Source: Tepidisphaerales bacterium (GTDB lineage Bacteria; Planctomycetota; Phycisphaerae; Tepidisphaerales; Tepidisphaeraceae). From it: a DNA stretch of 64,000 bases. How positions within the stretch are numbered: position 1 is the first letter of the stretch; the number at the start of each line of letters is the position of its first letter. Where the stretch lies: positions 1-64,000 of the forward strand of contig JBBQNJ010000012.1 in the NCBI GenBank assembly GCA_038329845.1. The letters are read 5' to 3'. The notes beneath the pieces were generated by a model. It searched no databases, was not told the DNA's origin, and saw nothing but the letters and a program-made list of their open reading frames with translations. Positions 1 through 64,000 of the stretch are shown piece after piece. A program made the position numbers and the translations under genes.

Positions 1-227
1 ATTCGCCGCCTGCGTTCGCTTTTCACGGCCCCTGCCCGGCGAGGTCCGATACGGTTGGTAGTGAACCCATCACGACCAGGGCGATACTGCCCGCGCGTGA
101 AGAAGAAACGAATGAAGGAGTACGACCTGATGACCAAGCCCCGTGTGGCATATCGACAACCGCACTATTCGGAAGAGGTTATAGCTTAACCGAATGGCAT
201 TCGCACCCGTCCCCAAATAAGCCTCTC

Positions 228-335
228 GCCACGGCGTAACGACGCAACTTAAGACAAACGGTAGGTCTTTTCCGTATTTCGTGGCGTCGTTGCGGCGTTG
301 CGAGAGAATTTGCTTTTCGGGCCTTCTCCGCCGCC
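228..335. repeat. Copy 1 (inverted orientation) of a ~100-bp hairpin-forming repeat family; the second copy is at 21162-21262.
   Basis: Reverse complement of 228-335 aligns to 21162-21262 (ggcggagaRgRcccgaaaagcaaattctctcgcaacgccgcMacgacgccacgaaatacggaaaa...ttgtcttaMgttgcgtcgt). A 12-bp stem shows a compensatory pair: cacgacgc/gcgtcgtg versus aacgacgc/gcgtcgtt. Confidence 0.6.
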
Positions 336-454
336 ATCGCCTCGGTCTTCATCGGCGTTCATCCGCGTCGATCGGCGGTTCTGTTCGTCCACCATGAACC
401 AGGATGAACAGGATGGTCAGGATAAACAGGATAAACAGGATGGACCGCCGCTTT

Positions 455-968
455 ACGGGGGGAATGTGACATAATTGCGATGTAAGAGTCTGCTATAGAT
501 GGAGTTGCAAGCCACGTCCCCAAATCCCAAATCGTGGTCGCGAAGGGATCGTCCGGTTCGCCCGAAGCGCCCGTTCGCCCGAAGCGCAAGCGAAGGGATC
601 ATCTTGGCGAAGCATCCAAGATAGGCTCCATACCTCGCCTCTGCGTGTCCGCGACACAATAAAGTTGGCCGTTATGAACCCCACCATGCAGATAAATGTG
701 ACAAAATTGTGACACAATAGTCTATAAAACATAGAGTTACACATCACGTCCCCTATTGCCGACCCAAATAGTGGTGCGAAGGGTGTGGGTTAAGGGGATC
801 GGTGGAGGACGCTCGGGGATGATTACAGTAGCCAACTGGGGGAATGTGACATAATTGTGATGTAAACATCTGTGGGAGATAAAGTTGCAAGCCACGTCCC
901 TAAATAGTGGTGTGAAGGGTGTGGATTAAGGGGATCGGTGGAGGAGGATCGGGGAATGATTACAGCAG
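455..968. repeat. Three diverged tandem copies of a ~130-bp unit downstream of sufT. Each carries a TGTGACA-N5/6-TGTGA direct-repeat core and ends with a copy of the last sufT codons (…gattacag).
   Basis: Direct alignment of 455-545, 690-830 and 838-968. Shared blocks: aatgtgacataattgYgatgtaa, gttgcaagccacgtccc, aatagtggtgYgaagggtgtggRttaaggggatcggtggagga, gatgattacag. Confidence 0.7.
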
Positions 969-1595
969 CCCGAGTTGGAGTTGGGCGGCTTCGGACATCA
1001 TGCTGCGGTCCCAGGGGGGGTCCCAGACGAGTTCGACATGGGCGCTGGTCACTTCGGGGATAGCCTGGATGCGCATCTCGACTTCGCCGGGCAGGGTGCC
1101 GGCGACGGGGCAGGCGGGGGCGGTGAGGGTCATCCGCACTTTCACGCTGTTGTCGGGACAGGCCTCGACGCTGTAGATCAGGCCCAGTTCGTAGATATTC
1201 ACTGGGATTTCCGGGTCGTAGACGCTGTGCAGGACCTGGATCACTTTGCCCTCGAGAAGCTTTCGCTCGGGTGAGATCGGTTCGGCGGGCACGCCGATCG
1301 CGGGCGGGGTGCCGGGCGCGGTGGCCGCGTCGGACCCGAGAGGAGCGGCGGACGCGCTGGGCACGCCGGGAGTCGGGGATGCGGCGGGAGTCGGGGATGC
1401 GGCGGGAGCGGGGGGCGCGGGGAGGCGGGGGGAGGGATTCTTTGCCGCGGCGGAGGACATCGCGCTGGCCTCGGCGGCTTTGGCGAGTTGATGGGCTTCG
1501 GCTCGTTCCAAGATTTTCTCCATCCGCTCGGGATGCGGGACGACGGGCAGGGACAGTTTTCGTTGCGACGACGCCGGCGGGGTTGAATCACTCAT
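960..1595 (-). CDS. sufT: DUF59/MIP18-family Fe-S cluster assembly protein (SufT-like) with an Ala/Pro-rich N-terminal extension.
   Basis: C-terminal domain KVIQVLHSVYDPEIPVNIYELGLIY…TLTAPACP is typical of DUF59. ATG overlaps the sufS stop (ATGA) and the gene lies immediately downstream of sufS. Confidence 0.75.
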   Translation of the reverse strand: MSDSTPPASSQRKLSLPVVPHPERMEKILERAEAHQLAKAAEASAMSSAAAKNPSPRLPAPPAPAASPTPAASPTPGVPSASAAPLGSDAATAPGTPPAIGVPAEPISPERKLLEGKVIQVLHSVYDPEIPVNIYELGLIYSVEACPDNSVKVRMTLTAPACPVAGTLPGEVEMRIQAIPEVTSAHVELVWDPPWDRSMMSEAAQLQLGLL

Positions 1596-3436
1596 GGGGT
1601 CGCATCCCCCCGGGCCACTTCGCCGGCCAAGGCGCGGATCCGCTTGACCATGCCCGCCAGGCCGTTGCGGCGCTGGGAGCTGATAAAGGTTTCCAGCCCG
1701 ATCCGCCGGAAGAAGGCCTCGACATCGAACGCCAGCACCTCTCGAGCACTTTGGCCGCTAAACAGTTGCTGCAGGACCGCGATCAGCCCGCGGACGATAT
1801 GGGCATCGGAGTCGGCGATGAACTCGATGGCATCGTCGGTTCCCGGGCGATGCCGGCCGTACATGTGGACGATGCTCATGCAGCCGTGGACGAGGTTGTG
1901 TTCGACCTTCAGGACGCCCGGCATCGCCGGGAGCTTTTCGCCGAGTTCGAGGAGGAACTGATTGCGCTCATCGCGGTCGCCGAGGAATTCGAGGGTATCG
2001 GCGATTTCGTCGGCGGCCTGCCGTACGGTGTCAGCGCTGGGCGCGGGATAGGGGATCGGTTGAACGGAGGAACGATTGGGGTTGCCGGCGGCGGTGGCGG
2101 CGTTGTCGGCCGGCGCGGCGGCGGCGGGGGGTACCGGCCGGGGCCTGGCGGCGGATCGCACGATTCGCTTGAGCGAATCGATCAGGGCATCGACTTCGGC
2201 GGCGGTGTTGTACATCGCCAGCGACGCGCGGATCGTTCCGGACACACCCATCCGCCGCATGACGGGCATGCAGCAGTGATGGCCGGTGCGGACGGCGATG
2301 CCATCGGCGCTGAGCCCCATCCCCGCATCCAGCGATGCAACCGGGGGGTTTTCCAGAACAAACGAAAGGATCCCGCTTTTGTGGGCCGCAGTTCCGATCA
2401 GGCGAAGGCCGGGGATATGGCGCAGCGCCGGGGTGGCGTATTCGAGCAGTTGCTCTTCATGGCGTGCGGCGCGATCGAGGCCGACGGCGCTGACATACTC
2501 GATCGCCGCGGCCAGGCCGACAGCGCCGGCAATGTTGGGGGTGCCGGCCTCGAACTTCGCGGGCAATTCGGCATAGGTGGTCGCGTCGAACGCGACGGTG
2601 GCGATCATGTCCCCGCCGCCCTGCCAGGGGGGCATCGCCTCGAGCAGCTCGCGGCGGCCGTAGAGGACGCCGATGCCGGTCGGGCCGAACAGTTTGTGCC
2701 CGCTGAAGGCGTAGAAATCGCATCCCAGGGCGCGCACGTCGGTGCGATAATGGCCGACCCACTGGGCGCCGTCGATCAGCGTCTTGGCGCCGACATTGTG
2801 AGCCAGGCGAATGATCGTCGCGGCGTCGTTGATGGTTCCGAGGGAGTTGGAGACGTGATTGACCGCCACGAGTTTGACTCGGCCGCTGGCGAGCAACTGG
2901 CGATAGGCATCGAGCAGCAATTCGCCGGCGTCGTTGATCGGAATCACTCGGAGAATCGCGCCGGTTTGCTGGCAGAGCATCTGCCAGGGGACGATGTTGG
3001 AGTGGTGTTCCATCGCCGAGATGACGATTTCGTCACCGGCGCCGAGGTTGGCGCGGCCGAAGGTCTGGGCGAGGAGATTGATCGACTCGGTGGTTCCGCG
3101 GGTAAAGATGATCTCGGCGTCTTCGGCGGCGTTGATGAATCGTCGGACGGCGGCGCGGGCGTGTTCGTAGCGATCGGTGGCGATCTGGCTGAGGGCGTAG
3201 ACGCCGCGATGGATATTGGCGTTTTCGTCGGTGTAGAAGCGGGAGATCGCGTCGATGACGGCGCGCGGTTTTTGCGTGGTGGCGCCGTTGTCGAGGTAGA
3301 CAAGTGGATGGCCGTTCATCCGGGTGGCAAGGATGGGGAAATCGGCGCGGATGGCCGAGACATCGAGCGGCGGCGGCTCGATGGGCGCGGAGATGGATGC
3401 CGGACGATCAAGCGTAATAGTGGGCGTTGCGTTCAC
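1592..3436 (-). CDS. sufS: Cysteine desulfurase SufS fused to a C-terminal SufE sulfur-acceptor domain.
   Basis: Class V aminotransferase/SufS motifs (HHSNIVPWQ, SGHKLFGPTGIGVLYG, RTGHHCC active-site Cys). The C-terminal ~200 aa contain the SufE signature (DRDERNQFLLELGEKLP…VHGCMSIVH). Confidence 0.85.
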   Translation of the reverse strand: MNATPTITLDRPASISAPIEPPPLDVSAIRADFPILATRMNGHPLVYLDNGATTQKPRAVIDAISRFYTDENANIHRGVYALSQIATDRYEHARAAVRRFINAAEDAEIIFTRGTTESINLLAQTFGRANLGAGDEIVISAMEHHSNIVPWQMLCQQTGAILRVIPINDAGELLLDAYRQLLASGRVKLVAVNHVSNSLGTINDAATIIRLAHNVGAKTLIDGAQWVGHYRTDVRALGCDFYAFSGHKLFGPTGIGVLYGRRELLEAMPPWQGGGDMIATVAFDATTYAELPAKFEAGTPNIAGAVGLAAAIEYVSAVGLDRAARHEEQLLEYATPALRHIPGLRLIGTAAHKSGILSFVLENPPVASLDAGMGLSADGIAVRTGHHCCMPVMRRMGVSGTIRASLAMYNTAAEVDALIDSLKRIVRSAARPRPVPPAAAAPADNAATAAGNPNRSSVQPIPYPAPSADTVRQAADEIADTLEFLGDRDERNQFLLELGEKLPAMPGVLKVEHNLVHGCMSIVHMYGRHRPGTDDAIEFIADSDAHIVRGLIAVLQQLFSGQSAREVLAFDVEAFFRRIGLETFISSQRRNGLAGMVKRIRALAGEVARGDATP

Positions 3437-3690
3437 AATGTCACAGTGTAGGGATGTCGGTGCCGAAAAGACGACAGGGGGAGAAGCAGAATATTCCCGG
3501 TGGCGGCGGTGAGCCTGTCGATTCAGGCCAAATTTCGATCGCCGATCGGTCTTGGCGCTTTAAGAACCGGATTTGAAATCTGAAATTGAGATCGATCGGA
3601 CGAGCGCTTCTGGAGGTAAATAGAGCGGCTACCGGAGGAGTGTTTCGGGGGGGGGGCGTGGGTGCGGTTCGAGGGAATATTCTGGATGTC

Positions 3691-3792
3691 TCGAACGCCA
3701 CTCACTTAAGGGCCGAAGTTGGCGAACTCAACTGTATTCTCGGCCGATAAGGCGGCTTTCCCCAGCCTTTTCACGTTAAGTGAATGGCATTC
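3691..3792. mobile_element. MITE-like 102-bp element, copy 1. It has 17-bp terminal inverted repeats GAATGCCATTCACTTAA and is flanked by direct repeats of CTGGATGTC.
   Basis: Reverse complement aligns nearly base-for-base with 18751-18852. Termini gaacgccactcacttaag…cttaagtgaatggcattc. CTGGATGTC is present on both sides. Confidence 0.7.
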
Positions 3793-3883
3793 TGGATGTC
3801 CCCTTTGCCCAAGCGGGCAAAAAAAATCCCCAGCCAGAATGGTTGGGGGTTTGGGGTTACGTCCCATGTTTACAGGGGCGAGG

Positions 3884-4798
3884 TTAATGGCGACGGCAGG
3901 CGACCAGGGCTAGGGCGGCGAGGCCCAGAACGCCAAGCGAGGCCGGTTCGGGGATCACTTCAATGGTGCCGGTGGTGCCGGTGAAGGTGCCGGTGCCGTA
4001 GGTGTTGAGCTGGGCGACGGTGTAGGTGCCGTTGGAGAGGTTGTTGGCGCCGATGCTCAGGGCATCGACGATCCAGTTGTAGGTGTCGACGGCGATGGTC
4101 CCGCCAGCGACATTGAGGGAGGCCGGGGCGTTCCAGTTGCCCTGAATTTGCAGGGTTCCGCCGGTGATCCAGACATCGCCGTTGCCGACGGCACCGGCGT
4201 TGGAGAAGACCAACTTCCCTTTGACCATTTTCCAAGTGCCGGAAAAGGTGTTGGCGGAATTAGCGATGGTGGCGATGGAAGTGTTGTTGCTGGAGTTGAT
4301 AATAAGTTGGGCCGACCCGGTGACCTGGGCGCCAAAATTGAAGTGGCGGTCCTCGCTGGCGTTTCCGGGACTCAGCGTCGAGTCGCTCAGGACGGTGATC
4401 TTGCCGTTGAGGGTCTGGGTTCTTCCAGCCCCGCTGGTAAAGGCGGAGATCATCGCTCCGTCGAGCCGAAGATCGTTCACGGTATTCGTGTACGACTTGT
4501 CATTCGATGACTTCAGCGCCAGCGTGCCCCGGATGGTGAGCGAATCCCCGGCGAAGGTCGAGTTGCCGGCCTCAGGGGTTCGGATGACGTAGGTTGCGGG
4601 GTTGATGTAGTCATTGCCAGACGAAGCGGCCCCGTTGGGATTCCATATGGAAGTCGCGGTCCATCCGGCGGAAACGGCGCTGCCTTGCGACTCATCCTGG
4701 TAGATGGTCGCGGCCGGGGAGGATGGCGCAGTGCCAATAACGAGGGTCGCGCCCAAGGCGCAGGCCAACAGCGAATGCAATCGGCTAAAACGGTCCAT
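3884..4798 (-). CDS. Secreted PEP-CTERM sorting-domain protein with an Asn/Thr/Gly-rich beta-strand repeat body.
   Basis: N-terminal signal peptide. C-terminus VIPEPASLGVLGLAALALVACRRH is PEP motif + TM helix + basic tail. Confidence 0.75.
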   Translation of the reverse strand: MDRFSRLHSLLACALGATLVIGTAPSSPAATIYQDESQGSAVSAGWTATSIWNPNGAASSGNDYINPATYVIRTPEAGNSTFAGDSLTIRGTLALKSSNDKSYTNTVNDLRLDGAMISAFTSGAGRTQTLNGKITVLSDSTLSPGNASEDRHFNFGAQVTGSAQLIINSSNNTSIATIANSANTFSGTWKMVKGKLVFSNAGAVGNGDVWITGGTLQIQGNWNAPASLNVAGGTIAVDTYNWIVDALSIGANNLSNGTYTVAQLNTYGTGTFTGTTGTIEVIPEPASLGVLGLAALALVACRRH

Positions 4799-4997
4799 GA
4801 AAGTCTCCCTGCCCCGGCAAAAATTACAGAACCCTTCGTTTATACCTGAATCTCAGGGATAGTCAACCCAAATTTCGAATATTTTTGGGCAAGAAACCGA
4901 GGGCGGCTCTAGATATGGAAAAATCGCAGTGGTTCACTCGCTTATCGCCGGCGCACCTGCAGGCCCTGCGGTATTTCACATCTCCGTAAATCGCCGT

Positions 4998-5010
4998 TGC
5001 TTATTTCACT
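4998..5010. repeat. 13-bp perfect direct repeat CTTATTTCACTTT, left flank of the fic gene.
   Basis: Identical 13-mer at 6270-6282. Both lie in locally AT-rich DNA bracketing fic. Confidence 0.6.
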
Positions 5011-5073
5011 TTGTGGCTCTTTATCATAATAAGATTCGTGTCCTCCGAAAGATGGGGGGCGGGGGGCGGCGAC

Positions 5074-6225
5074 TTACTCCCCTTCGCGTTGGATGGTTTG
5101 GAGGATTTCCTGCGCCAGGTAAATGCGATTGCGCTTTTGGCCGGTCAATTCGTTGAGAATGCCGGCGGTGAGAAGTTTGTCGATGGCCTTCTGAGCCGAA
5201 CTGAACTGCACATTAAGGATCTGGGCGGCGTGGCTGGTCGTGATGGCCGGATCGATGAAGAGCTGATCCACCAGCGTTGGAAGCAAGGCGGAGGCTCGGG
5301 CGGTGCGCACCCGGCGCTGATATTCGGTTCGCAACAGGTCCAGCTTCTGCACTCGGTCCATCGCATCGGTGGCTTCATGCGCCACGCCGCGGGCGAAGAA
5401 GGTCACCCATTGATTCCACGTCCCGCGCTGGCTGACGTTTAGGAGATGGCGGTAGTATTCGGCACGGTGTCGTTCCAAAAAGGCGCTGGGATTCAGCAGG
5501 GGCACGGGCAACACTTTCTGGGTACCCAGCAGCAGCAGGATGAGTACGCGCCCGATGCGCCCATTGCCATCGGCGAACGGGTGAATGGTTTCAAACTGAT
5601 AGTGGATCATTGCCACGCGGGCCAGAGGCGGCAGAGGGCTGGGTGAACGAATGAATTGTTCCAACTGCTCCATCGCCGGGCCAACTTCGTGCGGCGGGGC
5701 GGGGACAAACGTGGCGTCGGCGATATTGTTCGTGCGTCCGATGTGGGCTTGAACCGAGCGAAAGCGCCCGGGTGTTTTATCTTCCCCGCGTGCATCCTGC
5801 ATCAGAAGCTGGTGCATTTCGCGGATCAGGTCCAGACTGATGGGCCGATGCTGGACCTGTGCCAGGCCCCACTCCAAGGCGCGGAAGTTGTTGTCCACCT
5901 CTCGCACATCGGGGGCACGCTGTTCGGCCGACCGCGTCTGATCGAACAGCACCAGGTCTTTTAGACCGGCGTGGGTTCCCTCGATGCGACTGGACAATTC
6001 CGCTTCGCGGCGCAGGAATGACCGGACCAGCAGCGCGGGATTGGGAAGGCGTTGGCCGACGCCGGCGAGCTGCCCGATCGCCCGATCCGCCGTCGACAGA
6101 GCCGAGACCAGTTCGTCCGACCAGGAAAGCTTGCCCGGCAGCGGAGAGGGGACGAAGCACCAATCGCCGCTGAGATTGCGGACCAGCTCGCCGGACTTGT
6201 CGTCGGTGAAATCAGTGATTTGCAC
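5074..6225 (-). CDS. Fic-family protein (class II, with an intramolecular inhibitory helix) and a C-terminal wHTH-like tail. GTG start.
   Basis: Fic motif HPFADGNGRIGR. Upstream SSRIEG matches the (S/T)xxxE(G/N) inhibitory motif. Confidence 0.85.
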   Translation of the reverse strand: MQITDFTDDKSGELVRNLSGDWCFVPSPLPGKLSWSDELVSALSTADRAIGQLAGVGQRLPNPALLVRSFLRREAELSSRIEGTHAGLKDLVLFDQTRSAEQRAPDVREVDNNFRALEWGLAQVQHRPISLDLIREMHQLLMQDARGEDKTPGRFRSVQAHIGRTNNIADATFVPAPPHEVGPAMEQLEQFIRSPSPLPPLARVAMIHYQFETIHPFADGNGRIGRVLILLLLGTQKVLPVPLLNPSAFLERHRAEYYRHLLNVSQRGTWNQWVTFFARGVAHEATDAMDRVQKLDLLRTEYQRRVRTARASALLPTLVDQLFIDPAITTSHAAQILNVQFSSAQKAIDKLLTAGILNELTGQKRNRIYLAQEILQTIQREGE

Positions 6226-6269
6226 GCGTGGACCTCAGCCCAATTGCACTTGACCGAAATAACGATCTT

Positions 6270-6282
6270 CTTATTTCACTTT
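6270..6282. repeat. 13-bp perfect direct repeat CTTATTTCACTTT, right flank of the fic gene.
   Basis: See 4998-5010. Confidence 0.6.
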
Positions 6283-6383
6283 ATAGCATTTGAGTGTAGT
6301 AAAAGTTTTCTGGGCTGCAAGCGTCACGTCGCAAGTTCGGCCCGTGACATGGCTTGGGAAGTTGCTCGGGTCGTCGCGACGGG

Positions 6384-6965
6384 CTATCGGGAGATTTGAG
6401 GGAAAGCGCCGTCGGGGCGGGCGAGGACTTTCATGATCAGGGGGTCGCCGGGGGTTTGGGGTTCGTAGGCGGCGATGGCCCATCGCATGCCGGCGTGGGC
6501 GGGGGTGGGATCGTAGACGATGTAGCGGACGCTGGGATCGGTGACGCGAAGGCCGACGGGGTCGTAGATGTAGGGCAATCCCGACACCGGACAGGTCAAT
6601 TCGGGCAGAACGGTCTCGCCCGGTTGGGTTGTGGGCAGGGTGGGCAGGTCCGACAGATGCTCGGGCAGTTCGTGTCGCATGGCGTAGTAGAGGAGCAGGC
6701 CGCCGCAGATATCGTGCAGTCGCATGGCGCAGGGGTCGGTATTGGAGAGCTCGGTCGGGGGGGTGGATTTAGCGGGTCGGGGCGGCGTTTTGGGGGCGCA
6801 TCCGGCGGCGATCGACGCCGCGAGCGTCGCCGCGATGATCGTAAGGGCGATTCCTCCCGATCGGCGAGGCGGCTGAGGATCGAGGCATCCCGATCCGCGG
6901 GGCGGGTGAGGATCGAGGCCGCGGGAGCGATGATATTCGGGGCGTTGGGCCACGATGTGAATCAT
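6384..6965 (-). CDS. Hypothetical lipoprotein, last gene of the pseudopilus operon.
   Basis: Hydrophobic stretch followed by lipobox …LAASIAAGC. ATG overlaps the hydrolase stop (ATGA). The longer track ORF 6384..7355 has a Pro/Arg-rich N-terminus judged artefactual. Confidence 0.55.
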   Translation of the reverse strand: MIHIVAQRPEYHRSRGLDPHPPRGSGCLDPQPPRRSGGIALTIIAATLAASIAAGCAPKTPPRPAKSTPPTELSNTDPCAMRLHDICGGLLLYYAMRHELPEHLSDLPTLPTTQPGETVLPELTCPVSGLPYIYDPVGLRVTDPSVRYIVYDPTPAHAGMRWAIAAYEPQTPGDPLIMKVLARPDGAFPQISR

Positions 6966-8050
6966 ACGCGAGGATCGGGGTCGGGGGGAATGAGGGATCG
7001 AATAAAGTCTTCGACGCGGCGGGCGTAGCCCTGGGGGTCGATGGCCAGGCCCATGACGTGGCGAGCGTCCGGGACGGTCCAGGAGATGGCCTGGGCGCAG
7101 TCGGGCGGGCGGGATTGGGCCGCGTCGATCAGGCGCTGGCGGTCGCGGGGGGGAACGAAAGTGTCGAGTTCGGCATGGATCATCAGCAGAGGGCAGGGGA
7201 CGGTGCGCAGCAGGTCTACGGGGCGGACCTGATTGAATCGAACTGCCCAGAGGGACTTGGCCAGGGCCAGGGCGGGTCGAAGAAAGAGCATCCCCGGGGC
7301 TCCGATGGCGTTGGCGTGGGAGATCGCGGCGCTGGGGAAGTCGGGGTAGGGGCATTCGAGGATCAGGGCGGCGATGTCGCGGCGGATGGCGGCGGTCGCC
7401 AGGGCGACGGCAGCGCCGAGGCTCACGCCGAACAGCAGCAGGGTTCGGGTGGATTGCGGGCGCTGGGCGTGAAGCTGGTCGATGACCTGCATGAGGTCCC
7501 AGCGCTCGCAGTCGCCGGCGGTGCAGATCGAGCCGTCGCTTTGGCCGTGGGCTCGCAGGTCGATCGCCAGGACGTTGAATCCCAGGCGATGCATGAGCGG
7601 GGCCCAGGCGATGGCGCCGACTTTGGCGTCGGAGAACCCGTGCAGGAGGATCGCGGTGCGATCGCTCGAGGGCGGTCCAGGTGAGGCGGGGGCCTCAGCC
7701 ACAGTGGCGTGCGGCAGGATCGCGGTGGGATCGCTCGAGGGCGCGGCGGCATGTTCGGGCGCTGAGGCGGGGATCCACCACCCCGCGATATGCAGATAGC
7801 CTCGGGCGGGGGGCGGGATGGCGTGGTCGGGGCAAGGGCCGCGACGATTTTCGATGCGGTATTCGACGGGTTGATAGTCCAGGTCCAGGTCCGCCGGGGA
7901 GAGCCGGCCCAGCAGGGCCAGAGCGCGGCCGTCGCTCATTCGCGGTGGGCGGAGCAGCAGGCGCATTATTCCCGCGACCGCCGCGATCCATGCCAGTGCG
8001 GCGACCGCGAGCAGCACCGCCCCGAGCGAGAGGATTGTCGCGCCGTTCAC
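6962..8050 (-). CDS. Alpha/beta-hydrolase fold protein (esterase/lipase-like) with an N-terminal TM anchor and Pro-rich linker. Contains an internal ~60-bp tandem duplication.
   Basis: HG motif LLHGFSD, nucleophile elbow GVSLG. N-terminal hydrophobic helix. Duplicated peptide SSDPTAILPH / SSDRTAILLH. Confidence 0.75.
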   Translation of the reverse strand: MNGATILSLGAVLLAVAALAWIAAVAGIMRLLLRPPRMSDGRALALLGRLSPADLDLDYQPVEYRIENRRGPCPDHAIPPPARGYLHIAGWWIPASAPEHAAAPSSDPTAILPHATVAEAPASPGPPSSDRTAILLHGFSDAKVGAIAWAPLMHRLGFNVLAIDLRAHGQSDGSICTAGDCERWDLMQVIDQLHAQRPQSTRTLLLFGVSLGAAVALATAAIRRDIAALILECPYPDFPSAAISHANAIGAPGMLFLRPALALAKSLWAVRFNQVRPVDLLRTVPCPLLMIHAELDTFVPPRDRQRLIDAAQSRPPDCAQAISWTVPDARHVMGLAIDPQGYARRVEDFIRSLIPPDPDPRV

Positions 8051-8196
8051 GGTGCGGAGAGTACCGTAAAACGCGGGGCAGCGCCAGGCAGGTCAGTCGA
8101 GGCGAACATCGTCGCGCAGGCGGACATCGTCGCGCAGGCGGGCGTCGTCGGGAAGGAAGTTCAGGGTCGAGTCCGCGCGGGGCAGCGCCAGGTGGG

Positions 8197-8654
8197 TCAG
8201 TCGAGGCGGACATCGAGCAGTCGCCAGCGGTCGCCGTCACGGGTGAAGGTGAGGGTCTGACTGGCTCGGCGGCCGGTGAGTCGGGCATCGAGGAAGACGA
8301 CCCGCGGGTTGGAGGCGGCGGAGAAATCGGCGGTGAGGGTCGCGCCTTCGTCGGCGAGGATCGCCGGCAGAGGCAGGGAAACTCGACCGATGGCGTGGGC
8401 GGCGGGGGGGCTTGGATGTGGCGGGCACCTGCGAGCAGAAGCTGGCGGAGCTGGGCATCGGCCTGGGCCGTGAGGGTTCGGCGGACGTCGGTGGCGATCA
8501 GCGACGCGATCGCGGCGGCGGCGACGGCGATGAACAGGAGGATCGCGAGGGCGGTAAGCATGGCGAAGCCGCGCGGTCGAAGGGGCGCCGCGGGCCGCTT
8601 GGGCGCGGCGGGCCACTTGGGCGCGGGGATCGAGTCAGCGCGTCTTGCCGTCAT
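8197..8654 (-). pseudogene. Third small pseudopilin-like or T2SS accessory gene. A -1/+1 frameshift at a G7 (C7 on the coding strand) tract near 8404-8410 joins two ORF-track frames.
   Basis: N-terminal frame (from ATG 8654, ATGA overlap with the upstream stop) encodes RGFAMLTALAILLFIAVAAAAIASLIAT…. A plausible C-terminal domain (…ILADEGATLTADFSAASNPRVVFLDARLTGRR…RLLDVRLD*) is in the other frame. The switch point coincides with the homopolymer. Confidence 0.5.
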
Positions 8655-9124
8655 GGGCGGTCTCCTTCCAGAAGTCGGCGTTGGCTGATCAGCAGAATGT
8701 CCGCGGCGGGCGAGGTGGTTGGATTCGCCAGTCGCAATGTCATCCCTGCTTTCGAGACAGCGAATGACCAGTGATGATGCTCATCGGGCCAGCGATAATC
8801 CTGTTCGCCGGGTCTCGTCGCGGCGCGGGAAAGTTCGCCGGGGGCGCTATGCCATCGGACGATCCCGGACGGAGTTGCCAATCGGAGGGTCTGGCCGGTT
8901 TCGAGAGTGAGGGCGGTCGCCGACCAGACATCTCGCCGCAGCATCGCCAACGCCGAGTCGCCCGCGGCGAGGGTCGCCTGTTCGCTGTCAGCCTGGCGCA
9001 TGAGGCGCACGGCGGCGGTGAAAAGCCTGCCGCAGATGCCCAGAAAAATCATAATCAAAGCGAGGGTCATGATCATGTCGAGTAGAATCAAGGCGCGGTT
9101 GGATCGGTGCGGGCGAGGGATCAT
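8651..9124 (-). CDS. Small pseudopilin-like protein (prepilin-type N-terminal hydrophobic segment with an atypical leader).
   Basis: MIPRPHRSNRA|LILLDMIMTLALIMIF with an acidic residue at +5. ATG overlaps the upstream stop (ATGA). Confidence 0.55.
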   Translation of the reverse strand: MIPRPHRSNRALILLDMIMTLALIMIFLGICGRLFTAAVRLMRQADSEQATLAAGDSALAMLRRDVWSATALTLETGQTLRLATPSGIVRWHSAPGELSRAATRPGEQDYRWPDEHHHWSFAVSKAGMTLRLANPTTSPAADILLISQRRLLEGDRP

Positions 9125-9543
9125 GGGCGGGCCTCCTGTTTGGCCGGACGACGGCGTGGGTCGCCGCGACCGGTTTCGAGGGGCACACCGCCCAGCGCCG
9201 TCGCCGGTGCCAGCCCCACCAAAGGCGGCGAACCCGGGCTGGTGGGAACCGTCACGCGGACCCAGGTGTATCCCGGCGGCGCGGGATCGACCAGGCGACG
9301 GACATCGATCGAGGCGTCGAGGTCCGCAGCGGCTTCGCCGGCGACCAGGCGCGTCATGGCCGACTCGACAGCGCGGGTTGCCTGTTGGGAAACGTCGAGA
9401 GCGGCGGCGGCCTTTCGATGCCATCGGGCGGCGTTGGCCAGCAGCAATGCCATTAACGCCACGAGGGACAGGGCGATGATCACATCGACGAGGAACAAGC
9501 CTTTGCGGCAGCGACACTGGGGGCGATGGAGTTTTGAGTTCAT
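9121..9543 (-). CDS. Small pseudopilin-like protein (prepilin-type cleavage/methylation-like N-terminus).
   Basis: MNSKLHRPQCRCRKG|LFLVDVIIALSLVALMALLLA: Gly then hydrophobic segment with Asp at +5. Immediately downstream of gspF. Confidence 0.6.
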   Translation of the reverse strand: MNSKLHRPQCRCRKGLFLVDVIIALSLVALMALLLANAARWHRKAAAALDVSQQATRAVESAMTRLVAGEAAADLDASIDVRRLVDPAPPGYTWVRVTVPTSPGSPPLVGLAPATALGGVPLETGRGDPRRRPAKQEARP

Positions 9544-10790
9544 CGGAGTGCTCCCATGTCCAGACTCAGGGCGTCGATCATTTTGATCAACGGCAGAAAA
9601 AGTGCCAGCGCGACGGCGGCGACGAGGGCTGCGAAGAACAGGATCGTCAGCGGGGCGATCATGGCCGCGAGGACTTCGCGAGCGCGGTTGAATCGCAGCG
9701 CGTAATAGCTTGAGAGATAGCGGAGGGTTTGGGGGACGGTGGCGGTGGCCTGGGCGCTGGCGAGCAACCCGACGGCCAGGGCCGGCAGGCGTGCGGCGCG
9801 GGCGGCGTCGGCGATGGCCGCGCCGTCGGAGAGCGCGCCGGACCAGCGGGCGATGCGCCGGCGGAGCATCAGGTTCACCGGAAGCTGCTCGGCTTCATAG
9901 AGCGCCTGGTCGAGGGGTCGATGAGCCTCGAGGGCGTCGGCCATGACGCCGAAAACATCGCCGAGTCCGCGATCACGTTCGACGACGCGAGTGGGCGTGA
10001 GTGCCCAGAGCAGGCGGTCGGTGAGGGATCGTCCGTAGCGTGCCGCGGGCCAGCCGGGGAGAAAGACTTCCCACAGTCGCACGCCGACGAATCCCATGAT
10101 GATCAGGGCGATGAGGCCAATGAGTGCCGCCGGGGCCCAGTCGGGAAGGGACATGATGGCCTGGGTGGGCGCGGGGATCGGCAATTCGAAGTCGTCAAGA
10201 AGCCGGTGGTATTTGGGCATCACGAAGATGCTGATCATCCCCACGATCGATGCGACGGAGAGGATCATCGCCAGCGCATAGGCGCGGTAGAAAGCGCCGC
10301 GCTGCTGCGAGGGCTGGTCCGGTTCGAGATTTTCTTGAACGATTCTGGCTAGTGCCGCGGGAAGTTGCCCGGAGGCCTCGGCGCTGCCGATCAGGGCCAC
10401 GGTCCGCGGAGAGGCTTCGGGGACGGACATTTCCAGCGCCTGCTGGACCGGGCGGCCTGCGGTCAGGCGCGCGGCCAGGCGGAACAGGCGCTTGCGGGTG
10501 GTTCCCGATTCACCGTTGGCCGCCGCCGACAGCATCGTCGGCAACGGGAGGTTCAAGTTGACCGCCTGCTCGAGGTATCCCAGTACCGCCGCGGCTCGGC
10601 GGCGGCGCAGGCTTCGCGTCGAGACCACCAATAGGCCGATCAGCAGGAGCAAGCCCAGAGGGAACAGATAACCGGCGAGGATGGGCGGGGCCGGACCGAA
10701 GACCGCGACGATCCAGGTCAACACGAGCGTGATGGCGCCGAGTCCGACCCACACGCCCACCGCGAAGAAGCGTACCAGCCAGGCGGGCAT
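9540..10790 (-). CDS. gspF: GspF/PilC-family inner-membrane platform protein, paralog 2.
   Basis: ~416 aa with three hydrophobic blocks and the duplicated GspF-domain architecture. Adjacent to a second GspF paralog and gspE. Confidence 0.75.
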   Translation of the reverse strand: MPAWLVRFFAVGVWVGLGAITLVLTWIVAVFGPAPPILAGYLFPLGLLLLIGLLVVSTRSLRRRRAAAVLGYLEQAVNLNLPLPTMLSAAANGESGTTRKRLFRLAARLTAGRPVQQALEMSVPEASPRTVALIGSAEASGQLPAALARIVQENLEPDQPSQQRGAFYRAYALAMILSVASIVGMISIFVMPKYHRLLDDFELPIPAPTQAIMSLPDWAPAALIGLIALIIMGFVGVRLWEVFLPGWPAARYGRSLTDRLLWALTPTRVVERDRGLGDVFGVMADALEAHRPLDQALYEAEQLPVNLMLRRRIARWSGALSDGAAIADAARAARLPALAVGLLASAQATATVPQTLRYLSSYYALRFNRAREVLAAMIAPLTILFFAALVAAVALALFLPLIKMIDALSLDMGALR

Positions 10791-10791
10791 T

Positions 10792-12030
10792 TTAGAAACC
10801 GCCTCCGCTGACGCTGCGTAGCAGCCACAGAAGCGGCGCGAACATCGCCAGGATCACCGCCACGATGATCAAGCCGATCACGATCAGCAGCAGCGGGGAG
10901 AGAATCGCCGGGATGGTGGCGATGCGATGCTGGGCCTGCTGCTGGTACATCCGCGAGAGGGTGGCGAGGGTTTGCGAGAGGCTGTTGCGTACGGCGGCGA
11001 TGGACATCGCGGCGATGACGGTGGGTGGGATTGCGCGCAGGTGAGTGGCGGCCGCGGCGAGCGATTCACCGCGCATCATCGCCTCGTGTAGCACTATCGC
11101 GTCGCGGCGCAGCACCGGGGTGGCGACGGCGTCGGCGGCGAGGTCAAGCGATCCGGGCAGGTCGATCCCGGCGTCGATGCCGAGGCGCATCGCATCGCAC
11201 CAGCGGGCGAGTCTCGCCTTCTGGACGATGCGCCCGATGAGCGGAAGATGAACGAGCAGTTGATCGCCCAGATTGATCCCCATCATCGCGAGAATCCACA
11301 CGCCGAGGATGCATACGACCAGGGCCGCGGCGACCACGGCGCTGATCAGGGGCAGGCGATGGGCAAGGTAGAAGAGGGTCCCGGTGAAGGCGGGCACCTG
11401 CGTTCGGAACCCCTGGAAGATCTCTTCGAAGCGCGGGACGACGTAGAGCAATAGAATGGCCATGACTCCGATCAACGTCGCCAGCACCGCGACGGGATAG
11501 GCCATCGCCCGCCATAGGGCTTGGCGAAGGCGAGCGATCATTTCCAGGTGGGCGCCGAGATTCAGCAGCATTTCCGGCAGTCGGCCGGAGCGGACGCCGG
11601 CATCGACCAGGCGGGCATACAGTCGCGGGAACTGGGCGCGGTGATGCTCGATCGCTTGGGGCAATGACACACCGCGATCCAGCTCATCGCAGACCTGCGC
11701 CACCGAGCGGGCCAGGCGGCCGCTGCGCATGTCCTGGGCGATGAGGCGCAGGCCCTGCTCCAGCGGCATCCCGGCCTGGGCCAGGCTCGCCAGTTGCTGA
11801 TTGAATGCAGCGAAATCGGCGCCGCGGATCGGCCGGGGTCGCGGCGGCGGGTCGGCGGGGATCATCTCGATCACGCGAAGGCCGAGGGACTCGAGGCGAA
11901 GGCGCGCCGTGTCCATGTCGGCGGACTCGATCGTGCCGGATAGCGGCGCGCCGTCACGCGATTGGGCGTGGTAGGAGAAGTTCAGCGGCGCGGGTGGGGG
12001 GTCGGGAGTATCGTCAAGCATGGGGATCAC
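10792..12030 (-). CDS. gspF: GspF/PilC-family inner-membrane platform protein, paralog 1.
   Basis: 412 aa, cytoplasmic N-domain + TM helices typical of T2SS/T4P platform proteins. Directly downstream of gspE. Confidence 0.8.
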   Translation of the reverse strand: MIPMLDDTPDPPPAPLNFSYHAQSRDGAPLSGTIESADMDTARLRLESLGLRVIEMIPADPPPRPRPIRGADFAAFNQQLASLAQAGMPLEQGLRLIAQDMRSGRLARSVAQVCDELDRGVSLPQAIEHHRAQFPRLYARLVDAGVRSGRLPEMLLNLGAHLEMIARLRQALWRAMAYPVAVLATLIGVMAILLLYVVPRFEEIFQGFRTQVPAFTGTLFYLAHRLPLISAVVAAALVVCILGVWILAMMGINLGDQLLVHLPLIGRIVQKARLARWCDAMRLGIDAGIDLPGSLDLAADAVATPVLRRDAIVLHEAMMRGESLAAAATHLRAIPPTVIAAMSIAAVRNSLSQTLATLSRMYQQQAQHRIATIPAILSPLLLIVIGLIIVAVILAMFAPLLWLLRSVSGGGF

Positions 12031-12075
12031 CTTGGGTCATCTGGGATTCCTCGCGCGGCGTCGGCGATGGCATCG

Positions 12076-13245
12076 TCAGGCATGGACGTGACCTCGGGTC
12101 ATTTGGGATTCTTCGCTCGGCGTCGGCGCTGCGGGGTTTGTTTCGGGCGGGCCGAGGACGCGAGAAACTTCGGCGTGATCGGTGATCCCTCGGGCGACCA
12201 GGTCATCGGCGGCTTGACGCAATGGAACATAGCCGGTCAGGCGCTGCGCCGTGCGGCGCATCGCATCGGCATCGGCGCGGTCCAGGATCAGTTGTCGCCA
12301 GGCCGGGTCCATCGCCGCGAGTTCGGCCAGGGGGGTTCGCCCGGCGTATCGTGCTGTGCCATCGGCGCTGGCGAGGCGACGGATCAGCCGCAGCGCCAGC
12401 ACGCCGTGGACGGCGCTGGTGAGCTGATAGGGCGCGATGCCCATGTCGAGCAGGCGCCCGACGGCGCCGGCGGGGTCGGAGGCGTGCAAGGTGCAGAGCA
12501 GGCGATGGCCCGACAGTGCGGCCTGGATCGCCAGGGCGGCGGTCGCGGCGTCACGGATTTCGCCGAGCATCAAGACCTGCGGGTCCTGGCGAAGAATACT
12601 GCGCAGAGCCCGCTCGTACGTCAGTTCGCCGAAGGGGGAAACTTCGATCTGTGTTATGCCGTCGAGCCGGCGCTCGACGGGGTCTTCGAGGGTGATGATG
12701 CTCAGTCCGGGATGCGTGTCGGCGATCAACTTGAGGAGGGCGTAGAGGGTGGTGGTTTTGCCCGAGCCGGCCGGGCCGGTGACGATGAGCATCCCGGCGT
12801 CGGCGGCGGCGTATCGGCGCAGCGCCGCGACGATGGGGGAGGGCAATCCCAACGCATCGAGAGATCGCGGTGCGGTCAGCTCGGCGGGCAATCGCACCAC
12901 CGCCCGAAGGCCGTGGGCGGTGGGGATCACCGCGAGGCGCGCCTCGGCGGGCTGGGTCGATCCCGGCGGGGCGGGGATGGCGAGGCGTCCTTCCTGGGGG
13001 ATGTCCTGGCGGTAGGTGAGCAACTGGGCCATGACCATCAGTCGGTTGACCATGGCCCGCCCGGCGGCGGCGGAATGGCGCTGGGCGGTCTCGACCAGCC
13101 CATCGACGCGAAGGCGCAGCTCGTATCCTTGCGCCGTCGGCTCGACGTGGATGTCGGAGGCCCGGCGGCGCATCGCCTCGATCAGCAAGCTCTGGAGAAT
13201 CTCCGGAGCCTGCGTGTCGCTCGCCGAGGATGCTGACGATCGCAT
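12076..13245 (-). CDS. gspE: Short GspE/PilB-family secretion ATPase (N2 + C-terminal ATPase domains only, no N1 domain, no tetracysteine motif), ComGA-like.
   Basis: Walker A GPAGSGKTTT. N2 motifs ASDIHVEP…RLRVDG. Asp box and His box context (ILRQDPQVLMLGEIRD). Confidence 0.85.
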   Translation of the reverse strand: MRSSASSASDTQAPEILQSLLIEAMRRRASDIHVEPTAQGYELRLRVDGLVETAQRHSAAAGRAMVNRLMVMAQLLTYRQDIPQEGRLAIPAPPGSTQPAEARLAVIPTAHGLRAVVRLPAELTAPRSLDALGLPSPIVAALRRYAAADAGMLIVTGPAGSGKTTTLYALLKLIADTHPGLSIITLEDPVERRLDGITQIEVSPFGELTYERALRSILRQDPQVLMLGEIRDAATAALAIQAALSGHRLLCTLHASDPAGAVGRLLDMGIAPYQLTSAVHGVLALRLIRRLASADGTARYAGRTPLAELAAMDPAWRQLILDRADADAMRRTAQRLTGYVPLRQAADDLVARGITDHAEVSRVLGPPETNPAAPTPSEESQMTRGHVHA

Positions 13246-13330
13246 CGAGACATTGTACCACAGTCCGCGGCACGCGCCCCGACTCGGCGAACGGGGGCAC
13301 CCGAGCGTAAATTTGCTGTCTTTTCTGTTG

Positions 13331-13378
13331 TTGCACTGGACCCCGCATCGCCGTGGCGGGTATCGGCGCCAAAAGGCG
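13331..13378. promoter_or_regulatory. ~47-bp conserved motif (TGCAsTGGmCCyyGCATCGCCGTGGCGGGTATCGGCsCyArAAGGC) upstream of the gspE operon. A second copy is at 15314-15360.
   Basis: ~85% identical copies lie in two different promoter regions. Adjacent TCTTTTCTRTTGT motif also at 15365 and 15430. Confidence 0.4.
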
Positions 13379-13406
13379 AAGCGACTCGACGAAACGTTAT
13401 GAAGAG

Positions 13407-14873
13407 CTACGTCCTGCTCAGTCTCGTCATCGAATCGCTGGCGGCGAGCGTCGCATCATCGCCCGCGTCTTTCTGCCACGCCTGCAGTTGCCGATGCAGA
13501 TCGGCCAGGCGCGCGCGCTGCTCCGGCTGCGCCGCGAGGTTGTGTCGCTCGCCGGGATCGGTGTTCAGGTTGAACAGTTCCAGTTCGCCAGTGTTGGTAT
13601 AGTTGCTATATCGCCAGCCATCGGTGCTGATGATGGTGCGGCTGGCCACTGTGGGCATGTCCTGTACGATAACGCACGGTGAGGCATCCGCTCGCACATC
13701 AATCGCGCGGCCGGTGTTGCTGGCTTCGCGCAGCAGCGGTGCCAATGACCGCCCATGCAGCCCTTCGGGCACATCGGCGCCAAGAAGGTCGAGCAGCGTC
13801 GGCATCAGGTCTATCTGGCTGATCGGCCCGCCGAGTCGGGCTGCGCGGCGCTGGCCCGGCAGCCGGATCAGCAGGGGTACCATCGTCGCCTCGCGATACA
13901 GCGTGCTCTTTTCCAGCAGGTGATGGCTGCCCATCATCTCGCCATGGTCGCTGCTGAACACGACGATCGTGTTCTCCGACAGGCCCTGTTGCGCAACCGT
14001 GTCGAGAATGCGCCCGATGTGCGTATCGACCAGCGAGCACAGGCCCAGATATCGCGCGGTCAACTCGCGCCAACCCGCTTCGGTGTTCAGGTCGTGGTCT
14101 TGGTAGCCGTCACGGCGGTACCGCTCGAGCCGATCGCGCGTCACCTGGGGAAGTAGCGCCGTTTCGTGTGGAACGGCATCGGGCACGTGATTGAAGTTGC
14201 TGAACATCGGCACCGCCGCCTCGTCGTACTGCCCGTCGCGGCAACTGTGGAATGGCATGTGTGGTTCGAGGATGCTTACCGTCAACATCCACGGCCGGTC
14301 GCGGTGCTGGCGGATGAACTGGCACGCATGATCGGCCAGGAACCGCGGCTTGCAGTAGTGTTCGGGCAGTTGGCTGGCGAACGCCCGCGGGAACACATCG
14401 CGCACGCCCAGCCGGAAGCCTTCGCTGAGCAGGTAGTGGTGGTAGTCGCTACGATCGCGCCTGTCACGCTTGCTGCTGAAGTGGTTCCAATAGATATCCT
14501 CGACGGACACGAACCGTTCATAGCCGTGCTGGGCATACAACTCATCGCCGAGGTGCCACTTCCCGTGATACTCGACGCGGTAGTCGCGGCGCACATCCGG
14601 CGGAAGACACTCGGGCAGACAGCGCGCGTCTTGGCGCAAGGGAATGTTGTTGTCTGTCGCCCCGTGAGCGTGCGGGTACAGCCCGGTCATTATCGACCCG
14701 CGCGACGGCGTGCATACCGGGTTCGTGCAGTATGCCTCATCGAACACGCACGACGAGTCAGCCAGCCGATTCAGATTCGGCATCGCAGCGTAGTCATTGC
14801 CGTAACACGCCAGCGTGTCGCGGCGTTGCTCGTCGGTAAACACGAACAATAAATTCGGCCGGTCGCTTTTCAT
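13407..14873 (-). CDS. Sulfatase (arylsulfatase family, Cys-type) with no obvious signal peptide.
   Basis: N-terminal LLFVFTDEQRRD and the CTPSRGS (C-x-P-x-R) formylglycine motif. Starts MKSDRPN with no hydrophobic leader. Confidence 0.85.
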   Translation of the reverse strand: MKSDRPNLLFVFTDEQRRDTLACYGNDYAAMPNLNRLADSSCVFDEAYCTNPVCTPSRGSIMTGLYPHAHGATDNNIPLRQDARCLPECLPPDVRRDYRVEYHGKWHLGDELYAQHGYERFVSVEDIYWNHFSSKRDRRDRSDYHHYLLSEGFRLGVRDVFPRAFASQLPEHYCKPRFLADHACQFIRQHRDRPWMLTVSILEPHMPFHSCRDGQYDEAAVPMFSNFNHVPDAVPHETALLPQVTRDRLERYRRDGYQDHDLNTEAGWRELTARYLGLCSLVDTHIGRILDTVAQQGLSENTIVVFSSDHGEMMGSHHLLEKSTLYREATMVPLLIRLPGQRRAARLGGPISQIDLMPTLLDLLGADVPEGLHGRSLAPLLREASNTGRAIDVRADASPCVIVQDMPTVASRTIISTDGWRYSNYTNTGELELFNLNTDPGERHNLAAQPEQRARLADLHRQLQAWQKDAGDDATLAASDSMTRLSRT

Positions 14874-15313
14874 GGTAAACTGATAGGAACTTTAATTCCG
14901 CGGGGGTTTATGGAATGGTTTGAGGGAGCGGGGGGTTCGGGGGAGCGGGGGGAGTTTTCGGGACTCATTTCGCCCTCCAAGAGGCCCAATCCCATCGCTG
15001 AGACACGCCGTGAAGCCTACTTCGCGGTTTCCTTGACGCCCGGAGACCGTCCTCGAGCAACTCGAATCCAGAGTACCACCGGTCTCGATGCAAGCAAGAA
15101 CGAATGAAGGGGACGTCGCTCTTCACGCCGGAGATGGGGCGCAACTGCTGACCGTGCTGAGCGACTGGCCGGTGGAGCGGCCGCGCGACCGGACTTCCTG
15201 GGTAAGCCAGCCGCAGACGGCGGCGGAACTGGCTTCACCGCGCGAACACGTGCGCCGCGGCCGGCCATACGGCGACGAGGCGTGGACCGCCAGACGGCGT
15301 GGCAACTGGATCT

Positions 15314-15360
15314 GCAGTGGCCCTTGCATCGCCGTGGCGGGTATCGGCCTCAGAAGGCAC
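15314..15360. promoter_or_regulatory. Second copy of the 47-bp conserved motif, inside an 865-bp non-coding region between the sulfatase and nfeD.
   Basis: See 13331-13378. Followed by two TCTTTTCTATTGT repeats and GCAAGATGsCTGC repeats. Confidence 0.4.
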
Positions 15361-15740
15361 CGGAATGGTGGATGTTATCTTTTCTATTGTCGACAAAAAC
15401 CGAAACCTCTCTTTACACCACAGAGAACATCTTTTCTATTGTGTGCCGGGCGTCCATGCAGGCAAGATGCCTGCCCCCCAAGCGGGGTGGCCATGCGGGC
15501 AAGATGGCTGCACCCCGAGGGGGCTGGGCTGCGATGCTATTGCGGTGATGTGGCGTAGCCGGATGAAAAGGACTTGGGGAGTGCGACTATAAGAAGCAAA
15601 GGGGATTGGAACGCGGTTTTGATTGACATCGCCGGATGGGCGTTCGATGATCTTGGGCGTCGAGTCGCGGCACGGGGCTGACGCGGCGCTGCGGCGGCTG
15701 CGGCGGCTGCGGCGGTGGGGGCGGGTCGGCGGAGAAAGTC

Positions 15741-16352
15741 ATGGAACGCATCTATGTCATTTCGGCGGTGGTCGGCGGGACGCTGTTCGTCTGCCAGTTC
15801 ATCCTGGGGTTGATCGGGGTTTCGCATGTCGGAGGGGACGTGGGGATGGATCATGACCTGGGGGCCGATCATGACTTGGGCGGCGATCACGACGCCGGTC
15901 ATGCCGCCCAGTCGCATGGTGATTCGTGGTTTCTGGGGATCTTCAGTCTCCGTGCCATCGTGGCGGCGATCACCGCCTTCGGACTGGGCGGGATGGTTGC
16001 GACGCGATCGGGATATGGCGGCGGCGTCTCGGCCGCGGCGGCGCTGCTGGTGGGGTTGATCGCCATGGGGGTCGTCGCCGCGGCGATGCGGGCGATGCTG
16101 AAGCTGCGCGACGATGGCACCATCCGGGTGGCCAACGCCGTCGGGCTGACCGGGACCGTCTATCTGACCATCCCCGGGGAAAAAGCGGGTTTTGGGAAAG
16201 TCACGCTCGATCTTCAAAACCGTTCGAGCGAGTTTTCCGCGGCCACGTTCCATCACGAACTAGCGACGGGGACGAAGGTCGTCGTCGTCGATGTCATCGC
16301 GCCCGACACCCTGGAGGTGATCGCGGCGCCGGAAAGCCCAAGGAGTGCATGA
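15741..16352 (+). CDS. NfeD-like membrane protein (YqiJ/YuaF type, C-terminal OB-fold), partner of flotillin.
   Basis: N-terminal TM helices, Asp/His-rich loop, C-terminal beta-rich domain. TGA overlaps the flotillin ATG. Confidence 0.75.
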   Translation: MERIYVISAVVGGTLFVCQFILGLIGVSHVGGDVGMDHDLGADHDLGGDHDAGHAAQSHGDSWFLGIFSLRAIVAAITAFGLGGMVATRSGYGGGVSAAAALLVGLIAMGVVAAAMRAMLKLRDDGTIRVANAVGLTGTVYLTIPGEKAGFGKVTLDLQNRSSEFSAATFHHELATGTKVVVVDVIAPDTLEVIAAPESPRSA

Positions 16353-18016
16353 TGTCCAGCGCGATTGTCCCGGCTTCGTGGTTGCCTTTGTTGGCTGAGC
16401 GTTCGTCGGCCAGCAGCGATTCGACGTTCTGGCTGCTGGCGCTGGTCCTGTTCGTCGCGGCGCTGTTCGTCACCTTCTTTCTGCTGCTGTTCAATCGCTA
16501 CAAGCGCTGCCCGAGCAATCGGGTGCTGGTGATCTTCGGCAAGATCGGCGGGGGCAACACGGCCCGCTGTATCCACGGCGGGGCGGCGTTCATCTGGCCG
16601 TTGATCCAGGACCACGCCTACCTCAGCCTCGAGCCGATCCAGATCGACATCGAGCTGCATGATGCGCTGTCCAACGAGAACATTCGCGTGAACATCCCCA
16701 GCGTCTTCACCGTCGCCATCGGGACCGACCCGGCGATTATGCAGAACGCGGCAATCCGGCTGCTGGGGCTGAATACCATGCAGATCAAGCAGCAGGCGTC
16801 GGACATCATCTTCGGCCAGCTTCGCCAGGTGATCGCGTCGATGCGCATCGAAGACATCAACCGCGACCGCGAGGCGTTTTTGCACAATATCCAGACGTCG
16901 CTGGAGCCGGAACTGCGCAAGGTCGGGCTGGTGTTAATCAACGTGAACCTGCGCGACATCACCGACGCCAGCGGGTACATCGAGGCGATCGGGCAGAAGG
17001 CCGCCAGCCAGGCGATCCAGCAGGCTCGCGGCGATGTGGCCGACCAGGAAAAGCTCGGCGAGGTGCGCGTGGCCGAAGCGCGGCGGGAGAAGGACATCCA
17101 GGTGGCCAACGCGTTGAAGACCCGCGAGATTGGCATGCGCGAGGCGCAGCGAGAGCAGCTTGTGCGGGTGGCCCAGCTCGAGAAGGAACAGAAGGTCGGC
17201 GAGCAGACCGCCGGTTACGAGCGGGATGTGCAGGTGAAGGCGGCCGAGCGTGAGATGCGCATCAGCGTCGCCGATGCCAACGCCAAGGCGATCGCCGGTG
17301 AGGCCAAGGCGCAGGCCGAGGTCGTCGCCACCCAGGCGCAGTTGCAGGTCAAGCAGGCCGAGGCGTATCAATTGGGCGAGACCCGCAAGCGCGAGAGCGA
17401 GGCGGCGGTGCAGGAAGCGCAGAACCGTGCGATGGCGAAGGCGGCTTTGGCCCAGGCCGAGCGCGTCGAGGCCGAGCGGCGGGCGGCGGTGGAGGCACCG
17501 GCCAAGGCCGAAAAAGCGAAGATGATCGTGGATGCCGAGGCGTCGGCGGAAAAGCGTCGGATCGAGGCTCAGGGCGAGGCATCGGCGATCTTCGCCAAGC
17601 TCGAGGCCGAGGCCCGCGGGCAGTTCGAGATTCTCGCCCGCAAGGGAGAGGGTCTCAAGCAGATCATCGACGCCGCGGGCGGGGCCAAGGAGGCGTTTCA
17701 GTTGCTCATGCTCGAACACCTCGATCATCTGGCATTGACCGCGGCGCAGGCGATCAGCAACATCAAGTTCGACAAGGTGGTGGTCTGGGAAAACGGCTCG
17801 GGGGGCAGCGGCAACGGCAACGGCAACGGATCAAGCGCCACCGGCAACTTCCTGCAAAGCATGTCGCGCACGCTGCCTCCGATGATGCAGGTGATGCGTG
17901 ACATCGGCGGGGTTGAGCTGCCGGACTACCTGGTCAAGCTCAAGGACGACGTCGTGGCGGCCAACGTCGATGTCCCGCCGGGGCCGACTCCCAAGCGGGA
18001 AGCCGGGGAAACCTGA
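16349..18016 (+). CDS. Flotillin-like SPFH/band-7 protein (YqiK/FloT type).
   Basis: N-terminal TM, SPFH domain, long Ala/Glu/Lys-rich coiled-coil. RBS aaggag upstream. The track ORF 15926.. has an artefactual N-terminal extension. Confidence 0.85.
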   Translation: MMSSAIVPASWLPLLAERSSASSDSTFWLLALVLFVAALFVTFFLLLFNRYKRCPSNRVLVIFGKIGGGNTARCIHGGAAFIWPLIQDHAYLSLEPIQIDIELHDALSNENIRVNIPSVFTVAIGTDPAIMQNAAIRLLGLNTMQIKQQASDIIFGQLRQVIASMRIEDINRDREAFLHNIQTSLEPELRKVGLVLINVNLRDITDASGYIEAIGQKAASQAIQQARGDVADQEKLGEVRVAEARREKDIQVANALKTREIGMREAQREQLVRVAQLEKEQKVGEQTAGYERDVQVKAAEREMRISVADANAKAIAGEAKAQAEVVATQAQLQVKQAEAYQLGETRKRESEAAVQEAQNRAMAKAALAQAERVEAERRAAVEAPAKAEKAKMIVDAEASAEKRRIEAQGEASAIFAKLEAEARGQFEILARKGEGLKQIIDAAGGAKEAFQLLMLEHLDHLALTAAQAISNIKFDKVVVWENGSGGSGNGNGNGSSATGNFLQSMSRTLPPMMQVMRDIGGVELPDYLVKLKDDVVAANVDVPPGPTPKREAGET

Positions 18017-18078
18017 GGCGGGCGGTTGCCGGCGCGGCGGAAACGGTGGATGTCACCTTTTCCCATGTCAGTGGCCGA
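17975..18078. repeat. Native flotillin 3' end plus downstream ~60 bp. A diverged copy of this ~100-bp segment lies at 18672-18880, beyond hicBA.
   Basis: ccgccggggccgactcccaagcgggaagccggggaaacc…ggaaacggtggatgtcaccttttcccatgtc versus gcgccgccgactcccaagcaggaagccgaggaaatt…ggaaacggtggatgtcac[MITE]gtggatgtcaccttttcccaagtc. Confidence 0.65.
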
Positions 18079-18189
18079 ACCCACGTTATGAAGTCGGGGG
18101 GGTCTGGTAGGCCGTCGGGCCCGGGCCGTTGTGCCCAGGCCGAACGCCCCGCCCGGCTTTCTTCAGGCTTGAGTGGTTCATGCGGAGAA

Positions 18190-18225
18190 GATGGATTGCC
18201 CTTGCTCCGCCAGAAGAGCTAGAAT
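18190..18225 (+). promoter_or_regulatory. Candidate sigma70-like promoter for hicBA (TTGCCC/TTGCTC … TAGAAT), giving a near-leaderless hicB mRNA.
   Basis: TAGAAT lies ~10 nt upstream of the hicB ATG with TTGC-type hexamers 13-18 nt further upstream. Confidence 0.3.
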
Positions 18226-18231
18226 GCGGAT

Positions 18232-18450
18232 ATGCGAAGACTCACTGCCTTTGTTCATCATGGGGAGCCCGACGAAGGCGGATTCTGGGCGACATGTCTG
18301 GAGGTTCCTGGTGCCAATGGCCAGGGCCAGACCAGGGACGAGTGTCTGGACGACCTTAAGCAAGCCATTGAACTGCTGCTTGACACCGAACGCGAGGAAG
18401 TGTTCCGACTCGACCCCCGGGTCGAGGCCACGGAACTGGTGCTGGCATGA
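18232..18450 (+). CDS. hicB: HicB-family antitoxin (UPF0150-type).
   Basis: 72 aa, FVHHGEPDEGGFWATCLEVPGANGQGQTRDECLDDLKQAIELLL matches the HicB N-domain. 4-nt ATGA overlap with hicA. Confidence 0.75.
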   Translation: MRRLTAFVHHGEPDEGGFWATCLEVPGANGQGQTRDECLDDLKQAIELLLDTEREEVFRLDPRVEATELVLA

Positions 18451-18641
18451 AGCGGAAGGCATTGCTGGGCCACCTTCAGCAACATGGCTGCGTGCCGGTT
18501 CGCGAAGGTGCCAGTCACTCCATCTGGACTAATCCGCAGACTCACCGCAAGGAAGCCATTCCCAGACACCATGAGATCAAGAAATACCTGGCGCGGTTCA
18601 TCTGCCGCAACCTGTCAGTGCCAGTCCCGGCTGGGGAGTGA
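18447..18641 (+). CDS. hicA: HicA-family mRNA-interferase toxin.
   Basis: 64 aa, KRKALLGHLQQHGCVPVREGASHSIWTNP…IPRHHEIK matches the HicA/YcfA family. Confidence 0.8.
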   Translation: MKRKALLGHLQQHGCVPVREGASHSIWTNPQTHRKEAIPRHHEIKKYLARFICRNLSVPVPAGE

Positions 18642-18671
18642 GCAGTCATACAGAAATAGTGGATGGCGGCC

Positions 18672-18880
18672 GCGCCGCCGACTCCCAAGCAGGAAGCCGA
18701 GGAAATTTGGGGCCGGCGATCGCCGGTGCGGGGGAAACGGTGGATGTCACGAATGCCATTCACTTAACGTGAAAACGGTCGGGAAAAGCCGCCTTAGCGG
18801 CGCGAGACTGCAGTTGAGTTTGCCGACTTTGACCCTTAAGTGAATGGCATTCGTGGATGTCACCTTTTCCCAAGTCGGGC
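18672..18880. repeat. Displaced, diverged copy of the flotillin 3' end (stop codon lost), interrupted by the MITE at 18751-18852.
   Basis: See 17975-18078. Confidence 0.6.
18751..18852. mobile_element. MITE-like 102-bp element, copy 2. 17-bp TIR GAATGCCATTCACTTAA and an 11-bp target-site duplication GTGGATGTCAC.
   Basis: Perfect TIRs gaatgccattcacttaa / ttaagtgaatggcattc. Flanking gtggatgtcac on both sides. An uninterrupted site (ggaaacggtggatgtcaccttttccc) exists at 18040-18066. Confidence 0.8.
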
Positions 18881-18951
18881 AGGGTCGCGAGGGTGCGGGT
18901 ATGCGAAAAAGAAGGGCGTTGGATGGGCGAGATCGTGCGATTGATGGAGGG

Positions 18952-19824
18952 TTAATCGGGGGGGAGGTCGCGGAGTTTTTGGCGGACGAGGGCTTCGCGG
19001 CGGAGGGAGGCGGCGTCGAGCCAGTGGCGCAGGGCGTCGGGGTGCTGGGGGTCGTCGAGCATTTGCAGGAATTCGTCGATTTGATGGCGCAGGCGGAGAA
19101 AACCGGTGCGGAGGTTGTCGGCGTTGTCGTAGAAGATGTCGCGCCACAGGCCGCCGTCGCCGGAGGCGATTCGGGTGGTGTCGAGAAAACCCTTGCCGGA
19201 CAGGGGCAACGCCTCGTCGGATTGCATGGCCACCAGTGCCGCGGCGAGGGCGTGGGGCAGATGGCTGATGTCGGCGAGGCGGCGATCATGATCCTCGGGG
19301 GACAATTCCACGCAGCGCATCCGAAGGGTCTGCCAGAACTCGCGTACTTGGCGCAGGGCGTGCGGGTCGGTTTGCTCGGTGGGGGTGAGGATGCAGGTGG
19401 CGCCGACGAACAGGTCGGCGCGGGCGTACTCGACGCCTCGTTTTTCGCTGCCGGCCATGGGGTGGCTGCCGACGAAATGGGCTTTGCCGGCCAGGATTTC
19501 CTCGCCGAGCTGGACGATGGATCGCTTGGTCGATCCGACATCGGTGACGATGGCGCCGGGCCGGACCGCCTGGGCAATTTTTTTCAGCAGGGGGCCGAAC
19601 GTGCCGACCGGGGTGCAGAGAATGATCAGATCGGCCTCGGTCACCGCCGTGACGGGGTCGGATTCGGCGTGATCGATGGCGGCGGATTCGATGGCCGCAT
19701 CTAAACTTTGTCGTCGATGTCCATAACCTATGATTTTACAGTCCATTGCGGCGGCGCGGATCGCCAGTCCGATGCTTCCGCCCAGCAGTCCCACGCCCAG
19801 CAGGCTAACGGTCGAAAAGCCCAT
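18952..19824 (-). CDS. tyrA: Prephenate/arogenate dehydrogenase.
   Basis: N-terminal Rossmann GxGxxG (LLGVGLLGGSIGLA) and a conserved TyrA core (HPMAGSEKRGVEYA). Confidence 0.85.
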   Translation of the reverse strand: MGFSTVSLLGVGLLGGSIGLAIRAAAMDCKIIGYGHRRQSLDAAIESAAIDHAESDPVTAVTEADLIILCTPVGTFGPLLKKIAQAVRPGAIVTDVGSTKRSIVQLGEEILAGKAHFVGSHPMAGSEKRGVEYARADLFVGATCILTPTEQTDPHALRQVREFWQTLRMRCVELSPEDHDRRLADISHLPHALAAALVAMQSDEALPLSGKGFLDTTRIASGDGGLWRDIFYDNADNLRTGFLRLRHQIDEFLQMLDDPQHPDALRHWLDAASLRREALVRQKLRDLPPD

Positions 19825-20001
19825 GGTCCGATAATACCACGACGACGGGAGAGGCGGTATAATCGCCCCCGTTCAATGCGGATTTGTTGGTGGGTTGCAA
19901 TCTTGCGGTGGTCTTCATCGTCGCCTAACCTATTGGGTGCGCCCGATTTCACCGGGCGATGAAGCGGGGCTGGCGGGAAAGCGCCCGCGCGAGGAGTTGA
20001 T

Positions 20002-21063
20002 ATGTCCGATGTCATGAATGTCGCCGATGCCGGGAGTAAGGGTTCCTCGAATGGTGCGCGCAACGGGGGTGCGACGCTGCGGCACACGCTGGAGTTCGAG
20101 AAACCGCTGGCGAAGCTCGAGCAGCAGATTCTCGAGCTCGAGGCGATGCAGGCGTCCAAGCAGATCGACTATTCGCGGGAGCTTCGGCAACTCCGCTCGA
20201 ACTACACCAGCTTGGTGCGCAAGACCTACGAGAATCTGAGCGCCTGGGAGACGGTGCAGGTGGCGCGGCATCCGCAGCGTCCGTTGTTCAAGGATTACGT
20301 CGAGATGATCTGCCGCGAGTTCCGCGAATTGCATGGCGATCGTCATTTCGGGGACGATGCGGCGATCAAGTGCGGGCTGGCGCGGCTGGCCGGTCACAAG
20401 GTGATGCTGATCGGGCATCACAAGGGCAAGGACACCAAGGAAAAGGTGCAATGCTACTTCGGGTGCGGTCATCCCGAGGGATATCGCAAGGCGCTGCGGT
20501 GCATGAAGCTGGCCGAGAAATATGGCTTGCCGGTGGTGACGTTGGTGGACACCGCCGGGGCCTATCCGGGCATGGGGGCAGAGGAGCGCGGGCAGGCCGA
20601 ATCGATCGCCCGGAACATGATGGAGATGAGTCGGCTGCGCACGCCGATCGTGACGATCGTGACGGGGGAAGGCGGTTCCGGCGGCGCGCTGGGGATCGCG
20701 GTGGCCGACAAGGTGGCGATGATGGAGTTCGCGTGGTATTCGGTGATAAGTCCGGAAGGATGCAGCGCGATTCTGTGGAAAGGCGCTGAGAACGCGGCGC
20801 AGGCGGCCGAATCGCTGAAACTGACGAGCAAGCATCTGAAGCAGCACGGGGTGGTGGACATGGTGGTACCCGAGCCGCTGGGCGGGGCGCATCGGGATCC
20901 GCGCACGGCGGGGCACAACCTTGAGCAGTACATCGCCAAGACGCTGCGGGATCTGAAGCGGTGCAAGATCGAGAATCTTCTTGAGCGCCGGTACGAGCGA
21001 TTCCGCAACCTCGGTTCGGTGGTCGAGCCGGGGAAGAAGTCGTCGGCCCGGGCGGCGAGCTGA
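20002..21063 (+). CDS. accA: Acetyl-CoA carboxylase carboxyltransferase alpha subunit.
   Basis: LEFEKPLAKLEQQI…, HPQRP, GEGGSGGALG are hallmark AccA motifs. Confidence 0.9.
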   Translation: MSDVMNVADAGSKGSSNGARNGGATLRHTLEFEKPLAKLEQQILELEAMQASKQIDYSRELRQLRSNYTSLVRKTYENLSAWETVQVARHPQRPLFKDYVEMICREFRELHGDRHFGDDAAIKCGLARLAGHKVMLIGHHKGKDTKEKVQCYFGCGHPEGYRKALRCMKLAEKYGLPVVTLVDTAGAYPGMGAEERGQAESIARNMMEMSRLRTPIVTIVTGEGGSGGALGIAVADKVAMMEFAWYSVISPEGCSAILWKGAENAAQAAESLKLTSKHLKQHGVVDMVVPEPLGGAHRDPRTAGHNLEQYIAKTLRDLKRCKIENLLERRYERFRNLGSVVEPGKKSSARAAS

Positions 21064-21161
21064 GGGGGGAGTTATAACGCTGGCGGCTTTGAGCGAGACC
21101 TCCACAATGACTCGGAGGGCGCGGTGAAAATCTGACTGCGGTTCGGTGAGAACTCGACTCA

Positions 21162-21262
21162 CGCGGCGGAGAGGACCCGAAAAGCAAATTCTCTCGCAAC
21201 GCCGCCACGACGCCACGAAATACGGAAAAACTTTAACCTTTTGTCTTACGTTGCGTCGTGCC
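21162..21262. repeat. Copy 2 of the hairpin repeat family (see 228-335), between the convergent accA and purQ genes.
   Basis: Alignment to the reverse complement of 228-335. 12-bp stem cacgacgccacg/cgttgcgtcgtg with a ~30-nt loop. Confidence 0.6.
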
Positions 21263-21360
21263 GGGGTCGGGGGGTCGGGGGGCGCGGGGCGGCACAGGGG
21301 GGAGGCGGGCGGGGCGTTTCGGGTCGGTTCCTTGAAGAATTCGTGACTTTTTCGGGATTG

Positions 21361-22248
21361 TCACACGCCGGTGCCGACGGCCTCGCGGGCGTGAGCGACG
21401 GCGTTGCGGAAGATCGCCAGGCCGGCGCCTTCTTCGGGCAGCCGCCCGTCGTGGCGCATCCGGGTCCAGGCCGGGTGCTGGGTGGGATCGACATGGCGTT
21501 CGGGGTGCGGCATCAGCCCCAGCACCAGGCCGGTGGAGTCGCAGACTCCGGCGATGTCGTCGGCGCTGCCGTTGGGATTCCAGGGCGCTGCGCCCTCGGC
21601 TGGCGAGCCGTCGGGTCGAATGTAGACCAGCGCCACCTGGTTGGCTTGCTCGAGGGCTTCTGCGACGTTGCGAGCCACCGCGACGAACTTGCCTTCGCCG
21701 TGGGCGATGGGCAGTTCCAGCCCCATCTTTATCCCGCGAGTCCAGATGCATTTGCTCGATCGGGCGGCGAGATGAATCCAGCGGTCGATGAATCGTCCAT
21801 TGTCGTTATGGGTCAGCGTGGCAGTCTGTCCCGATTGGCCAGCCAGGGCGCCGGGCAGCAGGTCGGTCTTGACGAGCACTTGGAAGCCGTTGCAGATGCC
21901 GATGACCGGCTTGCCCGCCTCGACGAATCGGCGCAGGGGCTCGGCGAGATGGTGGACGATCTGATTGGCGAAGATCCTGCCGGCGGCGATGTCGTCGCCG
22001 TAGCTGAACCCGCCGGGGATCGCCAGCAGTTGATAGCGCTGGAGCAGGCGCGGATCGGCGAGAAGCTGGTTAAGGTGGATGCGCTGGGCGCGGGCGCCGG
22101 CGAGCTCGAAAGCGTGGGCGGTCTCGGCGTCGCAGTTGGTTCCGGCGGTGCGAAGAATGAGCGTGGAAGGGGCCATGGGCTTACCGGATTCGGATGGGTC
22201 ATGGGGCGGGCATCCGCAGGCTGGCGCTGCCGATGCACCGCCGGTCAC
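21361..22248 (-). CDS. purQ: Phosphoribosylformylglycinamidine synthase glutaminase subunit PurQ. GTG start overlapping the upstream stop; an alternative ATG lies at 22176.
   Basis: Class I glutamine amidotransferase motifs ([25 protein letters not shown]). Confidence 0.85.
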
Positions 22249-22733
22249 TTCTCCTCGATGGTCACTTTCTTGATCTGATCGCCCTGCTGAATCTGGTTCA
22301 CTATCTCCTGGGAGGCTTTGTCGCGCACCTGTCCGAAGACGGTGTGGTTGCCATCGAGCCAGTCGGTGGCGATGTGGGTTATGAAGAACTGGCTGCCGTT
22401 GGTATTGGGTCCGGAGTTGGCCATGGAGAGGCTGCCGACCTTGTGTCGCGGCTTTCCCGCACCGGTCTCATCGGCGAACTTGTAACCCGGCCCGCCGCGT
22501 CCGGTGCCGGTGGGGTCGCCGCCCTGGACCATGAAGTCCTTGATCACGCGATGGAAGAGCGTCCCGTCGTAAAAGCCCTCGCGGGCGAGAAAGACGAAGT
22601 TGTTGACGGTGTTGGGCGCCTCGGCCGCCATCAAGTTGCAGACGATGGTTCCTTTTGAGGTGTCGAAGGTGACGGCATATGCCTTGGACGCATCGATGCT
22701 CATCGCGGGGGGAGTCGAGTATTGTTTGCTCAT
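22245..22733 (-). CDS. Cyclophilin-type peptidyl-prolyl cis-trans isomerase.
   Basis: [15 protein letters not shown]…GSQFFIT is the cyclophilin signature. Start taken at MSKQYST; the track ORF extends to 22808. Confidence 0.85.
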
Positions 22734-23021
22734 CGGATTCCTTTGCGGGGTTGGAGTTTGGGGGGATTGAAGAAGCCCCCAGCGTCGCTTTTCAACGCGG
22801 CTTGTCAACCGGCGTGTGATTGCCCAATTGAAATGTCACGGGTAATTGTCCCATTAGAACTATCAGGGGTCCAGCCCTCGCGGGGGCCTTCTGCGCTTCG
22901 CCCCCGGCCCCCACCGGCCCCCCGGCCCCCTGGCCCGCCCCCGCTTACCCGCAATCATGCCCGCCCAAGGGATCATGGACCCGGGATTCCCATCGTAGAC
23001 GCGGGACTATAGTCTACCGGC

Positions 23022-24377
23022 ATGGCTGAAACTCGTTCGTTGCGGGAACCGGCACGGGACTTAGGATTGCTTGCCGATGTGGATGTGTGCGTGCTGGGGG
23101 GAAGCTGCACCGGGGTTTTTGCCGCGATTCGGGCGGCGCGGCTGGGATGCCGGGTGGCCCTGATCGAGCGGGCCGGAGCGTTGGGGGGCGTGGCGACGCT
23201 GTCGCTGGTGAATGTGTGGCATTCGCTGCTGGACACGGCGTTCGAGCGGCCGATCATCGCGGGGCTGACGACCGAGACGATCGATCGTTTGCGCCGGCGG
23301 GACGCGGTGCGCGAACGGTGCAGGAGCCACAGCGTCGGGTTCACGTTCAACCCGTTCGAGCTTCAGATCGAACTCGACGAGATGGTCGCCGAGAGCAAGA
23401 CGATCGACCTGCATCTGCACACCCACTTCAGTGCCCCTCTGGTGGAGGACGGGGCGTTGGTGGGGGTGGCGGTGGAGAACAAATGCGGTCGGCAGGCGAT
23501 CCGGGCGGGGGCGTTCATCGACGCGACCGGCGACGGCGATCTCTGCGCCCGCCTGGGCCTGGAGACGTATCGCTCGGCGCATCTTCAGCCATCGACGACC
23601 TGCGCGACGTTTTCCGGGTGGGAATCGCTGGGGAAAATCGATCTGAACGTGTTGCTTAACGCTCACCGGGACGAAGAACGACTTCCCGAGGGATTCGCCT
23701 GGGGCGCTGATCTGCCGGGATCGTCGATTCACATGCTGGCGGCGACGCGCGTTTACCAGGCCGACTGTTCTGATGGCCGTGCGCTGACCGGTGCCGAAGT
23801 CGAGGGCCGCCGGCAGGTTCGCGCGATCATGGACATCGTGCGGCGGCATGTTCCGGATCAGCAACTGGCGCTGCAATCGCTGCCGGCCCGAATCGGCATC
23901 CGTGAGACCCGGCACGTGCGCTGCCGGCGGCAACTCAGCGGCGCGGAGGTGCTGGGCGGGCGGCGATTCGACGATGCGATCGCCAACGGCAGCTATCGAG
24001 TGGATATTCATCACCAGGAGAAGCCGGGGATCACGTTCCGTTATCTCGACGGGGTGGAGCAATACGCCCGGCCGGGATATCCGATGGTTCAGGGCCGCTG
24101 GCGCGATCCGGTCGAGGTCGATCCGACGTTTTATCAGATTCCGTACAGCGCCATGGTTCCCGCCGGGGCGTTCGGCAACGTGATCTGTGCCGGTCGGATG
24201 ATCGATGCCGATTCGCAGGCCCACGCGGCGATTCGGGTGATGGTGAACATGAACCAGACGGGCGAAGCGGCGGGCGTGGCGGCCTGGCACAGTCTCGATG
24301 AGTCCAAGCCGTTCGGCGATCTCGACGCTGGCGTTGTCCGTCGAACACTCGCCGCGGGGGGGTCGATCATCATTTGA
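23022..24377 (+). CDS. FAD-dependent oxidoreductase.
   Basis: N-terminal dinucleotide-binding motif VCVLGGSCTGVFAAIRAARLG. ~450 aa. Confidence 0.65.
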   Translation: MAETRSLREPARDLGLLADVDVCVLGGSCTGVFAAIRAARLGCRVALIERAGALGGVATLSLVNVWHSLLDTAFERPIIAGLTTETIDRLRRRDAVRERCRSHSVGFTFNPFELQIELDEMVAESKTIDLHLHTHFSAPLVEDGALVGVAVENKCGRQAIRAGAFIDATGDGDLCARLGLETYRSAHLQPSTTCATFSGWESLGKIDLNVLLNAHRDEERLPEGFAWGADLPGSSIHMLAATRVYQADCSDGRALTGAEVEGRRQVRAIMDIVRRHVPDQQLALQSLPARIGIRETRHVRCRRQLSGAEVLGGRRFDDAIANGSYRVDIHHQEKPGITFRYLDGVEQYARPGYPMVQGRWRDPVEVDPTFYQIPYSAMVPAGAFGNVICAGRMIDADSQAHAAIRVMVNMNQTGEAAGVAAWHSLDESKPFGDLDAGVVRRTLAAGGSIII

Positions 24378-24548
24378 GCGCGGGGGGGCACAGGCGGCGG
24401 GGTGGTGCGGGCCTCGGGGCTGCGTGGCTTTGGCAGGATGCAGGCTGGACGCCTGCACCACAGGCAAGATTCGGGTACGTCCGTCGGGATTCTCGGGCGT
24501 GGGCGGTTTGATGGGGTCGATCCGGGGTGCTAGATTTCACGGCTGCGC

Positions 24549-26021
24549 GTGACAGTCGCCCAAGCGAATCCGATTGGAGTCCAGGCGCGGGAGGATTCCG
24601 CCGCCGGGGAGTATGCGCGCGGGCGCAGGGCGCACTGGGATGCGGTGGCGCGGAGGTCGGATGGGTGGCGCGGGGCGGGCGGGTATTATCATCGGCGGCT
24701 GGAGGCGGTGCATCGGTTTGTGATCCCGGCGGGACTGCGGGTGCTGGAGGTGGGGTGCGGGCGCGGGGATTTGCTGGCATCGCTGGGGGCGCGGCGGGCG
24801 GTGGGGGTCGATTTTTCGGCCGAGATGATCGAGCGGGCGAGGGCGGCGCATCGGGATGTCACGTTCATCGAGGCCGACGCCCACGCGTTGGAGCTGGACG
24901 AATCGTTCGACGCGATCATTCTTTCGGATCTGGTGAATGATTTGTGGGATGTGCAAGGCGTGTTCGAGCGGGTTCGGGCGCACTGTCTGCCGCATACACG
25001 CGTGATTCTCAATTTTTACAGCCGGCTGTGGGAGTTGCCGTTGAGCATCGCCCCGCGGATGAAGCTGGCGCTGGCGAAGCCGAAGATTCAGAACTGGCTG
25101 ACGGTGCCTGATGTGTCGAATCTGCTCCGGTTGGCGGGGTTGGAGCCGCTGCGGCACTGGGAAGAGGTGCTGATGCCGCTGGGGATTCCGATCATGGCGC
25201 CGCTGTGCAACCGGGTGCTGGTGCGGACCTGGCCGCTGAAGCATCTGGCATTGACGAATCTGATGGTGGCGCGTCCGGCGCCGATGCGCGAATGCGACCC
25301 GCCGCCGGTGGTGTCGGTGATCGTGCCGGCGCGGAACGAGTCGGGGAACATCGAGTCGATCTTCCAGCGCACGCCGTCGATGGGGGCGGGGACGGAGCTG
25401 GTTTTCGTCGAGGGTCACTCGACCGATGACACATTCGCGGCGATCGAGCGGGCGGCCTCGGCGCGGGCGCAAGATCGGGTGCAGGTTCTCAAGCAGCCGG
25501 GGCGTGGCAAGGGGGATGCGGTCCGGGCTGGATTCGCCGCGGCGCGGGGGGAGGTGCTGATGATCCTCGACGCCGATCTGACGGTGCCGCCGGAGGATCT
25601 GCCGCGATTTTATCACGCCTGGCGAAGCGGGCAGGGGGAGTTCATCAACGGCGTGCGGCTGGTGTACCCGATGGAGAAGCAGGCGATGCGGCCGCTGAAT
25701 TTGCTGGGCAACAAGTTTTTCAGTTGGGCGTTTTCGTGGCTGCTGGGCCAGCCGATCAAGGACACGCTGTGCGGGACGAAGGTACTTAGCCGCTCGGATT
25801 ATCAGCGTCTGATCGCCGGTCGCGCGTATTTCGGCGAGTTCGATCCGTTCGGCGATTTCGACCTGGTGTTCGGGGCCGCGAAGTTGAACCTGAAGATCGT
25901 GGACTTGCCGGTGCGCTATCGCGCCCGCACTTACGGGTCCACGAACATCCATCGCTGGCGACATGGGTGGCTGCTGTTGAAAATGGTGGCGTTCGCCGCG
26001 CGGCGGATCAAGTTCATCTAG
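24549..26021 (+). CDS. Bifunctional class I SAM-dependent methyltransferase / family-2 glycosyltransferase (polyprenyl-phosphate sugar synthase-like, DPM1/GtrB-like). GTG start.
   Basis: Methyltransferase motif I VLEVGCGRGDL. GT2 region VSVIVPARNESGNI … DADLTVPPEDL (DxD) with a C-terminal membrane-associated segment. Confidence 0.75.
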   Translation: MTVAQANPIGVQAREDSAAGEYARGRRAHWDAVARRSDGWRGAGGYYHRRLEAVHRFVIPAGLRVLEVGCGRGDLLASLGARRAVGVDFSAEMIERARAAHRDVTFIEADAHALELDESFDAIILSDLVNDLWDVQGVFERVRAHCLPHTRVILNFYSRLWELPLSIAPRMKLALAKPKIQNWLTVPDVSNLLRLAGLEPLRHWEEVLMPLGIPIMAPLCNRVLVRTWPLKHLALTNLMVARPAPMRECDPPPVVSVIVPARNESGNIESIFQRTPSMGAGTELVFVEGHSTDDTFAAIERAASARAQDRVQVLKQPGRGKGDAVRAGFAAARGEVLMILDADLTVPPEDLPRFYHAWRSGQGEFINGVRLVYPMEKQAMRPLNLLGNKFFSWAFSWLLGQPIKDTLCGTKVLSRSDYQRLIAGRAYFGEFDPFGDFDLVFGAAKLNLKIVDLPVRYRARTYGSTNIHRWRHGWLLLKMVAFAARRIKFI

Positions 26022-26159
26022 TGTGGTGGCTCATAAATAGTGCGTCTCAGGCTCGACTGGGAATCCTTTGTTATGTACCTTTCAGGTTGCTTTGGCGACT
26101 GAACATGAGATGCCATCAGGCCGAGACACTACACTCGTATTGGCGACGGGGTTCTGACC

Positions 26160-26927
26160 ATGCTTCGACGGCTGCTGTCGCATCCTCTGACCCGCGGACT
26201 GGATATCGATCATCCGGGGACGACGGCGCTGCGGCGATGGATCATTCGTGAAAAATCGCTGCTGCATCGCGTCTATCGGCGTTGGTACGCGCAGATCGCC
26301 GAGTGGGTGCCCGATTCACCGGCACCGGCGCTGGAGTTGGGTTCGGGGCCGGGGTTTCTCGATCAGTTCGTTCCGCGGCTGATCACGTCGGAGATTTTTC
26401 ACTGCCCCGGGGTGCGGGCGCAGTTGGACGCCCATCGGCTTTGCTTCGCCGACGCGACCTTGCGGGCGGTGGCGATGGTGGATGTGCTGCATCACCTGCC
26501 GCGCCCGCGACGGTTTTTCGCCGAGGCGATGCGCTGCGTCGAGATCGGCGGGACGCTGGTGATGATCGAACCGTGGGTGAACCGCTGGTCCACGCGGATC
26601 TACGCCGGTCTTCACCATGAGCCGTTTTGTCCCGATTCGCCGGAATGGGATTTCCCATCGTCGGGGCCGCTGTCGGGAGCCAACGGCGCATTGCCGTGGA
26701 TCATCTTCCAGCGCGACCGCGAGCGTTTCGAGCGGGAGTTTCCCGGTTGGCGGATCGAGACGATTCGACCGATGATGCCGCTGATGTACCTCTGGTCGGG
26801 CGGCGTTTCTCTACGAGCGGTGGTCCCAGGCTGGGCCTGGCGCCCGCTGGACGCGGTGGACCGGATGCTGGGTCCTTCGCGGGGCATGTTCGCGCTGATC
26901 GTATTGCGCCGAGTGGAATTGCCATGA
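26160..26927 (+). CDS. Class I SAM-dependent methyltransferase.
   Basis: Motif I LELGSGPGFL, motif post-I/II context. TGA overlaps the next ATG. Confidence 0.7.
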   Translation: MLRRLLSHPLTRGLDIDHPGTTALRRWIIREKSLLHRVYRRWYAQIAEWVPDSPAPALELGSGPGFLDQFVPRLITSEIFHCPGVRAQLDAHRLCFADATLRAVAMVDVLHHLPRPRRFFAEAMRCVEIGGTLVMIEPWVNRWSTRIYAGLHHEPFCPDSPEWDFPSSGPLSGANGALPWIIFQRDRERFEREFPGWRIETIRPMMPLMYLWSGGVSLRAVVPGWAWRPLDAVDRMLGPSRGMFALIVLRRVELP

Positions 26928-27568
26928 GTCAGACCCTGCGACTGTTGCGGCGTGATGAGTACGCCGGTGTGAACGAGGTCGATCCGATCCGCTTTTATTA
27001 CTGGCCGATTTTCGGGCGGATGTACCGGCGTCGAGTTGAGCTGTGCCTGGGCGAATTGACCGGCGGTGGGCGCATCCTCGAGATCGGGTTTGGCACCGGG
27101 CTGACATTTCTTAATCTACATGGGCAATACGAAGAAATTCATGGCCTGGATCTCACGGCGGACGTGCGCGCGGTGCATGAGGTGTTCGCCGGTCATGGGA
27201 TCAAAACCGATTTGCGCAATGGCGACGTGCTGGCATTGCCGTACGAGGATGCGACGTTCGACAGCGTGTTGCTGATCAGCATTCTTGAGCATATTCGTCC
27301 CGAGCAGCAGGCTCGGGCGTTTGCGGAGATTCGCCGGGTTCTCAAGCCGGGCGGGCAGGTGGTGTACGGCGTTCCGATCGAGCGGCGGCTGATGGTGATG
27401 ATGTTCCATCTGCTCGGATACGACATCCGCGAGCACCATTTTGCGACCGAGCATGATGTGCGATCCGCCGCCGAAAAAGTCATGGCGCCGGTGGCGATCC
27501 GGCGGATGTACGCGACGCCGGCGATATTCGGCGCGGTGTACGAAGTGGGGCATTTCGTCAAAGCATGA
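26924..27568 (+). CDS. Class I SAM-dependent methyltransferase (second paralog).
   Basis: Motif I ILEIGFGTGL, motif III-like VLKPGGQVV. ATGA overlaps on both sides. Confidence 0.75.
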   Translation: MSQTLRLLRRDEYAGVNEVDPIRFYYWPIFGRMYRRRVELCLGELTGGGRILEIGFGTGLTFLNLHGQYEEIHGLDLTADVRAVHEVFAGHGIKTDLRNGDVLALPYEDATFDSVLLISILEHIRPEQQARAFAEIRRVLKPGGQVVYGVPIERRLMVMMFHLLGYDIREHHFATEHDVRSAAEKVMAPVAIRRMYATPAIFGAVYEVGHFVKA

Positions 27569-29022
27569 CCGAGAACGGCGCTCAACCCGGCTCGCTGGCG
27601 GCCGCACCGCGGCGGGCGATGAGTTGGACGGCGCTGTGTGCCCTGGCGGTCGCCGCGGCGGGGCTGGGTCAGGCGATGCAGGTGCGTGACGGGCTGTACG
27701 ATCCGAGTGCGGTGGCGTGGCTGGCGGTGGCGGTGATGGCCGGGGGATGGGCGATTCTCGGGCGTGCGGCGGCTTGGGTGGAGCGGCGGGGACCGCGGGT
27801 TCTGCTCGATTTGCTCACGGTTTTGGTCGTGGCGCAACTGGCGACGATGGCTCGTCGGCCCCCGATCGACGGATTTCCCGCAGCGCTCGAAGCCCGCGCG
27901 ATGATGCTGCTGGGCGCGGGGATGATCGTGGCAGTGCGCCTGGCGCCGCTACGGCATCTGCGCTGGATCGCGCCGGCGATGATCGGCGTTTATCTGCTGC
28001 TGGGGATCATAGCGGTGGGGATGAACCCCAAGCCGATCATCGATGTGTATACCGTTCATGTCGAGGCGGTCGAAGAACTGATGAGCGGTCGCAATCCCTA
28101 CGCGATGACGTTCAGCGACCCGTATCGCGGCACGTCGTTCACGTATCCGCCGGGCATGGCGCACGATGGGCGGCTGTGGTTCGGGTGGATGTATCCGCCG
28201 TTGAGCCTGGTGCTGTCGGGGATCGGACAGATCGCGGTGGGGGATTTTCGCTACGCGCATCTTCTGGCGATGGCGTCGGCGGGTGCGATGATCGCCATGA
28301 TGGGTTGGCGATCGGGGCGGTGTGCTGGCCGCGTGGGTGTGCTGGCCGCGGGGTTGCTGCTGTTTAGCCCGCGGGCGTTGTATTTCATCCAGATGGGATG
28401 GACCGAGGCCCTGGTGACGATGCTGCTGGCGGGGACGGTGCTGGCGGCGATGTCGGGTCGCGCCGGTGCCGGTCGGCTCGATCGCGGAGGCGTGTCGTGG
28501 AAGCTGATCGCGGCGCTGGGGCTGCTTCTGGCGATCAAGCAGCACATGGTTCTGCTGATCCCGGCGGTTTTTCTGCTCACGGGCGAGAACTGGCGGGCGG
28601 CGATTCGGCTGCTGATTGCCGCGATTGCACTCGCGGCCCTCGTCACGCTGCCGCTGGCGCTGTGGGATCCGGCGGCGTTCGTGCGGGGCGTTGTTCTGCT
28701 GCAATTGTGGCTTCCTTTTCGCCACGATGCGTTGAGTTTTCCGGCGATGGTGAACGCCTGGTGGGGCGTTGCCCCATCGCCGATCTGGGGGTTTGTCGCG
28801 TATGCCGCGGCGATGGGCGTGTGCCTTCGGCGATGCCCGCGCAGCGCTGGGGGATTTGCGATGGCCACCGGCATTTCGCTGCTGGCGTTTTTCGCGTTCG
28901 GCAAGCAGGCATTTTGTAATTATTACATGCTGGTGTCGGCGGCGTTCGCCTGCGCGATCGCCGCCACCGCCGCCGCCGCCGCCGCTTCCCCCGAGCGCCC
29001 GGGCGGCGAGGCTCAGTCGTAG
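27565..29022 (+). CDS. Polytopic membrane glycosyltransferase of the GT-C superfamily (DUF2029 / GT87-like mannosyltransferase family).
   Basis: ~12 predicted TM helices. Conserved early periplasmic-loop Asp/Glu cluster (IIDVYTVHVEAVEEL) and aromatic-rich loops typical of DUF2029 proteins. Confidence 0.6.
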   Translation: MTENGAQPGSLAAAPRRAMSWTALCALAVAAAGLGQAMQVRDGLYDPSAVAWLAVAVMAGGWAILGRAAAWVERRGPRVLLDLLTVLVVAQLATMARRPPIDGFPAALEARAMMLLGAGMIVAVRLAPLRHLRWIAPAMIGVYLLLGIIAVGMNPKPIIDVYTVHVEAVEELMSGRNPYAMTFSDPYRGTSFTYPPGMAHDGRLWFGWMYPPLSLVLSGIGQIAVGDFRYAHLLAMASAGAMIAMMGWRSGRCAGRVGVLAAGLLLFSPRALYFIQMGWTEALVTMLLAGTVLAAMSGRAGAGRLDRGGVSWKLIAALGLLLAIKQHMVLLIPAVFLLTGENWRAAIRLLIAAIALAALVTLPLALWDPAAFVRGVVLLQLWLPFRHDALSFPAMVNAWWGVAPSPIWGFVAYAAAMGVCLRRCPRSAGGFAMATGISLLAFFAFGKQAFCNYYMLVSAAFACAIAATAAAAAASPERPGGEAQS

Positions 29023-29262
29023 CAGGCCGCGATTTCATCCAGCCGGCGATAGAGTTCGACGACGACCTTGCGGTACAAGTCGAACTCGCTGCGGGTGGAG
29101 AGTCCCAGTTCCGCAGAGCGCGGAGGTGTTCGTCGGCATGACTCGGGACGCCGACATCCTCGTGGGCATGATGAAGAACCGCGACAATCGCCAGGAGTGT
29201 GGAGGTTCAGCCGAGGCTTGTCTTGACGAGCCGTCGGAGCACGCCGACGATGCGGTGCTTCA

Positions 29263-30534
29263 TTGATGACTCGCTTATCACCCCCACCTCCGGGCGCGTC
29301 CCAAGCGGCGAGCGGCGGCACGTCGCTGGTTGCGGTCTATGCCGTCGAGGCGATCAGCTCAATCTGCTCGACGTCGCTGACGATCGGGATATTTTTCTTC
29401 ATGCAGGACCAGTATGGGTGGGGGCTGAAGCGCAACTTCGCACTGGCGGTGGGGCAGGGCGCAACCTACATGCTGGGGGCGCTGCTGGCCGGGCGGATCG
29501 AGCGAAGGCTGGGTCGTCGGGCGATGCTGGCAATGCTCTACGCGATCCTCGCCGGGCTGTGCGCGGCGGCGGCGTGGTGGGGCGGGGCGATTCTTATCGT
29601 GTCGATCCTGGTCGCCTATACGATGGTTATCTCCGCGACCTGGCCGGTCTTGGAGAGCCTGGTATCGGTCGGGGTCGATGCGCATGTGATGTCCCGCCGG
29701 ATCGGCGTGTACAACCTGGTCTGGTCGGGGGTCAGCGCCGCGACGGTGGCGCTGACGGGGACGATCATCCAACACTGGCCGGTCGGGGTGTTGATGGCAC
29801 CGGCGGCGCTGCATGGGATTGCGGCGCTGGTGATGCTGGCGGCGAGGCTGCCGCTGGAGCCGGGGGCTGAGCGTGGCGTCCATCTCGACGCCGAGCCGGA
29901 GCTGCTGCGCAAGCGGACGCTGGCGATGTGGCTGTCACGGATCGCCATGCCCTCGACTTACGTGGTGATCTACGCAATGGCCGCGATGATGCCGTTATTG
30001 CCGGTGCTGGCGCTGTACGACACCGGGACGCGCACCGTGATCGGCAGCGCCTGGCTGGTGGGGCGGTGGCTGGCCTTCGCGGGGCTGGCGATGACCGCGT
30101 GGTGGCACACCCGCCCGCTGCTGCTGCTGTTCAGCACCGCCGCGATGCTCGTGACGTTCATCGGCGTCGGTATCCGCGCATCGGACCTGCCGGGATTGCA
30201 CGGGCTGCCGGCGTCGGCGGACCTGGGCGTGATGATCGGCTCGCAGATGTTGTTGGGCGTGACGCTGGGCGTAATCTATGCCGGGAGTCTATACTTCGGG
30301 ATGGCGCTTAGCAGCGGCAGCACCGAGCATGGCGGCTATCATGAGGCGCTGATCGGACTGGGCTGCGTGCTGGGTCCGGGCGTGGGCGCGCTGACGCAAG
30401 TGATCTGGCCGGGGAATCTGACGGCCGGCGTGTGGGCGGTGTCGGGCGTGGTCGGGGTAAGCCTGGTCTCGGCGATAGTGGCCGCGGCCGAAGCCCGCCG
30501 GCGTCGCCGGTGCCGGGGCGCGGGAAGGACCTGA
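29263..30534 (+). CDS. MFS-family transporter.
   Basis: 12 hydrophobic segments, MFS-like loop motifs (GRIERRLGRR). Confidence 0.7.
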   Translation: MMTRLSPPPPGASQAASGGTSLVAVYAVEAISSICSTSLTIGIFFFMQDQYGWGLKRNFALAVGQGATYMLGALLAGRIERRLGRRAMLAMLYAILAGLCAAAAWWGGAILIVSILVAYTMVISATWPVLESLVSVGVDAHVMSRRIGVYNLVWSGVSAATVALTGTIIQHWPVGVLMAPAALHGIAALVMLAARLPLEPGAERGVHLDAEPELLRKRTLAMWLSRIAMPSTYVVIYAMAAMMPLLPVLALYDTGTRTVIGSAWLVGRWLAFAGLAMTAWWHTRPLLLLFSTAAMLVTFIGVGIRASDLPGLHGLPASADLGVMIGSQMLLGVTLGVIYAGSLYFGMALSSGSTEHGGYHEALIGLGCVLGPGVGALTQVIWPGNLTAGVWAVSGVVGVSLVSAIVAAAEARRRRRCRGAGRT

Positions 30535-30588
30535 GTTTTCGCGCCCCTGAAAGCCGCGGCGTCGGGGGCGGATAAAAAAAAGATCGGA

Positions 30589-31647
30589 ATGACTATGAAG
30601 CACCCAATTTTTCGGACGATTATCGCGGTTTTGCCGGCCCTGTTCATGGCGGGGGGATGCAACCTCTTTACGCCGTCGGATTCGACGATTCGCGGGCAGG
30701 CGACGAACTTCCATTCATCGCTCGAACCGGCGGTGATGGAGGACAAGGCATCGGATCCGGTGCTGGAGCGGTACATGCAGGCGATCGGGTCGCGCATCAT
30801 CGAGGCGGCGCGGGCGATGGATGTGGCGGGCGAGGGTCCCAAGGCGCACACCCGGGGCAAGGACAACTCGTGGATGTTCAACGTGCAGTTCCACCTGGTC
30901 AACAGCAAAACGCTCAACGCCTTCACGACGGGCGGGGATCACATTTACATCTACAACGAGCTGCTCCAGGACTGCAAGAACGAGAACGAGCTGGCGGCGG
31001 TGATGTCGCATGAATATGCCCATATTTACTGCCGCCATGTGCAGTCGGGGACGGATCGGCAGTACAAGGTTCTAGCCGGGGCGCTGGCGCTGGGTGGGGC
31101 GGGGTATCTGGTCGGCGGTAAGGAAAAGGGGGCCGAGTATGCCCAGCTCGCCAGCCAGGGGGCGACGGTGGCGGGCTCGCTGATCAACATGGGATTCACG
31201 CGGGACGACGAGGCGCAGGCCGATGAATGGGGCTGGTATTTCTACACGCGTGCGGGGTGGGATCCGGCCCAGTTCGGGGGATTTTTCCAGACCATGATCG
31301 ACAAGGGTCTGGACACCGCCCCGGAGATGCTCAGCGATCATCCGAGTTTGAAGAACCGCGTGGCGTGGGCGAAGAAGATGTACGATCAGGGGAAGTATGA
31401 CGCCTCGTGGCGAAAACCGCCTGTGGCATCGCCGGCGGAGTTCGAGGCGATCAAGAAGAAGGCCGCGGCGCTGGGTCAGCGGATGCCGGACGACAAGAGC
31501 CTGGCGAACAGCCAGCAGCTTTTGCAGGCATTGCCGCGAAGCTGCATCGCCCCGGTGGATCCGGCGGATCGTAAATCGGCGGCGGATCGCTTAGCGGCGT
31601 CGCTGCGGGCCCAAGCCGCCAAGCCGCGCGATGCCCGCCGCTTATAG
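30589..31647 (+). CDS. M48-family zinc metallopeptidase lipoprotein.
   Basis: Signal + lipobox (LFMAGGC). HEYAH zinc-binding motif with downstream Glu. RBS ggaatgactATG. Confidence 0.8.
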   Translation: MTMKHPIFRTIIAVLPALFMAGGCNLFTPSDSTIRGQATNFHSSLEPAVMEDKASDPVLERYMQAIGSRIIEAARAMDVAGEGPKAHTRGKDNSWMFNVQFHLVNSKTLNAFTTGGDHIYIYNELLQDCKNENELAAVMSHEYAHIYCRHVQSGTDRQYKVLAGALALGGAGYLVGGKEKGAEYAQLASQGATVAGSLINMGFTRDDEAQADEWGWYFYTRAGWDPAQFGGFFQTMIDKGLDTAPEMLSDHPSLKNRVAWAKKMYDQGKYDASWRKPPVASPAEFEAIKKKAAALGQRMPDDKSLANSQQLLQALPRSCIAPVDPADRKSAADRLAASLRAQAAKPRDARRL

Positions 31648-31670
31648 GCGACGGTTCGGCCGCCGGAAAG

Positions 31671-31872
31671 TTTTGTAGGGTGGGGCTTGCCCCACCATTT
31701 CCGAATGGCAACGAAATGGGTAACACTTCAGCCGTCTGCCGCGATTCCCGTTTTTGCGGCCTCAGTCAAGTTGGGTCTGTCTGCTGACCCGCGATATCAG
31801 CCTCAGAATCAACGTGCCGGCATTTGGCTGAAATGTGACCGAAATGGTGGGGCAAGCCCCACCCTACAGAAA
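31671..31872. mobile_element. ~120-bp repeat element (core 31724-31840, 8-13-bp imperfect TIRs cacTTCAGCCG) embedded between two 30-bp perfect inverted repeats, each containing a GGTGGGGC-nn-GCCCCACC hairpin. Second core copy at 50965-51080.
   Basis: Core aligns ~92% to 50965-51080. Flanked here by direct CGAAATGG. Outer palindrome ttttgtagggtggggcttgccccaccatttc … gaaatggtggggcaagccccaccctacagaaa. Confidence 0.65.
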
Positions 31873-32074
31873 CTGGATCGATAGCATCAACCGATGCCCC
31901 GGAACGCCGGCGGCCCGGATCACCTTCGGCGAACGCTTGATTGCGCGGTGATCCGGGGCGGTGGAGCGATTCGCAGAGTCGTTGCGAGCGCAGGCAGGGC
32001 GATCGTGGCAGATGCAGGACGTAATTTGCCGCCGACGTCCTCAGCAACGGGATCATCGCTTATCGGCGTGGCGG

Positions 32075-33727
32075 TCAACCGCCGGGGGGGACACCGGCGG
32101 CACTCAAGTCAACGGATGGTTGCAGCTCGAGGACGACTCGCCGGGGCGAAAGGCGTTGCTCGGCGATCAGGAGCCAGCTCTCCAGACGACCGGGGCCGGC
32201 CTTGAGCGTGATCGGCGCGAGTTCGATTCGGGTCTGGCCGGCTTGTACGGGCGCTGAGCGACCGATCCCGTCGATCGCCACCATCGCGTGGCCATCGGCC
32301 GAAATGCCGGGCAGGTGCAGCTCGATGCGATACTCACCCGGGCGGGTGATGAGCAATTCCCAATGCCCGGCGTGCTGATCCGACCAGCCGTCGTCTCCGT
32401 GCCCGCGCCAATCCTGGCGGGTGAGGATCACCCGCGGCTCATGGTCGTCGCCGACATGGATCAAGATCGGGGCGTAGTTGTCCGGCCGGGTATTCGAGAC
32501 GTCCGCGAACCATTGTTCATACCGATCGCGCAACGTGGCGACGACCTCGACGTGGCGATCGGACACGTCCTGGCGCTCGAGAGGGTCGGCGATCAGATCG
32601 TAAAGTTCGCGTCCATCGACGAGTTTCCATCTCGAAGTAATGACCGCGCAGTTGGTGTAGAGGCGTGGGACATCGCCGCGATGCCATTGCATGATGATCG
32701 TCCGTTCGTGGGGCGGTTGCGGTTGATCCGGTCGCATCGCCGGCAGGAGGTTGATGCCGTCGATCGTGCGGTCGCTGGGCAGTGGCACTCGGCACAAGTT
32801 GGCCAAAGTCGGCAGCACGTCGATCGGGTTGGCGGGGATTGCCACATCGCGCGCGGCGGGGAAATGGTCCGGCCACCGCCAGAAGCAAGGGGTTCTGATG
32901 CCCCCTTCGTAGAGGCTGCCCTTAAGCCCGCGCAGCTCCGCGTTGAAGCGTGACTGTCCCTCGTGGCGAGCCGCGGGGCAGGGGCCATGATCGCTGGTGA
33001 AGATCACGACCGTCCGCTGATCGATTTTCATGTCGCCGAGCTGATCGAAAATCCGGCCGAGGTTCATGTCCAGGTTCTCGATCATTGCGTAGAGCCGGGC
33101 GTGTTTTTCATTCAGGCCGCGTTCAAGGTGATGGGCGAACCACTCCTGGGGGACGTGCAGCGGGACATGCGGCACATTGGGCGCCAGGCAGCAGAGGAAG
33201 GGCGTTGTGGCTTTTGCGATAAAGTCCATGGCGGCGTCGGTGAACACATCGGTGCAATATCCGTTGCTCGGTTCGATCCGGCCGTTGTGCTGCAGATCCG
33301 GGTCCATGTAGCCGTCGCGGTCGGTGAAGGATCCCGGTTGGCGAAGCCCGCCGCCTTGATGCACCAGGGTTTGCTGGAACCCTTTATCACAAGCTCGCGT
33401 GGGATAGTGGTCTCCCAGATGCCACTTGCCAAACAGGCCGGTGGCATATCCGGCCTCCTGAAAGATTTCGCCCAGGGTGATTTCGCGCGGGTCCATGATG
33501 GATCGGCCGAGGTAGGTGTCGATGGCGCCGGTGCGGTAGGGATAGCGCCCGGTGAAGAGGCTGGCCCGGGCCGGGGTGCAAAGCGGCCCGGAGCAATAGC
33601 GGGTGAAGCGGGTGCTTTGGGCGTGAAGCTGATCCAGCCGGGGGGTGCGAACGTGGGGATTGCCGTGGCAGGCCAAGTCGCCCCAGCACAGGTCATCGGT
33701 GATGATGAGCAGGATATTGGGTTGCAT
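32075..33727 (-). CDS. Sulfatase (Cys-type) with no obvious signal peptide.
   Basis: LLIITDDLCWGDL, CTPARAS formylglycine motif, GKWHLG. C-terminal ~150 aa extra domain. Confidence 0.85.
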   Translation of the reverse strand: MQPNILLIITDDLCWGDLACHGNPHVRTPRLDQLHAQSTRFTRYCSGPLCTPARASLFTGRYPYRTGAIDTYLGRSIMDPREITLGEIFQEAGYATGLFGKWHLGDHYPTRACDKGFQQTLVHQGGGLRQPGSFTDRDGYMDPDLQHNGRIEPSNGYCTDVFTDAAMDFIAKATTPFLCCLAPNVPHVPLHVPQEWFAHHLERGLNEKHARLYAMIENLDMNLGRIFDQLGDMKIDQRTVVIFTSDHGPCPAARHEGQSRFNAELRGLKGSLYEGGIRTPCFWRWPDHFPAARDVAIPANPIDVLPTLANLCRVPLPSDRTIDGINLLPAMRPDQPQPPHERTIIMQWHRGDVPRLYTNCAVITSRWKLVDGRELYDLIADPLERQDVSDRHVEVVATLRDRYEQWFADVSNTRPDNYAPILIHVGDDHEPRVILTRQDWRGHGDDGWSDQHAGHWELLITRPGEYRIELHLPGISADGHAMVAIDGIGRSAPVQAGQTRIELAPITLKAGPGRLESWLLIAEQRLSPRRVVLELQPSVDLSAAGVPPGG

Positions 33728-33825
33728 GAGCCGGATGATACCCGAGTCCGGGCCGTTGCGGGGGATGAGGGCTCTGGGCCGGATTGGCCCCGCGGGACGA
33801 TCTACGATCGCGATCCGATGGCGGT

Positions 33826-33980
33826 GGAGGTCGAGCGGATGATCTTGGGAATCACGTGCTGGGTGGTGAGGGTATCGGCGCGATCGAGCATTTGCGCGAA
33901 GATTTTTCTCCAGCGGCTCGGTTCGGCGGTCACCCCAGTAGCGGCGAAGGCTCAGGTAGACGTTGATACGCCCGAAAGAG
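33826..33980 (-). pseudogene. Diverged ~155-bp fragment copying the 3' end (last ~45 codons, stop retained) of the hypothetical gene at 34407-35156.
   Basis: ~85% nucleotide identity to 34407-34572 with one 1-bp indel. Translated tail …PKIIRSTSTAIGSRS* versus …MPKIVKSISSAIASRS*. Confidence 0.6.
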
Positions 33981-34037
33981 TCAAGACGCCCGAAAGAGTC
34001 AAGACGCCCGAAAGGGTCAAGACGCCCGAAAGGGTCA
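33963..34037. repeat. Tandem repeat of 4-5 copies of an 18-bp unit (ACGCCCGAAAGRGTCAAG).
   Basis: gagtcaagacgcccgaaagagtcaagacgcccgaaagagtcaagacgcccgaaagggtcaagacgcccgaaagggtcagg. Confidence 0.85.
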
Positions 34038-34118
34038 GGTGCATCGGATCAGGCGTGAGGCTCCGAAAGCCGAGGTGCTGCACTTGGAGTGGGCTTTCCG
34101 CCAACGCGGTGAGCGCAT

Positions 34119-34370
34119 GTGAGCGACTGGCACCAGAGGGACCTGACCCTTTCGGCCTTCCTTGATGACCACGACTTTTCAAACCCTTGGAAATGTCTCA
34201 ATGCTGCCCGGGTGAAGTATATGAAGGCCTCCGAGGGGGTCCGCCGGAGGATTCGAGAGGATCCGGAAGTCGCTGAGTCGGTTCTATTGAAAGCAGGAAT
34301 CGTTGTCGAGGAGAAGTCCGGTTCATCTCGATTTGGCGTGAAGTTGGCCAAGCGGTTCCGAACTGCTTGA
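34119..34370 (+). CDS. Hypothetical small protein (83 aa) in a lower-GC pocket between the 3'-end duplicate and its parent gene. Coding status uncertain.
   Basis: Open frame with moderate, non-repetitive composition (…VKYMKASEGVRRRIREDPEVAESVLLKAGIVVEEK…). No recognisable family. Confidence 0.3.
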   Translation: MSDWHQRDLTLSAFLDDHDFSNPWKCLNAARVKYMKASEGVRRRIREDPEVAESVLLKAGIVVEEKSGSSRFGVKLAKRFRTA

Positions 34371-34406
34371 CCTCGAGCTTGGGTGTTGCCGTTGCCGCGT
34401 CGCGGG

Positions 34407-35156
34407 CTAGGAGCGCGAGGCGATGGCGCTGGAGATGGACTTGACGATCTTCGGCATGACGTGATGGTTGGCCAGGGTATCGGCGCGATCGAGCATTTGC
34501 GCGAAGATTTTCTCCAGCGGCTCGGTTGGGCGGTCGCCCCAGTAGCGGCGAAGGATCAGGTAGACGCTGATGGCGTCCTCGGAATAGTCGCCGGTGCGGA
34601 CTTGGTAGCTGTTGGTGCGGGTGACCACGTCGATGCGGGCTTGCAGCCGGCAGTCGTCGCTGAGGGCGACGATGACGCTGGGCTGGAAATCGACGGGTCT
34701 GGCGCCGGGCTCTTCGGCCAGGCAAGACAGGGGGCTGTCGGCGAAGAGGCTGTCGGCGACGATCTCATCGTGATTGCCGGTGCAGTTCAGGTCGAACCCG
34801 AAGAGCAGATCGAGGTAGTCGATCTCGAGGGGGCTGACGCCGAGGTGGAACGGGGCCAGTTCGAGCAGCAGGCCATGCAGTTTCAGGGTTTCATCCAGGC
34901 TCTGGGGATTGACGTGGCCGCTGTAGAGTCGGCGCGCCTCGAGCGACGCCCAGCGATATGACGGGTTGCGCCGGTCTTCCTCGAGGGTGACTTCGCCACC
35001 CTCGCCTTTTCGCAGCCGCCCCATCGCCGGGAAAGCCTTTTGCACGCGCTCGAAGAAATGCAGCACGGTCTCCCGGCTGTTGGGCAGGGCAAGCTGCGAT
35101 CCGAGTCGCATGTTGACGTAGAAATCGTCGCAAAAGGGGCAATACGGATTCGACAT
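34407..35156 (-). CDS. Hypothetical protein (249 aa, N-terminal CPFC motif).
   Basis: Long ORF with balanced composition. Its 3' end is duplicated at 33826-33980. Confidence 0.6.
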   Translation of the reverse strand: MSNPYCPFCDDFYVNMRLGSQLALPNSRETVLHFFERVQKAFPAMGRLRKGEGGEVTLEEDRRNPSYRWASLEARRLYSGHVNPQSLDETLKLHGLLLELAPFHLGVSPLEIDYLDLLFGFDLNCTGNHDEIVADSLFADSPLSCLAEEPGARPVDFQPSVIVALSDDCRLQARIDVVTRTNSYQVRTGDYSEDAISVYLILRRYWGDRPTEPLEKIFAQMLDRADTLANHHVMPKIVKSISSAIASRS

Positions 35157-35373
35157 AGGGCATTTCTCCCGCGCCGCCGGTTCCGGCGTCGGCGTGCGGC
35201 GGACACGATGGGATTCGAATCAGCGGTCCGGCGATTCGACCGGGGGAATTCCATCGGCATCGACGCCTGATACAGTGTACCCGATTTGTACTAGAACGTC
35301 CCGGCGGGTCAATCGGTTCGTTTGAAGCGTTCGATGCCGTGAACCGCCTGGTCGCCAACGAGGTTGTTTCGTC

Positions 35374-36333
35374 ATGGCCAAAGCATCCGTCGCCGCGATG
35401 TGCGCCCTGATCGGGCAAGACCCATTCTTGCAGTTGCAGGCGCTGGAAGAGATTGAGTCCCGGCTGGCCGATGGCGTGCAGCGCTTCGATCTGGACGGGG
35501 CGAAGGCCGAGCTGGCCGACGTGCTGGACGAGGTGCGCAGCGTCGCCATGTTCGGCTCGGGCAAGCTGGTGGTGGTGCGCGATGCCGATGAGTTCGTGTC
35601 GCGCTACCGCGAGCCGCTGGAGCGATATGCGCAGGCGGCGCCGCCGGACGGGGTGCTGGTCTTGCGGCTGTCGAGCCTGCCGTCCAATCAGCGGATTTAC
35701 AAGGCGATCGACAAGCTCGGCGGCATCCAGAAATGCGATCCGCCGCGTGACTTGCCCAAGTGGATCGTGTCGCACGGGGCCAAGGCGCACAAGGTCGTCG
35801 TTGAGTTGGACGCGGCGAAATTGCTGGCGGACCTGATCGGCAGTTCGATGGGCCGGCTGGATACCGAACTGGCCAAGCTGGCGATCGGCGCTGAGGGAGG
35901 ACGGATCACGAGCGGCGATGTTGCCGGCGGGGTGACTTTCGGGCGCGAGCAGGAGCTGAAGGAGATGACCGGGTTGCTGTCGGCGAGGAAGGCGTCGGAA
36001 GCGGTCCGGAAATGGCGTCAGATCATGGGCACCGACCCGACGGCCGAGTTTCGCGCGGTGACCTGGCTGACGATCTGGCTGGAGAACGTGCGAAAGGCCC
36101 AGCCGCTGTTTCGCCGCGGGCTAAGCCCCGATGCGATTTGCCAGCAGCTTCGCATTTTTCCCTTCGAGGCCCGGGCCGGCTTCATCAAGACCGCCAAGGC
36201 GATGGGGCCGGCGGGGGTCGCCGAGGCGCTGACCCTGCTGGCCGAGACCGATCGCCGCAGCAAATCGGGGTTGGGGGACTTCGCCGAAAATGTCGAGCGG
36301 TTTTTGCTGACGATGAGCGATCGCATGGCATGA
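35374..36333 (+). CDS. holA: DNA polymerase III delta subunit.
   Basis: 319 aa with HolA-like N-terminal clamp-loader domain (LVVVRDADEF…) and helical C-domain. Confidence 0.7.
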   Translation: MAKASVAAMCALIGQDPFLQLQALEEIESRLADGVQRFDLDGAKAELADVLDEVRSVAMFGSGKLVVVRDADEFVSRYREPLERYAQAAPPDGVLVLRLSSLPSNQRIYKAIDKLGGIQKCDPPRDLPKWIVSHGAKAHKVVVELDAAKLLADLIGSSMGRLDTELAKLAIGAEGGRITSGDVAGGVTFGREQELKEMTGLLSARKASEAVRKWRQIMGTDPTAEFRAVTWLTIWLENVRKAQPLFRRGLSPDAICQQLRIFPFEARAGFIKTAKAMGPAGVAEALTLLAETDRRSKSGLGDFAENVERFLLTMSDRMA

Positions 36334-37502
36334 ACGTGGCGCGGCCTTGGACTACAATCGACGCGATGAACGATCCGCGATTGAAGAAACTGGCCGAGGT
36401 CCTGGTGAATTACAGCGTGCAGGTTCGCCCGGGGGACCTGGTTCGGCTGAGCGCTCCGATGGACGCCGAGCCGCTGGTGATCGAGCTGTACGGCGCGATT
36501 CTCCGCGCCGGTGGGCATCCGAGCGTGCGGCTGAGCAGCGAGCGACTGCAGGAAATCCTGCTGAAGCACGGCAGCGATGCGCAACTGAAGTTCGTCGATC
36601 CGATGGCGTTGTTCGAGGTGGAGAAGATCGACTGTTCGATCGGGGTGTGGGCCGAGCGCAACACGCGGGCGCTGAGCAATGTCGATCCGGGGCGGATCGG
36701 CTTGGCCGAGGCCGCCCGCCGCCCGGTGCTCAAGATGTTTCTCGCGCGGGCGGCGGAGAAAAAGCTCCGCTGGTGCGGGACGCAGTTCCCCACCGAGGCT
36801 AGCGCCCAGGATGCGGAAATGAGCCTCGCGGAGTACGAGGATTTTGTGTTTACCGCCGGGCAGTTGGACAAAGCCGATCCGGTCGGTGAGTGGAAGCGGA
36901 TGAGTGAGCGTCAGGCACGGCTGGTCGAATTGCTTGCGGGCAAGAGCGATTATCGTGTGGTGGCGGGCAACGGCACCGACGTGCGCATGAGCCTCGCCGG
37001 GCGCACCTGGATTAACTGCGACGGGCACGAAAACTTCCCCGATGGTGAAGTTTTCACCGGGCCGGTGATCGAGAGCGTCAACGGGCGCATTAGTTTCAGT
37101 TTTCCTGCGGTGTACAACGGTCGCGAGGTGACGGACGTGGTCTTGACGTTCCGGGATGGCAAGGTCGTCGATGCCCAGGCGTCCAAGGGCTTGGATTTCT
37201 TGATCTCGATGCTCGACACCGATGGCGGCAGCCGATCGCTCGGCGAATGCGCCATCGGGACCAACTTCGGGATCACGCGATTCACACGAAATACGCTGTT
37301 CGACGAGAAGATCGGCGGGACGGTGCATTTCGCGCTGGGGGCCGGCTACCCCGAGACCGGCAATTCCAACGACAGCGGCCTGCATTGGGACATGGTGGTG
37401 GACCTTCGCCGCGGCGGGTTCATCGAGATCGACGGGGAGAAGATCAACATCGACGGGCGGTTCACGCGCGAGCAGCTTCCCGCTCCCGATGCCAATGCGT
37501 AG
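36330..37502 (+). CDS. M29-family aminopeptidase (AmpS/PepS-like).
   Basis: Length and conserved blocks (DFVFTAGQLD, GECAIGTNFGI, GGTVHFALGAGYPETG) typical of peptidase M29. ATGA overlap with holA. Confidence 0.75.
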   Translation: MNVARPWTTIDAMNDPRLKKLAEVLVNYSVQVRPGDLVRLSAPMDAEPLVIELYGAILRAGGHPSVRLSSERLQEILLKHGSDAQLKFVDPMALFEVEKIDCSIGVWAERNTRALSNVDPGRIGLAEAARRPVLKMFLARAAEKKLRWCGTQFPTEASAQDAEMSLAEYEDFVFTAGQLDKADPVGEWKRMSERQARLVELLAGKSDYRVVAGNGTDVRMSLAGRTWINCDGHENFPDGEVFTGPVIESVNGRISFSFPAVYNGREVTDVVLTFRDGKVVDAQASKGLDFLISMLDTDGGSRSLGECAIGTNFGITRFTRNTLFDEKIGGTVHFALGAGYPETGNSNDSGLHWDMVVDLRRGGFIEIDGEKINIDGRFTREQLPAPDANA

Positions 37503-37512
37503 GCGAGGAAGA

Positions 37513-37875
37513 ATGATGCCCTGGATTTACCTCATCCTCGCGGGAATCACCGAAGTGGTCTGGTCGGCGGCGCTGAAACAGTCGGCGGGATTTACCCGGC
37601 CCGTCGCCGGCGCTGTGGCCGTGATCACCATGATTCTCAGCTTCATCCTGCTGGCGATGGCGATGCGAAGTCTGCCGCTGGGGACCAGCTACGGGGTGTG
37701 GACGGGGATCGGGGCTGTCGGGGCGGCGATCATCGGGATCGTGTGGTTCGGCGAATCGCGGGCTGGGGTGCGGCTGGGGTGCATCGCGTTGATCATCGTG
37801 GGGATCATCGGACTGAAGCTCACGAACCGTTCAGCGCCCGCCGGGCAGCGGAGCGCCGATTCGCGGGTCGATTGA
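37513..37875 (+). CDS. SMR-family small multidrug resistance transporter (EmrE/SugE-like).
   Basis: MMPWIYLILAGITEVVWSAALK with the conserved membrane-embedded Glu in TM1. Four TM helices, ~120 aa. RBS gaggaag. Confidence 0.8.
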   Translation: MMPWIYLILAGITEVVWSAALKQSAGFTRPVAGAVAVITMILSFILLAMAMRSLPLGTSYGVWTGIGAVGAAIIGIVWFGESRAGVRLGCIALIIVGIIGLKLTNRSAPAGQRSADSRVD

Positions 37876-37979
37876 TCGACGTGGTCTACTACGGATTCCA
37901 CCTGCTTCTCGCGCGCCCTCGCGGGCAGTTGCCGCGAGCTTGCTCGCGATGTCGGCGCGCGTTTCATGTAGAATCCGAA

Positions 37980-38918
37980 TCACAGATCGCGCAGCACCGG
38001 CGCCGCCGGCTCGACGCGGCGGCGCAGGGCCAACAGCGAATCGACGCTGTAAAGGATCAGTCCCGCCCAGATCAGCGAGAACGTCGCCGCGTGGGCCGAA
38101 GTGAACGGTTCGCCATAGAGAAAAACGGCCAGCAGGAACTGTCCGGTGGGGGCGATGTATTGCAGAAATCCCAGCGTCGCCAGCCGCAATCGGCGGGCGG
38201 CGCTGGCAAACCACAACAGCGGCAAGGCGGTGATGATCCCCGACAGCGCCAGCAGACCGATCATGGGCGTTCCCAGCGATCCATAGACCCCGACGGCGAC
38301 GGCGCGTCCCATGAGGATGCTCGCGAACGGCAGCAGCAACAGCGTCTCGATCAGCAGTCCGATCATCGGCGCCACGACCACCAACTTGCGAACGAGTCCA
38401 TAGAAACCGAAGGAAAACGCAAGGGTCAGGGCGACCCACGGCAGTTCACCGATCCGCCAGATCAGCGCCGCGACGGCGGTGAACGCAAGGATAACCGCCG
38501 CGATTTGCGCGCGGCGCAGCCGCTCGCGCAGAAAGATCACCCCCAGCAGCACCGCGACCAGGGGATTGATGAAGTAACCCAGCGATGCCTGGAGAATCTC
38601 GCCGTGGGCCACGGCCAGGATGAACACGAACCAGTTCACGCCGATCATCAGCGTGGACACGACCAGCGCCAGGACCGTTCGCCGGTTTTTGATCGTCGCC
38701 CGCAGCTCGCTCCAGCGGCCTTGGACGGAGATGATGATCAGCAGGAATCCCGCCGACCAAATCACTCGGTTCACCAGCACCTGAATCGGCGCCACCGTCG
38801 CCACAAGTTTGAAATAGATCGGGAAAAGCCCCCAGGCGGCGTAGGCGGCCATGCCGTAGAGGACCCCCGCTCGCGCCGGATGCCCGGCGCGCGGCAGCGC
38901 CGATGCCCCGGCGCTCAA
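37980..38918 (-). CDS. EamA/RarD-family (DMT superfamily) transporter. TTG start.
   Basis: Ten TM helices, two EamA repeats. N-terminal GVLYGMAAYAAWGLFPIYFKL resembles RarD. Confidence 0.75.
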   Translation of the reverse strand: MSAGASALPRAGHPARAGVLYGMAAYAAWGLFPIYFKLVATVAPIQVLVNRVIWSAGFLLIIISVQGRWSELRATIKNRRTVLALVVSTLMIGVNWFVFILAVAHGEILQASLGYFINPLVAVLLGVIFLRERLRRAQIAAVILAFTAVAALIWRIGELPWVALTLAFSFGFYGLVRKLVVVAPMIGLLIETLLLLPFASILMGRAVAVGVYGSLGTPMIGLLALSGIITALPLLWFASAARRLRLATLGFLQYIAPTGQFLLAVFLYGEPFTSAHAATFSLIWAGLILYSVDSLLALRRRVEPAAPVLRDL

Positions 38919-40327
38919 GCCCCCAGCCCCAGGTCGGTGTACAACCCCGCCAGCACCTGGCGCAGGCGGGCATCGTGGCGGGCCTCACCGGGAGTGCCGT
39001 TGAAGATCAGCACGACGACCAGGGCGCAGTCCGGATCGACGAACGCTGTGGCGAGTTGCCGGCCCCCGTGGCCGAAGGTTCGCGGCGAAGCGTAGGGTCC
39101 GAAGCCGTAGGGGATGTTGTCGCCGTACTGCACCGAGTTCACGCCGAACCCCAGCCCCCAGTCCAGCACCGCCCCGAAAGCCTGGTCGAACAGGCCGGCC
39201 CGATGCCGCGCCGTGATCGCCTCGACGGTCTGCGGTGCCAGCAGCGACCGCTCGGTGTTCGCCAGTCTTCCCCGGCGCAGCAGCATTTCGTAGAACCGGG
39301 CAAGCTGTCTCGCCGGGCCGCGGGCGCTGGATCCCGGACGGCAGACCCCGGCGGATTTGACGCCCTGGCCGGGGATCAGCACCGGGCTGCCTTCTTGTTC
39401 GGTGTTGTACAGCACGCCCATGCGCTCGCCGTACACTTCGTAAAATTGCGACGACATGCAGATCCAGCAATCGTCCATCCCCAGCGCCGAGAAAATCTCG
39501 TCGCGGGCGAACTGCTCGAACGGCCGGCCGTCCAGGCGGCGCACGATTTCGGCGAGGATGATCCACGATGAATCGATGTCGTACCCGGCCTCGCGCCCGA
39601 GATCCCACTGGGCATCGGCGGGCGCTGCGCACAGGCGCTGGACGATCGACGTCCAGTCGGTGGAGTCCCAGGGGACGAATCGGCGGAACCCCGAGGTGTG
39701 GGTGAGCAATTGCCGCAGCGTGATCCGGGTCTTGTTGCTCTGGGCGAAATCGGGCAGATGGATCGCCACCGGATCGTCCAAATCCAGCAGCCCCTTCTGC
39801 CAGAGCATGGCGATCGCCACGGCGGCGATCGGCTTACCCGCGGAGCGCCAGGGCATGATCGTTTCGGGCGTCATCTCGACGCCTGGCGAGGCAAGCCCCA
39901 GTCCCAGGTCGGCCACCACATCGCCCGCGAACGAGACATACAACTGTGCCCCGACGTGCAACTGCTCGCCCACGCCTTGGTGCAGCGCCAACAGCGTTCT
40001 GGGGATCGGCGTATCCAGCGGGATGGGCCTAAGCGGAATCCTCGGCAGCGGCCCGAGCGTCGGCCCCGCCGCCGCCCCGGCGGGCGCCAGCAGCGACGGT
40101 TGTGTTCGCGCGTTGCCCGCCGGGGACGCGGCCGCGGGCGGGAGGGCGGGTGGGGAGGCAGTCGCGAGGGAGGGCGCAGCGCTGGGGATGGGCGCAGCGC
40201 TGGGGGTGGGCGCCCCGAGGGCGGCGGGCATCGCCGATCCGGCCGGCGATGGCTCGGCGCCCGGAATGTCAAACGTGATCCGCGCCTTGACCCGCGGCGG
40301 ACGATCCGACTCCGACATACCCGCCAT
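38915..40327 (-). CDS. Serine hydrolase of the beta-lactamase/PBP4 class C-like family with a Pro/Ala-rich N-terminal region (start uncertain).
   Basis: S-x-x-K active-site motif (WRSAGKPIAA), YxN-like and HGG motifs (FGHGGRQ). Confidence 0.7.
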   Translation of the reverse strand: MAGMSESDRPPRVKARITFDIPGAEPSPAGSAMPAALGAPTPSAAPIPSAAPSLATASPPALPPAAASPAGNARTQPSLLAPAGAAAGPTLGPLPRIPLRPIPLDTPIPRTLLALHQGVGEQLHVGAQLYVSFAGDVVADLGLGLASPGVEMTPETIMPWRSAGKPIAAVAIAMLWQKGLLDLDDPVAIHLPDFAQSNKTRITLRQLLTHTSGFRRFVPWDSTDWTSIVQRLCAAPADAQWDLGREAGYDIDSSWIILAEIVRRLDGRPFEQFARDEIFSALGMDDCWICMSSQFYEVYGERMGVLYNTEQEGSPVLIPGQGVKSAGVCRPGSSARGPARQLARFYEMLLRRGRLANTERSLLAPQTVEAITARHRAGLFDQAFGAVLDWGLGFGVNSVQYGDNIPYGFGPYASPRTFGHGGRQLATAFVDPDCALVVVLIFNGTPGEARHDARLRQVLAGLYTDLGLGA

Positions 40328-40498
40328 TGTCCGCCCCCCGCCCCATCCCGCAAGCGTCGCAGGCCCGCGATTACGGGTTTATCGCGCAATCTGAGATTCC
40401 CATCCGGTTTGCAGAACGCCCCGGTGGATCGGAATGCGACTTCCGCGGCAAATCGACAGCCCTTGGCCCGGCAAATCAGTTGAAGACCGCGTTGGCTT

Positions 40499-41629
40499 CT
40501 ATGTTTGCGCCGATTCGATCCATCCGCCGGCGAGGAGCACGTCGCCGTTGTACAGCACGACGGCTTGGCCGGGGGTGATGGCGGATTGGGGGGTGTCGAA
40601 GCGGACGGTGAAACGATCTTTGCCGTCGGCGGTGAAACGAGCCGGTGCCGGGGCGTGGTTATAGCGAATCTTCGCTTGGCAGGGCATGTCGCGGGCACCG
40701 GCGGCGCGGGTCGAGAGGAAGTTGGCGTCGGCGGCGGTCAACCCGCCGGCTTCGAGTTCGTCTCGCCCGCCGACGGTGATGCGATTGCCCGCCGCGTCGA
40801 TGTTCAGCACGTAGAGCGGGCGACCGCCGGACAGGCCCGTGCCCTTGCGCTGGCCGATGGTGAAATGTTGATGGCCGGGATGCTGCCCGGCGACGCGGCC
40901 ATCGGACGTGACGATTTCGCCGGGACGGACCGTTCCCGGGGTTCGGCGCTGGACCAGCGCGGCGTAATCCTGGTCGGGGACGAAGCAGATTTCCTGCGAA
41001 TCGGGCTTGTCGAAGACCGCCAGCCCGAACTCCCGGGCCAGCTCGCGGACTCGCGGCTTTTCGTATTCGCCAATGGGCAGCAGCGTATGTTCGAGGGTGG
41101 GGCGGCTCATTCCGAACAGTACATAGGATTGATCCTTTCGCCGGTCCACGCCGCGCAGCAGTGATGGCTCGGCGGTGATCGGATCGGGGCCGATCCGCGC
41201 GTAATGTCCGGAAGCCACGTAATCAGCGCCGACTGCCTGGGCATACTGGCTCAGTCGTCCGAACTTCAGCCAGTCGTTGCAGCGGACGCAGGGGTTGGGG
41301 GTTCGGCCGCGATTGTATTCTTCGACGAAATAATCGATCACCCGCCCGAAGTCGTCCTGGAAGTTCAGAACATAAAACGGAATTTCGAGCTGTTGTGCGA
41401 CCCGTCGGGCGTCGGTGGCATCCGACACCGAGCAGCACCCCTGCTTGCGGGCCACGCCCGGCGACTGGCACGCATCGCCTTGATCGGCGTCGGCCACCCC
41501 ATCGGGCGTCCCGAGGCGCATGAACACCCCGACCACCTCGTACCCTCGGCGCAGCAGCACCGCCGCGGCCACCGAACTATCGACGCCGCCGCTCATCGCC
41601 ACGACAACTTTTCCGCGTTGTAAGGGCAT
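40499..41629 (-). CDS. mnmA: tRNA 2-thiouridine(34) synthase MnmA.
   Basis: PP-loop SGGVDSS, catalytic cysteines (NPCVRCN…) and C-terminal beta-barrel. Start chosen at MPLQRGKVVVAMSGG. Confidence 0.9.
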   Translation of the reverse strand: MPLQRGKVVVAMSGGVDSSVAAAVLLRRGYEVVGVFMRLGTPDGVADADQGDACQSPGVARKQGCCSVSDATDARRVAQQLEIPFYVLNFQDDFGRVIDYFVEEYNRGRTPNPCVRCNDWLKFGRLSQYAQAVGADYVASGHYARIGPDPITAEPSLLRGVDRRKDQSYVLFGMSRPTLEHTLLPIGEYEKPRVRELAREFGLAVFDKPDSQEICFVPDQDYAALVQRRTPGTVRPGEIVTSDGRVAGQHPGHQHFTIGQRKGTGLSGGRPLYVLNIDAAGNRITVGGRDELEAGGLTAADANFLSTRAAGARDMPCQAKIRYNHAPAPARFTADGKDRFTVRFDTPQSAITPGQAVVLYNGDVLLAGGWIESAQT

Positions 41630-41711
41630 AGCGAACTTCAGTCCGGCTCTCACTCGGGATCAAACTCAGCAGCGACCCCAATGGGCAAACTGTGCCGGTC
41701 ACGCATGTGGA

Positions 41712-42089
41712 CTAATAGGCGCGTAACATTGAAAGCCTCTCAAAGGTGGCAAAGTGCTTCACGTTGAGGGTATGCACCGCCAACTCGGGCCGCAACGCGG
41801 TGGCCGCGATCTGACAGTCCGGCCAATCTACCCCATGTGAAAGTCGCCTTTTCTTCAAAAGATCGAGCGCCGCCAAGGCATCGGCTTCGCTCGGGGAGAT
41901 GATCTCGCATAATCCTAAAAACGACTCCATGCGATCTTGCTCTTCTCGATTGCGATCGCCGACCAAAATCTCCGTGGCAGCCATGACGGGTGTCGCCAGT
42001 AGCGCTTGCGATCCGACGTGTCTGACCGCCGCTTCCCTGCCGCGCAAGCAATCGATCAGGATGGAACTGTCCAAAATGGCGCTACTCAT
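41712..42089 (-). CDS. vapC: PIN-domain ribonuclease toxin (VapC-like).
   Basis: 125 aa. Conserved acidic residues (ILDSSILID…, E in TEILVGD, D in HGVDWPD). Overlaps the upstream antitoxin gene by 8 nt. Confidence 0.75.
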   Translation of the reverse strand: MSSAILDSSILIDCLRGREAAVRHVGSQALLATPVMAATEILVGDRNREEQDRMESFLGLCEIISPSEADALAALDLLKKRRLSHGVDWPDCQIAATALRPELAVHTLNVKHFATFERLSMLRAY

Positions 42090-42312
42090 CGTCCCGTCGC
42101 ATCAGCGTTTGTCGCAATAGCTTCACCGCATCAGCCGAATCCTCTGGCAGATCGGCTCGATCCTTCCATATCCCCACCGCCGGATGGTGACGCAAACGAT
42201 CAATCCCTGCGTTGGCGGACGCGACCGGTGTCACGTCAACGATTGTTCCGTCACCTAGCTTTTCTCCGTCGATCACCACCACCCCATTGTTCACGATTCC
42301 GCGGTACGTCAT
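42082..42312 (-). CDS. Putative antitoxin partner of VapC (76 aa, swapped-hairpin/AbrB-like N-terminus).
   Basis: MTYRGIVNNGVVVIDGEKLGDGTIVDVTPV… resembles small DNA-binding antitoxins paired with PIN toxins. Gene order and overlap are typical for type II TA. The track ORF has an artefactual N-terminal extension. Confidence 0.55.
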   Translation of the reverse strand: MTYRGIVNNGVVVIDGEKLGDGTIVDVTPVASANAGIDRLRHHPAVGIWKDRADLPEDSADAVKLLRQTLMRRDDE

Positions 42313-42554
42313 GGCGGTCCTCCTGTTCGATGTTGATTTTAGTCGCTCGAATCCCCCCGGTCTCCCGGCCCCCCAGTCCCCCCGCGGCGAGGAATCGGCA
42401 ACCGCACTGCTCAGCCCAGAAACGCAACACAACGCCGATTCAGGACGGTGGCAGCTTGGGCGGAGAATCAGCGGCGAGAAGGCGATACGGTCAAGGTGAC
42501 AGGAGTTTTACCATGTCACCGCCTCATCTCCCGCGCGGACTGTCCATCTCGACG

Positions 42555-44798
42555 TCATTGCGCCGATGCGGCGGCGGCGGGTTTGGGGCCGCCGAGAATC
42601 TTCGACTGGTCCACGATCAGACGTTTGGCCTCATCGGCCGGGAGGCTCAAGGCGCCGTGGGCCTCGGCGGCGGCCGAGCGAAGCTCGACGCTCAGCCCGC
42701 CCTGGATCGCCTTCTGAAGCGCCTGCACCTGCTCGGCGTCGAGCTGATTGCCGTGCAGCTTGGCGCTGGTGGCCACGCTCTTGTACAGCGAGATTCGCGC
42801 GTCCTCGGGGGTCTTTTCATCGCCGGCCTTGGCCAGCAGGGCCTGCTGCGCGGGCTTGCTGGGCAGGCGGGCGACGACCTTTCCGGCGGCCTTGACGTTT
42901 TCCGGTCGGATGTCGTTGCTCAACACCGCCAGCAGGGTCGGCTCGGCCATGGACACATCCAGCACCGGATTGTTGTTGATCTCGAGGTTCAGCAGGTAAT
43001 CCGAGGCCCTCAGTGCATATTGGGTGGCCAGCGCCTCGTCCATGGGGATCGAGCCGGTCTTCTTGCGAGCCTCTTCGATCACCGGTGCCAGGGCGGCACC
43101 TTCCTTGACCTTGGTGACGGCCATCAGCGAATTGTTGGCGGTGCGGGCCTGCCACATCGCGTCCTGACTGACGATCAGGCGGACAGCGCCTTCCAGCCGC
43201 GGATTCGCCGCGATCAGCCCTAGCATCCGCTCGACCTCGTCGCCCTTGAACCCATCGGCGTTGATCACCACCACGTCCACCGACGGCAGGGCCAGGGCCT
43301 CGGCAATGGCGGCTTCGGCGGTGTCGGCACCGGCGACGAGCATCTGCGGCCCGCGCAGGGCCTCGATGATCCCCGCGACGGCGTCGGTGGGATAGATCAC
43401 CAGTGCCGACGTGCGCCCGGTCTGGGCCACGGCTTCGGCGAGGATCGGCACCACCCGCTCCTTGCCCGCGAACTCCTGCTGCGGCAACGCCGCGGCCAGC
43501 GCGAACGCGGCCTCGAATCGCACCAGCCGGTCGGGGAACCGCAAGGCATCGACCACCGGATTGGTTCCGCTCTGATCGGTGATCGCCGAGCGACCGATGA
43601 TCTCCTGCATGCTCTTGGTGGCCCGAAGCGCCACCGGGCTGGAGCGGTCGCGGATCGCCCGCGTGATCACGCCGTTCAGATAGGGCACGCCGCTGCTGAC
43701 GGCATAGAAGTGGGCGCTGGGCGTGCCGATGGGCTTGAGCGGATCGTTCGCGCCCTCGGGCAGCTCAGCCTCTCGCTTGTAGTCCGAAGCCAGCCACAGG
43801 CTCACCGCTTCGGGCTTATCCAAGTTCAGTTTCAAGGCGTATTCGCACGAGCGCATCGCCATAATCTCGTTGAATATCTCCGGGGGAACCTGAGTGCGGG
43901 TCAGCCCCTTGTCTTCCTGCCACAACCAGATGTTGGCCGTGGGAGAGCGCGGGTCGGCCTTAATGGCGGCGTGGTCGTAGTAGAATTTCTCACCCAGCTC
44001 GTAGAAGAGATTGGCCGCGTTCAAGCCGGAAGGGTCCCCCGCGCCCATCTGGCGCAAGGCCCGCGTCGCGGCGCTCTTGACCGAGGCCGGGGCATCGCTG
44101 GAATTGGCAAGCCGGGCCAGGTAGGGCACCGCCGCGTCGTAGCCGATGTCTCCCAGGATCAGCGACACGTCGATTAGGGTGTCGTGGTCCTTCATTACCG
44201 TCGCCGCCACCAGGGGGTTCAATGCCAGCCGGCCCAGCTCGCGAAGGGCGTTTCGCACCGCTCCCTGCAACTCGCGTTGATTGGGATCGCGCAGCACGTC
44301 GATCATCTGGGGGACGGCGAGTTCGCCGCTGTAGCGCAGGTTCTGCATGGCCAGGGCGAACGCGCGGCTGTTGACCCCGAGGCGCTTGATTTGCGACTGG
44401 ATCCAGGCCGGATCGCTAACGCGGGTGCGCCGGCCTTGTTCGAGGATGGAGATCAACTGGACGGTCGGGTCCTTCATCGCGTCGATGCGGCTCCAGCGCA
44501 GCAGCCATTCATCGAGGTTGTCGTTGCGCTCGGCGGCCACGGCCTCGAGCGTCTGCAAGACCTCGGCGGGGCGGCCTTTCTGGGCCAGCACCTTCTGCAA
44601 TTCGGTGGTCGCTAAGTCATAGCGGGCGATCTTGGCATAGTGCCAGAAGCTGTCGGCGGCGGCCCGCAGTTCCGGATCGACCGACGCCGCGGGGGCGTCT
44701 TGCCCCGGGCAGGGCGCCGGACTCAGGATCATCGTCGCGGCGGCGACAAAAAGGGTGAACAAAACAAGCGTGGATGCCGTGCGGGGCGATCGAGTCAT
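42555..44798 (-). CDS. Secreted HEAT/PBS-lyase-repeat protein (747 aa).
   Basis: Signal peptide (MTRSPRTASTLVLFTLFVAAATMIL). Ala/Leu-rich alpha-solenoid repeats throughout. Start reassigned from the track ORF 42555..45455. Confidence 0.65.
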   Translation of the reverse strand: MTRSPRTASTLVLFTLFVAAATMILSPAPCPGQDAPAASVDPELRAAADSFWHYAKIARYDLATTELQKVLAQKGRPAEVLQTLEAVAAERNDNLDEWLLRWSRIDAMKDPTVQLISILEQGRRTRVSDPAWIQSQIKRLGVNSRAFALAMQNLRYSGELAVPQMIDVLRDPNQRELQGAVRNALRELGRLALNPLVAATVMKDHDTLIDVSLILGDIGYDAAVPYLARLANSSDAPASVKSAATRALRQMGAGDPSGLNAANLFYELGEKFYYDHAAIKADPRSPTANIWLWQEDKGLTRTQVPPEIFNEIMAMRSCEYALKLNLDKPEAVSLWLASDYKREAELPEGANDPLKPIGTPSAHFYAVSSGVPYLNGVITRAIRDRSSPVALRATKSMQEIIGRSAITDQSGTNPVVDALRFPDRLVRFEAAFALAAALPQQEFAGKERVVPILAEAVAQTGRTSALVIYPTDAVAGIIEALRGPQMLVAGADTAEAAIAEALALPSVDVVVINADGFKGDEVERMLGLIAANPRLEGAVRLIVSQDAMWQARTANNSLMAVTKVKEGAALAPVIEEARKKTGSIPMDEALATQYALRASDYLLNLEINNNPVLDVSMAEPTLLAVLSNDIRPENVKAAGKVVARLPSKPAQQALLAKAGDEKTPEDARISLYKSVATSAKLHGNQLDAEQVQALQKAIQGGLSVELRSAAAEAHGALSLPADEAKRLIVDQSKILGGPKPAAAASAQ

Positions 44799-45140
44799 GG
44801 TGCGAGGTCTCCAGGTTGATAGAGAGACGTTGGGACCGGGGATCAGAAACCGCCCGCCCCCAGCGTGTTTCACGCCGTTTCGCGGATGCGTTGATCGGGG
44901 TGCGGTGAGTGACATCGTCAAGAGCGAAGGCAGCGCGGGTTGAACAAAACCTCCGCAACAAATCGCGGGCTTCGGCGCAACCGCCCCGCGTGGCGAGCTA
45001 CTGTGTCGAAAGATAAGAGTGCGGTCTTGCGGTGTCAAGAAACGCCACGGCCACCGCCAGGCGCCGCAGGCCGCCGGCGGTGGGCGCGGGGTAGGGGACA
45101 ACCAGAATGTTCCCGTCGCGGCGCTCGGCGGGGAGGGATC

Positions 45141-45212
45141 GCTCGGGGAATAATCTGGATGTCGCCGTGTCGCCGTGTCGCCGTGTGCCCGTGTCGCCGT
45201 GTGCCCGTGTCG
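45141..45212. repeat. Heptanucleotide simple-sequence repeat (CCGTGTCG/CCGTGTGC, ~9-10 units).
   Basis: gtcgccgtgtcgccgtgtcgccgtgtgcccgtgtcgccgtgtgcccgtgtcgccgtgtaccggtgtcgg, directly after an AATAATCTGGATGTC motif. Confidence 0.85.
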
Positions 45213-45348
45213 CCGTGTACCGGTGTCGGTGGCGAGTTTTCGCCTTGGCGCTCGCTTTTGCCGGCGATGCGAGAGGAGATTCGGGTCAGACGCGCACGGG
45301 GACGCGCTGCTGATGTGGGTCCGTCGGACGGCGACCCGCTCTTCGGGC

Positions 45349-46365
45349 TCACACGCGCACGGGGACGCGCTTGCCGGCGCGGGCGGATTCCATGGCGGCG
45401 AAGACCATGGCCAGGCTCTTGATGTTGTCGTGGCACTCGCCGTTGGGCGTGGCACCGGTTTTCAGGGCGTTGAGGAAATCACGGATCGACCCGGCGATTC
45501 CCGACGGGGCATTGGCCGGCTCACGGGTCAGGCGCTCGGTCTTGGGCATGAAACCGCCCGGCTCGATCACTCGGTCGGCGATGGGATCCGCAGCGCCATC
45601 CCAGGTCGCGGTGCCGTTGGGGCCGACGGCACGCCATTCCGATTCCCAACTGGTGTGCAGTCCATCGCTGCACCAGCTTCCGCGATAGGTGTAGCGCAGG
45701 CCGCCGGTCATCTCGAAAATGGCCGTGGCGCAGGCGTCGCCCTTGTACCAGCTCCAGGAGGGGTTGAACTCCTCGCAGTAGACGTTGATCGGATCGGCAC
45801 CGCAGAGGTAGCGGGCGGCATCGAGGGTATGGATGGCCATGTCGAGCATGAGAGGGCTGGGCATTTCATCGCGGAACCCGCCGAAATGAGCGCCGATGTA
45901 GAAGTCGCTGTTGAGGATTCCCAGCGGTCCGACATGATCGATGATCAGTTGTCGCAAGGCATGGAGTTTGGTGTTATAGCGCCGGCTCTGGCTGACGATG
46001 TAGAGTTTTCCAGAGCGCTCGGCGGCCTGGACCATGGCGCGGGCGTGTTCCATCGAGTCGGCCATTGGCTTTTCGCCGATCACCGGGACGCCCGCGGCCA
46101 GTGCCGCCAGCGTCACGTCGTGATGGGCCTCGGGGATCGTCACATCCACGACGAAATCGGGACGAAGCTCGGTGAGCATTTTCGGGTAGTCGGTGCCGGT
46201 GGCCACGCCGGTTATTTCCAGCTTGGCCGCGGCCTGTTCGGCCTGGCCGGGTTTGATGTCCACCCAGCCGGCGAGCTGTACCTGGTCAAAGTCGCGCAGG
46301 TTCTTGGCCCACGACTGTCCCATGCCGCCCGCGCCTACCAGTAACGCCCGAAGTTGTTGAGCCAT
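45349..46365 (-). CDS. Gfo/Idh/MocA-family NAD(P)-dependent oxidoreductase.
   Basis: N-terminal Rossmann LRALLVGAGGMGQSWA, conserved EKP motif (VIGEKPMA), C-terminal alpha/beta domain. Confidence 0.8.
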   Translation of the reverse strand: MAQQLRALLVGAGGMGQSWAKNLRDFDQVQLAGWVDIKPGQAEQAAAKLEITGVATGTDYPKMLTELRPDFVVDVTIPEAHHDVTLAALAAGVPVIGEKPMADSMEHARAMVQAAERSGKLYIVSQSRRYNTKLHALRQLIIDHVGPLGILNSDFYIGAHFGGFRDEMPSPLMLDMAIHTLDAARYLCGADPINVYCEEFNPSWSWYKGDACATAIFEMTGGLRYTYRGSWCSDGLHTSWESEWRAVGPNGTATWDGAADPIADRVIEPGGFMPKTERLTREPANAPSGIAGSIRDFLNALKTGATPNGECHDNIKSLAMVFAAMESARAGKRVPVRV

Positions 46366-46410
46366 TGTCGAACCTTTCAATCGTTTTGGAAAATCGAGTC
46401 TCGCCGGCGT

Positions 46411-46884
46411 TCACAAGCCCGGATCAACCCGCGCTGCGGCATGAAGATCGGTGCCCGGGGGATAGCTCGCCTTGATCCCGGTGCTGGCCGCGGATCGCAC
46501 CCAATCGAGGTATCCGAATCGCCACAGGTAGGCGAATCCGACCATCAGCACGCCGAAAAAGAAGAGCATGTCGATAATCGCCACCTGGCGCAGTTGCCAG
46601 GCCCCGAGGATCGATCCCACTTCGCCGGCCGATCCGTAGGCGACGGCCCAGGGATAGAACAGCGCGACTTCGACATCGAAGATCAGGTAGACCAGGGCCA
46701 CGATGTAAAAGCGCAGGTCGAACTGGACCCAGCTCGAGCCGATGGCGGGCTCGCCGCATTCGTAGACGCTGAGTTTCTCGGCATGGGGCAATCGCGGTCG
46801 CAGCAGGCTGCCGGCGACCATGTTCAGCAGGACGAACCCCGCGCCCAGCGCGACGAAGAGGGTGATTGACAAAAGCAGTTCCAT
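46411..46884 (-). CDS. nuoA: NADH-quinone oxidoreductase subunit A, encoded alone here without nuoB-N.
   Basis: Three TM helices. Conserved ECGEP and FDVEVALFYPWA blocks of NuoA/ND3. Confidence 0.8.
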   Translation of the reverse strand: MELLLSITLFVALGAGFVLLNMVAGSLLRPRLPHAEKLSVYECGEPAIGSSWVQFDLRFYIVALVYLIFDVEVALFYPWAVAYGSAGEVGSILGAWQLRQVAIIDMLFFFGVLMVGFAYLWRFGYLDWVRSAASTGIKASYPPGTDLHAAARVDPGL

Positions 46885-47054
46885 GGCGTGCTAGAGCCTA
46901 CGCCAAGGTGGGCGGGGCGACAAGGGCAACGGGCCTCGGGCCAACGTGAGGCCCAGGGCTAATGCATGTAGATTTTCACCCTTTCTTGGGCGTTTCAGGC
47001 ATAGCGGGCTTTTCGGGCTTTAGGCCGCGAACCAGGGTTTCCAAGGCGTACTCG

Positions 47055-47185
47055 GTGGGAAAGAAAACAGGACATGGTTGAAGTAAGAACACACGTTCAA
47101 ACCCCCGCTTACTTCGTGCGCGGCTCATTCACGCGCCGTGGAGAAAGAAAAAGGGACATTTCAAACCCTCCGCCCCCGCGGTCGG
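47055..47185. promoter_or_regulatory. Two ~45-bp direct repeats (GAAAGAAAAnAGGGACAT…TTCAAACCC) in the divergent nuoA / nucleotidyltransferase promoter region.
   Basis: gggaaagaaaacaggacatggttgaagtaagaacacacgttcaaaccc versus ggagaaagaaaaagggacatttcaaaccc. Confidence 0.4.
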
Positions 47186-47314
47186 CCACGCAAGGAGTCA
47201 AAATGAGAAATGTCCCCGTTCTTCAAGCCCTGCGGTCGGGTGGCCGGCGCGTCCGTCGGGGGGGGCGGGGAATTTCTCTTCTTGACCGAGGGGCATTGGC
47301 AGTACAATGGGGCG

Positions 47315-48553
47315 ATGCATGTCGTGATCTTCGAGGGTTCGCATTGGAAAACGTTCGCGCCGCTGGCGCTGGGGCGGCCGGTGTTCATGCTCGCCAGCGG
47401 GATGTCCACGCTGCTGGACAAGGCGCTGCGGGCGCTGAATCCATCTCGGGTTTCGCTGTGGGTGCGGCCGCAGCTCGAGGAGTTCACCCGGCAGCGGATC
47501 GCGCCGCATTTGAAGGTGCCGGTGACGGTCAATCAGCCGCTGGATGACGAACCGGCGATCGTCACCAGCGGGCGGGTTTTGCATTTTCGCAAGGCGAATC
47601 TCCCGGATGAGCCGTGGGCCATTATCGAGGATGAGCGGCTGGTCCGCATGGCCTGGGTGAAAAGCCCGGGCCTGTCCCCGGCGGATGTGCTGGAGCGCAG
47701 TGAGGCGTGGCTGAAGATCATCGAACAGCCGCGGATCGAGCCGCAGGCGCGGATGGTCGATTCGATCTGGGACCTGGTTCACTGGAACGAAGAGTCGTTG
47801 ATCCAGGACATCACCACCACGCTGAAAGGCAAGCCGTCGGACAAGCCGGCGGGGGCCTATCACCTTCTCAACGCCGATGAGGTCTGGCTGGGCGAACGGG
47901 TGAAGCTCGAGCCGGGCGTGGTGCTGGATGCGTCCAAGGGCGCGGTGGTCATCTCGAATGATGTGTCGATCGGCGCTAATTCGGTGATCCAGGGGCCGTG
48001 TTTCCTGGGCCCGGCATGCCAGATCACTCCGCTGACGCTGCTGCGCCCGGGGGTGAGCGCGGGCAACCTCTGCAAGCTCGGGGGAGAGATCTCCAACTCG
48101 ATTTTCTTCGGGTATTCCAACAAGGCTCACGCGGGATTCGTCGGCGACAGCTATATCGGCAAATGGGTCAACCTGGGTGCCGGCACCACGACCAGCAATC
48201 TAAAGAACACCTACGGCGAGATTTCCGTGCAGATCGGGTCGCGCACGATTCCGACGGGAAGGCGGTTCCTCGGATCGCTGATCGGCGACCATTCCAAGAC
48301 GGCGATCGGAACACGGCTGATGGCCGGAAGCTATGTGGGATTCGGCTCGATGATCTCGACCAGCGCTCCGTCGCCAAAATTCGTGCCAAGCATGAGTTTC
48401 CTCACCGACAAGGGGATCGAGCCGTACCTGCTCGATAAGGCCGTCGAGGTGGCCAAGTACGTTTTTTCGCGCCGAGGCCGGCAATGGAACCCGATGGATG
48501 AGCAGATTCTGCGGCATGTGATGAACAGCGCCCCGGGGGTGGAAAATGCCTGA
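47315..48553 (+). CDS. Putative sugar-phosphate nucleotidyltransferase with a C-terminal left-handed beta-helix (GlmU/RmlA-like).
   Basis: N-terminal MHVVIFEGSHWKTFAPL. C-terminal hexapeptide repeats (VISNDVSIGANSVIQGPCFLG…). Start chosen at the internal ATG of the track ORF. Confidence 0.6.
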   Translation: MHVVIFEGSHWKTFAPLALGRPVFMLASGMSTLLDKALRALNPSRVSLWVRPQLEEFTRQRIAPHLKVPVTVNQPLDDEPAIVTSGRVLHFRKANLPDEPWAIIEDERLVRMAWVKSPGLSPADVLERSEAWLKIIEQPRIEPQARMVDSIWDLVHWNEESLIQDITTTLKGKPSDKPAGAYHLLNADEVWLGERVKLEPGVVLDASKGAVVISNDVSIGANSVIQGPCFLGPACQITPLTLLRPGVSAGNLCKLGGEISNSIFFGYSNKAHAGFVGDSYIGKWVNLGAGTTTSNLKNTYGEISVQIGSRTIPTGRRFLGSLIGDHSKTAIGTRLMAGSYVGFGSMISTSAPSPKFVPSMSFLTDKGIEPYLLDKAVEVAKYVFSRRGRQWNPMDEQILRHVMNSAPGVENA

Positions 48554-49331
48554 ATCCGCGGGGGATGCCCCTGCCGCGCCGGGCCGGCCGGCCGGGTCTG
48601 GCGGGTCGAGCCGATCGGCCGGCTCCGGGGGCTTGGCGGTGGCGTTGATCAGCGGCGCCGGGCGCGGGATCGGGCGGGCGACGGCGATCGAGCTGGCCGG
48701 CCACGGGTATCGCCTGGGGCTGGTGTCGCGCAGCCGGGCGGAGCTGGACAAGACGGCCGAGCGGTGCCGCGGTGAATGCCTGGCGATCGCGGCCGATGTG
48801 TCCGATCCGCGCGGCGCTGAGTCGGCGGTCGAGGCGGTGGTCGAGCGATTCGGACGGCTCGATGCGATCATCAATTGCGCCGGGATGGCCCCGCAGGCAT
48901 CGATCGAGCAAACGACGCCGCAATTGTGGCGCGACGTGATCGACGTGAACCTGTCGAGCGTCTTTTACACGGCTCATTATGGGTGGAAGTCGCTCCTGGC
49001 CGCGGGTGGGGGGGTGATCGTCAATCTTTCTTCCGAAGCGGCGCGGGATCCGTTCCCCGGGTTTGCGGCCTACGCCGCGGCCAAGGCGGGGATGCACCTG
49101 CTGGCCAAGGTGATGGCCCGCGAGGGCGCGGCGGTGAATATCCGCGTCCACACGCTGGCACCCGCGGCGGTCGAGACGGCGATGCTGCGCAAGATTCTCA
49201 CCGCCGAGCAACTTCCGGTGGACCAAACCCTCGATCCTCGCGAAATCGCCGCCGTGATCGTCCAGTGCTTGGACGGCAGCCTGTCGCCCACCAGCGGCGA
49301 AGTGATCTACCTGCACAAGACTGCTTTGTGA
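48546..49331 (+). CDS. SDR-family short-chain dehydrogenase/reductase.
   Basis: TGxxxGIG (ISGAGRGIGRA), NCAG, and catalytic YxxxK (YAAAK). Confidence 0.8.
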   Translation: MPESAGDAPAAPGRPAGSGGSSRSAGSGGLAVALISGAGRGIGRATAIELAGHGYRLGLVSRSRAELDKTAERCRGECLAIAADVSDPRGAESAVEAVVERFGRLDAIINCAGMAPQASIEQTTPQLWRDVIDVNLSSVFYTAHYGWKSLLAAGGGVIVNLSSEAARDPFPGFAAYAAAKAGMHLLAKVMAREGAAVNIRVHTLAPAAVETAMLRKILTAEQLPVDQTLDPREIAAVIVQCLDGSLSPTSGEVIYLHKTAL

Positions 49332-49569
49332 TCTGTCGGATGCTGAGTCAACGGGTTGAGCAAAGCGGGATTGCGGTGGACGGTCTTCTGGCTCCGGGTG
49401 CACCGTTCGGGGCAAGTCGCAGCTCGCTGAGCGGCTGGGCCAGCGACGATCATCATCCCATCATCTTCGTCGAGTACCCTTGTCGCTTTCCGCGTGCCCG
49501 ACTGGAAAGGTCGCGGTGCGGCGGATTGGCGGGTCGCGGGTTCTTGTGATGCCGGTGAGGAGTTAGCTT

Positions 49570-50448
49570 ATGTCTGATGCGAAGGGTGGTGAAGGGTCGG
49601 GAGACATTGATGCGCCGTTGCCCGGCACGTCGAAGACTCCCGACCCCTTCGTGGACGGCGAGCCGTTTGTGGGCGCGGCGAAGCATGTGCTGACCAAGGT
49701 TCCGGAGGTGACTCTCACCTTCTGGATCATCAAGATCCTGGCCACGACCCTGGGCGAGACCGGGGGCGATTCGGTGACGATGACGCTCGACTGGGGCTAT
49801 CTCGCGGGCACGGCGCTGTTCCTCTCGACGCTGGTTGCGCTGGTCGTGTGGCAGATCGGGGCGAAGAAGTTTCATCCTTTCTTGTATTGGGCCACGATCG
49901 TGGCCTCGACCACAGCCGGCACCACGATGGCCGACTTCTTCGATCGTTCGCTGGGCATCGGGTATCTCGGCGGCTCGCTGACGCTGCTGGCGATGCTGAT
50001 GGCAACGCTGGCGGCGTGGTATTTCACGATGGGCTCGGTCTCGGTGCGGACCGTGGTGCGGCCGGGGACCGAGGCATTCTACTGGGCCACGATCACGGTC
50101 TCGCAAACGCTGGGCACCGCACTGGGGGACTGGATCGCCGATGATACGCCTCTGGGCTTTGGGGGAGGCGCGCTGGTGTTCCTGGGCCTGATCGCCGTTG
50201 TCGCCGCACTCTACTACCGGACGCGCATCTCGCGAGTGGCGTTGTTCTGGGCCGCTTTCATCCTGACCCGTCCGCTGGGCGCGACCGTGGGCGATTTACT
50301 CGACAAGCCGGTGGCCGAAGGGGGGCTGAACTTCAGCCGGCCACTGGCCAGCGCCGTGATCGCCGTGGCGATCCTGATCTGCCTTCTGCTACTCCCGCAG
50401 CGCGCCGGCCGGCACCCCGGCCATGGGCCCGAGCAGCAGCCGGCCTGA
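49570..50448 (+). CDS. COG4705-type membrane-anchored protein with repeated LGxxxGD motifs.
   Basis: Four repeats of a TM + (T/P)LG(E/T)xxGD motif (TLGETGGD, TLGTALGD, PLGATVGD). Confidence 0.55.
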   Translation: MSDAKGGEGSGDIDAPLPGTSKTPDPFVDGEPFVGAAKHVLTKVPEVTLTFWIIKILATTLGETGGDSVTMTLDWGYLAGTALFLSTLVALVVWQIGAKKFHPFLYWATIVASTTAGTTMADFFDRSLGIGYLGGSLTLLAMLMATLAAWYFTMGSVSVRTVVRPGTEAFYWATITVSQTLGTALGDWIADDTPLGFGGGALVFLGLIAVVAALYYRTRISRVALFWAAFILTRPLGATVGDLLDKPVAEGGLNFSRPLASAVIAVAILICLLLLPQRAGRHPGHGPEQQPA

Positions 50449-50525
50449 ACGAAGAGAAACAGTCGCATGGCGGAGCAGTCGAATGTTTCGACTCCCACCC
50501 TGCGGAACATGAAAGGAGTTCCGAT

Positions 50526-50891
50526 ATGTCGAAGCGATGGATTCTGATGGCGCTGATGGCGCTGGGATTGGCCGGCACGGCGGCGTTGAGCGTGCGCGGC
50601 GCCGATGCGGCCAAGAACGATGCGCAGGAGCAGAAGAAGGAAGCCGACGAGGTGAAGGTCACGCTGGACCAACTGCCCGCCGCGGTCAAGGACACTCTGC
50701 TAAAGGAAGTCGGCAAGGGCACGATCAGCGACATCGACAAAGAAACGGAGGACGGCAAGACGATCTACGAGGCCGACGCCACCATCGACGGCAAGAATTG
50801 GGAAATCAAGATCGCCGAGGATGGCAAACTCATCAGTAAAAAGCTGGATGATGAGAAAGACGAGCATAACCAGCACGAGGACAAGAACTGA
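50526..50891 (+). CDS. Secreted PepSY-like domain protein. Lys/Glu/Asp-rich, with GC content markedly below that of neighbouring genes.
   Basis: Signal peptide. LPAAVKDTLLKEVGKGTISDIDKETEDGKTIYEADATIDGKNWEIKIAEDGKLI matches the PepSY beta-fold repeat pattern. Confidence 0.6.
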   Translation: MSKRWILMALMALGLAGTAALSVRGADAAKNDAQEQKKEADEVKVTLDQLPAAVKDTLLKEVGKGTISDIDKETEDGKTIYEADATIDGKNWEIKIAEDGKLISKKLDDEKDEHNQHEDKN

Positions 50892-50964
50892 ACGTTCGGT
50901 ATAAGTCTTTGCTAGACGGTCAGGGCCGGCGAGGCAACCGGCCTTGACCTTTCATATACTGCAA

Positions 50965-51080
50965 CACTTCAGCCGTCTGCCGCGATTCCCGTTTTGCGGC
51001 CTCAGTCAAGTTGAGTCTGTCTGCTGCCCCGCGATATCAGCCTCAGAATCAGCGTGGCGGCATTCGGCTGAAATGTTACC
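50965..51080. mobile_element. Copy 2 of the ~120-bp repeat element, immediately upstream of the response-regulator start codon.
   Basis: ~92% identity to 31724-31840. Flanking tatact / tatactct. Confidence 0.65.
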
Positions 51081-51094
51081 CCTATACTCTGTCC

Positions 51095-51769
51095 ATGCGC
51101 GTGCTTCTGATCGAGGATTCCGAGCGCTTGCAACGGTCGGTTGCGGCGGGACTTCGCGACGCCGGTTATGCCGTGGACATCGCCGGCAACGGAACACAGG
51201 GCCTGTGGAATGCTCAATCCCACGACTATGACGTGATCGTACTCGACTTGATGCTGCCGGGAATGCACGGGCTGGACGTTCTAAGGCGCTTGCGGGAGGG
51301 GGGGGCTCAGTCGCATGTGCTTGTTCTGACCGCCAAGGATACCGTCGAGGATCGCGTTCGCGGGCTGCGGTCTGGAGCCGACGACTATCTGATCAAGCCG
51401 TTTGCCTTCGATGAACTGCTGGCCCGGATTCAGGCCCTGGTCCGGCGCCGCCATGGCGAAAAGAACCCGCGGATGACCCTCGGGGCGCTGGAGATCAACG
51501 TGGCGAGCCGCGCCGTTGTCTGGCATGGAGATCCGGTCAACCTCACGTCGCGGGAGTACGCCCTGTTGGAATACCTGGCGGCGCGGCGCGGGCAGGTTGT
51601 TTCCCGCACCGAGATCGAAGCCCATATTTACGACGAACAGGCCGAACCGATGAGCAATGTCGTGGACGCAGCGATCTATGCGCTGCGGCGCAAGCTGGAA
51701 CACGCAGGCGAGCCGTCGATCATCAAGACGCGGCGGGGAATGGGCTACATACTGGACTGCGAAACGTGA
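51095..51769 (+). CDS. OmpR-family two-component response regulator.
   Basis: Receiver domain (DVIVLDLMLPGMHG, KPF) + winged-helix output (…RTEIEAHIYD…). Confidence 0.9.
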   Translation: MRVLLIEDSERLQRSVAAGLRDAGYAVDIAGNGTQGLWNAQSHDYDVIVLDLMLPGMHGLDVLRRLREGGAQSHVLVLTAKDTVEDRVRGLRSGADDYLIKPFAFDELLARIQALVRRRHGEKNPRMTLGALEINVASRAVVWHGDPVNLTSREYALLEYLAARRGQVVSRTEIEAHIYDEQAEPMSNVVDAAIYALRRKLEHAGEPSIIKTRRGMGYILDCET

Positions 51770-53211
51770 GCCGCTCGCTTCATCGTCAACTGTTCTGGCC
51801 GTTGCTGCTGGGGGTGTTGGGGGTCGGCATGGCCGCGGGACTGTTGCTGTACCTCGGGGTTCGGTCTGAATTCCTGGAGCAATTTGACGCCTCGCTCGCC
51901 GAGCAGGGGCGCTCGCTGGGTTCGTTCGTCAAGCTCACCGACGGCGGGCGCGTCGAAATGGACGTGGACGACGACCCCCTGTCGCAGTTTGCTCCCGGCC
52001 GTCATGCTGAATATTTCGAGATCTGGCTACCAGACGGGTCGGTTCTTGCGCGGTCGCCGTCGCTGGCATCTGATCACCTGCCCAGGCAAATGGCGGCACC
52101 GCAACGGCCATTGTTCAGGGACGTGCGCCTGCCGGATGGCCGACCGGGCCGGGCCATCATCATGTCGGTAGCTCCGCGGTGGGATGAGGATGATTCTCAC
52201 GGCAACGCCGCCGCCTCGGCCACGGCCCGGGCCGCCGAGGTTTCGGCCGTGCAGCTGGCGCTGGCCAGGGATCGAGAGGAATTGGACGAGGCGCTCGCCA
52301 CCTTGTTGACGGCGCTGATGCTCACGGCCGTCTTGATGTCGCTGATTGTGCCCCTGATCGTTTCGATCGTTGTCAGACGGGGACTTCGCCCGTTAAACGC
52401 CCTCGCCAGCCATGCCGCCGCGATTGATGCGGCCAGCCTGGGGTCGCGATTTGCGACGCGGGACCTGCCGGCGGAACTGACGCCGATCTGCGCGAAACTC
52501 AACGAATTGCTGCACCGCCTGGATGAGGCGTTTCAGCGCGAAAGGCGCTTCACCGCTGATGCCGCCCATGAGCTGCGCACGCCGATCGCCGAACTGCGCT
52601 CGCTTGCCGAAGTCGCCCTGCGAACAAACCCTGAGCCAGCGGCGGCGGCGGCCTACTTCCAGGATGCGCTGAATATTGCCGTGCAGATGGAGCGACTGGT
52701 GATCATGCTGCTGGGGCTGGCTCGCGGACAGGCAAAGCAACAGCAGGTCGCGCGCGAATCGTGCGATCTGGCCCAGTTGGTCAACGCAACCTGGAAGACT
52801 CTGCGGGAGCCCGCCGAGAAGCGGAGACTGCGCTTGGACATCCTCCTTCCGGAAACGGCGGAAGTGATATCCGACCGGGGCTTACTCTCGGCGGTGCTGC
52901 GGAACGTGATGTCCAACGCCGTCGATCATTCTCCGGCCGGGGGAGAAGTCGTGTGCCGATTGGAGAAGGAGGATGTCGCCTGGACTTTGGAACTGCGGAA
53001 TAGCAACGACTCGCTAACATCGGCGGACCTGGCCCATCTCGGCGAGCCGTTCTGGCGGCATTCGGCGGCCCGCGGCGACCAGGCTCACGCCGGGCTGGGG
53101 CTGGCGCTAGTCCGAAGATATTGCGATATCCTCGGGATTATTCTCCGAGTTGACCTGCCCTCACCCACGTGCTTCCGCATCGCCCTGACCGTGGGGGACG
53201 ACAAGTCGTGA
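51766..53211 (+). CDS. Sensor histidine kinase. GTG start overlapping the regulator stop.
   Basis: Two TM helices with a periplasmic domain. H-box ADAAHELRTPIAEL. HATPase_c G-boxes (GLGLALV). Confidence 0.85.
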   Translation: MSRSLHRQLFWPLLLGVLGVGMAAGLLLYLGVRSEFLEQFDASLAEQGRSLGSFVKLTDGGRVEMDVDDDPLSQFAPGRHAEYFEIWLPDGSVLARSPSLASDHLPRQMAAPQRPLFRDVRLPDGRPGRAIIMSVAPRWDEDDSHGNAAASATARAAEVSAVQLALARDREELDEALATLLTALMLTAVLMSLIVPLIVSIVVRRGLRPLNALASHAAAIDAASLGSRFATRDLPAELTPICAKLNELLHRLDEAFQRERRFTADAAHELRTPIAELRSLAEVALRTNPEPAAAAAYFQDALNIAVQMERLVIMLLGLARGQAKQQQVARESCDLAQLVNATWKTLREPAEKRRLRLDILLPETAEVISDRGLLSAVLRNVMSNAVDHSPAGGEVVCRLEKEDVAWTLELRNSNDSLTSADLAHLGEPFWRHSAARGDQAHAGLGLALVRRYCDILGIILRVDLPSPTCFRIALTVGDDKS

Positions 53212-53529
53212 CAACCCGCATCGTCGCTCAGTAGAATTGCCGGGAAGCAAAACCGGACGCGGTGAATTTCAGGCACCGTCGCCACGGTGTTCGATTGTTC
53301 CGCGGTCTTTCGCGGGAGGAAGGCCGGCGTGCCCGCGGTGTTAACAGCCGTTCCATGGCTCATCTCCATAAAAACCCCGGGTTCCAGGCCGATCAGTCCC
53401 CCCGATTATCCAATTCTTGATGCTCCCCCAAAATTCGGGCACCCCTTGGAGGAGCAACCGCGGAGTCAGCCCTACGCGCTGGGCGGGTTGGCGGCTACAC
53501 TGGGGGTTTCAACGAGCCCAGGAGACTTT

Positions 53530-54474
53530 ATGCCCGTGGACCGATCGGCACCGATCCTGCGAACCGAGAACCTGACCAAGAAGTTCGGCGATCATGTCGC
53601 GCTGGACAATCTGACCCTCACCGTGCATCGCGGGGAGGTGTTCGGCTACATCGGACCCAACGGATCGGGAAAGACCACCACGTTTCGAATCCTCTGCGGA
53701 TTGCTCGATGCCACCAGCGGCAAGGCGATCGTCGCCGACCAGCTCGTCACCGGCAATAAGGACATGATCAAGCGCAAGGTCGGTTATCTGCCCGACAACT
53801 TCGGGGTCTATCCCACCTTGCGGGTCTGGGAATACCTCGACTTCTTCGCCGCCGCCTATCGAATTCCTTCCAAGCAGCGCACGGGTCGGATCGATGAGTG
53901 TCTGAACATCGCCAACGCGATGGAATTCCGCGACAAGCTGATGGGCGCGCTCAGCCGCGGGATGAAGCAGCGCGTCGGCATCGCCAAGACGCTGCTGCAC
54001 GATCCGGCGGTGCTGATCCTGGATGAACCGGCGGCCACGATCGACCCGCGAGCCCGCATCCAGATGCGCCGGCTGCTGCGCGATCTGGCCGACTTGGGCA
54101 AGGCGGTGCTGGTCTCGTCGCACATCCTGCCGGAATTGGCCGATGTGTGCGACACGGTGGGGATTCTCCAGGCCGGTAAGCTGGTCGCGTGCGGGCAGGT
54201 GCAGGAGATTCTTCGGACGGTTCAGCAGCGTCGGGTGATGGAGATCGGGGTGCTGGGCCTCGCCGCCGAGGCCCGCGCGGCGCTGGCCGCGGCACCGGGG
54301 GAGTGGCAGGCGGTGAGCGGCGCCGACGACAATGCCCTGCGCTATGAAGTGCAGGCCGACGAGCAACAGCTCGCCCAGACGCTGCAACTGCTGCTGAAGC
54401 GCGGGATTCCCGTGGTCAGTTTCCACGAGGCCCCGGCGGATCTTGAGGATGTGTTCATGACCCTGACCCAGTAG
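53530..54474 (+). CDS. ABC transporter ATP-binding protein.
   Basis: Walker A GPNGSGKTTT, signature LSRGMKQRV, Walker B ILDEP. Confidence 0.9.
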   Translation: MPVDRSAPILRTENLTKKFGDHVALDNLTLTVHRGEVFGYIGPNGSGKTTTFRILCGLLDATSGKAIVADQLVTGNKDMIKRKVGYLPDNFGVYPTLRVWEYLDFFAAAYRIPSKQRTGRIDECLNIANAMEFRDKLMGALSRGMKQRVGIAKTLLHDPAVLILDEPAATIDPRARIQMRRLLRDLADLGKAVLVSSHILPELADVCDTVGILQAGKLVACGQVQEILRTVQQRRVMEIGVLGLAAEARAALAAAPGEWQAVSGADDNALRYEVQADEQQLAQTLQLLLKRGIPVVSFHEAPADLEDVFMTLTQ

Positions 54475-54493
54475 GTTTTCTTGCCCCGATGCC

Positions 54494-56209
54494 ATGATCA
54501 ACCCCGTGCTGCGCAAAGACATCCTCGGCCTGCTGCGACTCAAGCGCGTCGCCGCCATCCAGGTCTTTTTCATCCTCGTTTTGTCGGTCATGGTCCTGGC
54601 GACATGGCCGCAATCCGGCGTGATCGGCGGAAGCGTCGAGGTCGCCCAGGCAAACTCGTCCATCAACGCCGGCACCGGCGACTCCGACGGCCTGGTGCGA
54701 CGCCAGGACCAACTGCTGCTGGGGCTGGTGGTGGGGCAGATCGTCCTGCTGGTGTTGTTCGTCCCCGGCATCGCCGCCACGGCGCTGACGGGCGAAAAAG
54801 AGGCCAACACGCTCGAGATGCTCTACGCCTCGCGCCTCACGCCCGGACAAATCATTTGGGGCAAAGTCGCGCTGTCGATCGCCTATCCCCTGCTGCTGTT
54901 GATCAGCGGGTTGCCGTTCGTGGCGCTGCTCAACTATCGCGGCGATGTGCAGAGCGGCGACTTACTCTGGTCGTATGTGATCCTGGTGGTGACGGCGATT
55001 TTCCTGGGCATGCTTTCGCTGGTGATCTCGGCGGTCTGCCGGCAATCCAGCACCGCGCTGGTCGCGGGGTACGTCGTGACCCTGACGGTCTGCGGCGGGG
55101 TGCTCGTGCCGGCGGCGATCATGCTCGATCAGCAGGGCGGCCCGCTGGCCGGCGTGTTGCACGGGGTGCGGGCGATCTCGCCCATCGCCGCGGCGTTGTC
55201 GCTGCTTCGGCCCCACCTCAACAGCCTGGGCGGTAGCGATCTGAAGCAGCTTCCGGCGCTGCATCCGATCTTCATCGTGGTGGCGGTGGTGGCGTCGGCG
55301 GGGTGTTTCATGGTGCTGGTGTCGCGGTTGCGGCGCCCGCCGCAGGAAGCCCTGCCCACGACGCCGCAAAGCCCGGCGCAGCGCTCGCTGGGTCGTCGTC
55401 TGATGTACCTGATCGATCCAAAAAAGCGCCGAAAGCCGTTCGGAACGTTTAATCCCATCCTGGGCAAGGAGCGGCGCACGAGCAATCTCGGCTCAGGGTC
55501 GTGGTTGATCCGGCTGACCTACGCAGCGCTGTTTTTGTCGCTGGCGCTGGCGGCGATGGCGTTGTACGGGGGCAGCGAATACAGCGATTTGCTTCGCTAC
55601 GTGGTGGCGATCCTGGTGTCGTTTCAGATGGGGATCATCGCGTTGGTGGTGCCCAGTCTCACCAGTTCGACGATCAGCAACGAACTGGAGAACGGCACGT
55701 TCGAGATTTTGCGTCTAGCGCCACTGCGGGGCTCGACGATCTTCTGGGGAAAGTTCATCCCGTCGTTTCTTCCGGCCCTGCTGCCCAACTTGGCGCTGCT
55801 GCCCGCCTATGGTGCCATCACCTTCATCGATCACGGCTATATTCCGCGGCTGGTGCTGCTGGTTCCCGTGATCGCCATGGCGGTGTTGTTCTGCTGCACG
55901 CTGGGGCTTACCTGCTCGACCTGGTTCAACAACACCGCCCGGGCCACGGTGACGGCGTACGTGATCACCGCCGCGGTGTTCGTCTTGCCGATGCTCGTGT
56001 GGTGGGCCTCGCCCGAGCCGATTCCCTTGCACACCGGCAAATGGATCGCGGCGATAAGCCCGCTGGTGATCGGGCTGAATCTGCTTCCGGCTTCCAGCTC
56101 CGAAGTGCAAGGCCTTTATGGCTATCACCTGTGGATTATGGGCGGCGCGTGCGTCGGGATGCTGCTGGCGGCGCGGATTCGCCTGGCGATGTTGCTGCGA
56201 CACGGTTAG
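54494..56209 (+). CDS. ABC-2 family transporter permease (large, >10 TM).
   Basis: Multiple hydrophobic helices, ABC-2 type topology. Immediately downstream of the ATPase. Confidence 0.7.
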   Translation: MINPVLRKDILGLLRLKRVAAIQVFFILVLSVMVLATWPQSGVIGGSVEVAQANSSINAGTGDSDGLVRRQDQLLLGLVVGQIVLLVLFVPGIAATALTGEKEANTLEMLYASRLTPGQIIWGKVALSIAYPLLLLISGLPFVALLNYRGDVQSGDLLWSYVILVVTAIFLGMLSLVISAVCRQSSTALVAGYVVTLTVCGGVLVPAAIMLDQQGGPLAGVLHGVRAISPIAAALSLLRPHLNSLGGSDLKQLPALHPIFIVVAVVASAGCFMVLVSRLRRPPQEALPTTPQSPAQRSLGRRLMYLIDPKKRRKPFGTFNPILGKERRTSNLGSGSWLIRLTYAALFLSLALAAMALYGGSEYSDLLRYVVAILVSFQMGIIALVVPSLTSSTISNELENGTFEILRLAPLRGSTIFWGKFIPSFLPALLPNLALLPAYGAITFIDHGYIPRLVLLVPVIAMAVLFCCTLGLTCSTWFNNTARATVTAYVITAAVFVLPMLVWWASPEPIPLHTGKWIAAISPLVIGLNLLPASSSEVQGLYGYHLWIMGGACVGMLLAARIRLAMLLRHG

Positions 56210-56225
56210 CAAGGAACGCACACTC

Positions 56226-57956
56226 ATGCACACCCTTCAACGGATTCTGTTGGCGCTGGGAATGGCGATTCTCGCGGTCGCCGTGCAACCCTCGCCGGCG
56301 CAGACGCACCCGGCGGATGACAAGCTGGGCTACGGCGATGAAGGATTGAACATTGCCCCGGCGATCGTGGTCAACACCACCTCGCCGCGCACGGTCAAGC
56401 TGCTGGGCGAGGCGCAGAAGGCGGCCGGGGGCAGCGCCAAGCTCGGGCTCACCGCCGAACTGGGCGCTACCAAGCGCCCCGAGGCGGGGCCCTGGCTTCG
56501 CGTGGCGATGATGGATGCCGATGCGGCGATTCGCGCCGAGGCGGCGCGGTCGGCGGGGTGGGCGCAGCTGAAAGACCTGGCACCGGACGTGGCGCGGCTG
56601 ATGAAAGATGCCCAGCCGCTGGTTCGGCGCGAGGCCGTGATCGCGTTGTCTCGCCTGAGTGAATCCGCCAGCGCCGATGAGCCGATCACCGCGCCGGCGC
56701 TGAACGATCCCGACGGCGAGGTGGTCGAGGCGGCGATCGCCCATGCCCGGACGGCCGCCGACGCGCGGGCGCTGCTGGCGGCGCTGCCGAAGCTGTCGCC
56801 GACTCGCCAGGTCAAGGCGATGGTTTCCCTGGGCCGGCTGCTCAAGCTCGAGCGGGCACCGGCGGTGGCGCAGCTCGCGGGATCGGAGGATGTGGCGCTG
56901 CGGACACAGGCCCTGATCACCCTGGGCCAGCTCGGCGCCTCGGCCCACGCGGCGCAGGTGAGTTCGGCGTTGAGTGATCGGCATCCGACCGTCCGCCGCG
57001 CGGCGATTACCGCGCTCGGACGCCTTGTCGAGCCGGCCACCGCCCAGGCGCGAGCCATCGCCATGCTCACGGATTCCGACCCTTCGGTCGCGGCGGCCGC
57101 CGCCGGCGTGCTGGCCGATCATCCCACCGCCGATGCCGTCACGCCGCTGGTCGCCCGGCTCGACAGCGATTACTCGCCGTTGCACGATGCGGCCCGCGCC
57201 GCCCTGGCGGCGGGCGCTCGGGATCCCACCCGGTCGGCCGTGATCGCCGCGGCGGCGGCGATGCTGGATTCGGCCAATCCGCGCCGGCGCGAGGATGGGT
57301 CATACCTGCTCGGGCATTTGCGCAGCGATGCCCGGCTGGACCGGCACATTGAGCTGCTGAACGTGCCGGACATTCTCCAGGAGGTGGACTGGTCGCTGGT
57401 GCGCCAGGCCGCCGAGTCACTGGGGCAAATCGGCGATTCCAAGGCCGGCGCGGCGCTGTACGTGCAGGTGCTGCGGGCGCCGACGGGCGAGAAGGATATA
57501 CAGCCGTCGAAGGACCCGACGGGGATGGCGCGGACATCGGCCGCGGCGATCGTCGCGGTGGGGCAACTGCGCTACGCCCCGGCGCTGCCGCATGTGCGCC
57601 AGCTGGCGTTCGCCAACGCCAAGACCGCCGATCCGACGGTGCATGTACCGGGGATATGGGCGCTGGGGGTGCTTTCGCCGGACGCCTCGAGCCAGACGGC
57701 AGGCAAGTTGCTGGGCGTGTACAAAAGTGAATTCGAAGGCGAGGATGCGATCTTCGAGGCGATGAAGGCGCTGGGGAACCTGCGTGCCAAGGGGGCGCTG
57801 GATCGCGTGCGGAAAATCGAGGAGGAGTCATCGATCGCGAAGATCAAGTGGGCCGCCCACTGGGCCGCCGATCGCATCGCCGGTGTCACCACCGCCTACA
57901 CCCCCCCGATCGAATCCTGGACCGCCGACACCTCGATCCGCGATCTGTCGCAATAG
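56226..57956 (+). CDS. Secreted HEAT-repeat protein (577 aa).
   Basis: Signal peptide MHTLQRILLALGMAILAVAV. Repeated …VRRAAITALGRL / …VAAAAAGVLAD HEAT/PBS-like units. Confidence 0.65.
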   Translation: MHTLQRILLALGMAILAVAVQPSPAQTHPADDKLGYGDEGLNIAPAIVVNTTSPRTVKLLGEAQKAAGGSAKLGLTAELGATKRPEAGPWLRVAMMDADAAIRAEAARSAGWAQLKDLAPDVARLMKDAQPLVRREAVIALSRLSESASADEPITAPALNDPDGEVVEAAIAHARTAADARALLAALPKLSPTRQVKAMVSLGRLLKLERAPAVAQLAGSEDVALRTQALITLGQLGASAHAAQVSSALSDRHPTVRRAAITALGRLVEPATAQARAIAMLTDSDPSVAAAAAGVLADHPTADAVTPLVARLDSDYSPLHDAARAALAAGARDPTRSAVIAAAAAMLDSANPRRREDGSYLLGHLRSDARLDRHIELLNVPDILQEVDWSLVRQAAESLGQIGDSKAGAALYVQVLRAPTGEKDIQPSKDPTGMARTSAAAIVAVGQLRYAPALPHVRQLAFANAKTADPTVHVPGIWALGVLSPDASSQTAGKLLGVYKSEFEGEDAIFEAMKALGNLRAKGALDRVRKIEEESSIAKIKWAAHWAADRIAGVTTAYTPPIESWTADTSIRDLSQ

Positions 57957-58277
57957 CCGATCGACGATTCAGCACCCTTCGCTCCGCGCCGCGCATCAGG
58001 CGAGAATGCGTGACCGTGTTCGCGGGCTGGATGTTCGGCCTCCCCGGCCTCGAATCCATAGATTTATCTCCAATCTCATCCGGTTGCTGAGAGCGCCGAG
58101 GGATGACCGACTGTGGGACCGCGAGAAAGACCGGGATGCACAGGATGGGCAGGATAAGGCTCGTTGGTCGGTCCGGCGCGCCCACCCTTCGTGGGCAAGC
58201 CCCCGGATCCTGCCCCGCGCATCACGCGTTGCTTCCCGCGACTGTCACGCCGGGCGGCGGTACAATGATGCTGGCCC

Positions 58278-60401
58278 ATGGACGTTTCGATTCCCGCCAA
58301 CCCGCGCCCGATCGATGTCGCCGCGATGGCGGATTTTCCCGGTTCGACCGAGACGATGATCGAATCGCTCAACGGCATCGGTCCGGCGCGGGCCAAGGAA
58401 CTGCGTCGGCTGGGGGTGGGGACGCTCACCGAGCTGCTGGATTATTTCCCCCGGCGCTACCAGTTCGAGGCCGCCGAGTGCCCGATCGCCCATCTTAAAC
58501 CCAACTGCGTGCAGGTGATTCGCGGCACGGTGACGGCGGTGGATTACATCGTGGGCCGGCGTCCGCGCTTCGAGGCGACGATCGACGACTCCAGCGCCGT
58601 CTGCTCGCTGGTCTGGTTCAACGGTGCCTACCTGCGCCCGCGCATCCACCCCGGCCTGCTGCTGCGCTGCAAGGCCCGGGTGCGGTTCTTCAAGGGGATC
58701 GCGCAGATGTCCCAGCCGAAATGGGAGATCATCGCCGAGGAGGCCGAGCCAATCGCCGACAGCAAGTTCCGCCCGATCTACCCGGCCAGCGAGCGACTCT
58801 CGAGCGAAGCGATCGCGCGGATCATCGAGCAGAATATCGACCAGGCCCTCGAGCAGATCGACGAATGGTTCGAGGCGGCGCTGTTGCGCCAGCGCCGGCT
58901 GATCGGCCGGCGCGAGGCCTACCGGCGAATCCATCTGCCGCTGAACTGGGACGAGGCAGCGCAGGCGCGGCGGCGGATCGTCTACGACGAGCTGATGCTC
59001 ATGCAACTGGGGCTGATCCTGTCCAAGCGGCTGCGCGACGGCCGGCTGAGCGCGCCGATCCTGCGAATCGACAAAACGCTCGACGAGCGCATCTGCCGGC
59101 GATTTGGGTTCGCCCTGACCGCCGCCCAGCGCCGAGCGACGTTCGACATCGTGTCCGATGTGCGCAGCGGTGAGCCGATGAACCGCCTGCTGCAAGGCGA
59201 TGTCGGTTCGGGAAAAACCGTCGTGGCCCTCTACGCGATGCTGGCGGCGGTGGCCAACCGGATGCAGGCGGCGCTGCTGGTGCCGACCGAGGTGCTGGCC
59301 GAGCAGCATTACCTGACCCTCAGTAGCCTGCTGCGCGGCTCGGCGGTCAACCTCGAGCTGTTCACCGGGCGCACTCGCCGTCAATCCGGCGGAAAACTTC
59401 TCGAAGGGCTTAGCGAGGGCCGGACGCACATCGTCGTGGGAACGCAGGCGCTGCTCCAGCCCGACATCGAGTTCGCCAATCTCGGGCTGGTGGTGGCCGA
59501 TGAGCAGCATCGCCTGGGCGTGCGCCAGCGTGCGACGCTCAAGGACAAAGGCCAGGCGCCGCATTATCTGATCATGACCGCCACCCCCATCCCGCGCACG
59601 CTGGCGCTGAGCTATTTCGCGGATTTCGACGTGACGGTCATCGACGAGTTGCCCCCGGGCCGCCAGCCGATCCATACCCGCTGGCTGCGCACGGATCAGG
59701 CGCTGCAGGCCTATGAGCTGATCCGCGCCGAGGCCGCCGCCGGACGACAGGCGTACATCGTGCTTCCCCAGATCGAGGATGACGGGCTGGATGAATCGCG
59801 CGGCGTGCTGCGCGAGTTCGATCGACTGGGCAAGGGACCGCTCAGCGGTCTGCGCCTTCGGATGCTGCACGGGCAGATGTCCACCGAGGACAAGCAGCGG
59901 GCCATGACCGAGTTCCGCGATGGTGGTGCCGATGTGCTGGTGGCGACCACGGTCATCGAGGTCGGGATCGATGTGCCCAATGCGACGGTCATGCTGATCG
60001 ACCAGGCCGACCGCTTCGGGCTTTCGCAGCTTCACCAGTTGCGCGGCCGCGTCGGCCGCGGCAAACGACCGAGCCATTGCCTGCTGATCTCCGACGCTGC
60101 CACCGCCGATGCCGAGGCCCGCCTCCAGGCGATGATGAAAACCCCGGATGGATTCGCCATCGCCGAGATGGATTTGCAGCTTCGCGGCCCGGGCGAGTTT
60201 TTCGGAACCCGCCAGCATGGGCTGCCGGAATTCAAGCTCGCCGACTTAAGCCAGGAGATGGCCCTGCTGCAGCAGGCCCGGGAGGATGCCGCGGCGATTC
60301 TCCTGCGCGACCCGGACCTAGTGGCCCCGACGCATCGCCATCTGCGCGGGGCCTTGGCGCGGCAGTTCGCCGGCGTCCTGCCGCTCGGGCAGATCGGGTG
60401 A
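58278..60401 (+). CDS. recG: ATP-dependent DNA helicase RecG.
   Basis: Wedge domain + SF2 helicase motifs (GDVGSGKT, DEQHRLGV, TATPIPRT, QLRGRVGRG). Confidence 0.9.
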   Translation: MDVSIPANPRPIDVAAMADFPGSTETMIESLNGIGPARAKELRRLGVGTLTELLDYFPRRYQFEAAECPIAHLKPNCVQVIRGTVTAVDYIVGRRPRFEATIDDSSAVCSLVWFNGAYLRPRIHPGLLLRCKARVRFFKGIAQMSQPKWEIIAEEAEPIADSKFRPIYPASERLSSEAIARIIEQNIDQALEQIDEWFEAALLRQRRLIGRREAYRRIHLPLNWDEAAQARRRIVYDELMLMQLGLILSKRLRDGRLSAPILRIDKTLDERICRRFGFALTAAQRRATFDIVSDVRSGEPMNRLLQGDVGSGKTVVALYAMLAAVANRMQAALLVPTEVLAEQHYLTLSSLLRGSAVNLELFTGRTRRQSGGKLLEGLSEGRTHIVVGTQALLQPDIEFANLGLVVADEQHRLGVRQRATLKDKGQAPHYLIMTATPIPRTLALSYFADFDVTVIDELPPGRQPIHTRWLRTDQALQAYELIRAEAAAGRQAYIVLPQIEDDGLDESRGVLREFDRLGKGPLSGLRLRMLHGQMSTEDKQRAMTEFRDGGADVLVATTVIEVGIDVPNATVMLIDQADRFGLSQLHQLRGRVGRGKRPSHCLLISDAATADAEARLQAMMKTPDGFAIAEMDLQLRGPGEFFGTRQHGLPEFKLADLSQEMALLQQAREDAAAILLRDPDLVAPTHRHLRGALARQFAGVLPLGQIG

Positions 60402-60410
60402 TCGCTCCAT

Positions 60411-60600
60411 CGCCGTTTTCAGCCGCCGCCGTTTTTTGCCGTCGCAGTTTTTTTTTGCTGCCGTTTTTCTTGTCCGTTATTTTTTCCGTCGCCGTTTTCT
60501 GTCCGTCGGTTTTCTTGTCCGTCGTTCTCCTGTCCGTCGTTTTTTTGTCCGGTCGGTTTTCTTGTCTGTCGTTCTTTTTCGTAGTCGGCTTTTTTCGACC
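60411..60600. repeat. T-rich degenerate tandem repeat (~12 units of TGTCCGTCGTTTTCT-like 13-15 bp) between recG and dus.
   Basis: ccgttttcagccgccgccgttttttgccgtcgcagtttttttttgctgccgtttttcttgtccgttattttttccgtcgccgttttctgtccgtcggttttcttgtccgtcgttctcctgtccgtcgtttttttgtccgg…. Confidence 0.75.
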
Positions 60601-60612
60601 GTCGCCGCAACC

Positions 60613-61653
60613 ATGCCCAACATCGGATCCATTCAACTCGCGACCCCGTTCTGCCAAGCCGGACTGGCCGGCTATTCCGACCGCGCCATGCGTCTAGTGG
60701 CCCGACGCCGCGGCTGCGGGTACGCCGTCACCGAATCGCTGCTCGACATCATCATGCTCAGCGGCGGGCTGGGTCTGCAAAAAAGCATCGACATCAACGA
60801 TGAGGATCATCCCATCGCCGGTCAGGTGATCGGCGCCGAGCCGCATCAACTCGCGGCGGCGGGGCGCATCCTCTGCGACCGTGGCTACGACGTGGTGGAC
60901 CTGAACTTCGCCTGCCCGGTCAAGAAGATCAAGAACAAATCGCGCGGCGGGCAGTTGCTCCAGGATGTTCCCCGCGCCATCGACTGCCTTAAGGCGCTGC
61001 GCGACGCAGCGCCGGCGAACGTGCCGACGACGGTGTCGCTGCGCCGCGGGTACGATGATTCGCCGCGCTCGGCCGAGGCGTTCGAGCGGATCGTCGAGTC
61101 GGCATGGGAAAACGGCTACGCGGCGATCCGCGTCCACGCCCGCACGGTCGAGCAGAAGTACCAGGGACAAAGCCACTGGCCCTTTTTGACCCGCCTCAAG
61201 CAGCGCTATCCCAATCGCACGATTCTCGGTAGCGGCGACGTGTTCACCGCCGAAGACGCCGTGCGAATGCTGAGCGAAACCGGCGTGGACATCGTATGGA
61301 TCGCCCGCGGCGCCATCGGCAATCCGTGGATTTTCGCCCAGGCGCAGGCGCTGCTCGAGGGTCGCGGCGACGCGATTCAGCCGCCGACCCTTCATCAGCA
61401 GCGCGATGCCTTGGCCGAGCATTTTGCGTTAGCGATGCAACTGCACGGCGAGCCGCTGGCGGGGCGGCGAATGCGGAAAATGGGGATCAAATACGCCCGT
61501 TTTCACCCGGAAAGCGCCCGGGTGAAATTCGAGTTCATCGCGGTTCATTCGCTGCGCGACTTCTCGGCGGCGCTGGATCGCTGGTACCGCCACGACGGCA
61601 CCGGCGTCTGGCCCGACGGGCGCATCGTCGATGAAGTGAACGCGACGGAGTAA
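60613..61653 (+). CDS. tRNA-dihydrouridine synthase.
   Basis: Dus family blocks (LAGYSDRAMRLV, DLNFACP, RVHART, GNP). Confidence 0.85.
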   Translation: MPNIGSIQLATPFCQAGLAGYSDRAMRLVARRRGCGYAVTESLLDIIMLSGGLGLQKSIDINDEDHPIAGQVIGAEPHQLAAAGRILCDRGYDVVDLNFACPVKKIKNKSRGGQLLQDVPRAIDCLKALRDAAPANVPTTVSLRRGYDDSPRSAEAFERIVESAWENGYAAIRVHARTVEQKYQGQSHWPFLTRLKQRYPNRTILGSGDVFTAEDAVRMLSETGVDIVWIARGAIGNPWIFAQAQALLEGRGDAIQPPTLHQQRDALAEHFALAMQLHGEPLAGRRMRKMGIKYARFHPESARVKFEFIAVHSLRDFSAALDRWYRHDGTGVWPDGRIVDEVNATE

Positions 61654-61755
61654 CCCGCGCGAAAAAAAAATTCGCTGGCGCGCCGACAAAAAAACATTGA
61701 CTGGCGTTTCAATCAAGACTACATTTGCGTTCAGAAAGGAGGTGACTTAATCGCC

Positions 61756-61824
61756 ATGGCTAAGAAGGCAGCAAAGAAGTCGTCCAAGAAGACGACCAAG
61801 AAGACGACCAAGAAGAGCAAGTAA
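61756..61824 (+). CDS. Candidate 22-aa lysine-rich micro-protein MAKKAAKKSSKKTTKKTTKKSK with a strong Shine-Dalgarno site.
   Basis: aaaggagg is 8 nt upstream of the ATG. TTGACT-like -35 further upstream. A structured 3' region and an intrinsic terminator lie downstream. Confidence 0.4.
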   Translation: MAKKAAKKSSKKTTKKTTKKSK

Positions 61825-61945
61825 TTTGCTCGCATTCGCCGGCCCCGTGGCTCGCCTTGGGTGAGACCGGCGAGATTGGTCAAACGCCTCGAAGTCACTC
61901 TTACCGTTTTGGGCCTTGGCTCCACTTAGGCCTCGAAACAAAAAG

Positions 61946-61981
61946 GAACCTTCTACCGCCACGGCAGAAGGTTCTTTTTTT
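61946..61981 (+). terminator. Rho-independent terminator (GAACCTTCTaCCGcca CGGcAGAAGGTTC + T8).
   Basis: 13-bp stem with one mismatch, 3-nt loop, followed by tttttttt. Confidence 0.75.
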
Positions 61982-62029
61982 GCGCGAGGGAAGGAGTGAG
62001 TGAGAGGGTGAGGGGGCGGCACGGCGGTA

Positions 62030-62260
62030 AGGCGACGCCCGCCCCGTTAGCCCGACGCGCCAGCGAGGGAATCCGGGGGTGCCGAAGCGATGCCCGCATC
62101 GCGTCCCCGTTAGCCCGACGCGCCAGCGAGGGAATGTGGCGAAGCGCCAGCGAGGGAACCCGAGCCGACACGGAATGCTACGACTACGACGCGGCCCGCG
62201 CGAAAACTACGACGCAGCCCGCGCGAAAACTACGACGCAGCCCGCGCGAAAACGCGGCGA
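62030..62260. repeat. Complex tandem-repeat region (2 units of CCCCGTTAGCCCGACGCGCCAGCGAGGGAAT, 3 of GCGCCAGCGAGGGAA, 3 of CTACGACGCAGCCCGCGCGAAAA).
   Basis: Direct reading of 62040-62255. Confidence 0.8.
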
Positions 62261-62348
62261 CTGCGGCCCGCGACGGTCGCCAACGCGTCCCCAACAAACC
62301 CCGTCCCTCTACCCACCCCCTGGCTCCTCCACCCCTGCCACACTCCCC

Positions 62349-63116
62349 TTACGGCTTCCGGTCCCCGTAGGTATATCGCGCCCACGTCCAGAAGCCGGAA
62401 TAGGGGTTGCGATTGCTATAAATGCTATACGACGAAGTGTATCCCGGATACACCTTCACCTCCGACCACGGGATCCACATCGCCGAGCCGTCCTGGAAAC
62501 CGGCGCAGATACCGCCGCGATGACCGAACTCCGAATTCGCCAAGTTGTTCGGGTCGGTGATGTAGTCGGCCACGAGGATCGGCGAAACGTTTCGGGCCGA
62601 CTGGGCGCCGACGAGATACAGGTTGGCCCGCGTGCGCTGGGCGGGGTTCGGGTTATTCAGGTCGTTCCACCCGATAGCCGTGCAGAACTTGCCGCAGTAG
62701 GTGGTGTACGTTTCGTTCTTGCTGGTCGGGTTCTTGATGATCTCGTTCAGGACGTGGCCGGGTTGCCGCCAGTTCCAGGTGGGCGTGGACGCCGGGCAGA
62801 ACGGGACGCGCGGGTCGGCGGACATATACTTCCAGTACATCAGCGCCCCGATCCCCTCGATAATCGGGGTGTTGCTCTTGATACGGTCGAGCCAGGAACC
62901 ATCGGTATTCGGGTAGATTTTGACCTCCTGGGCATACATGGTCGCGGCCAGAACGATCTGGCGCTCGTTGCTCAGGCAGGAGATTCGCATCGCCGTTTCG
63001 CGGGCCTTCATCAAGGCCGGTAACAAAATAGAGATAAGAACGGCGATAATGCCGATCACCACAAGCAATTCGACAAGGGTAAACCCGCGAATCCGGTCCA
63101 GTTTCGATGTCTGCAT
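62349..63116 (-). CDS. Prepilin-type N-terminal cleavage/methylation domain protein of the planctomycete DUF1559 family.
   Basis: Canonical [27 protein letters not shown]-terminal H-x9-DG-like region ([15 protein letters not shown]). Confidence 0.85.
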
Positions 63117-63350
63117 GGCCGCGCTCCCGACTAAATTATACCCGACCGAGATGATCCTGGAACTTACTTGCGATGAATCATATCACCCGCCCGCGTTCCT
63201 GTCAAGAAATATTTGCATACGGGGAATTCCCCACGATTATCCAAAAAAATTAATCTGATTTTTCCCTTGCATTCCGTCCACGCCGGGGTAGAATAGGACA
63301 ACTAGTTGCAATTCTGCCCGTTTTCCTGAACGCGCATCGAGGTCTTGGCT

Positions 63351-64000
63351 ATGGTCGGTCGCAGCGTCGTCAATCTGAAGCGCATCGCCACCGAGGCGAA
63401 TCTCTCGATTCCCACGGTCTCGCGGATTCTCAGCGGAAAAGACCGCTGTACCCCCGAAACCCGCGATCGCGTCTCCGAAATCGCCAAGCGGCTGCGTTAT
63501 CGGCCCAATCTGCTTGTCCGGGGCATCCAAAGCGGCAAAACCGGCAGCATCGGGGTGCTGGTCCACATCAGCGACGAGTTTTTCGCCCGCATGGCCGAGG
63601 GAATCCACGATGGCCTGGTCGCCGCCGACCGGGTTCCCATTTTTCTCTGGTCCAAGGGCAACTCCGAGGCCGCCCCGACCGAATTGCAGCAGCTTCACCG
63701 CCTGGTTGACCGCCGCGTGGATGGGATCATCTTGCATCCCCGCCAAGATTCGGTGGATGAGGCGTATTTGCGCGAGGTCTGGGATCGCAATCTGCCCCTG
63801 GTGACGATCGACCGGGAATTGGCCGCCACCCACGCCGATTTTGTCGGCACCGACGACGCCGCCGGGGCCCGGCTCGCCGCCGAACACCTGCTGTCGCTGG
63901 GTCATCGTCGCCTGGGCCATTTGTCCGGCCCGCGAACGGTGACGACGGCCTATTGGCGTGCCAACGGGTTCGAGAAAGGTGCCGCCGAGGCCGGGCTGAG
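63351..64000 (+). CDS. LacI-family transcriptional regulator (3' partial, runs off the window).
   Basis: N-terminal HTH (NLKRIATEANLSIPTVSRIL) then periplasmic-binding-like sugar-sensing domain. No stop before 64000, so it is absent from the ORF track. Confidence 0.7.
   Translation, partial: MVGRSVVNLKRIATEANLSIPTVSRILSGKDRCTPETRDRVSEIAKRLRYRPNLLVRGIQSGKTGSIGVLVHISDEFFARMAEGIHDGLVAADRVPIFLWSKGNSEAAPTELQQLHRLVDRRVDGIILHPRQDSVDEAYLREVWDRNLPLVTIDRELAATHADFVGTDDAAGARLAAEHLLSLGHRRLGHLSGPRTVTTAYWRANGFEKGAAEAGL

Follow-up and report, generated by a model that had tools for sequence, protein, structure and literature searches.

Duplicated gene 3' ends in a Tepidisphaerales contig as candidate footprints of two known processes

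In E. coli, prophage e14 (and phage 21) sits in the 3' end of icd and leaves the icdC pseudo-tail (PMC6379469). In experiments, when a circle that carries a gene-end fragment integrates by a single crossover, 109-950 bp of that gene end come to lie on both sides of the cargo (PMC3240628). For chromosomal toxin-antitoxin (TA) systems, a model has been described in which the system arrives on a mobile element, the neighboring genes are streamlined, and small TA-only islands are left; at one TA locus a duplicated 24-bp res-like palindrome was reported (PMC13617665). Here we compare these systems with a group of duplicated gene tails from a planctomycete.

The DNA we investigated, referred to as the window, is a stretch of 64 kb from one MAG contig at NCBI (Tepidisphaerales bacterium; 78,943 bp). 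The source genome is described as repeat-rich, with long intergenic spacers. Its closest public relatives have proteins that are only 74-81% identical (the nearest flotillin 81%, the nearest homologue of the 249-aa gene discussed below 74%). No synteny with the window was found across 80 genome loci, and in the 80 + 80 loci with homologues the tail of neither the flotillin nor the 249-aa gene is duplicated. Accessory modules between the window's genes, other than those discussed below, include a second PIN toxin pair and, enclosed by a direct repeat, a Fic/DOC gene.

In six genes of the window, the last codons are present once more, in decayed form, a short distance downstream. A sequence-only reading had pointed to five of these loci, all of which are present where it placed them or within a few bases. 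The copies at all loci have diverged by 7-17%, and none is recent. In block-wise first-order Markov simulations of the window, matched in composition, no local repeat of at least 42 bits appeared in 40 runs, whereas the window itself contains eight such loci; a chance origin of the local repeats is excluded. A stop codon lies inside six of the eight, compared to a mean of 0.86 under random placement (P<5e-5) and of 1.31 if the repeat junction is confined to non-coding DNA (P=4e-4). The association of the repeats with stop codons is statistically real, which bears out the earlier view that they are tied to gene 3' ends. Stop-spanning local repeats are also found in other Planctomycetota and in Hydrogenedentota genomes; however, judged by the comparison DNA (1.8 Mb of loci, mostly from other Planctomycetota), 0.39 would be expected per 64 kb, so that the six observed represent an approximately 15-fold higher density in the window.

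Structurally, the six loci are of two kinds. Four are pure tandem duplications of 62-136 nt, which run across the stop and contain no insert (the sufT-like gene, the pseudopilin, the T2SSE/T2SSF junction, and the Gfo/Idh/MocA gene), and two are flanked inserts with tail repeats of 104-177 nt (the flotillin and the conserved 249-aa gene). The features of the tandem class are:

455-971, minus strand: three tandem low-GC units (455-686, 687-834, and 835-971; ~136-232 nt), 3' of the sufT-like gene
960-1595, minus strand: FeS-assembly (SufT-like, PF01883) gene, whose tail lies inside the tandem units
8072-8279, minus strand: 104-nt tandem duplication at the pseudopilin-like gene 8197-8654
12010-12133, minus strand: tandem of the overlapping T2SSE-stop/T2SSF-start junction (ATGCYTGA), the sixth locus, absent from the earlier list
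45279-45403, minus strand: 62/63-nt tandem duplication at the end of the Gfo/Idh/MocA gene

At the sufT-like gene, three tandem units are present as had been described. Positions 763-833 and 899-970 are 90% identical (E=1e-19), and 455-525 and 835-905 are 83% identical (E=9e-14). Units 2 and 3 (136 nt) each end with the last 11 nt of the gene including the stop (copies 815-834 and 951-971), the last unit reaching 11 nt into the minus-strand gene with its TAA stop at 960-962. The GC content of this locus is 0.51 vs 0.64 for the window; an RNA-fold signal, a promoter, and an Rfam match are all absent from it. The pseudopilin copies (8072-8111 and 8176-8215) are 92.5% identical (E=7e-9). The proximal unit (8176-8279) contains the real stop (8197-8199); in the distal unit (8072-8175) there is another stop context (8093-8095), together with an 18-nt tandem (8100-8150). 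At the Gfo/Idh/MocA gene, 45280-45308 and 45342-45371, only 62 nt apart, are 93% identical (E=5.5e-4 window-wide); the proximal unit (45341-45403) holds the stop at 45349-45351, and the distal unit (45279-45340) encodes RVPVRV-TGA again in frame, with the TGA at 45286-45288. Gapped alignment lengthens the similarity to ~83-98 nt of the 104-nt period in the pseudopilin and to ~55-60 nt of the 62/63-nt period in the Gfo/Idh/MocA gene. As this is nearly the whole period, both are true tandem duplications. The T2SS copies (12010-12069 and 12072-12131) are 83% identical over 62 nt (E=2e-10); the T2SSE stop is now at 12076-12078, the T2SSF ATG at 12019-12021 lies in the other copy, and the two are separated by a leftover ORF of 18 codons. 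Units 2 and 3 at the sufT-like gene and the other three loci are all arranged head-to-tail; the copies are similar throughout the period, and no unrelated sequence separates them.

The reading that we favor, with moderate confidence, is that the six tails are old footprints of two ordinary, known processes; the pattern is real, its causes would be heterogeneous, and it fits known processes better than a new mechanism. The four tandem duplications would most likely have arisen through replication slippage or unequal exchange. A duplication of such a size that lies entirely inside a gene would usually destroy it, whereas one that includes the stop may persist because the gene stays intact and the extra tail is untranslated. 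Such a selection filter predicts that in-frame internal duplications also survive, and the window retains them at 7639/7708 (69 nt) and 6848/6913 (33 nt). Repair at stop codons or terminators, which had been suggested earlier, is not needed for this class. However, survivorship alone does not account for the window's excess: in addition to the 15-fold density, six of seven non-genic repeats in the window include a stop, compared to 11 of 29 in the controls (hypergeometric, hand-computed, P=0.03). Survivorship also predicts a similar number of start-spanning duplications, and the window has only one, at the T2SSE/T2SSF junction, which spans a stop as well; this counts against it.

The two flanked inserts consist of the following features:

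17966-18078, plus strand: first flotillin tail, with the last 11-17 codons, the TGA stop (18014-18016), and ~55-62 nt downstream
18233-18641, plus strand: insert with a hicB-like antitoxin (18233-18450) and a HicA toxin (18447-18641)
18658-18880, plus strand: second flotillin tail (18658-18750 and 18854-18880), stop lost (TGA to TGG)
33790-33967, minus strand: pseudogene tail of the 249-aa gene, the same 54 codons with TAG at the aligned position 33802-33804
33968-34394, no strand: insert with an 18-nt unit four times in tandem (33968-34037) and one inverted unit copy (34141-34165)
34119-34370, plus strand: orphan 83-aa ORF in this insert
34395-34589, minus strand: functional tail (last 54-60 codons, TAG stop at 34407-34409) of the conserved planctomycete 249-aa gene 34407-35156

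The flotillin tails, 17983-18056 and 18677-18750, are 86.5% identical (E=4e-18), an alignment that extends to 17966-18069, and they enclose hicBA as had been noted. A MITE-like element of 103 bp (18751-18853), flanked by a duplicated 11-nt target (GTGGATGTCAC), divides the second tail; the unoccupied target site is found in the first tail at 18047-18070. With its 17-nt TIR, its target-site duplication, and more than one copy, the element has the hallmarks of a MITE. The second copy, at 3692-3792, is 86% identical and flanked by the direct repeat TGGATGTC (vs GTGGATGTCAC at the flotillin). The HicA toxin matches PF07927 (E=9e-9), which places the pair among HicAB type II toxin-antitoxin systems, and the hicB-like antitoxin has no Pfam or NCBIfam match. 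The 72-aa gene upstream of hicA overlaps it by 4 nt and is kept in two other contexts (L081 and L087); in a third (L082) the upstream gene was called as 144 aa. Nucleotide similarity to these three loci covers both ORFs and is confined to them. The closest relatives of HicA share 83-84% identity and are found in three unrelated genomic contexts, two weaker matches (81% and 70%) are labelled Verrucomicrobiae, and no repeats flank the hicBA relatives from other genomes. Both inserts are lower in GC than the window (0.60 for hicBA and 0.58 at the 249-aa gene vs 0.64). The lower GC, the distribution of relatives over unrelated contexts, and the similarity confined to the ORFs make hicBA look foreign.

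The tails of the 249-aa gene (33802-33967 and 34407-34571) are 86% identical (E=5e-49) and, again in line with the sequence-only reading, enclose a small ORF and the 18-bp tandem repeats. Their 22 differences are distributed over first, second, and third codon positions as 3, 8, and 11, and 12 of 55 residues differ. The amino-acid similarity is above that expected from random substitutions (BLOSUM P=0.003), alongside one frameshift in the distal copy (A5 vs A4). Wherever the family is invariant or nearly so, the proximal copy agrees with 100 homologues, whereas the distal copy is mutated at five of these sites; together with the frameshift, this identifies the distal copy as a pseudogene and not a live allele. 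The codon signature is ambiguous, as it also fits a duplication in situ with one copy constrained and the other decaying. The coding part of the flotillin repeat, only 11 codons, is too short to test and gives no codon-position signal.

The flanked-insert layout is, at the level of the sequence, unambiguous in a locus from Thermoguttaceae (L033), where the last 58 codons of clpB are repeated around a vapBC-like module. There, 16 differences are distributed over the codon positions as 1, 2, and 13, with a single amino-acid change, and the stops are TGA and TAA; the vapC has a premature stop. This codon pattern matches that of the e14/icd control from E. coli K-12, a 165-nt repeat with 92.7% identity and 12 differences distributed as 1, 0, and 11; mainly synonymous tail differences are thus clear in these two. 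Two other comparison loci (L074 and L143) also contain stop-linked flanked inserts.

For the flotillin and the 249-aa gene, our favored reading is that a circular molecule carrying the gene's 3' end may have integrated by one crossover, either site-specific, as for e14/icd, or RecA-mediated (Campbell-type integration or homology-facilitated illegitimate recombination). Afterwards the gene-proximal tail would keep the gene functional and the displaced tail would decay; the distal flotillin tail would have lost its stop and later received the MITE. Any integrase and further cargo would since have been deleted, with the addictive toxin-antitoxin pair left in place. Neither an integrase remnant nor an identical att core was found for the two loci in the window, which counts against integration. 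Integrative elements or capture, as proposed earlier, fit the two flanked inserts, by analogy with e14/icd and clpB-vapBC, but not the four tandem loci, which have no insert.

One could also assume that each of the six loci is the scar of an integrative element that targeted a gene 3' end, the two flanked inserts being intermediates and the tandem loci end stages, in which the cargo was deleted and attL-/attR-like tails abut. This would unify the anchoring at stop codons; moreover, the tail repeats (26-177 nt) fall within the range of att duplications (e14: 165 nt), and the window contains the other accessory modules mentioned above. However, the tandem loci are similar across the whole period, which would require precise removal of all cargo, the T2SS duplication lies within an operon between translationally coupled genes, an unlikely integration site, and the window is devoid of integrases. 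We regard this explanation as unlikely. A dedicated, lineage-specific mechanism, whether a recombinase or a repair process that acts at stop codons or terminators, seems improbable to us. The excess of stops even with non-coding junctions and the density of the duplications speak for it, as do the motif ATGTCAC(A/C)TT near the distal boundary of the sufT-like units and the flotillin repeat, and the over-representation of TGGATGTC (8 occurrences vs 2.3 expected); but most of this motif excess can be put down to the duplications as such and to the MITE target site. By direct reading, the stops and breakpoints of the six loci share no common motif. The ~60 ORFs scanned across the window contain no integrase, transposase, or reverse transcriptase domain, Pfam scans revealed no IntI-like protein, the integrase of integron gene cassettes, and no other gene in the window is a candidate for the enzyme. 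In addition, recent copies are lacking. Given two structural kinds, no shared motif, no enzyme, and the same signature in unrelated genomes, the single lineage-specific mechanism put forward by the sequence-only reading is not supported.

The flanked inserts might instead have formed in two steps, an ordinary tail tandem followed by insertion of unrelated DNA between the copies. Tail tandems are demonstrably common in the window (four cases), and the MITE in the flotillin repeat shows that later insertions happen; however, the insert lies precisely at the copy junction in both cases and not inside either copy, and the clpB copies differ almost only synonymously, which would not be the case for an in-situ duplicate turned non-coding. 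Two steps are therefore rather unlikely. As the source is a MAG contig, strain variants of one region could also have been joined in series during assembly. This is very improbable: the copies are too far diverged for chained strain bubbles, unique DNA lies between them, the distal copy at the 249-aa gene is a pseudogene, and the distal flotillin copy, which lacks its stop, contains a MITE that has a target duplication of its own.

Small selfish cassettes, especially TA pairs, might conceivably spread among Planctomycetota without an integrase, using a carried host-gene tail and a single homologous crossover, and be held by addiction, with tail-tail recombination freeing the circle for the next host. 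We offer this as a speculation with a small chance of being correct. If this were the case, then flotillin-hicBA, the 249-aa-gene locus, and clpB-vapBC would represent three captures by selfish cassettes, and the high density of tail duplications in the source genome would reflect frequent capture.

Compared to known systems, the flanked inserts resemble e14/icd in that the gene's last ~54 codons and stop form a direct repeat around an insert, with the proximal tail intact and the distal one a pseudogene; the 165 nt of the K-12 repeat equal the length of the 249-aa-gene repeat. A tail repeat that includes the stop and flanks non-host DNA is present at both flanked inserts and at none of the four tandem loci. 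However, e14 is 15 kb long, with an integrase and an identical crossover core, whereas the two inserts span only 0.43-0.57 kb and have no recombinase; furthermore, the differences at the 249-aa gene lack the concentration at third positions that is seen in icd, and the flotillin repeat is mostly non-coding. In Campbell-type integration and homology-facilitated illegitimate recombination, gene-end homology likewise duplicates the tail around cargo, and the absence of an integrase from the window fits, as no dedicated integrase is needed; the demonstrations of these processes come from E. coli conjugation in the laboratory and from naturally competent species rather than from Planctomycetota. 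Diversity-generating retroelements also have an imperfect 3'-end repeat nearby, similar to the 165 nt at the 249-aa gene, but are rejected: the mismatches are not adenine-specific (C/G, A/G, C/A, and T/C), the window has no reverse transcriptase, and the distal copy is frameshifted. The tandem class is similar to tandems from replication slippage or unequal exchange in its head-to-tail units of 62-136 nt with whole-unit similarity, and differs in that all four include a stop and in a density well above that of the comparison genomes. With regard to the TA islets (PMC13617665), a search of that paper found duplicated flanking-gene tails unmentioned; nevertheless, hicBA stands alone between core genes without a mobility gene, as in those islets, and the premature stop in the Thermoguttaceae vapC matches the toxin pseudogenisation step of the model.

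The window has a GC content of 64%, and its genes, which include a suf operon, a type II/IV secretion-pilus cluster, sulfatases, a flotillin, and HEAT-repeat and DUF1559-type proteins, have their best matches in Planctomycetota. A BLAST comparison of the window against itself returned 15 repeat pairs (E<=1e-3), and eight loci are local direct repeats, with copies less than 2 kb apart. The sequence-only reading had described five genes whose 3' ends are present a second time nearby. All five are among the eight, located as it had described, and at each of them the stop codon in one copy belongs to a gene with support from a domain match or from coding statistics. A sixth stop-spanning repeat, missing from that reading, is a tandem at the junction of two type II secretion (T2SS) genes.

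Local direct repeats in the window: positions of the two copies, identity, and location
763-833 and 899-970, 90%; 455-525 and 835-905, 83%: sufT-like gene (L1)
8072-8111 and 8176-8215, 92.5%: pseudopilin gene (L2)
17983-18056 and 18677-18750, 86.5%: flotillin gene (L3)
33802-33967 and 34407-34571, 86%: gene for a 249-aa protein (L4)
45280-45308 and 45342-45371, 93%: Gfo/Idh/MocA gene (L5)
12010-12069 and 12072-12131, 83%: 62-nt tandem, T2SSE stop/T2SSF start
7639 and 7708: 69 nt, in-frame duplication within a hydrolase gene
13332-13377 and 15313-15358, 85%: 46-nt, hairpin-containing direct repeat

No comparable repeats appeared in 40 runs of composition-matched simulated sequences. A stop codon is included in six of the eight loci, compared to a mean of 0.86 when the same repeat geometries were re-placed at random (P<5e-5) and of 1.31 when the junction was forced into non-coding DNA (P=4e-4). 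The last repeat in the list brackets a sulfatase gene (13407-14873); its copies may be the borders of an inserted gene, or a terminator-like element that occurs twice.

The stop-spanning loci fall into two classes: tandem duplications (L1, L2, L5, and the T2SS junction) and repeats that flank inserts (L3 and L4). No foreign DNA lies between the copies of the tandem class. In gapped alignments the L2 copies, whose period is 104 nt, can be aligned along about 83-98 nt, and the L5 copies, with a period of 62/63 nt, along about 55-60 nt. At L1 the tandem units 2 and 3 are each complete, with lengths of 148 and 136 nt, and the repeat at the T2SS junction is purely tandem, with a 62-nt unit. The working stop is in the gene-proximal unit, and the other unit is untranslated. 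The L5 units are in frame with each other and both encode RVPVRV followed by a stop, and the distal unit of L2 contains an expanded 18-nt sub-repeat. At the T2SS junction, the tandem duplicates the overlapping stop/start (ATGCYTGA) of the T2SSE ATPase gene and the first T2SSF gene; the duplication parted the two formerly overlapping genes and left an 18-codon ORF behind.

Slippage or unequal exchange, followed by selection, would be sufficient to account for the tandem class: a tandem wholly within a gene would normally be lost unless in frame, and a duplication that includes the stop would be harmless. Two in-frame duplications within genes are retained in the window. A rough, unscripted hand estimate, u/(g+u) for a unit length of 62-136 nt and a spacer length of about 200 nt, predicts a stop in about 30% of surviving tandem duplications; the observed four of about six tandems with units of at least 30 nt does not differ significantly from this (binomial P ~0.07). 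The practical caution is that stop contexts duplicated 3' of genes would mostly reflect what selection tolerates, and not a machine directed at 3' ends.

Each L1 unit (463-480, 695-712, 843-860) contains a direct-repeat motif, TGTGAC-N5-TGTGA, which reads TGTGACATAATTGTGA in units 1 and 3, and a related TCACA-N3-TCACA is found in opposite orientation at the start of the suf operon (3430-3447); these motifs are possibly a regulator-binding site that brackets the operon. The repeats were rejected as RNA genes, and a tRNA or other known RNA as the target of integration, since there is no tRNA and no Rfam match; the L1 units show no folding signal (z -0.3 to +0.5) and no convincing promoter. The pseudopilin-like gene at 8197-8654 (minus strand) is a single ORF only if one base is added or removed in a C7 run near 8400; the MAG has either a sequencing error in this homopolymer or a real frameshift. 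Three independent tandems (12010-12133, 45279-45403, and 62042-62153) have nearly the same unit length of 62-63 nt, which could be a coincidence or a preferred slippage distance. A 700-nt repeat-filled spacer holds a clean hairpin-plus-T-run terminator (61945-61981) 3' of a 22-codon lysine-rich ORF (61757-61825, MAKKAAKKSSKKTTKKTTKKSK) with a strong AGGAGG ribosome-binding site.

At L4 the last 54 codons and TAG of the 249-aa gene are separated by a 430-nt insert from a second copy of the same 54 codons, in which TAG is kept at the aligned position. The gene has 1,727 homologues; among the matches listed, the closest share 69-74% identity with it, and nearly all have the same length of 249 aa. 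The insert comprises four copies of an 18-nt unit, one inverted copy of this unit, and an orphan 83-aa ORF, for which we found no family match and, in a set of 1.84 billion representative proteins, a single marginal match. The distal copy differs from the functional tail by 22 substitutions (3, 8, and 11 at the first, second, and third codon positions) and by a one-base frameshift in an A-run, and the two translations resemble each other more than expected under random substitution (P=0.003). In a comparison with 100 homologues, the functional tail matches at all of the invariant or nearly invariant positions; five of these are changed in the distal copy, which has the family's commonest residue at three variable positions. 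The frameshift and the altered conserved positions mark the distal copy as a pseudogene tail in decay. A diversity-generating retroelement was rejected for this locus, because the mismatch types are mixed and there is no reverse transcriptase, and the spacers, considered as templated insertions, have no significant matches elsewhere in the window.

The flotillin locus, L3, has the same layout with an identifiable cargo and a later insertion, a 103-bp MITE, in its second tail.

Components of the flotillin locus and the MITE target motif
17966-18078: flotillin tail and 55-62 nt 3' of it
18233-18641: hicB-hicA, preceded by a 154-nt spacer
18658-18880: second tail copy, split by the MITE
3793-3819, 18047-18070, and 18854-18881: MITE target motif

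In the second copy the stop has changed from TGA to TGG. The MITE is flanked by an 11-nt target duplication, and the unoccupied target is kept in the gene-proximal tail. HicA matches PF07927; the relatives nearest to it have 83-84% identity, and two weaker matches (81% and 70%) are labelled Verrucomicrobiae. The GC content of the hicBA insert is 0.60 versus 0.64 for the window. Related hicBA pairs (75-84%) are found in three unrelated contexts, where the similarity stops at the ends of the two ORFs and no flanking repeats are present; a mechanism intrinsic to the cassette was rejected on these grounds. Flotillin C-termini were discarded as a guide to the ancestral copy, since the tail is too variable among homologues. 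The two MITE copies (3692-3792 and 18751-18853) are 86% identical, in opposite orientation, and have 17-nt terminal inverted repeats, GAA(C/T)GCCA(C/T)TCACTTAA. Both lie in a motif of about 30 nt, (T/G)GGATGTC(A/C)CCTTT(T/G)CCCAAG..GGGCA, flanked by a duplication of TGGATGTC, which suggests a strong target-site preference; TGGATGTC occurs eight times in the window versus 2.3 expected.

The window contains other repeats and accessory genes. A 200-bp element at 31669-31874 has 33-nt terminal inverted repeats (97%), and its 119-nt core is found again 19 kb away at 50963-51080 (94% identity); a separate dispersed repeat is inverted (239-334 and 21163-21259, 91%). Two accessory modules sit amid core genes: a PIN-domain toxin with a small upstream partner (41712-42432, minus strand) and a Fic/DOC gene in a low-GC patch (5074-6225), flanked by a 33-nt AT-rich direct repeat (5000-5032 and 6270-6302, 73%).

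Running the same pipeline on 160 comparison loci, 80 with a flotillin and 80 with the 249-aa gene (1.81 Mb in total, most from other Planctomycetota), gave 66 repeat clusters: 33 protein repeats within a single gene, 15 purely intergenic, seven with a stop, four with both stop and start, three with a start only, and four others. Stop-spanning repeats therefore occur outside the window too, and start-only repeats are rarer than stop-spanning ones. The density of stop-spanning repeats is 0.39 per 64 kb in the controls versus six in the window, and among non-genic clusters a stop is included in six of seven versus 11 of 29 (hypergeometric P=0.03, by hand), with the control genes called crudely (GC3-based) and the window chosen once the pattern was known. 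We regard the excess as suggestive and not as proof of a lineage-specific cause. The tail of the flotillin gene is not duplicated in any of its 80 loci, nor that of the 249-aa gene in any of its 80, and a recurrent integration hotspot was rejected. Synteny with the window is absent from 80 related genome loci. The nearest flotillin locus, in a Tepidisphaerales MAG, is 76% identical; in a large protein collection, the best matches apart from the window's own proteins have 81% identity for flotillin and 74% for the 249-aa protein. In the same MAG locus a 71-nt tandem repeat array (11781-12183) lies directly 3' of the flotillin gene, whose tail is not duplicated.

The control scan also found further stop-linked flanked inserts, with a 323-aa ORF in L074 and a DUF4058 ORF in L143, and a locus with the same layout as L3 and L4 in a Thermoguttaceae MAG (L033, CAXXPV010000004, 2740-6338). 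In the latter, clpB has a second copy of its stop and last 58 codons 959 nt downstream (5202-5379 and 6161-6338), and the similarity ends at the stop. The tails differ at 16 sites (1, 2, and 13 at the three codon positions), with one amino-acid change and TGA versus TAA as stop. Between them lie an antitoxin-like ORF and a gene for a VapC-family toxin, which has one premature stop; repair of this codon gives a full-length match of the toxin to TIGR00028 (E=1.6e-11, below the curated cut-off). Since nearly all differences are synonymous, both tails have evolved as working clpB ends, and one of them arrived with the cassette. L033 is a clean natural example of a vapBC-like toxin-antitoxin cassette that brought a replacement gene tail. 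Prophage e14 of E. coli K-12 served as a positive control: the icd tail and its counterpart at the far end of the prophage, the icdC pseudogene (PMC6379469), are 92.7% identical over 165 nt, with 12 differences (1, 0, and 11 by codon position).

The best-supported reading for L3 and L4 is one-sided integration of a molecule carrying a copy of the gene tail, through host recombination or through a site-specific recombinase encoded by a gene that has since been lost. We infer the enzymatic step, as no integrase, transposase, or reverse transcriptase gene is present in the window. Experimentally, single crossover of a circle with a gene-end fragment duplicated 109-950 bp of the gene end (PMC3240628). 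A two-step origin, with the insert entering between existing copies, is an alternative, but the insert would have had to hit the copy junction exactly, twice. We consider an artefact of assembly unlikely: divergence between the copies is 7-17%, the distal ones are degraded unlike live strain variants, and one bears its own MITE with target duplication.

The sequence-only reading had proposed a single mechanism acting at gene 3' ends. Its suggestion of integrative elements or capture fits L3 and L4 but not the four tandem loci. The pattern would be unified by an erosion series, with all six loci as integration scars; this reading needs exact removal of all cargo at four loci, one of them within an operon. 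With the excess density of stop-spanning repeats in the window, a dedicated 3'-end mechanism keeps a small probability, but nothing supports it positively. The six stop regions, read side by side, have no motif in common. A modest excess of ATGTCAC(A/C)TT and TGGATGTC was rejected as a shared motif, since it derives mainly from the repeats themselves and from the target site of the MITE. We found no link between the two classes, and the single mechanism is not upheld; the observation is confirmed and extended, and its interpretation partly supported. Possibly, something in this genome raises the rate or the retention of small duplications.

The tail duplications add a further set of examples to kinds of event that are already known. 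How chromosomal toxin-antitoxin modules, or tiny islets without visible mobility genes, enter genomes is still debated (PMC13617665). The tail repeats at hicBA and at the vapBC-like pair behind clpB provide physical evidence for one-sided entry (single-crossover or att-type) and not for double-crossover replacement, and cassettes that carry a gene tail and lack an integrase are possibly a regular route for toxin-antitoxin pairs in this phylum. Once in place, such a pair would resist loss, and its retention between the tails fits the published model in which toxin-antitoxin islets remain after mobile elements have been streamlined (PMC13617665).

Follow-up and report, generated by a model that had tools for sequence, protein, structure and literature searches.

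Classical bacterial MITEs, such as the Correia elements, RUP, and the ERIC-like sequences, are ~100-200 bp in length, have TIRs and TSDs, occupy intergenic positions in many copies, and can form hairpins. The IS231-derived MIC231 cassettes of the Bacillus cereus group are non-autonomous, are bounded by IS4-family ends, and are thought to be mobilized in trans; they are larger elements, often with passenger genes. The insertion specificity of IS231 has been described (De Palmenaer, Siguier & Mahillon 2008; PMC2266710), and Table 1 of that paper gives, for the IS4 subgroup, a length of 1400-1650 bp, ends of the form -AATR--------WTW----, the YREK motif, and direct repeats of 10-13 bp; a marked specificity for the target arms has already been reported for this subgroup (PMC2266710). 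Here, we analyzed a stretch of 64,000 nucleotides from a Tepidisphaerales bacterium (contig JBBQNJ010000012.1, positions 1 to 64,000; hereafter the window), and we consider it ~90% probable that two repeats within it are non-autonomous MITEs that have the ends of an IS4-subgroup IS and a symmetric target preference and for which the transposase would be supplied in trans.

The two repeats are found at 3693-3792 on the forward strand (copy 1, 100 bp) and at 18751-18852 on the reverse strand (copy 2, 102 bp) and are too short to contain a transposase gene. A preliminary description of this DNA had placed copy 1 at 3691-3792, which we correct by two positions, and had called the two copies near-identical and their TIRs perfect. 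The existence of two copies in opposite orientations was seen again on alignment, but they are only 86.3% identical (88 of 102 columns). The 17-bp TIR of both copies is GAATGCCATTCACTTAA, which is perfect at both ends of copy 2; in copy 1, the right arm (3776-3792) is perfect, but the left arm (GAACGCCACTCACTTAA, 3693-3709) has two mismatches (15/17). A target duplication had likewise been proposed and is present at both copies, although it is perfect only at copy 2, where the 11-bp sequence GTGGATGTCAC occurs at 18740-18750 and again at 18853-18863; at copy 1, the TSD is 10 bp, and the right repeat (TGGATGTCCC, 3793-3802) has one mismatch compared with the left repeat (TGGATGTCTC, 3683-3692). 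When the window was searched for GAATGCCATTCACTTAA with up to three mismatches, five sites were detected compared with 0.04 expected, and none of 100 shuffled sequences contained five or more. Further, a profile of the element family recovered exactly two full copies in the window (E = 1e-21 and 4e-23), and the total content of this family in the window is the two MITE copies and one IS end. The repeats are real and far above chance. Both copies are intergenic: copy 1 lies between convergent genes, i.e. an ORF ending at 3451 and a gene for a PEP-CTERM protein (3884-4798, reverse strand), and copy 2 lies 100 bp past the 3' end of the prephenate dehydrogenase gene (18952-19824, reverse strand). 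L103, a Logan contig from the organism of the window, ends approximately at the right TIR of copy 1, as judged from locus coordinates; multi-copy repeats are the usual break points of assemblies.

Same-ended elements were sought by scanning one genome per species (596 Gb) for GAAYGCCAYTCACTTAA. Matches in low-GC, unrelated taxa were at about chance level; given the length of 17 nt and the two two-fold positions of the query, we estimate that some hundreds would arise by chance in a search space of this size. The high-GC matches, among those listed, clustered in few lineages, namely Tepidisphaerales/Tepidisphaeraceae, Phycisphaerales/Phycisphaeraceae, Humisphaera, one MAG labeled Gemmataceae, and one MAG labeled Verrucomicrobia. 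Pairing of the TIRs among the matches listed yielded at least ~27 short elements of 78-406 bp from the genome scan, and a metagenome scan added nine more, giving a total of at least ~35 paired-TIR elements of this size range in at least nine MAGs (Phycisphaerae, Planctomycetota, and Verrucomicrobia) and nine metagenome contigs. Individual genomes contain several of them, with at least five copies in MAG Co_2688 and at least eight in JAIEMG01. Most of these elements have a different 10-11-bp TSD of their own, and among the matches listed, we counted 24 non-redundant sites with flanking direct repeats of 10-13 bp, the sequence of which varies by site (AGTAGTGTCCC, CACTGTGGGCT, TAGGCTAACCA, GGGACATCAC, and ACTCCCGACCC are examples from elsewhere). 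The interiors differ as well: between the 102-bp family of Tepidisphaerales Co_2688 and the window copies, the identity is only 61-65%, with a few conserved blocks, and the interior of the element at locus L058 is an unrelated, near-perfect fold-back. Such a combination of constant ends, interiors that vary, and duplications specific to each site is characteristic of MITEs.

A number of the same-ended elements (at loci L002, L038, L033, L072, L074, and L099) have no TSD or have inverted flanks, and secondary recombination is needed to explain them. In L099 (578-1844), a segment of 1087 bp is enclosed by two 90-bp MITEs that are inverted with respect to each other; the outer pair of flanks constitutes one TSD, and the inner pair is swapped, one member being the reverse complement of the other. 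This layout is the signature either of an inversion between inverted copies or of a composite unit. A 207-bp MITE variant, which ends in two TIR variants, TCACTTAA and TCGGTTAA, was seen in L072 at 1878-2302 (in tandem, with an 11-bp spacer) and at 3464-3670, and in L033 at 1758-1964; some of its copies have inverted rather than direct flanks. In the gammaproteobacterial sequence OZ243976 (L013, L016, L017, L061, L062, and L069), TIR-like sequences are found close to a related IS4-like transposase that is 28% identical to P0121 (see below). In L016, L017, L061, L062, and L069, these sequences occur twice, 21 nt apart, and L013 contains a 155-bp paired-end element between long poly-G runs. The OZ243976 elements are a different element family.

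A transposase gene flanked by matching ends, for which the preliminary description had suggested a search, was found in complete ISs of 1468-1513 bp. Together with the many further short elements with the same TIRs, these ISs bear out the proposal of a non-autonomous element. The IS in L086 is 1468 bp in length, has a perfect GAATGCCATTCACTTAA at both ends, and encodes P0121 (446 aa), and a 1513-bp relative in L087 has a 13-bp TSD. Contig L059 starts within such a gene, of which P0121 on L086 is the full-length form, and terminates in a perfect TTAAGTGAATGGCATTC that contains the stop codon. In MAG GL72_UP_metabinner_9, the same IS contains the ends of three contigs, in keeping with the usual breaking of assemblies at multi-copy repeats, and a more distant relative in L105 is flanked by a duplicated GGGACAGTCTC. 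P0121 matched PF01609 (2e-19) and the NCBIfam model for IS4 family transposases, NF033592 (131.6 bits with a cutoff of 115). For IS4-family membership, we considered a single ORF that encodes both the DDE pattern D(60-110)D(100-150)E and the motif Y(2)R(3)E(6)K. P0121 is encoded by one ORF of 446 aa with no frameshift, its DDE residues are Asp-119, Asp-195, and Glu-330 (i.e. D(75)D(134)E), and its Y(2)R(3)E(6)K motif reads YRARWQVEVNLRNLK; the YREK motif was present in 114/114 full-length relatives when either Lys or Arg was accepted at the last position.

A direct comparison of P0121 with InsG of Escherichia coli IS4 revealed 26% identity over 379 residues (E = 4e-18). The IS4 copy in K-12 has the ends TAATGCCAGTCAGTTAAG and TAATGCCGATCAGTTAAG and a 12-bp duplication, and GAATGCCATTCACTTAAG is identical to TAATGCCAGTCAGTTAAG at 15/18 positions. 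Further, positions 2-5 of GAATGCCATTCACTTAAG are AATG and positions 14-16 are TTA, which fits the end signature of the IS4 subgroup, the full copies of 1468 and 1513 bp are within the size range of the subgroup, and the direct repeats that we observed (10, 11, and 13 bp) fit its 10-13 bp. Based on the size, ends, YREK motif, and direct repeats and on the one pairwise match to InsG, the partner IS thus appears to belong to the IS4 subgroup of the IS4 family. No planctomycete members of the IS4 subgroup were found in the supplement of PMC2266710; ISs with these ends are common in Phycisphaerae and related Planctomycetota. The MITE interiors did not resemble the subterminal regions of the full ISs that we saw, which implies that the MITEs are not simple deletion derivatives.

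The IS end in the window is located at its very start. The 3' end of an IS4-family transposase gene occupies 1-189 of the forward strand, with 62 codons open from base 1 and a TAA stop codon at 187-189, and a reverse-strand TIR (GAATGCCATTCGGTTAA, 186-202, two mismatches compared with the MITE TIR) contains this stop codon. The preliminary description had noted a possible solo terminus at 186-207; this terminus was confirmed, although not as solo debris, as the transposase frame ends inside it. A stop codon inside the TIR is also seen in L059 and L086, and the same TCGGTTAAGC variant of the TIR occurs together with a TCACTTAA variant at the two ends of individual 207-bp elements (L033 and L072). 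The window-start peptide was detected by tblastn with P0104 (E = 4e-10), and its 62 residues align to the last 62 residues of full-length transposases of 444-451 aa, with 53% identity to P0232 over residues 390-451. Remnants of such genes are very common in metagenomes, where a profile of the 62-aa C terminus gave 258 matches, all of ≤121 aa; those in L085 (4774-5330), L031 (5490-5738), and L032 (28-172 and 955-1183) are 5'-truncated or frameshifted and retain only the last 70-120 transposase codons and the right TIR. The fragments of ≤121 aa had suggested a family of small proteins, which we rejected because an exhaustive profile search placed the C-terminal module at the very end of ~450-aa transposases; the fragment-only result is an artifact of word-index candidate selection and of the many decayed copies. 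Overall, the segment 186-202 is the right end of an IS4-type IS that is cut by the window edge and the remainder of which would lie to the left. Its TIR has two differences and its other 1.3 kb would lie outside the window, and it is possibly a dead remnant.

We also noted other repeats in the window. Just to the right of the IS end, 239-335 forms a 98-nt inverted repeat with 21163-21260 (91% identical), which could represent a leader or promoter region common to both sites or could belong to another repeat family. Three copies of a 71-nt repeat (455-525, 687-757, and 835-905; 65-83% identical) are interleaved in the first kilobase with two copies of a 57-nt repeat (763-819 and 899-955; 91%). 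A 119-nt repeat (31722-31840 and 50963-51080; 94% identical) gave no match in Rfam; on either side of its first copy lie the two halves of a 31-nt inverted repeat (31671-31701/31841-31871; 97%), made up of GGTGGGGC..GCCCCACC hairpins, and the 119-nt repeat may represent a second small mobile or regulatory element. A direct repeat of ~180 nt (33790-33967 and 34395-34571; 80-94% identical, 605 nt apart) lies alongside ~5 copies of the 18-bp tandem repeat ACGCCCGAAAGAGTCAAG (33950-34055), and we detected a 62-nt tandem duplication at 12010-12131 (83% identical) and three copies of a 23-bp tandem repeat at 62183-62253.

The preliminary description had pointed to similar sequence beyond the TSD at the two MITE sites and to an uninterrupted version of the site, and had suggested a target-site preference. 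About 20 nt of the flank are indeed alike at both sites. An 83-nt local repeat (17983-18066, forward strand), which is 88% identical to the sequence on either side of copy 2 (18677-18750 plus 18864-18873), contains a single unoccupied GTGGATGTCAC (18046-18056), which forms part of a small palindrome (GGAAAcGGTG-GATGT-CACCtTTTCC) and lies at its tip; this paralogous site gives a picture of the single-copy empty target. The preference itself was measurable in the 24 sites, several of which are from one population, so that not all are independent. When these were oriented by their core, A was found at -5, -4, and -3 in 16, 21, and 19 of 24, respectively, with G at -1, a core beginning GGGACA, and T at +3 to +5; in the 48 symmetrized arms, A occurred at -5, -4, and -3 in 31, 38, and 31 (p <= 1e-9) and G at TSD positions 1 and 3 in 34 and 31. 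A target matrix was then built from the 22 non-window sites. With this matrix, the sites of both window copies, once restored, scored 13-14 bits, a score reached by 0.005-0.01% of window positions, and the unoccupied site (18047) ranked 4th of ~128,000 candidate positions in the window; training on other genomes thus predicts the window sites. The top scores in the window were no higher than those in shuffled sequence, which indicates that the matrix is weak in absolute terms and supports a preference rather than serving as a site predictor, and the left arm of the copy 1 site (GGAATATTC) fits the consensus poorly. We conclude that the recurring flank is mostly a target preference of roughly the form AAAnG|GGGAC…|CnTTT, and that this preference of the enzyme accounts for the likeness outside the TSD at both sites and for the recurrence of TGGATGTC and GACATCCA. 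A general need for a palindromic (hairpin) target was considered and rejected, because the mirror complementarity of the arms exceeded the null (4.2 compared with 3.1 of 12) only through the AAA/TTT positions, without which it was 2.5 compared with 2.34 of 9. For a target consensus AAA-N20-TTT of E. coli IS4, a literature search returned no supporting paper, and our conclusions do not depend on it.

The way in which the MITEs would move can be proposed from what is common to the family. They carry only the 17-18-bp ends that an IS4-subgroup DDE transposase would recognize, and a full-length IS of ~1.47-1.5 kb would supply this transposase in trans. The enzyme is predicted, from its family, to bind both TIRs and then to excise the element, the 3' ends of which would be joined to the target strands with a stagger of 10-11 bp (up to 13 bp in the full IS); repair of the stagger would leave the flanking direct repeats. 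The preferred target is approximately two-fold symmetric, consisting of an A-tract, 1-2 nt, the duplicated core, a further 1-2 nt, and a T-tract, with the core starting GGGAC on one or both strands. We infer both the mobilization in trans and the cut-and-paste chemistry from sequence comparison, and the IS at the window edge may, on the same grounds, be the active partner.

An alternative source of the flank likeness (TGGATGTC…cttt.cccaag and GGAATAWTCTGGATGTC) would be that the MITEs landed in, or belong to, another repeat, for which a palindrome resembling a REP or a terminator, or a terminus of a second family of transposons, would be candidates. The nested repeats proposed in the preliminary description are partly borne out, in that copy 2 lies within one copy of the 83-nt repeat and copy 1 adjoins a GGAATAWTCTGGATGTC motif that is paired with a second, inverted occurrence. 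Two such pairs are present in the window, i.e. 3481-3497 (reverse)/3674-3690 (forward), 176 nt apart, and 45097-45113 (reverse)/45147-45163 (forward), 33 nt apart, the latter of which folds into a hairpin. (The motif at 45147-45163 had been placed at 45137-45155 and the repeat that follows it described as a heptamer; this tandem repeat, at 45160-45228, begins inside the GGAATAWTCTGGATGTC motif and has a period of 8 (TGTCGCCG, 7.4 copies) or 16.) Further, the 17-nt host motif is struck at the same nucleotide in two genomes, at 3674-3692 in the window and in Tepidisphaerales Co_2688 (L038, 31-47), with the element in opposite orientations, and 5/8 targets in the Co_2688/Ga0163144 population correspond to an arm of a hairpin of the form GGGACATCAC-loop-GTGATGYCCC, the upstream motif GGGGCAGGA being common to several. 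GGAATAWTCTGGATGTC is thus more than a good target and may represent an operator, a palindrome of the REP type, or a terminus of some other element. Against nesting as the source of the likeness stand the diverse TSDs found elsewhere (TAGGCTAACCA, CACTGTGGGCT, and ACTCCCGACCC), the palindromy of the arms, which is at the null level once AAA/TTT is set aside, the success of the matrix from other genomes at the window sites, and the scans for terminators and promoters at both MITE loci, which gave nothing relevant and no terminator-like sites. We consider nesting a doubtful source of the likeness, and one that complements the preferred reading, i.e. MITEs with IS4-subgroup ends and a target preference, rather than excluding it. 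We regard as equally tentative the proposal that this IS4-subgroup clade and its MITEs home to short conserved intergenic palindromes in Phycisphaerae (GGGACATCAC-loop-GTGATGYCCC and the inverted pairs of GGGGACAWCCAGAATNTTCCC), which, if true, would constitute a REP-like or terminator-like "safe-haven" targeting system; as there is no general need for a hairpin and neither locus has terminator-like sites, a REP-like host target is a minority possibility.

The ~20 nt of flank that are alike beyond the TSDs could also mean, as the preliminary description had itself considered, that both copies and their flanks are parts of one larger duplicated segment of the host. The interiors of the two copies are inverted with respect to each other, but their flanks have the same orientation, and the similarity of the restored sites is confined to 19-21 nt, ending ~20 nt outside the TSD; on these grounds a segmental duplication is effectively excluded, and it is further opposed by the TSD that each copy has of its own and by the identical ends found on unrelated flanks in many genomes. 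The strong predicted hairpins (z-scores of -4.4 to -7.5) and the intergenic location of both copies would also be expected of an sRNA, a riboswitch-like RNA, or a REP element that the host keeps for its hairpin and that does not derive from a transposon. The z-scores are a trivial consequence of the TIRs. An Rfam scan of the whole window returned no family at the gathering threshold, and RNAalifold on nine family members gave a covariation term of 0.05, only the invariant TIR stem being kept and the interior pairs not being conserved; the lack of an Rfam match and of covariation beyond this stem makes an origin as a structured RNA or host REP very unlikely. The occurrence of the elements in both orientations, their TSDs, and the presence of the same ends on a transposase-encoding IS argue against it as well.

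The value of these elements is in annotation. They account for the two intergenic hairpin repeats and for the odd ORF fragment at the start of the window, as well as for assembly breaks at these points in these organisms, and they provide a signature for masking in Phycisphaerae/Planctomycetota (TIR GAATGCCATTCACTTAAG, a 10-11-bp TSD, and the target AAAnG|GGGAC). Compared with E. coli IS4 and the IS4 subgroup (PMC2266710), the system is alike in its single-ORF, ~445-aa DDE transposase with YREK, in an IS length within 1.4-1.65 kb, in ends that fit -AATR--------WTW and that are close to the IS4 end, in long TSDs (10-13 bp here and 12 bp for K-12 IS4), and in target arms that are conserved outside the duplication. 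It differs in that the partner transposase has only 26% of its residues in common with InsG, its hosts belong to the Phycisphaerae and other Planctomycetota and not to the Proteobacteria, and the window elements are transposase-less derivatives of 100 bp; the target consensus was derived here from our own sites, apart from the published IS4 sites. Like MIC231, the MITEs are non-autonomous, bounded by IS4-family ends, and thought to be mobilized in trans, but MIC231 belongs to the IS231 subgroup, which has CAT ends, and the 100-bp window elements have no coding capacity. Classical bacterial MITEs resemble them in size, TIRs, TSDs, intergenic location, copy multiplicity, and the ability to form hairpins, whereas the elements described here have a far longer TSD (10-11 bp), a symmetric target preference, and, because the parent IS family is different, other ends. 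Overall, these elements are a further member of a kind that is already known, and they add one example of the target-arm specificity of the IS4 subgroup with no change of concept.

Follow-up and report, generated by a model that had tools for sequence, protein, structure and literature searches.

Eight genes on the minus strand of a planctomycete contig, between positions 13245 and 6384 of the 64,000-nucleotide stretch of DNA analysed here (the window), raise the question of which machine they encode. An assembly ATPase, two platform proteins and three pilin-like proteins are followed by a hydrolase and a putative lipoprotein. An earlier note had read the locus as a compact Com/T2SS-like pseudopilus operon whose last two genes suggested a dedicated module for secreting or displaying that enzyme. 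In this study, we consider it probable, at roughly 0.6, that the first six genes constitute a self-contained, vertically conserved type IV filament core, related to both the T2SS and Com systems, and that its DUF1559-type major subunit is supplied in trans.

Gene order, conservation and downstream neighbours

Based on the ORF inventory, all eight reading frames are co-directional, as the earlier note had described. It had also described every gene as chained to the next by a 4-nt overlap, and this holds for four of the seven junctions (ATGA at F2/D, D/E, E/F and hydrolase/lipoprotein); the other three are gaps of 45 nt (ATPase to F1), 1 nt (F1 to F2) and 146 nt (pseudopilin F to hydrolase). 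Promoter and terminator scans in and around the operon returned no informative site.

More than 20 loci, from genomes and metagenomes, share the six-gene cassette with its order ATPase-F1-F2-D-E-F; the metagenome scan was seeded with a four-sequence F2 alignment. This order recurs wherever the contig suffices (L002, L003, L008–L010, L014, L034–L037, L039–L044 and L047), and the carriers with a given taxon belong to Phycisphaerae/Tepidisphaeraceae. One carrier, strain ZRK34 (CP050848), is in culture. In the literature, we found no description of the cassette, and ZRK34 is mentioned solely in unrelated contexts. The six genes make up a genuine pilus/secretion motor that is conserved in Phycisphaerae-type planctomycetes and hitherto uncharacterised.

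The two genes behind the cassette exist as the earlier note had them. The hydrolase (6962..8050, minus strand, 362 aa) matches Pfam Hydrolase_4 (8.5e-16) and Abhydrolase_1/6, contains a GVSLG nucleophile elbow and begins with a single TM segment that resembles an uncleaved anchor, unlike a typical secretion signal. The putative lipoprotein (6384..6965, minus strand, 193 aa) has a signal-like segment ending in a lipobox-like ...IAAGC and no match in Pfam or NCBIfam; its gene is translationally coupled to that of the hydrolase through the 4-nt overlap with the hydrolase stop.

The spacer between cassette and hydrolase (8051..8196) holds, at 8072–8111, a 40-nt copy (93%) of the 3′ end of the pseudopilin F gene (8176–8215), together with an 18-nt tandem repeat. 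This duplication of a pilin gene end marks the spacer as a rearrangement junction. A simple scan found no terminator-like site in it, so the hydrolase may still be co-transcribed with the cassette. Moreover, among the 11 loci whose sequence reaches at least about 1 kb past the third pilin gene, none has a hydrolase or lipoprotein homologue beside the cassette. The genes found there are varied: PilZ, aldo-keto reductase, response regulator, a SecA-like protein (named from its N-terminal sequence alone) and others, including one set with a glycine-zipper protein followed by a multi-domain PTS protein.

These observations bear on the cargo proposal of the earlier note, in which the co-transcribed hydrolase would be the substrate and the lipoprotein a pilotin or partner. 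T2SS loci sometimes carry their own substrates, and the shared strand, the spacer lacking a terminator-like site and the coupling of hydrolase to lipoprotein would all suit this proposal. However, the synteny comparison placed no homologue of either protein beside the cassette at any of the 11 loci, the 146-nt spacer carries the scar of a rearrangement, and the hydrolase has a single N-terminal TM anchor. A dedicated secretion or surface-display module is thus very improbable. As judged from sequence and synteny, the hydrolase and lipoprotein are neighbours unrelated to the cassette and not its cargo; they would be a separate two-gene unit, put downstream by rearrangement in this lineage.

The ATPase and the paired platform proteins

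The ATPase (12076..13245, minus strand) is of the GspE/PilB type (Pfam T2SSE, 1.6e-82). Against NCBIfam models, it scored 313 bits for GspE (cut-off 630), 271 for PilB (676), 206 for ComGA (300) and 135 for PilT, and only 33 bits for a TadA-type model. In an alignment with Vibrio EpsE lacking N1 (4kss), residues 20–299 and then 339–402 aligned, which indicates that the N1 domain is absent and that the zinc subdomain of approximately 35 residues is deleted. Both losses hold family-wide, and the Cys motif occurs in no family member, while Walker A, the Asp box, Walker B and the His box are invariant in 17 homologues. The enzyme is ComGA-sized, and the earlier description of a short ATPase reduced to N2 and the C-terminal domain, devoid of zinc-finger cysteines, is borne out by the EpsE and family alignments. 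The ORF encodes 389 aa; a 370-aa product on record in an NCBI-sourced collection (P0016) starts at a TTG 19 codons downstream of the first ATG of the ORF. Relatives at 60–67% identity number in the thousands, and in some related genomes (L004–L007) the ATPase is an orphan gene.

Downstream lie two tandem GspF paralogues, as previously noted; both are full-length with two T2SSF domains each. F1 (10792..12030, minus strand) is a canonical GspF/PilC protein with an N-domain, two cytoplasmic T2SSF domains (Pfam T2SSF twice, 1.7e-39) and three hydrophobic/TM segments; it aligns end to end with NCBIfam GspF (TIGR02120; model positions 1–397 of 401) at 204 bits, the cut-off being 424. F2 (9540..10790, minus strand) is divergent, sharing 25% identity with F1 (Pfam T2SSF twice, 1.3e-18; NCBIfam GspF, 76 bits), and the F2 sequences group as a separate clade in an approximate NJ tree. 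With the ComGB model (cut-off 240), F1 and F2 reached 125 and 41 bits, respectively. F2 has five hydrophobic segments; in place of the N-domain, its N-terminus has one or two TM helices and then an Arg-rich motif, and its family alignment conserves R-RR, LNLPL, Tyr171 and Pro380.

A single ATPase accompanied by two platform paralogues recalls Tad/Flp systems (TadA, TadB, TadC). In contrast to the cassette paralogues with two T2SSF domains each, TadB and TadC are half-size with one domain each. The Tad/Flp type was rejected on this ground, on the low TadA-type score and on pilins that are not of the Flp type. A type IVa pilus was likewise rejected, given the PilB score and the lack of PilT, PilM–Q and secretin genes in the operon and the scanned ORFs.

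For the filament core that we favour, a hexamer of the GspE-type ATPase, which lacks N1 and the zinc subdomain, would drive a membrane platform in which two different full-length GspF paralogues are combined. F2, with its own N-terminal membrane anchor, could replace the missing GspL/M or PilM/N/O scaffold. A trimer-of-heterodimers idea for the platform is discussed in PMC10790770, and by analogy a mixed platform is plausible in the cassette. If the paralogues do form one, they would offer a natural test case for the GspF/PilC trimer model and for a motor that works without GspL/M or PilM/N/O.

The pilin-like proteins and a proposed source of the major subunit

The three small proteins had been described as prepilin-like, and their N-termini, family profile matches and, for E, a predicted fold agree with this. 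The N-termini are of the G|FxxxE/D type and are conserved within each family. Pseudopilin D (9121..9543, minus strand, 140 aa) has a class III signal-like N-terminus, G|LFLVD; of 19 orthologues, 18 have Asp at position +5, and the residue is acidic in all 19. Its family matched NCBIfam GspI in 11 of 16 members (best 2.5e-4), ComGE in 8 of 16 and GspG in 1 of 16. Pseudopilin E (8651..9124, minus strand, 157 aa) reads A|LILLD; its family has the consensus RRG|FTLIE and matches ComGF (90 of 144 members), GspJ and the GFxxxE domain. This J-like pilin is represented by 370 clusters. Pseudopilin F (8197..8654, minus strand, ~152 aa once the frame is corrected) starts with G|FAMLT and carries no acidic residue at +5; 9 of 13 family members matched positions 2–50 of NCBIfam GspK (best 2.4e-6), and the family conserves a DAQLRQLLLAG motif.

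Structure prediction, which the earlier note had proposed as a check, was informative for one protein. The model of E matches XcpW/GspJ/EpsJ, that is, a GspJ-like fold; a Foldseek search of this confident model against the PDB returned noise only (best E-value 0.04). The single-sequence AlphaFold model of D shows a long helix and a hairpin at low confidence, and its pLDDT of 64 is too low for a fold search. D and F were assigned from sub-threshold profile matches combined with gene order and N-terminal motifs; their profiles found nothing significant among PDB sequences (GspI, E-value 0.94), and a concatenated D+E+F alignment, used as query for homologues, gave zero matches. On these sequence signatures, D, E and F are genuine pseudopilins. 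The operon encodes I-like, J-like and K-like proteins and has no equivalent of G or H. We propose that a prepilin peptidase encoded outside the cassette processes D, E and F and that the three then form a GspI-GspJ-GspK-type tip complex, capped by the protein without Glu or Asp at +5; this complex would prime filament growth.

The gene for this putative cap is out of frame in the present genome. GC3 frame analysis and translation place a change of frame in the third small gene (8654..8197) at a C7 run at ~8412–8406; together with intact orthologues, among them that in L002, this identifies a single frameshifted gene. The identical sequence stands in an independent Logan contig, although the two assemblies may go back to one set of reads. 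With F out of frame at the C7 tract, the system here may be off, phase-variable or mis-assembled. One possible explanation is that the locus is a decaying remnant, with the cap pilin pseudogenised and foreign genes inserted downstream. The frameshift seen in two assemblies would fit decay, as would the −1 and +5 residues of E (Ala and Asp here, Gly and Glu in the family) and the replacement of the TMS1 Pro of F2 relative to its family alignment. However, the other five genes are intact and the catalytic motifs invariant, a one-base change in a C7 run is equally expected from phase variation or assembly error, and the two assemblies may not be independent in their reads. We therefore regard decay as a doubtful explanation.

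The earlier note had further stated that the window lacks a secretin, a prepilin peptidase and a major pilin. A Pfam scan of 29 window ORFs (nine of the region and 20 selected large ORFs elsewhere in the window) found no secretin, A24 prepilin peptidase, PilT or PilM–Q, and neither the secretin GspD nor GspC/L/M was found in these ORFs or in the annotated flanks of L003. The third part of the statement calls for a correction: a canonical prepilin-type protein with an RG|FTLVE motif, N_methyl (Pfam, 4.2e-7) and DUF1559 (SBP_bac_10, 5.7e-5) is encoded at 62349..63116 on the minus strand, 49 kb from the cassette. This prepilin is a candidate for the in-trans major subunit, a role that we assign by inference. 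Additionally, among more distant multi-GspF loci, L051, L053 and L062 have a DUF1559 prepilin inside the operon or close by.

Alternatively, the cassette could be complete alone: a thin pilus would have D as its major subunit, encoded at the place that comGC takes after comGB, and only E and F as minor pilins. Among the pilin genes, that of D comes first behind the platform genes; the protein (~115 aa) has the small size of ComGC or geopilin and is uniformly acidic at +5. Moreover, no other canonical prepilin gene was found within 8–10 kb of Phycisphaerae-type cassettes, which also suits a major subunit supplied in trans. Nevertheless, the preference of the D family for GspI over GspG, the I-J-K gene order, which argues for a tip complex, and the DUF1559 prepilins within the operons of distant relatives make this arrangement unlikely. 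For the favoured core, the bulk subunit would come in trans, most plausibly from N_methyl/DUF1559 prepilins such as that at 62349–63116, and any secretin would also be taken from elsewhere; the presumed cellular output would be that of a pilus or secretion motor.

Relation to known filament systems

The cassette reaches none of the curated cut-offs for T2SS, T4aP, Tad or Com, in line with the earlier view that its architecture lies outside these textbook layouts. The broader label of a compact Com/T2SS-like pseudopilus operon fits a ComGA-sized ATPase, two platforms and three pilin-like proteins. Its likeness to T2SS lies in the ATPase and F1, which score best against GspE and GspF models, in the order E-F-...-I-J-K, in the XcpW/GspJ/EpsJ-like model of E and in the GspK-like N-terminus of F, which lacks an acidic +5 as GspK does. 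In contrast to T2SS, the operon lacks GspC, D, L, M, G and H, the ATPase lacks N1 (which binds GspL in T2SS) and the tetracysteine zinc subdomain, a second full-length platform is present, and the K-like protein has ~150 aa rather than ~320 aa.

Com (ComGA–GG) shares with the cassette a short ATPase without N1 and a compact operon devoid of an alignment subcomplex or secretin. The cassette might accordingly be a DNA-uptake pilus, a diderm counterpart of ComGA–GG, and the matches of D to ComGE and of E to ComGF, in an order equal to comGE-GF-GG, speak for this. The scores stay below the ComGA and ComGB cut-offs, however, and GspE and GspF score higher for the ATPase and F1. ComGC- and ComGD-like genes are absent, the first pilin gene matching ComGE/GspI instead; comEA, comEC and dprA were not found among the annotated neighbours; and Com systems have one platform rather than two. 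The host is a diderm planctomycete, whereas the Com pilus belongs to monoderm bacteria. A Com-type function is thus quite improbable.

By the operational definition of Denise et al. (2019; PMC6668835), under which an ATPase, a platform and pilins follow no specific model, the cassette is a ‘generic’ type IV filament system, since it combines a GspE-family ATPase, a GspF-family platform and pilin-like proteins with class III signals. That category, however, is a bin of unassigned systems and not a described one. In the text of PMC6668835, Planctomycetes do not occur, ‘two copies’ was not found, and the passages on duplication concern TadB/TadC and ATPases. Compared by layout only, the essential T2SS-like locus Plim_0401–0410 of Planctopirus limnophila (PMC10632474) is likewise a planctomycete operon with GspE/GspF-type genes and lineage-specific small hypotheticals; it differs in comprising GspE, a PilT-like gene, GspE, one GspF and six hypotheticals.

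The cassette, conserved and abundant, lies outside the usual type IV filament classes (T2SS, T4aP, T4bP, MSH, Tad, Com and archaeal): its stripped ATPase is Com-like, its I-J-K tip set is T2SS-like, and its full-length platform is duplicated. It may point to the machine that handles many planctomycete DUF1559 prepilins, of which P. limnophila has 68, two of them essential (PMC10632474). A wider proposal, which we hold only tentatively and regard as unlikely at present, is that GspE-GspF-GspF′ cassettes, with three GspF in some lineages, represent a distinct Planctomycetota-wide filament class whose hetero-oligomeric platform polymerises the expanded DUF1559 ‘pilin-like’ proteins. In the public gene calls inspected, D, E and F stand without annotation, having no Pfam family or a weak ComGE match only, and these three proteins could now receive names.

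Layout of the operon, its ATPase and its platform proteins

Eight ORFs run in one direction on the minus strand from 13245 to 6384, and the GC3 frame plot supports the coding status of all eight. The first encodes a 389-aa ATPase (13245..12076; Pfam T2SSE, 1.6e-82) and is followed by two platform genes, F1 (12030..10792, 412 aa; two Pfam T2SSF domains, 1.7e-39) and F2 (10790..9540, 416 aa; two weaker T2SSF domains, 1.3e-18). Next come three small ORFs, D, E, and F, each with a short basic leader, a G or A, and then about 20 hydrophobic residues. The last two encode an alpha/beta hydrolase that has a single TM segment at its N-terminus (8050..6962; Pfam Hydrolase_4, 8.5e-16) and a 193-aa putative lipoprotein whose signal-like segment ends in ...IAAGC. 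The earlier note described eight genes chained by 4-nt overlaps; its observation is real and largely accurate, and all eight ORFs are co-directional, but ATGA overlaps occur at only four of the seven junctions (F2/D, D/E, E/F, and hydrolase/lipoprotein), the others being gaps of 45 nt (ATPase/F1), 1 nt (F1/F2), and 146 nt (F/hydrolase). The G+C content of the operon region (window 6001–14000) is 0.67–0.68, against 0.59 and 0.62 in the adjoining 2-kb blocks; most of the window lies at 0.62–0.66, with one block near 57 kb at 0.69. The flanking minus-strand genes, encoding a PEP-CTERM protein (3884–4798; Pfam), a Fic family protein (5074–6225; Pfam in the gene table of the Logan contig L001), and a protein resembling a sulfatase, judged by sequence only (13407–14873), have no tie to pilus biogenesis.

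The ATPase scores highest against GspE (313 bits), followed by PilB (271), ComGA (206), and PilT (135), each under its curated cut-off. Among solved structures, it aligns to Vibrio EpsE lacking N1 over the N2 and C-terminal domains, and the alignment skips from chain residue 299 to 339; thus, N1 is missing and the zinc-binding subdomain is deleted. The same deletion is common to 17 family members of 350–390 aa, across which the Walker A, Asp box, Walker B, and His box are invariant. Based on this alignment and these members, the prior description of a short GspE-type ATPase with only N2 and the C-terminal domain is correct. Its relatives number in the thousands (6,653 matches at E<=1e-20 among 8,000 candidates scored); the best 120 are all 347–397 aa with 60–67% identity, and some are named Tepidisphaeraceae or Phycisphaerales.

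The tandem paralogues F1 and F2 share 25% identity across 325 residues. F1 has the full length of a GspF and contains three hydrophobic segments. In F2, two additional TM helices and then RRRR take the place of the N-domain; among its orthologues, the number of such helices is one or two and the R-RR and LNLPL motifs are conserved. A word-based search with F2 returned very few matches. In the PulF trimer channel, a Tyr-Pro pair in TMS1 and a Glu-Pro pair in TMS3 have been highlighted, with the TMS3 Glu, E370, proposed to line the ion channel (PMC10790770). At these positions, F1 reads AYP (residues ~176–178) and SP (~377–378), and F2 reads AYA (~170–172) and AP (~379–380). The TMS1 Tyr is therefore retained, and the position equivalent to E370 is Ser in F1, Ala in F2, and variable among F2 orthologues, so that the proposed channel Glu is missing from both platforms. 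In a rough NJ tree without support values, the second GspF of distant multi-GspF loci falls with the F2 clade, a grouping that suggests an old GspF duplication.

Three pseudopilins and a frameshift in the third

N-terminal motifs, NCBIfam matches, and a confident model of E mark the three small prepilin-like proteins as I-J-K-type pseudopilins. Family D (19 sequences) begins R-[G/A]|F-x-x-x-D, with Asp at +5 in 18 members and Glu in one; among 16 members scanned, GspI was matched by 11 and ComGE by 8. The single-sequence fold of D gave a helix and hairpin at low confidence only. Family E, assembled by exhaustive HMMER search (E<=1e-3), comprises 370 representatives, all about 145–165 aa, with the consensus RR[G/A]|FTLIE and E at +5 in 124/144. 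Its profile picks up the N-terminal helices of type IV pilins with solved structures (geopilin, 6.5e-5; PilA, 6.7e-4; MshA, 3.4e-3), and NCBIfam hits among 144 members are to the GFxxxE domain (92), ComGF (90), and GspJ (70). The AlphaFold model of the window's E, built with the family alignment, has a pLDDT of 93.5 and consists of a 58-residue helix and eight strands. Family F reads G|FATxx with no acidic +5, conserves a DAQLRQLLLAG motif, and matches the GspK N-terminus in 9/13 members (best, 2.4e-6). The resulting gene order, I-like, J-like, K-like, matches both gspI-J-K and comGE-GF-GG.

The third pseudopilin gene (8197–8654, minus) switches frame at a seven-C tract near 8412–8406, according to GC3 and translation. 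The upstream frame encodes a pilin-like N-terminus and the downstream frame a C-terminal part aligning with the intact 144-aa homologue of a related short contig, L002; one added C or a -1 slip at this tract would restore a 152-aa GspK-like protein. The independently assembled L001 is identical across the site, and the gene caller left the region empty. The frameshift could reflect a pseudogene, phase variation via slipped-strand mispairing, or an assembly error common to both assemblies, and because of it this genome's cassette copy may be non-functional. The 146-nt spacer holds a 40-nt direct repeat, in which 8072–8111 copies 8176–8215 at 93% identity, so that the end of the third pilin gene, with its final codons and stop, recurs before the hydrolase. 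Together with an adjacent 18-nt tandem duplication (8100–8135), this looks like a recombination or rearrangement scar.

Conservation of the cassette and its neighbours

Related loci were found by context look-ups and an ATPase genome scan, and their six-frame ORFs were searched with the window proteins. Hosts of the ATPase-based loci are Phycisphaerales, Tepidisphaeraceae, Phycisphaeraceae, and the isolate 'Planctomycetales bacterium ZRK34'. The order ATPase-F1-F2-D-E-F is found in L003, L008, L009, L010, and L014; L002 has F1(3' end)-F2-D-E-F, and in L011–L013 the small ORFs that come after ATPase-F1-F2 are more divergent. A metagenome scan with the F2 alignment added 29 loci, among which all that are long enough (L034–L037, L039–L044, L047) keep the cassette order. 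Frameshift-split cassette genes occur in the long-contig assemblies L014 (ATPase, F1, F2, and E; 9971–14894) and L003 (F2; 13299–14482) and are probably long-read indel errors.

The earlier note took the hydrolase and lipoprotein for a dedicated cargo or display module. Six-frame ORF searches found no homologue of either beside the cassette in any related locus, and the downstream genes vary: an aldo-keto reductase (L003), a response regulator (L008), a 126-aa secreted protein and then a SecA-like ORF identified from its N-terminal sequence (L010), and a glycine-zipper protein and then a multi-domain PTS protein (L041). The cargo reading is not supported. Directly upstream of a short ATPase gene of Prosthecobacter, L019 (9007–9825) matches the window hydrolase weakly (E 1e-4); this alpha/beta-hydrolase similarity probably reflects the general fold. 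PilZ-domain homologues follow the third pilin gene in L002 (2850–3323) and L037 (7029–7586), a hint that some lineages control the system through c-di-GMP.

The close ATPase orthologues of L004–L007 (61–64% identical) are orphans, with neither platform nor pilin genes within 10 kb; those of L005/L006 have a gene for a DUF1559 prepilin and one of Flp type nearby. Several related cassettes carry a ~300-aa sigma-70 protein of ECF type, with regions 2 and 4 and an extended C-terminus, in the ATPase/F1 interval or just upstream of the ATPase (L003 11122–12036, L037 1004–1891, L039 5672–6568); this protein is missing from the window. L008, L040, and L048 also have inserts of ~1–1.6 kb.

A probable minimal filament core and known systems

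Neither a secretin nor an A24 peptidase was found by Pfam among 29 window ORFs (nine of the region and 20 large ones selected elsewhere), in line with the earlier claim. The window, said in the earlier note to have no major pilin, does contain a canonical prepilin-type gene at 63116..62349 (minus; RG|FTLVE, N_methyl and DUF1559). The cassette itself has no major subunit, H/ComGD-type pilin, prepilin peptidase, L/M or M/N/O alignment proteins, or secretin, which are thus absent or supplied in trans. Within 8–10 kb of Phycisphaerae-type cassettes, no other canonical prepilin genes were found. More distant multi-GspF loci have a DUF1559 prepilin within or beside the operon: after two small pilins in L051, 3 kb upstream in L053, and in the same operon in L062 (6174–14448), where one ATPase, three consecutive GspF paralogues, and three small proteins precede an N_methyl+DUF1559 gene.

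Collectively, the cassette is most likely a minimal type IV filament core, in which one assembly ATPase and a platform of two paralogues would act with their own tip or priming complex. The membrane anchor of F2 might compensate for the lost N1-GspL-type anchoring, and F1 and F2 might form a mixed oligomer; PulF is a trimer, and TadB/TadC has been proposed as a trimer of heterodimers (PMC10790770). The proposal of a Com/T2SS-like system that fits no textbook layout is supported, with the ATPase falling under the GspE, PilB, ComGA, and PilT cut-offs, and the layout can be sharpened to E-F-F'-I-J-K.

Literature searches found no description of the present cassette. By the scheme of Denise et al. 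2019 (PMC6668835), which does not mention Planctomycetes and discusses platform duplication for TadB/TadC, it would count as a 'generic' type IV filament system. A Tn-seq study of P. limnophila reported a T2SS-like operon that includes six hypothetical proteins specific to planctomycetes (PMC10632474); the study's tables score nine of the ten genes Plim_0401-0410 as essential and Plim_0409 as unclear. Unlike the cassette, that operon encodes GspE, a PilT-like protein, GspE, and one GspF (PMC10632474).
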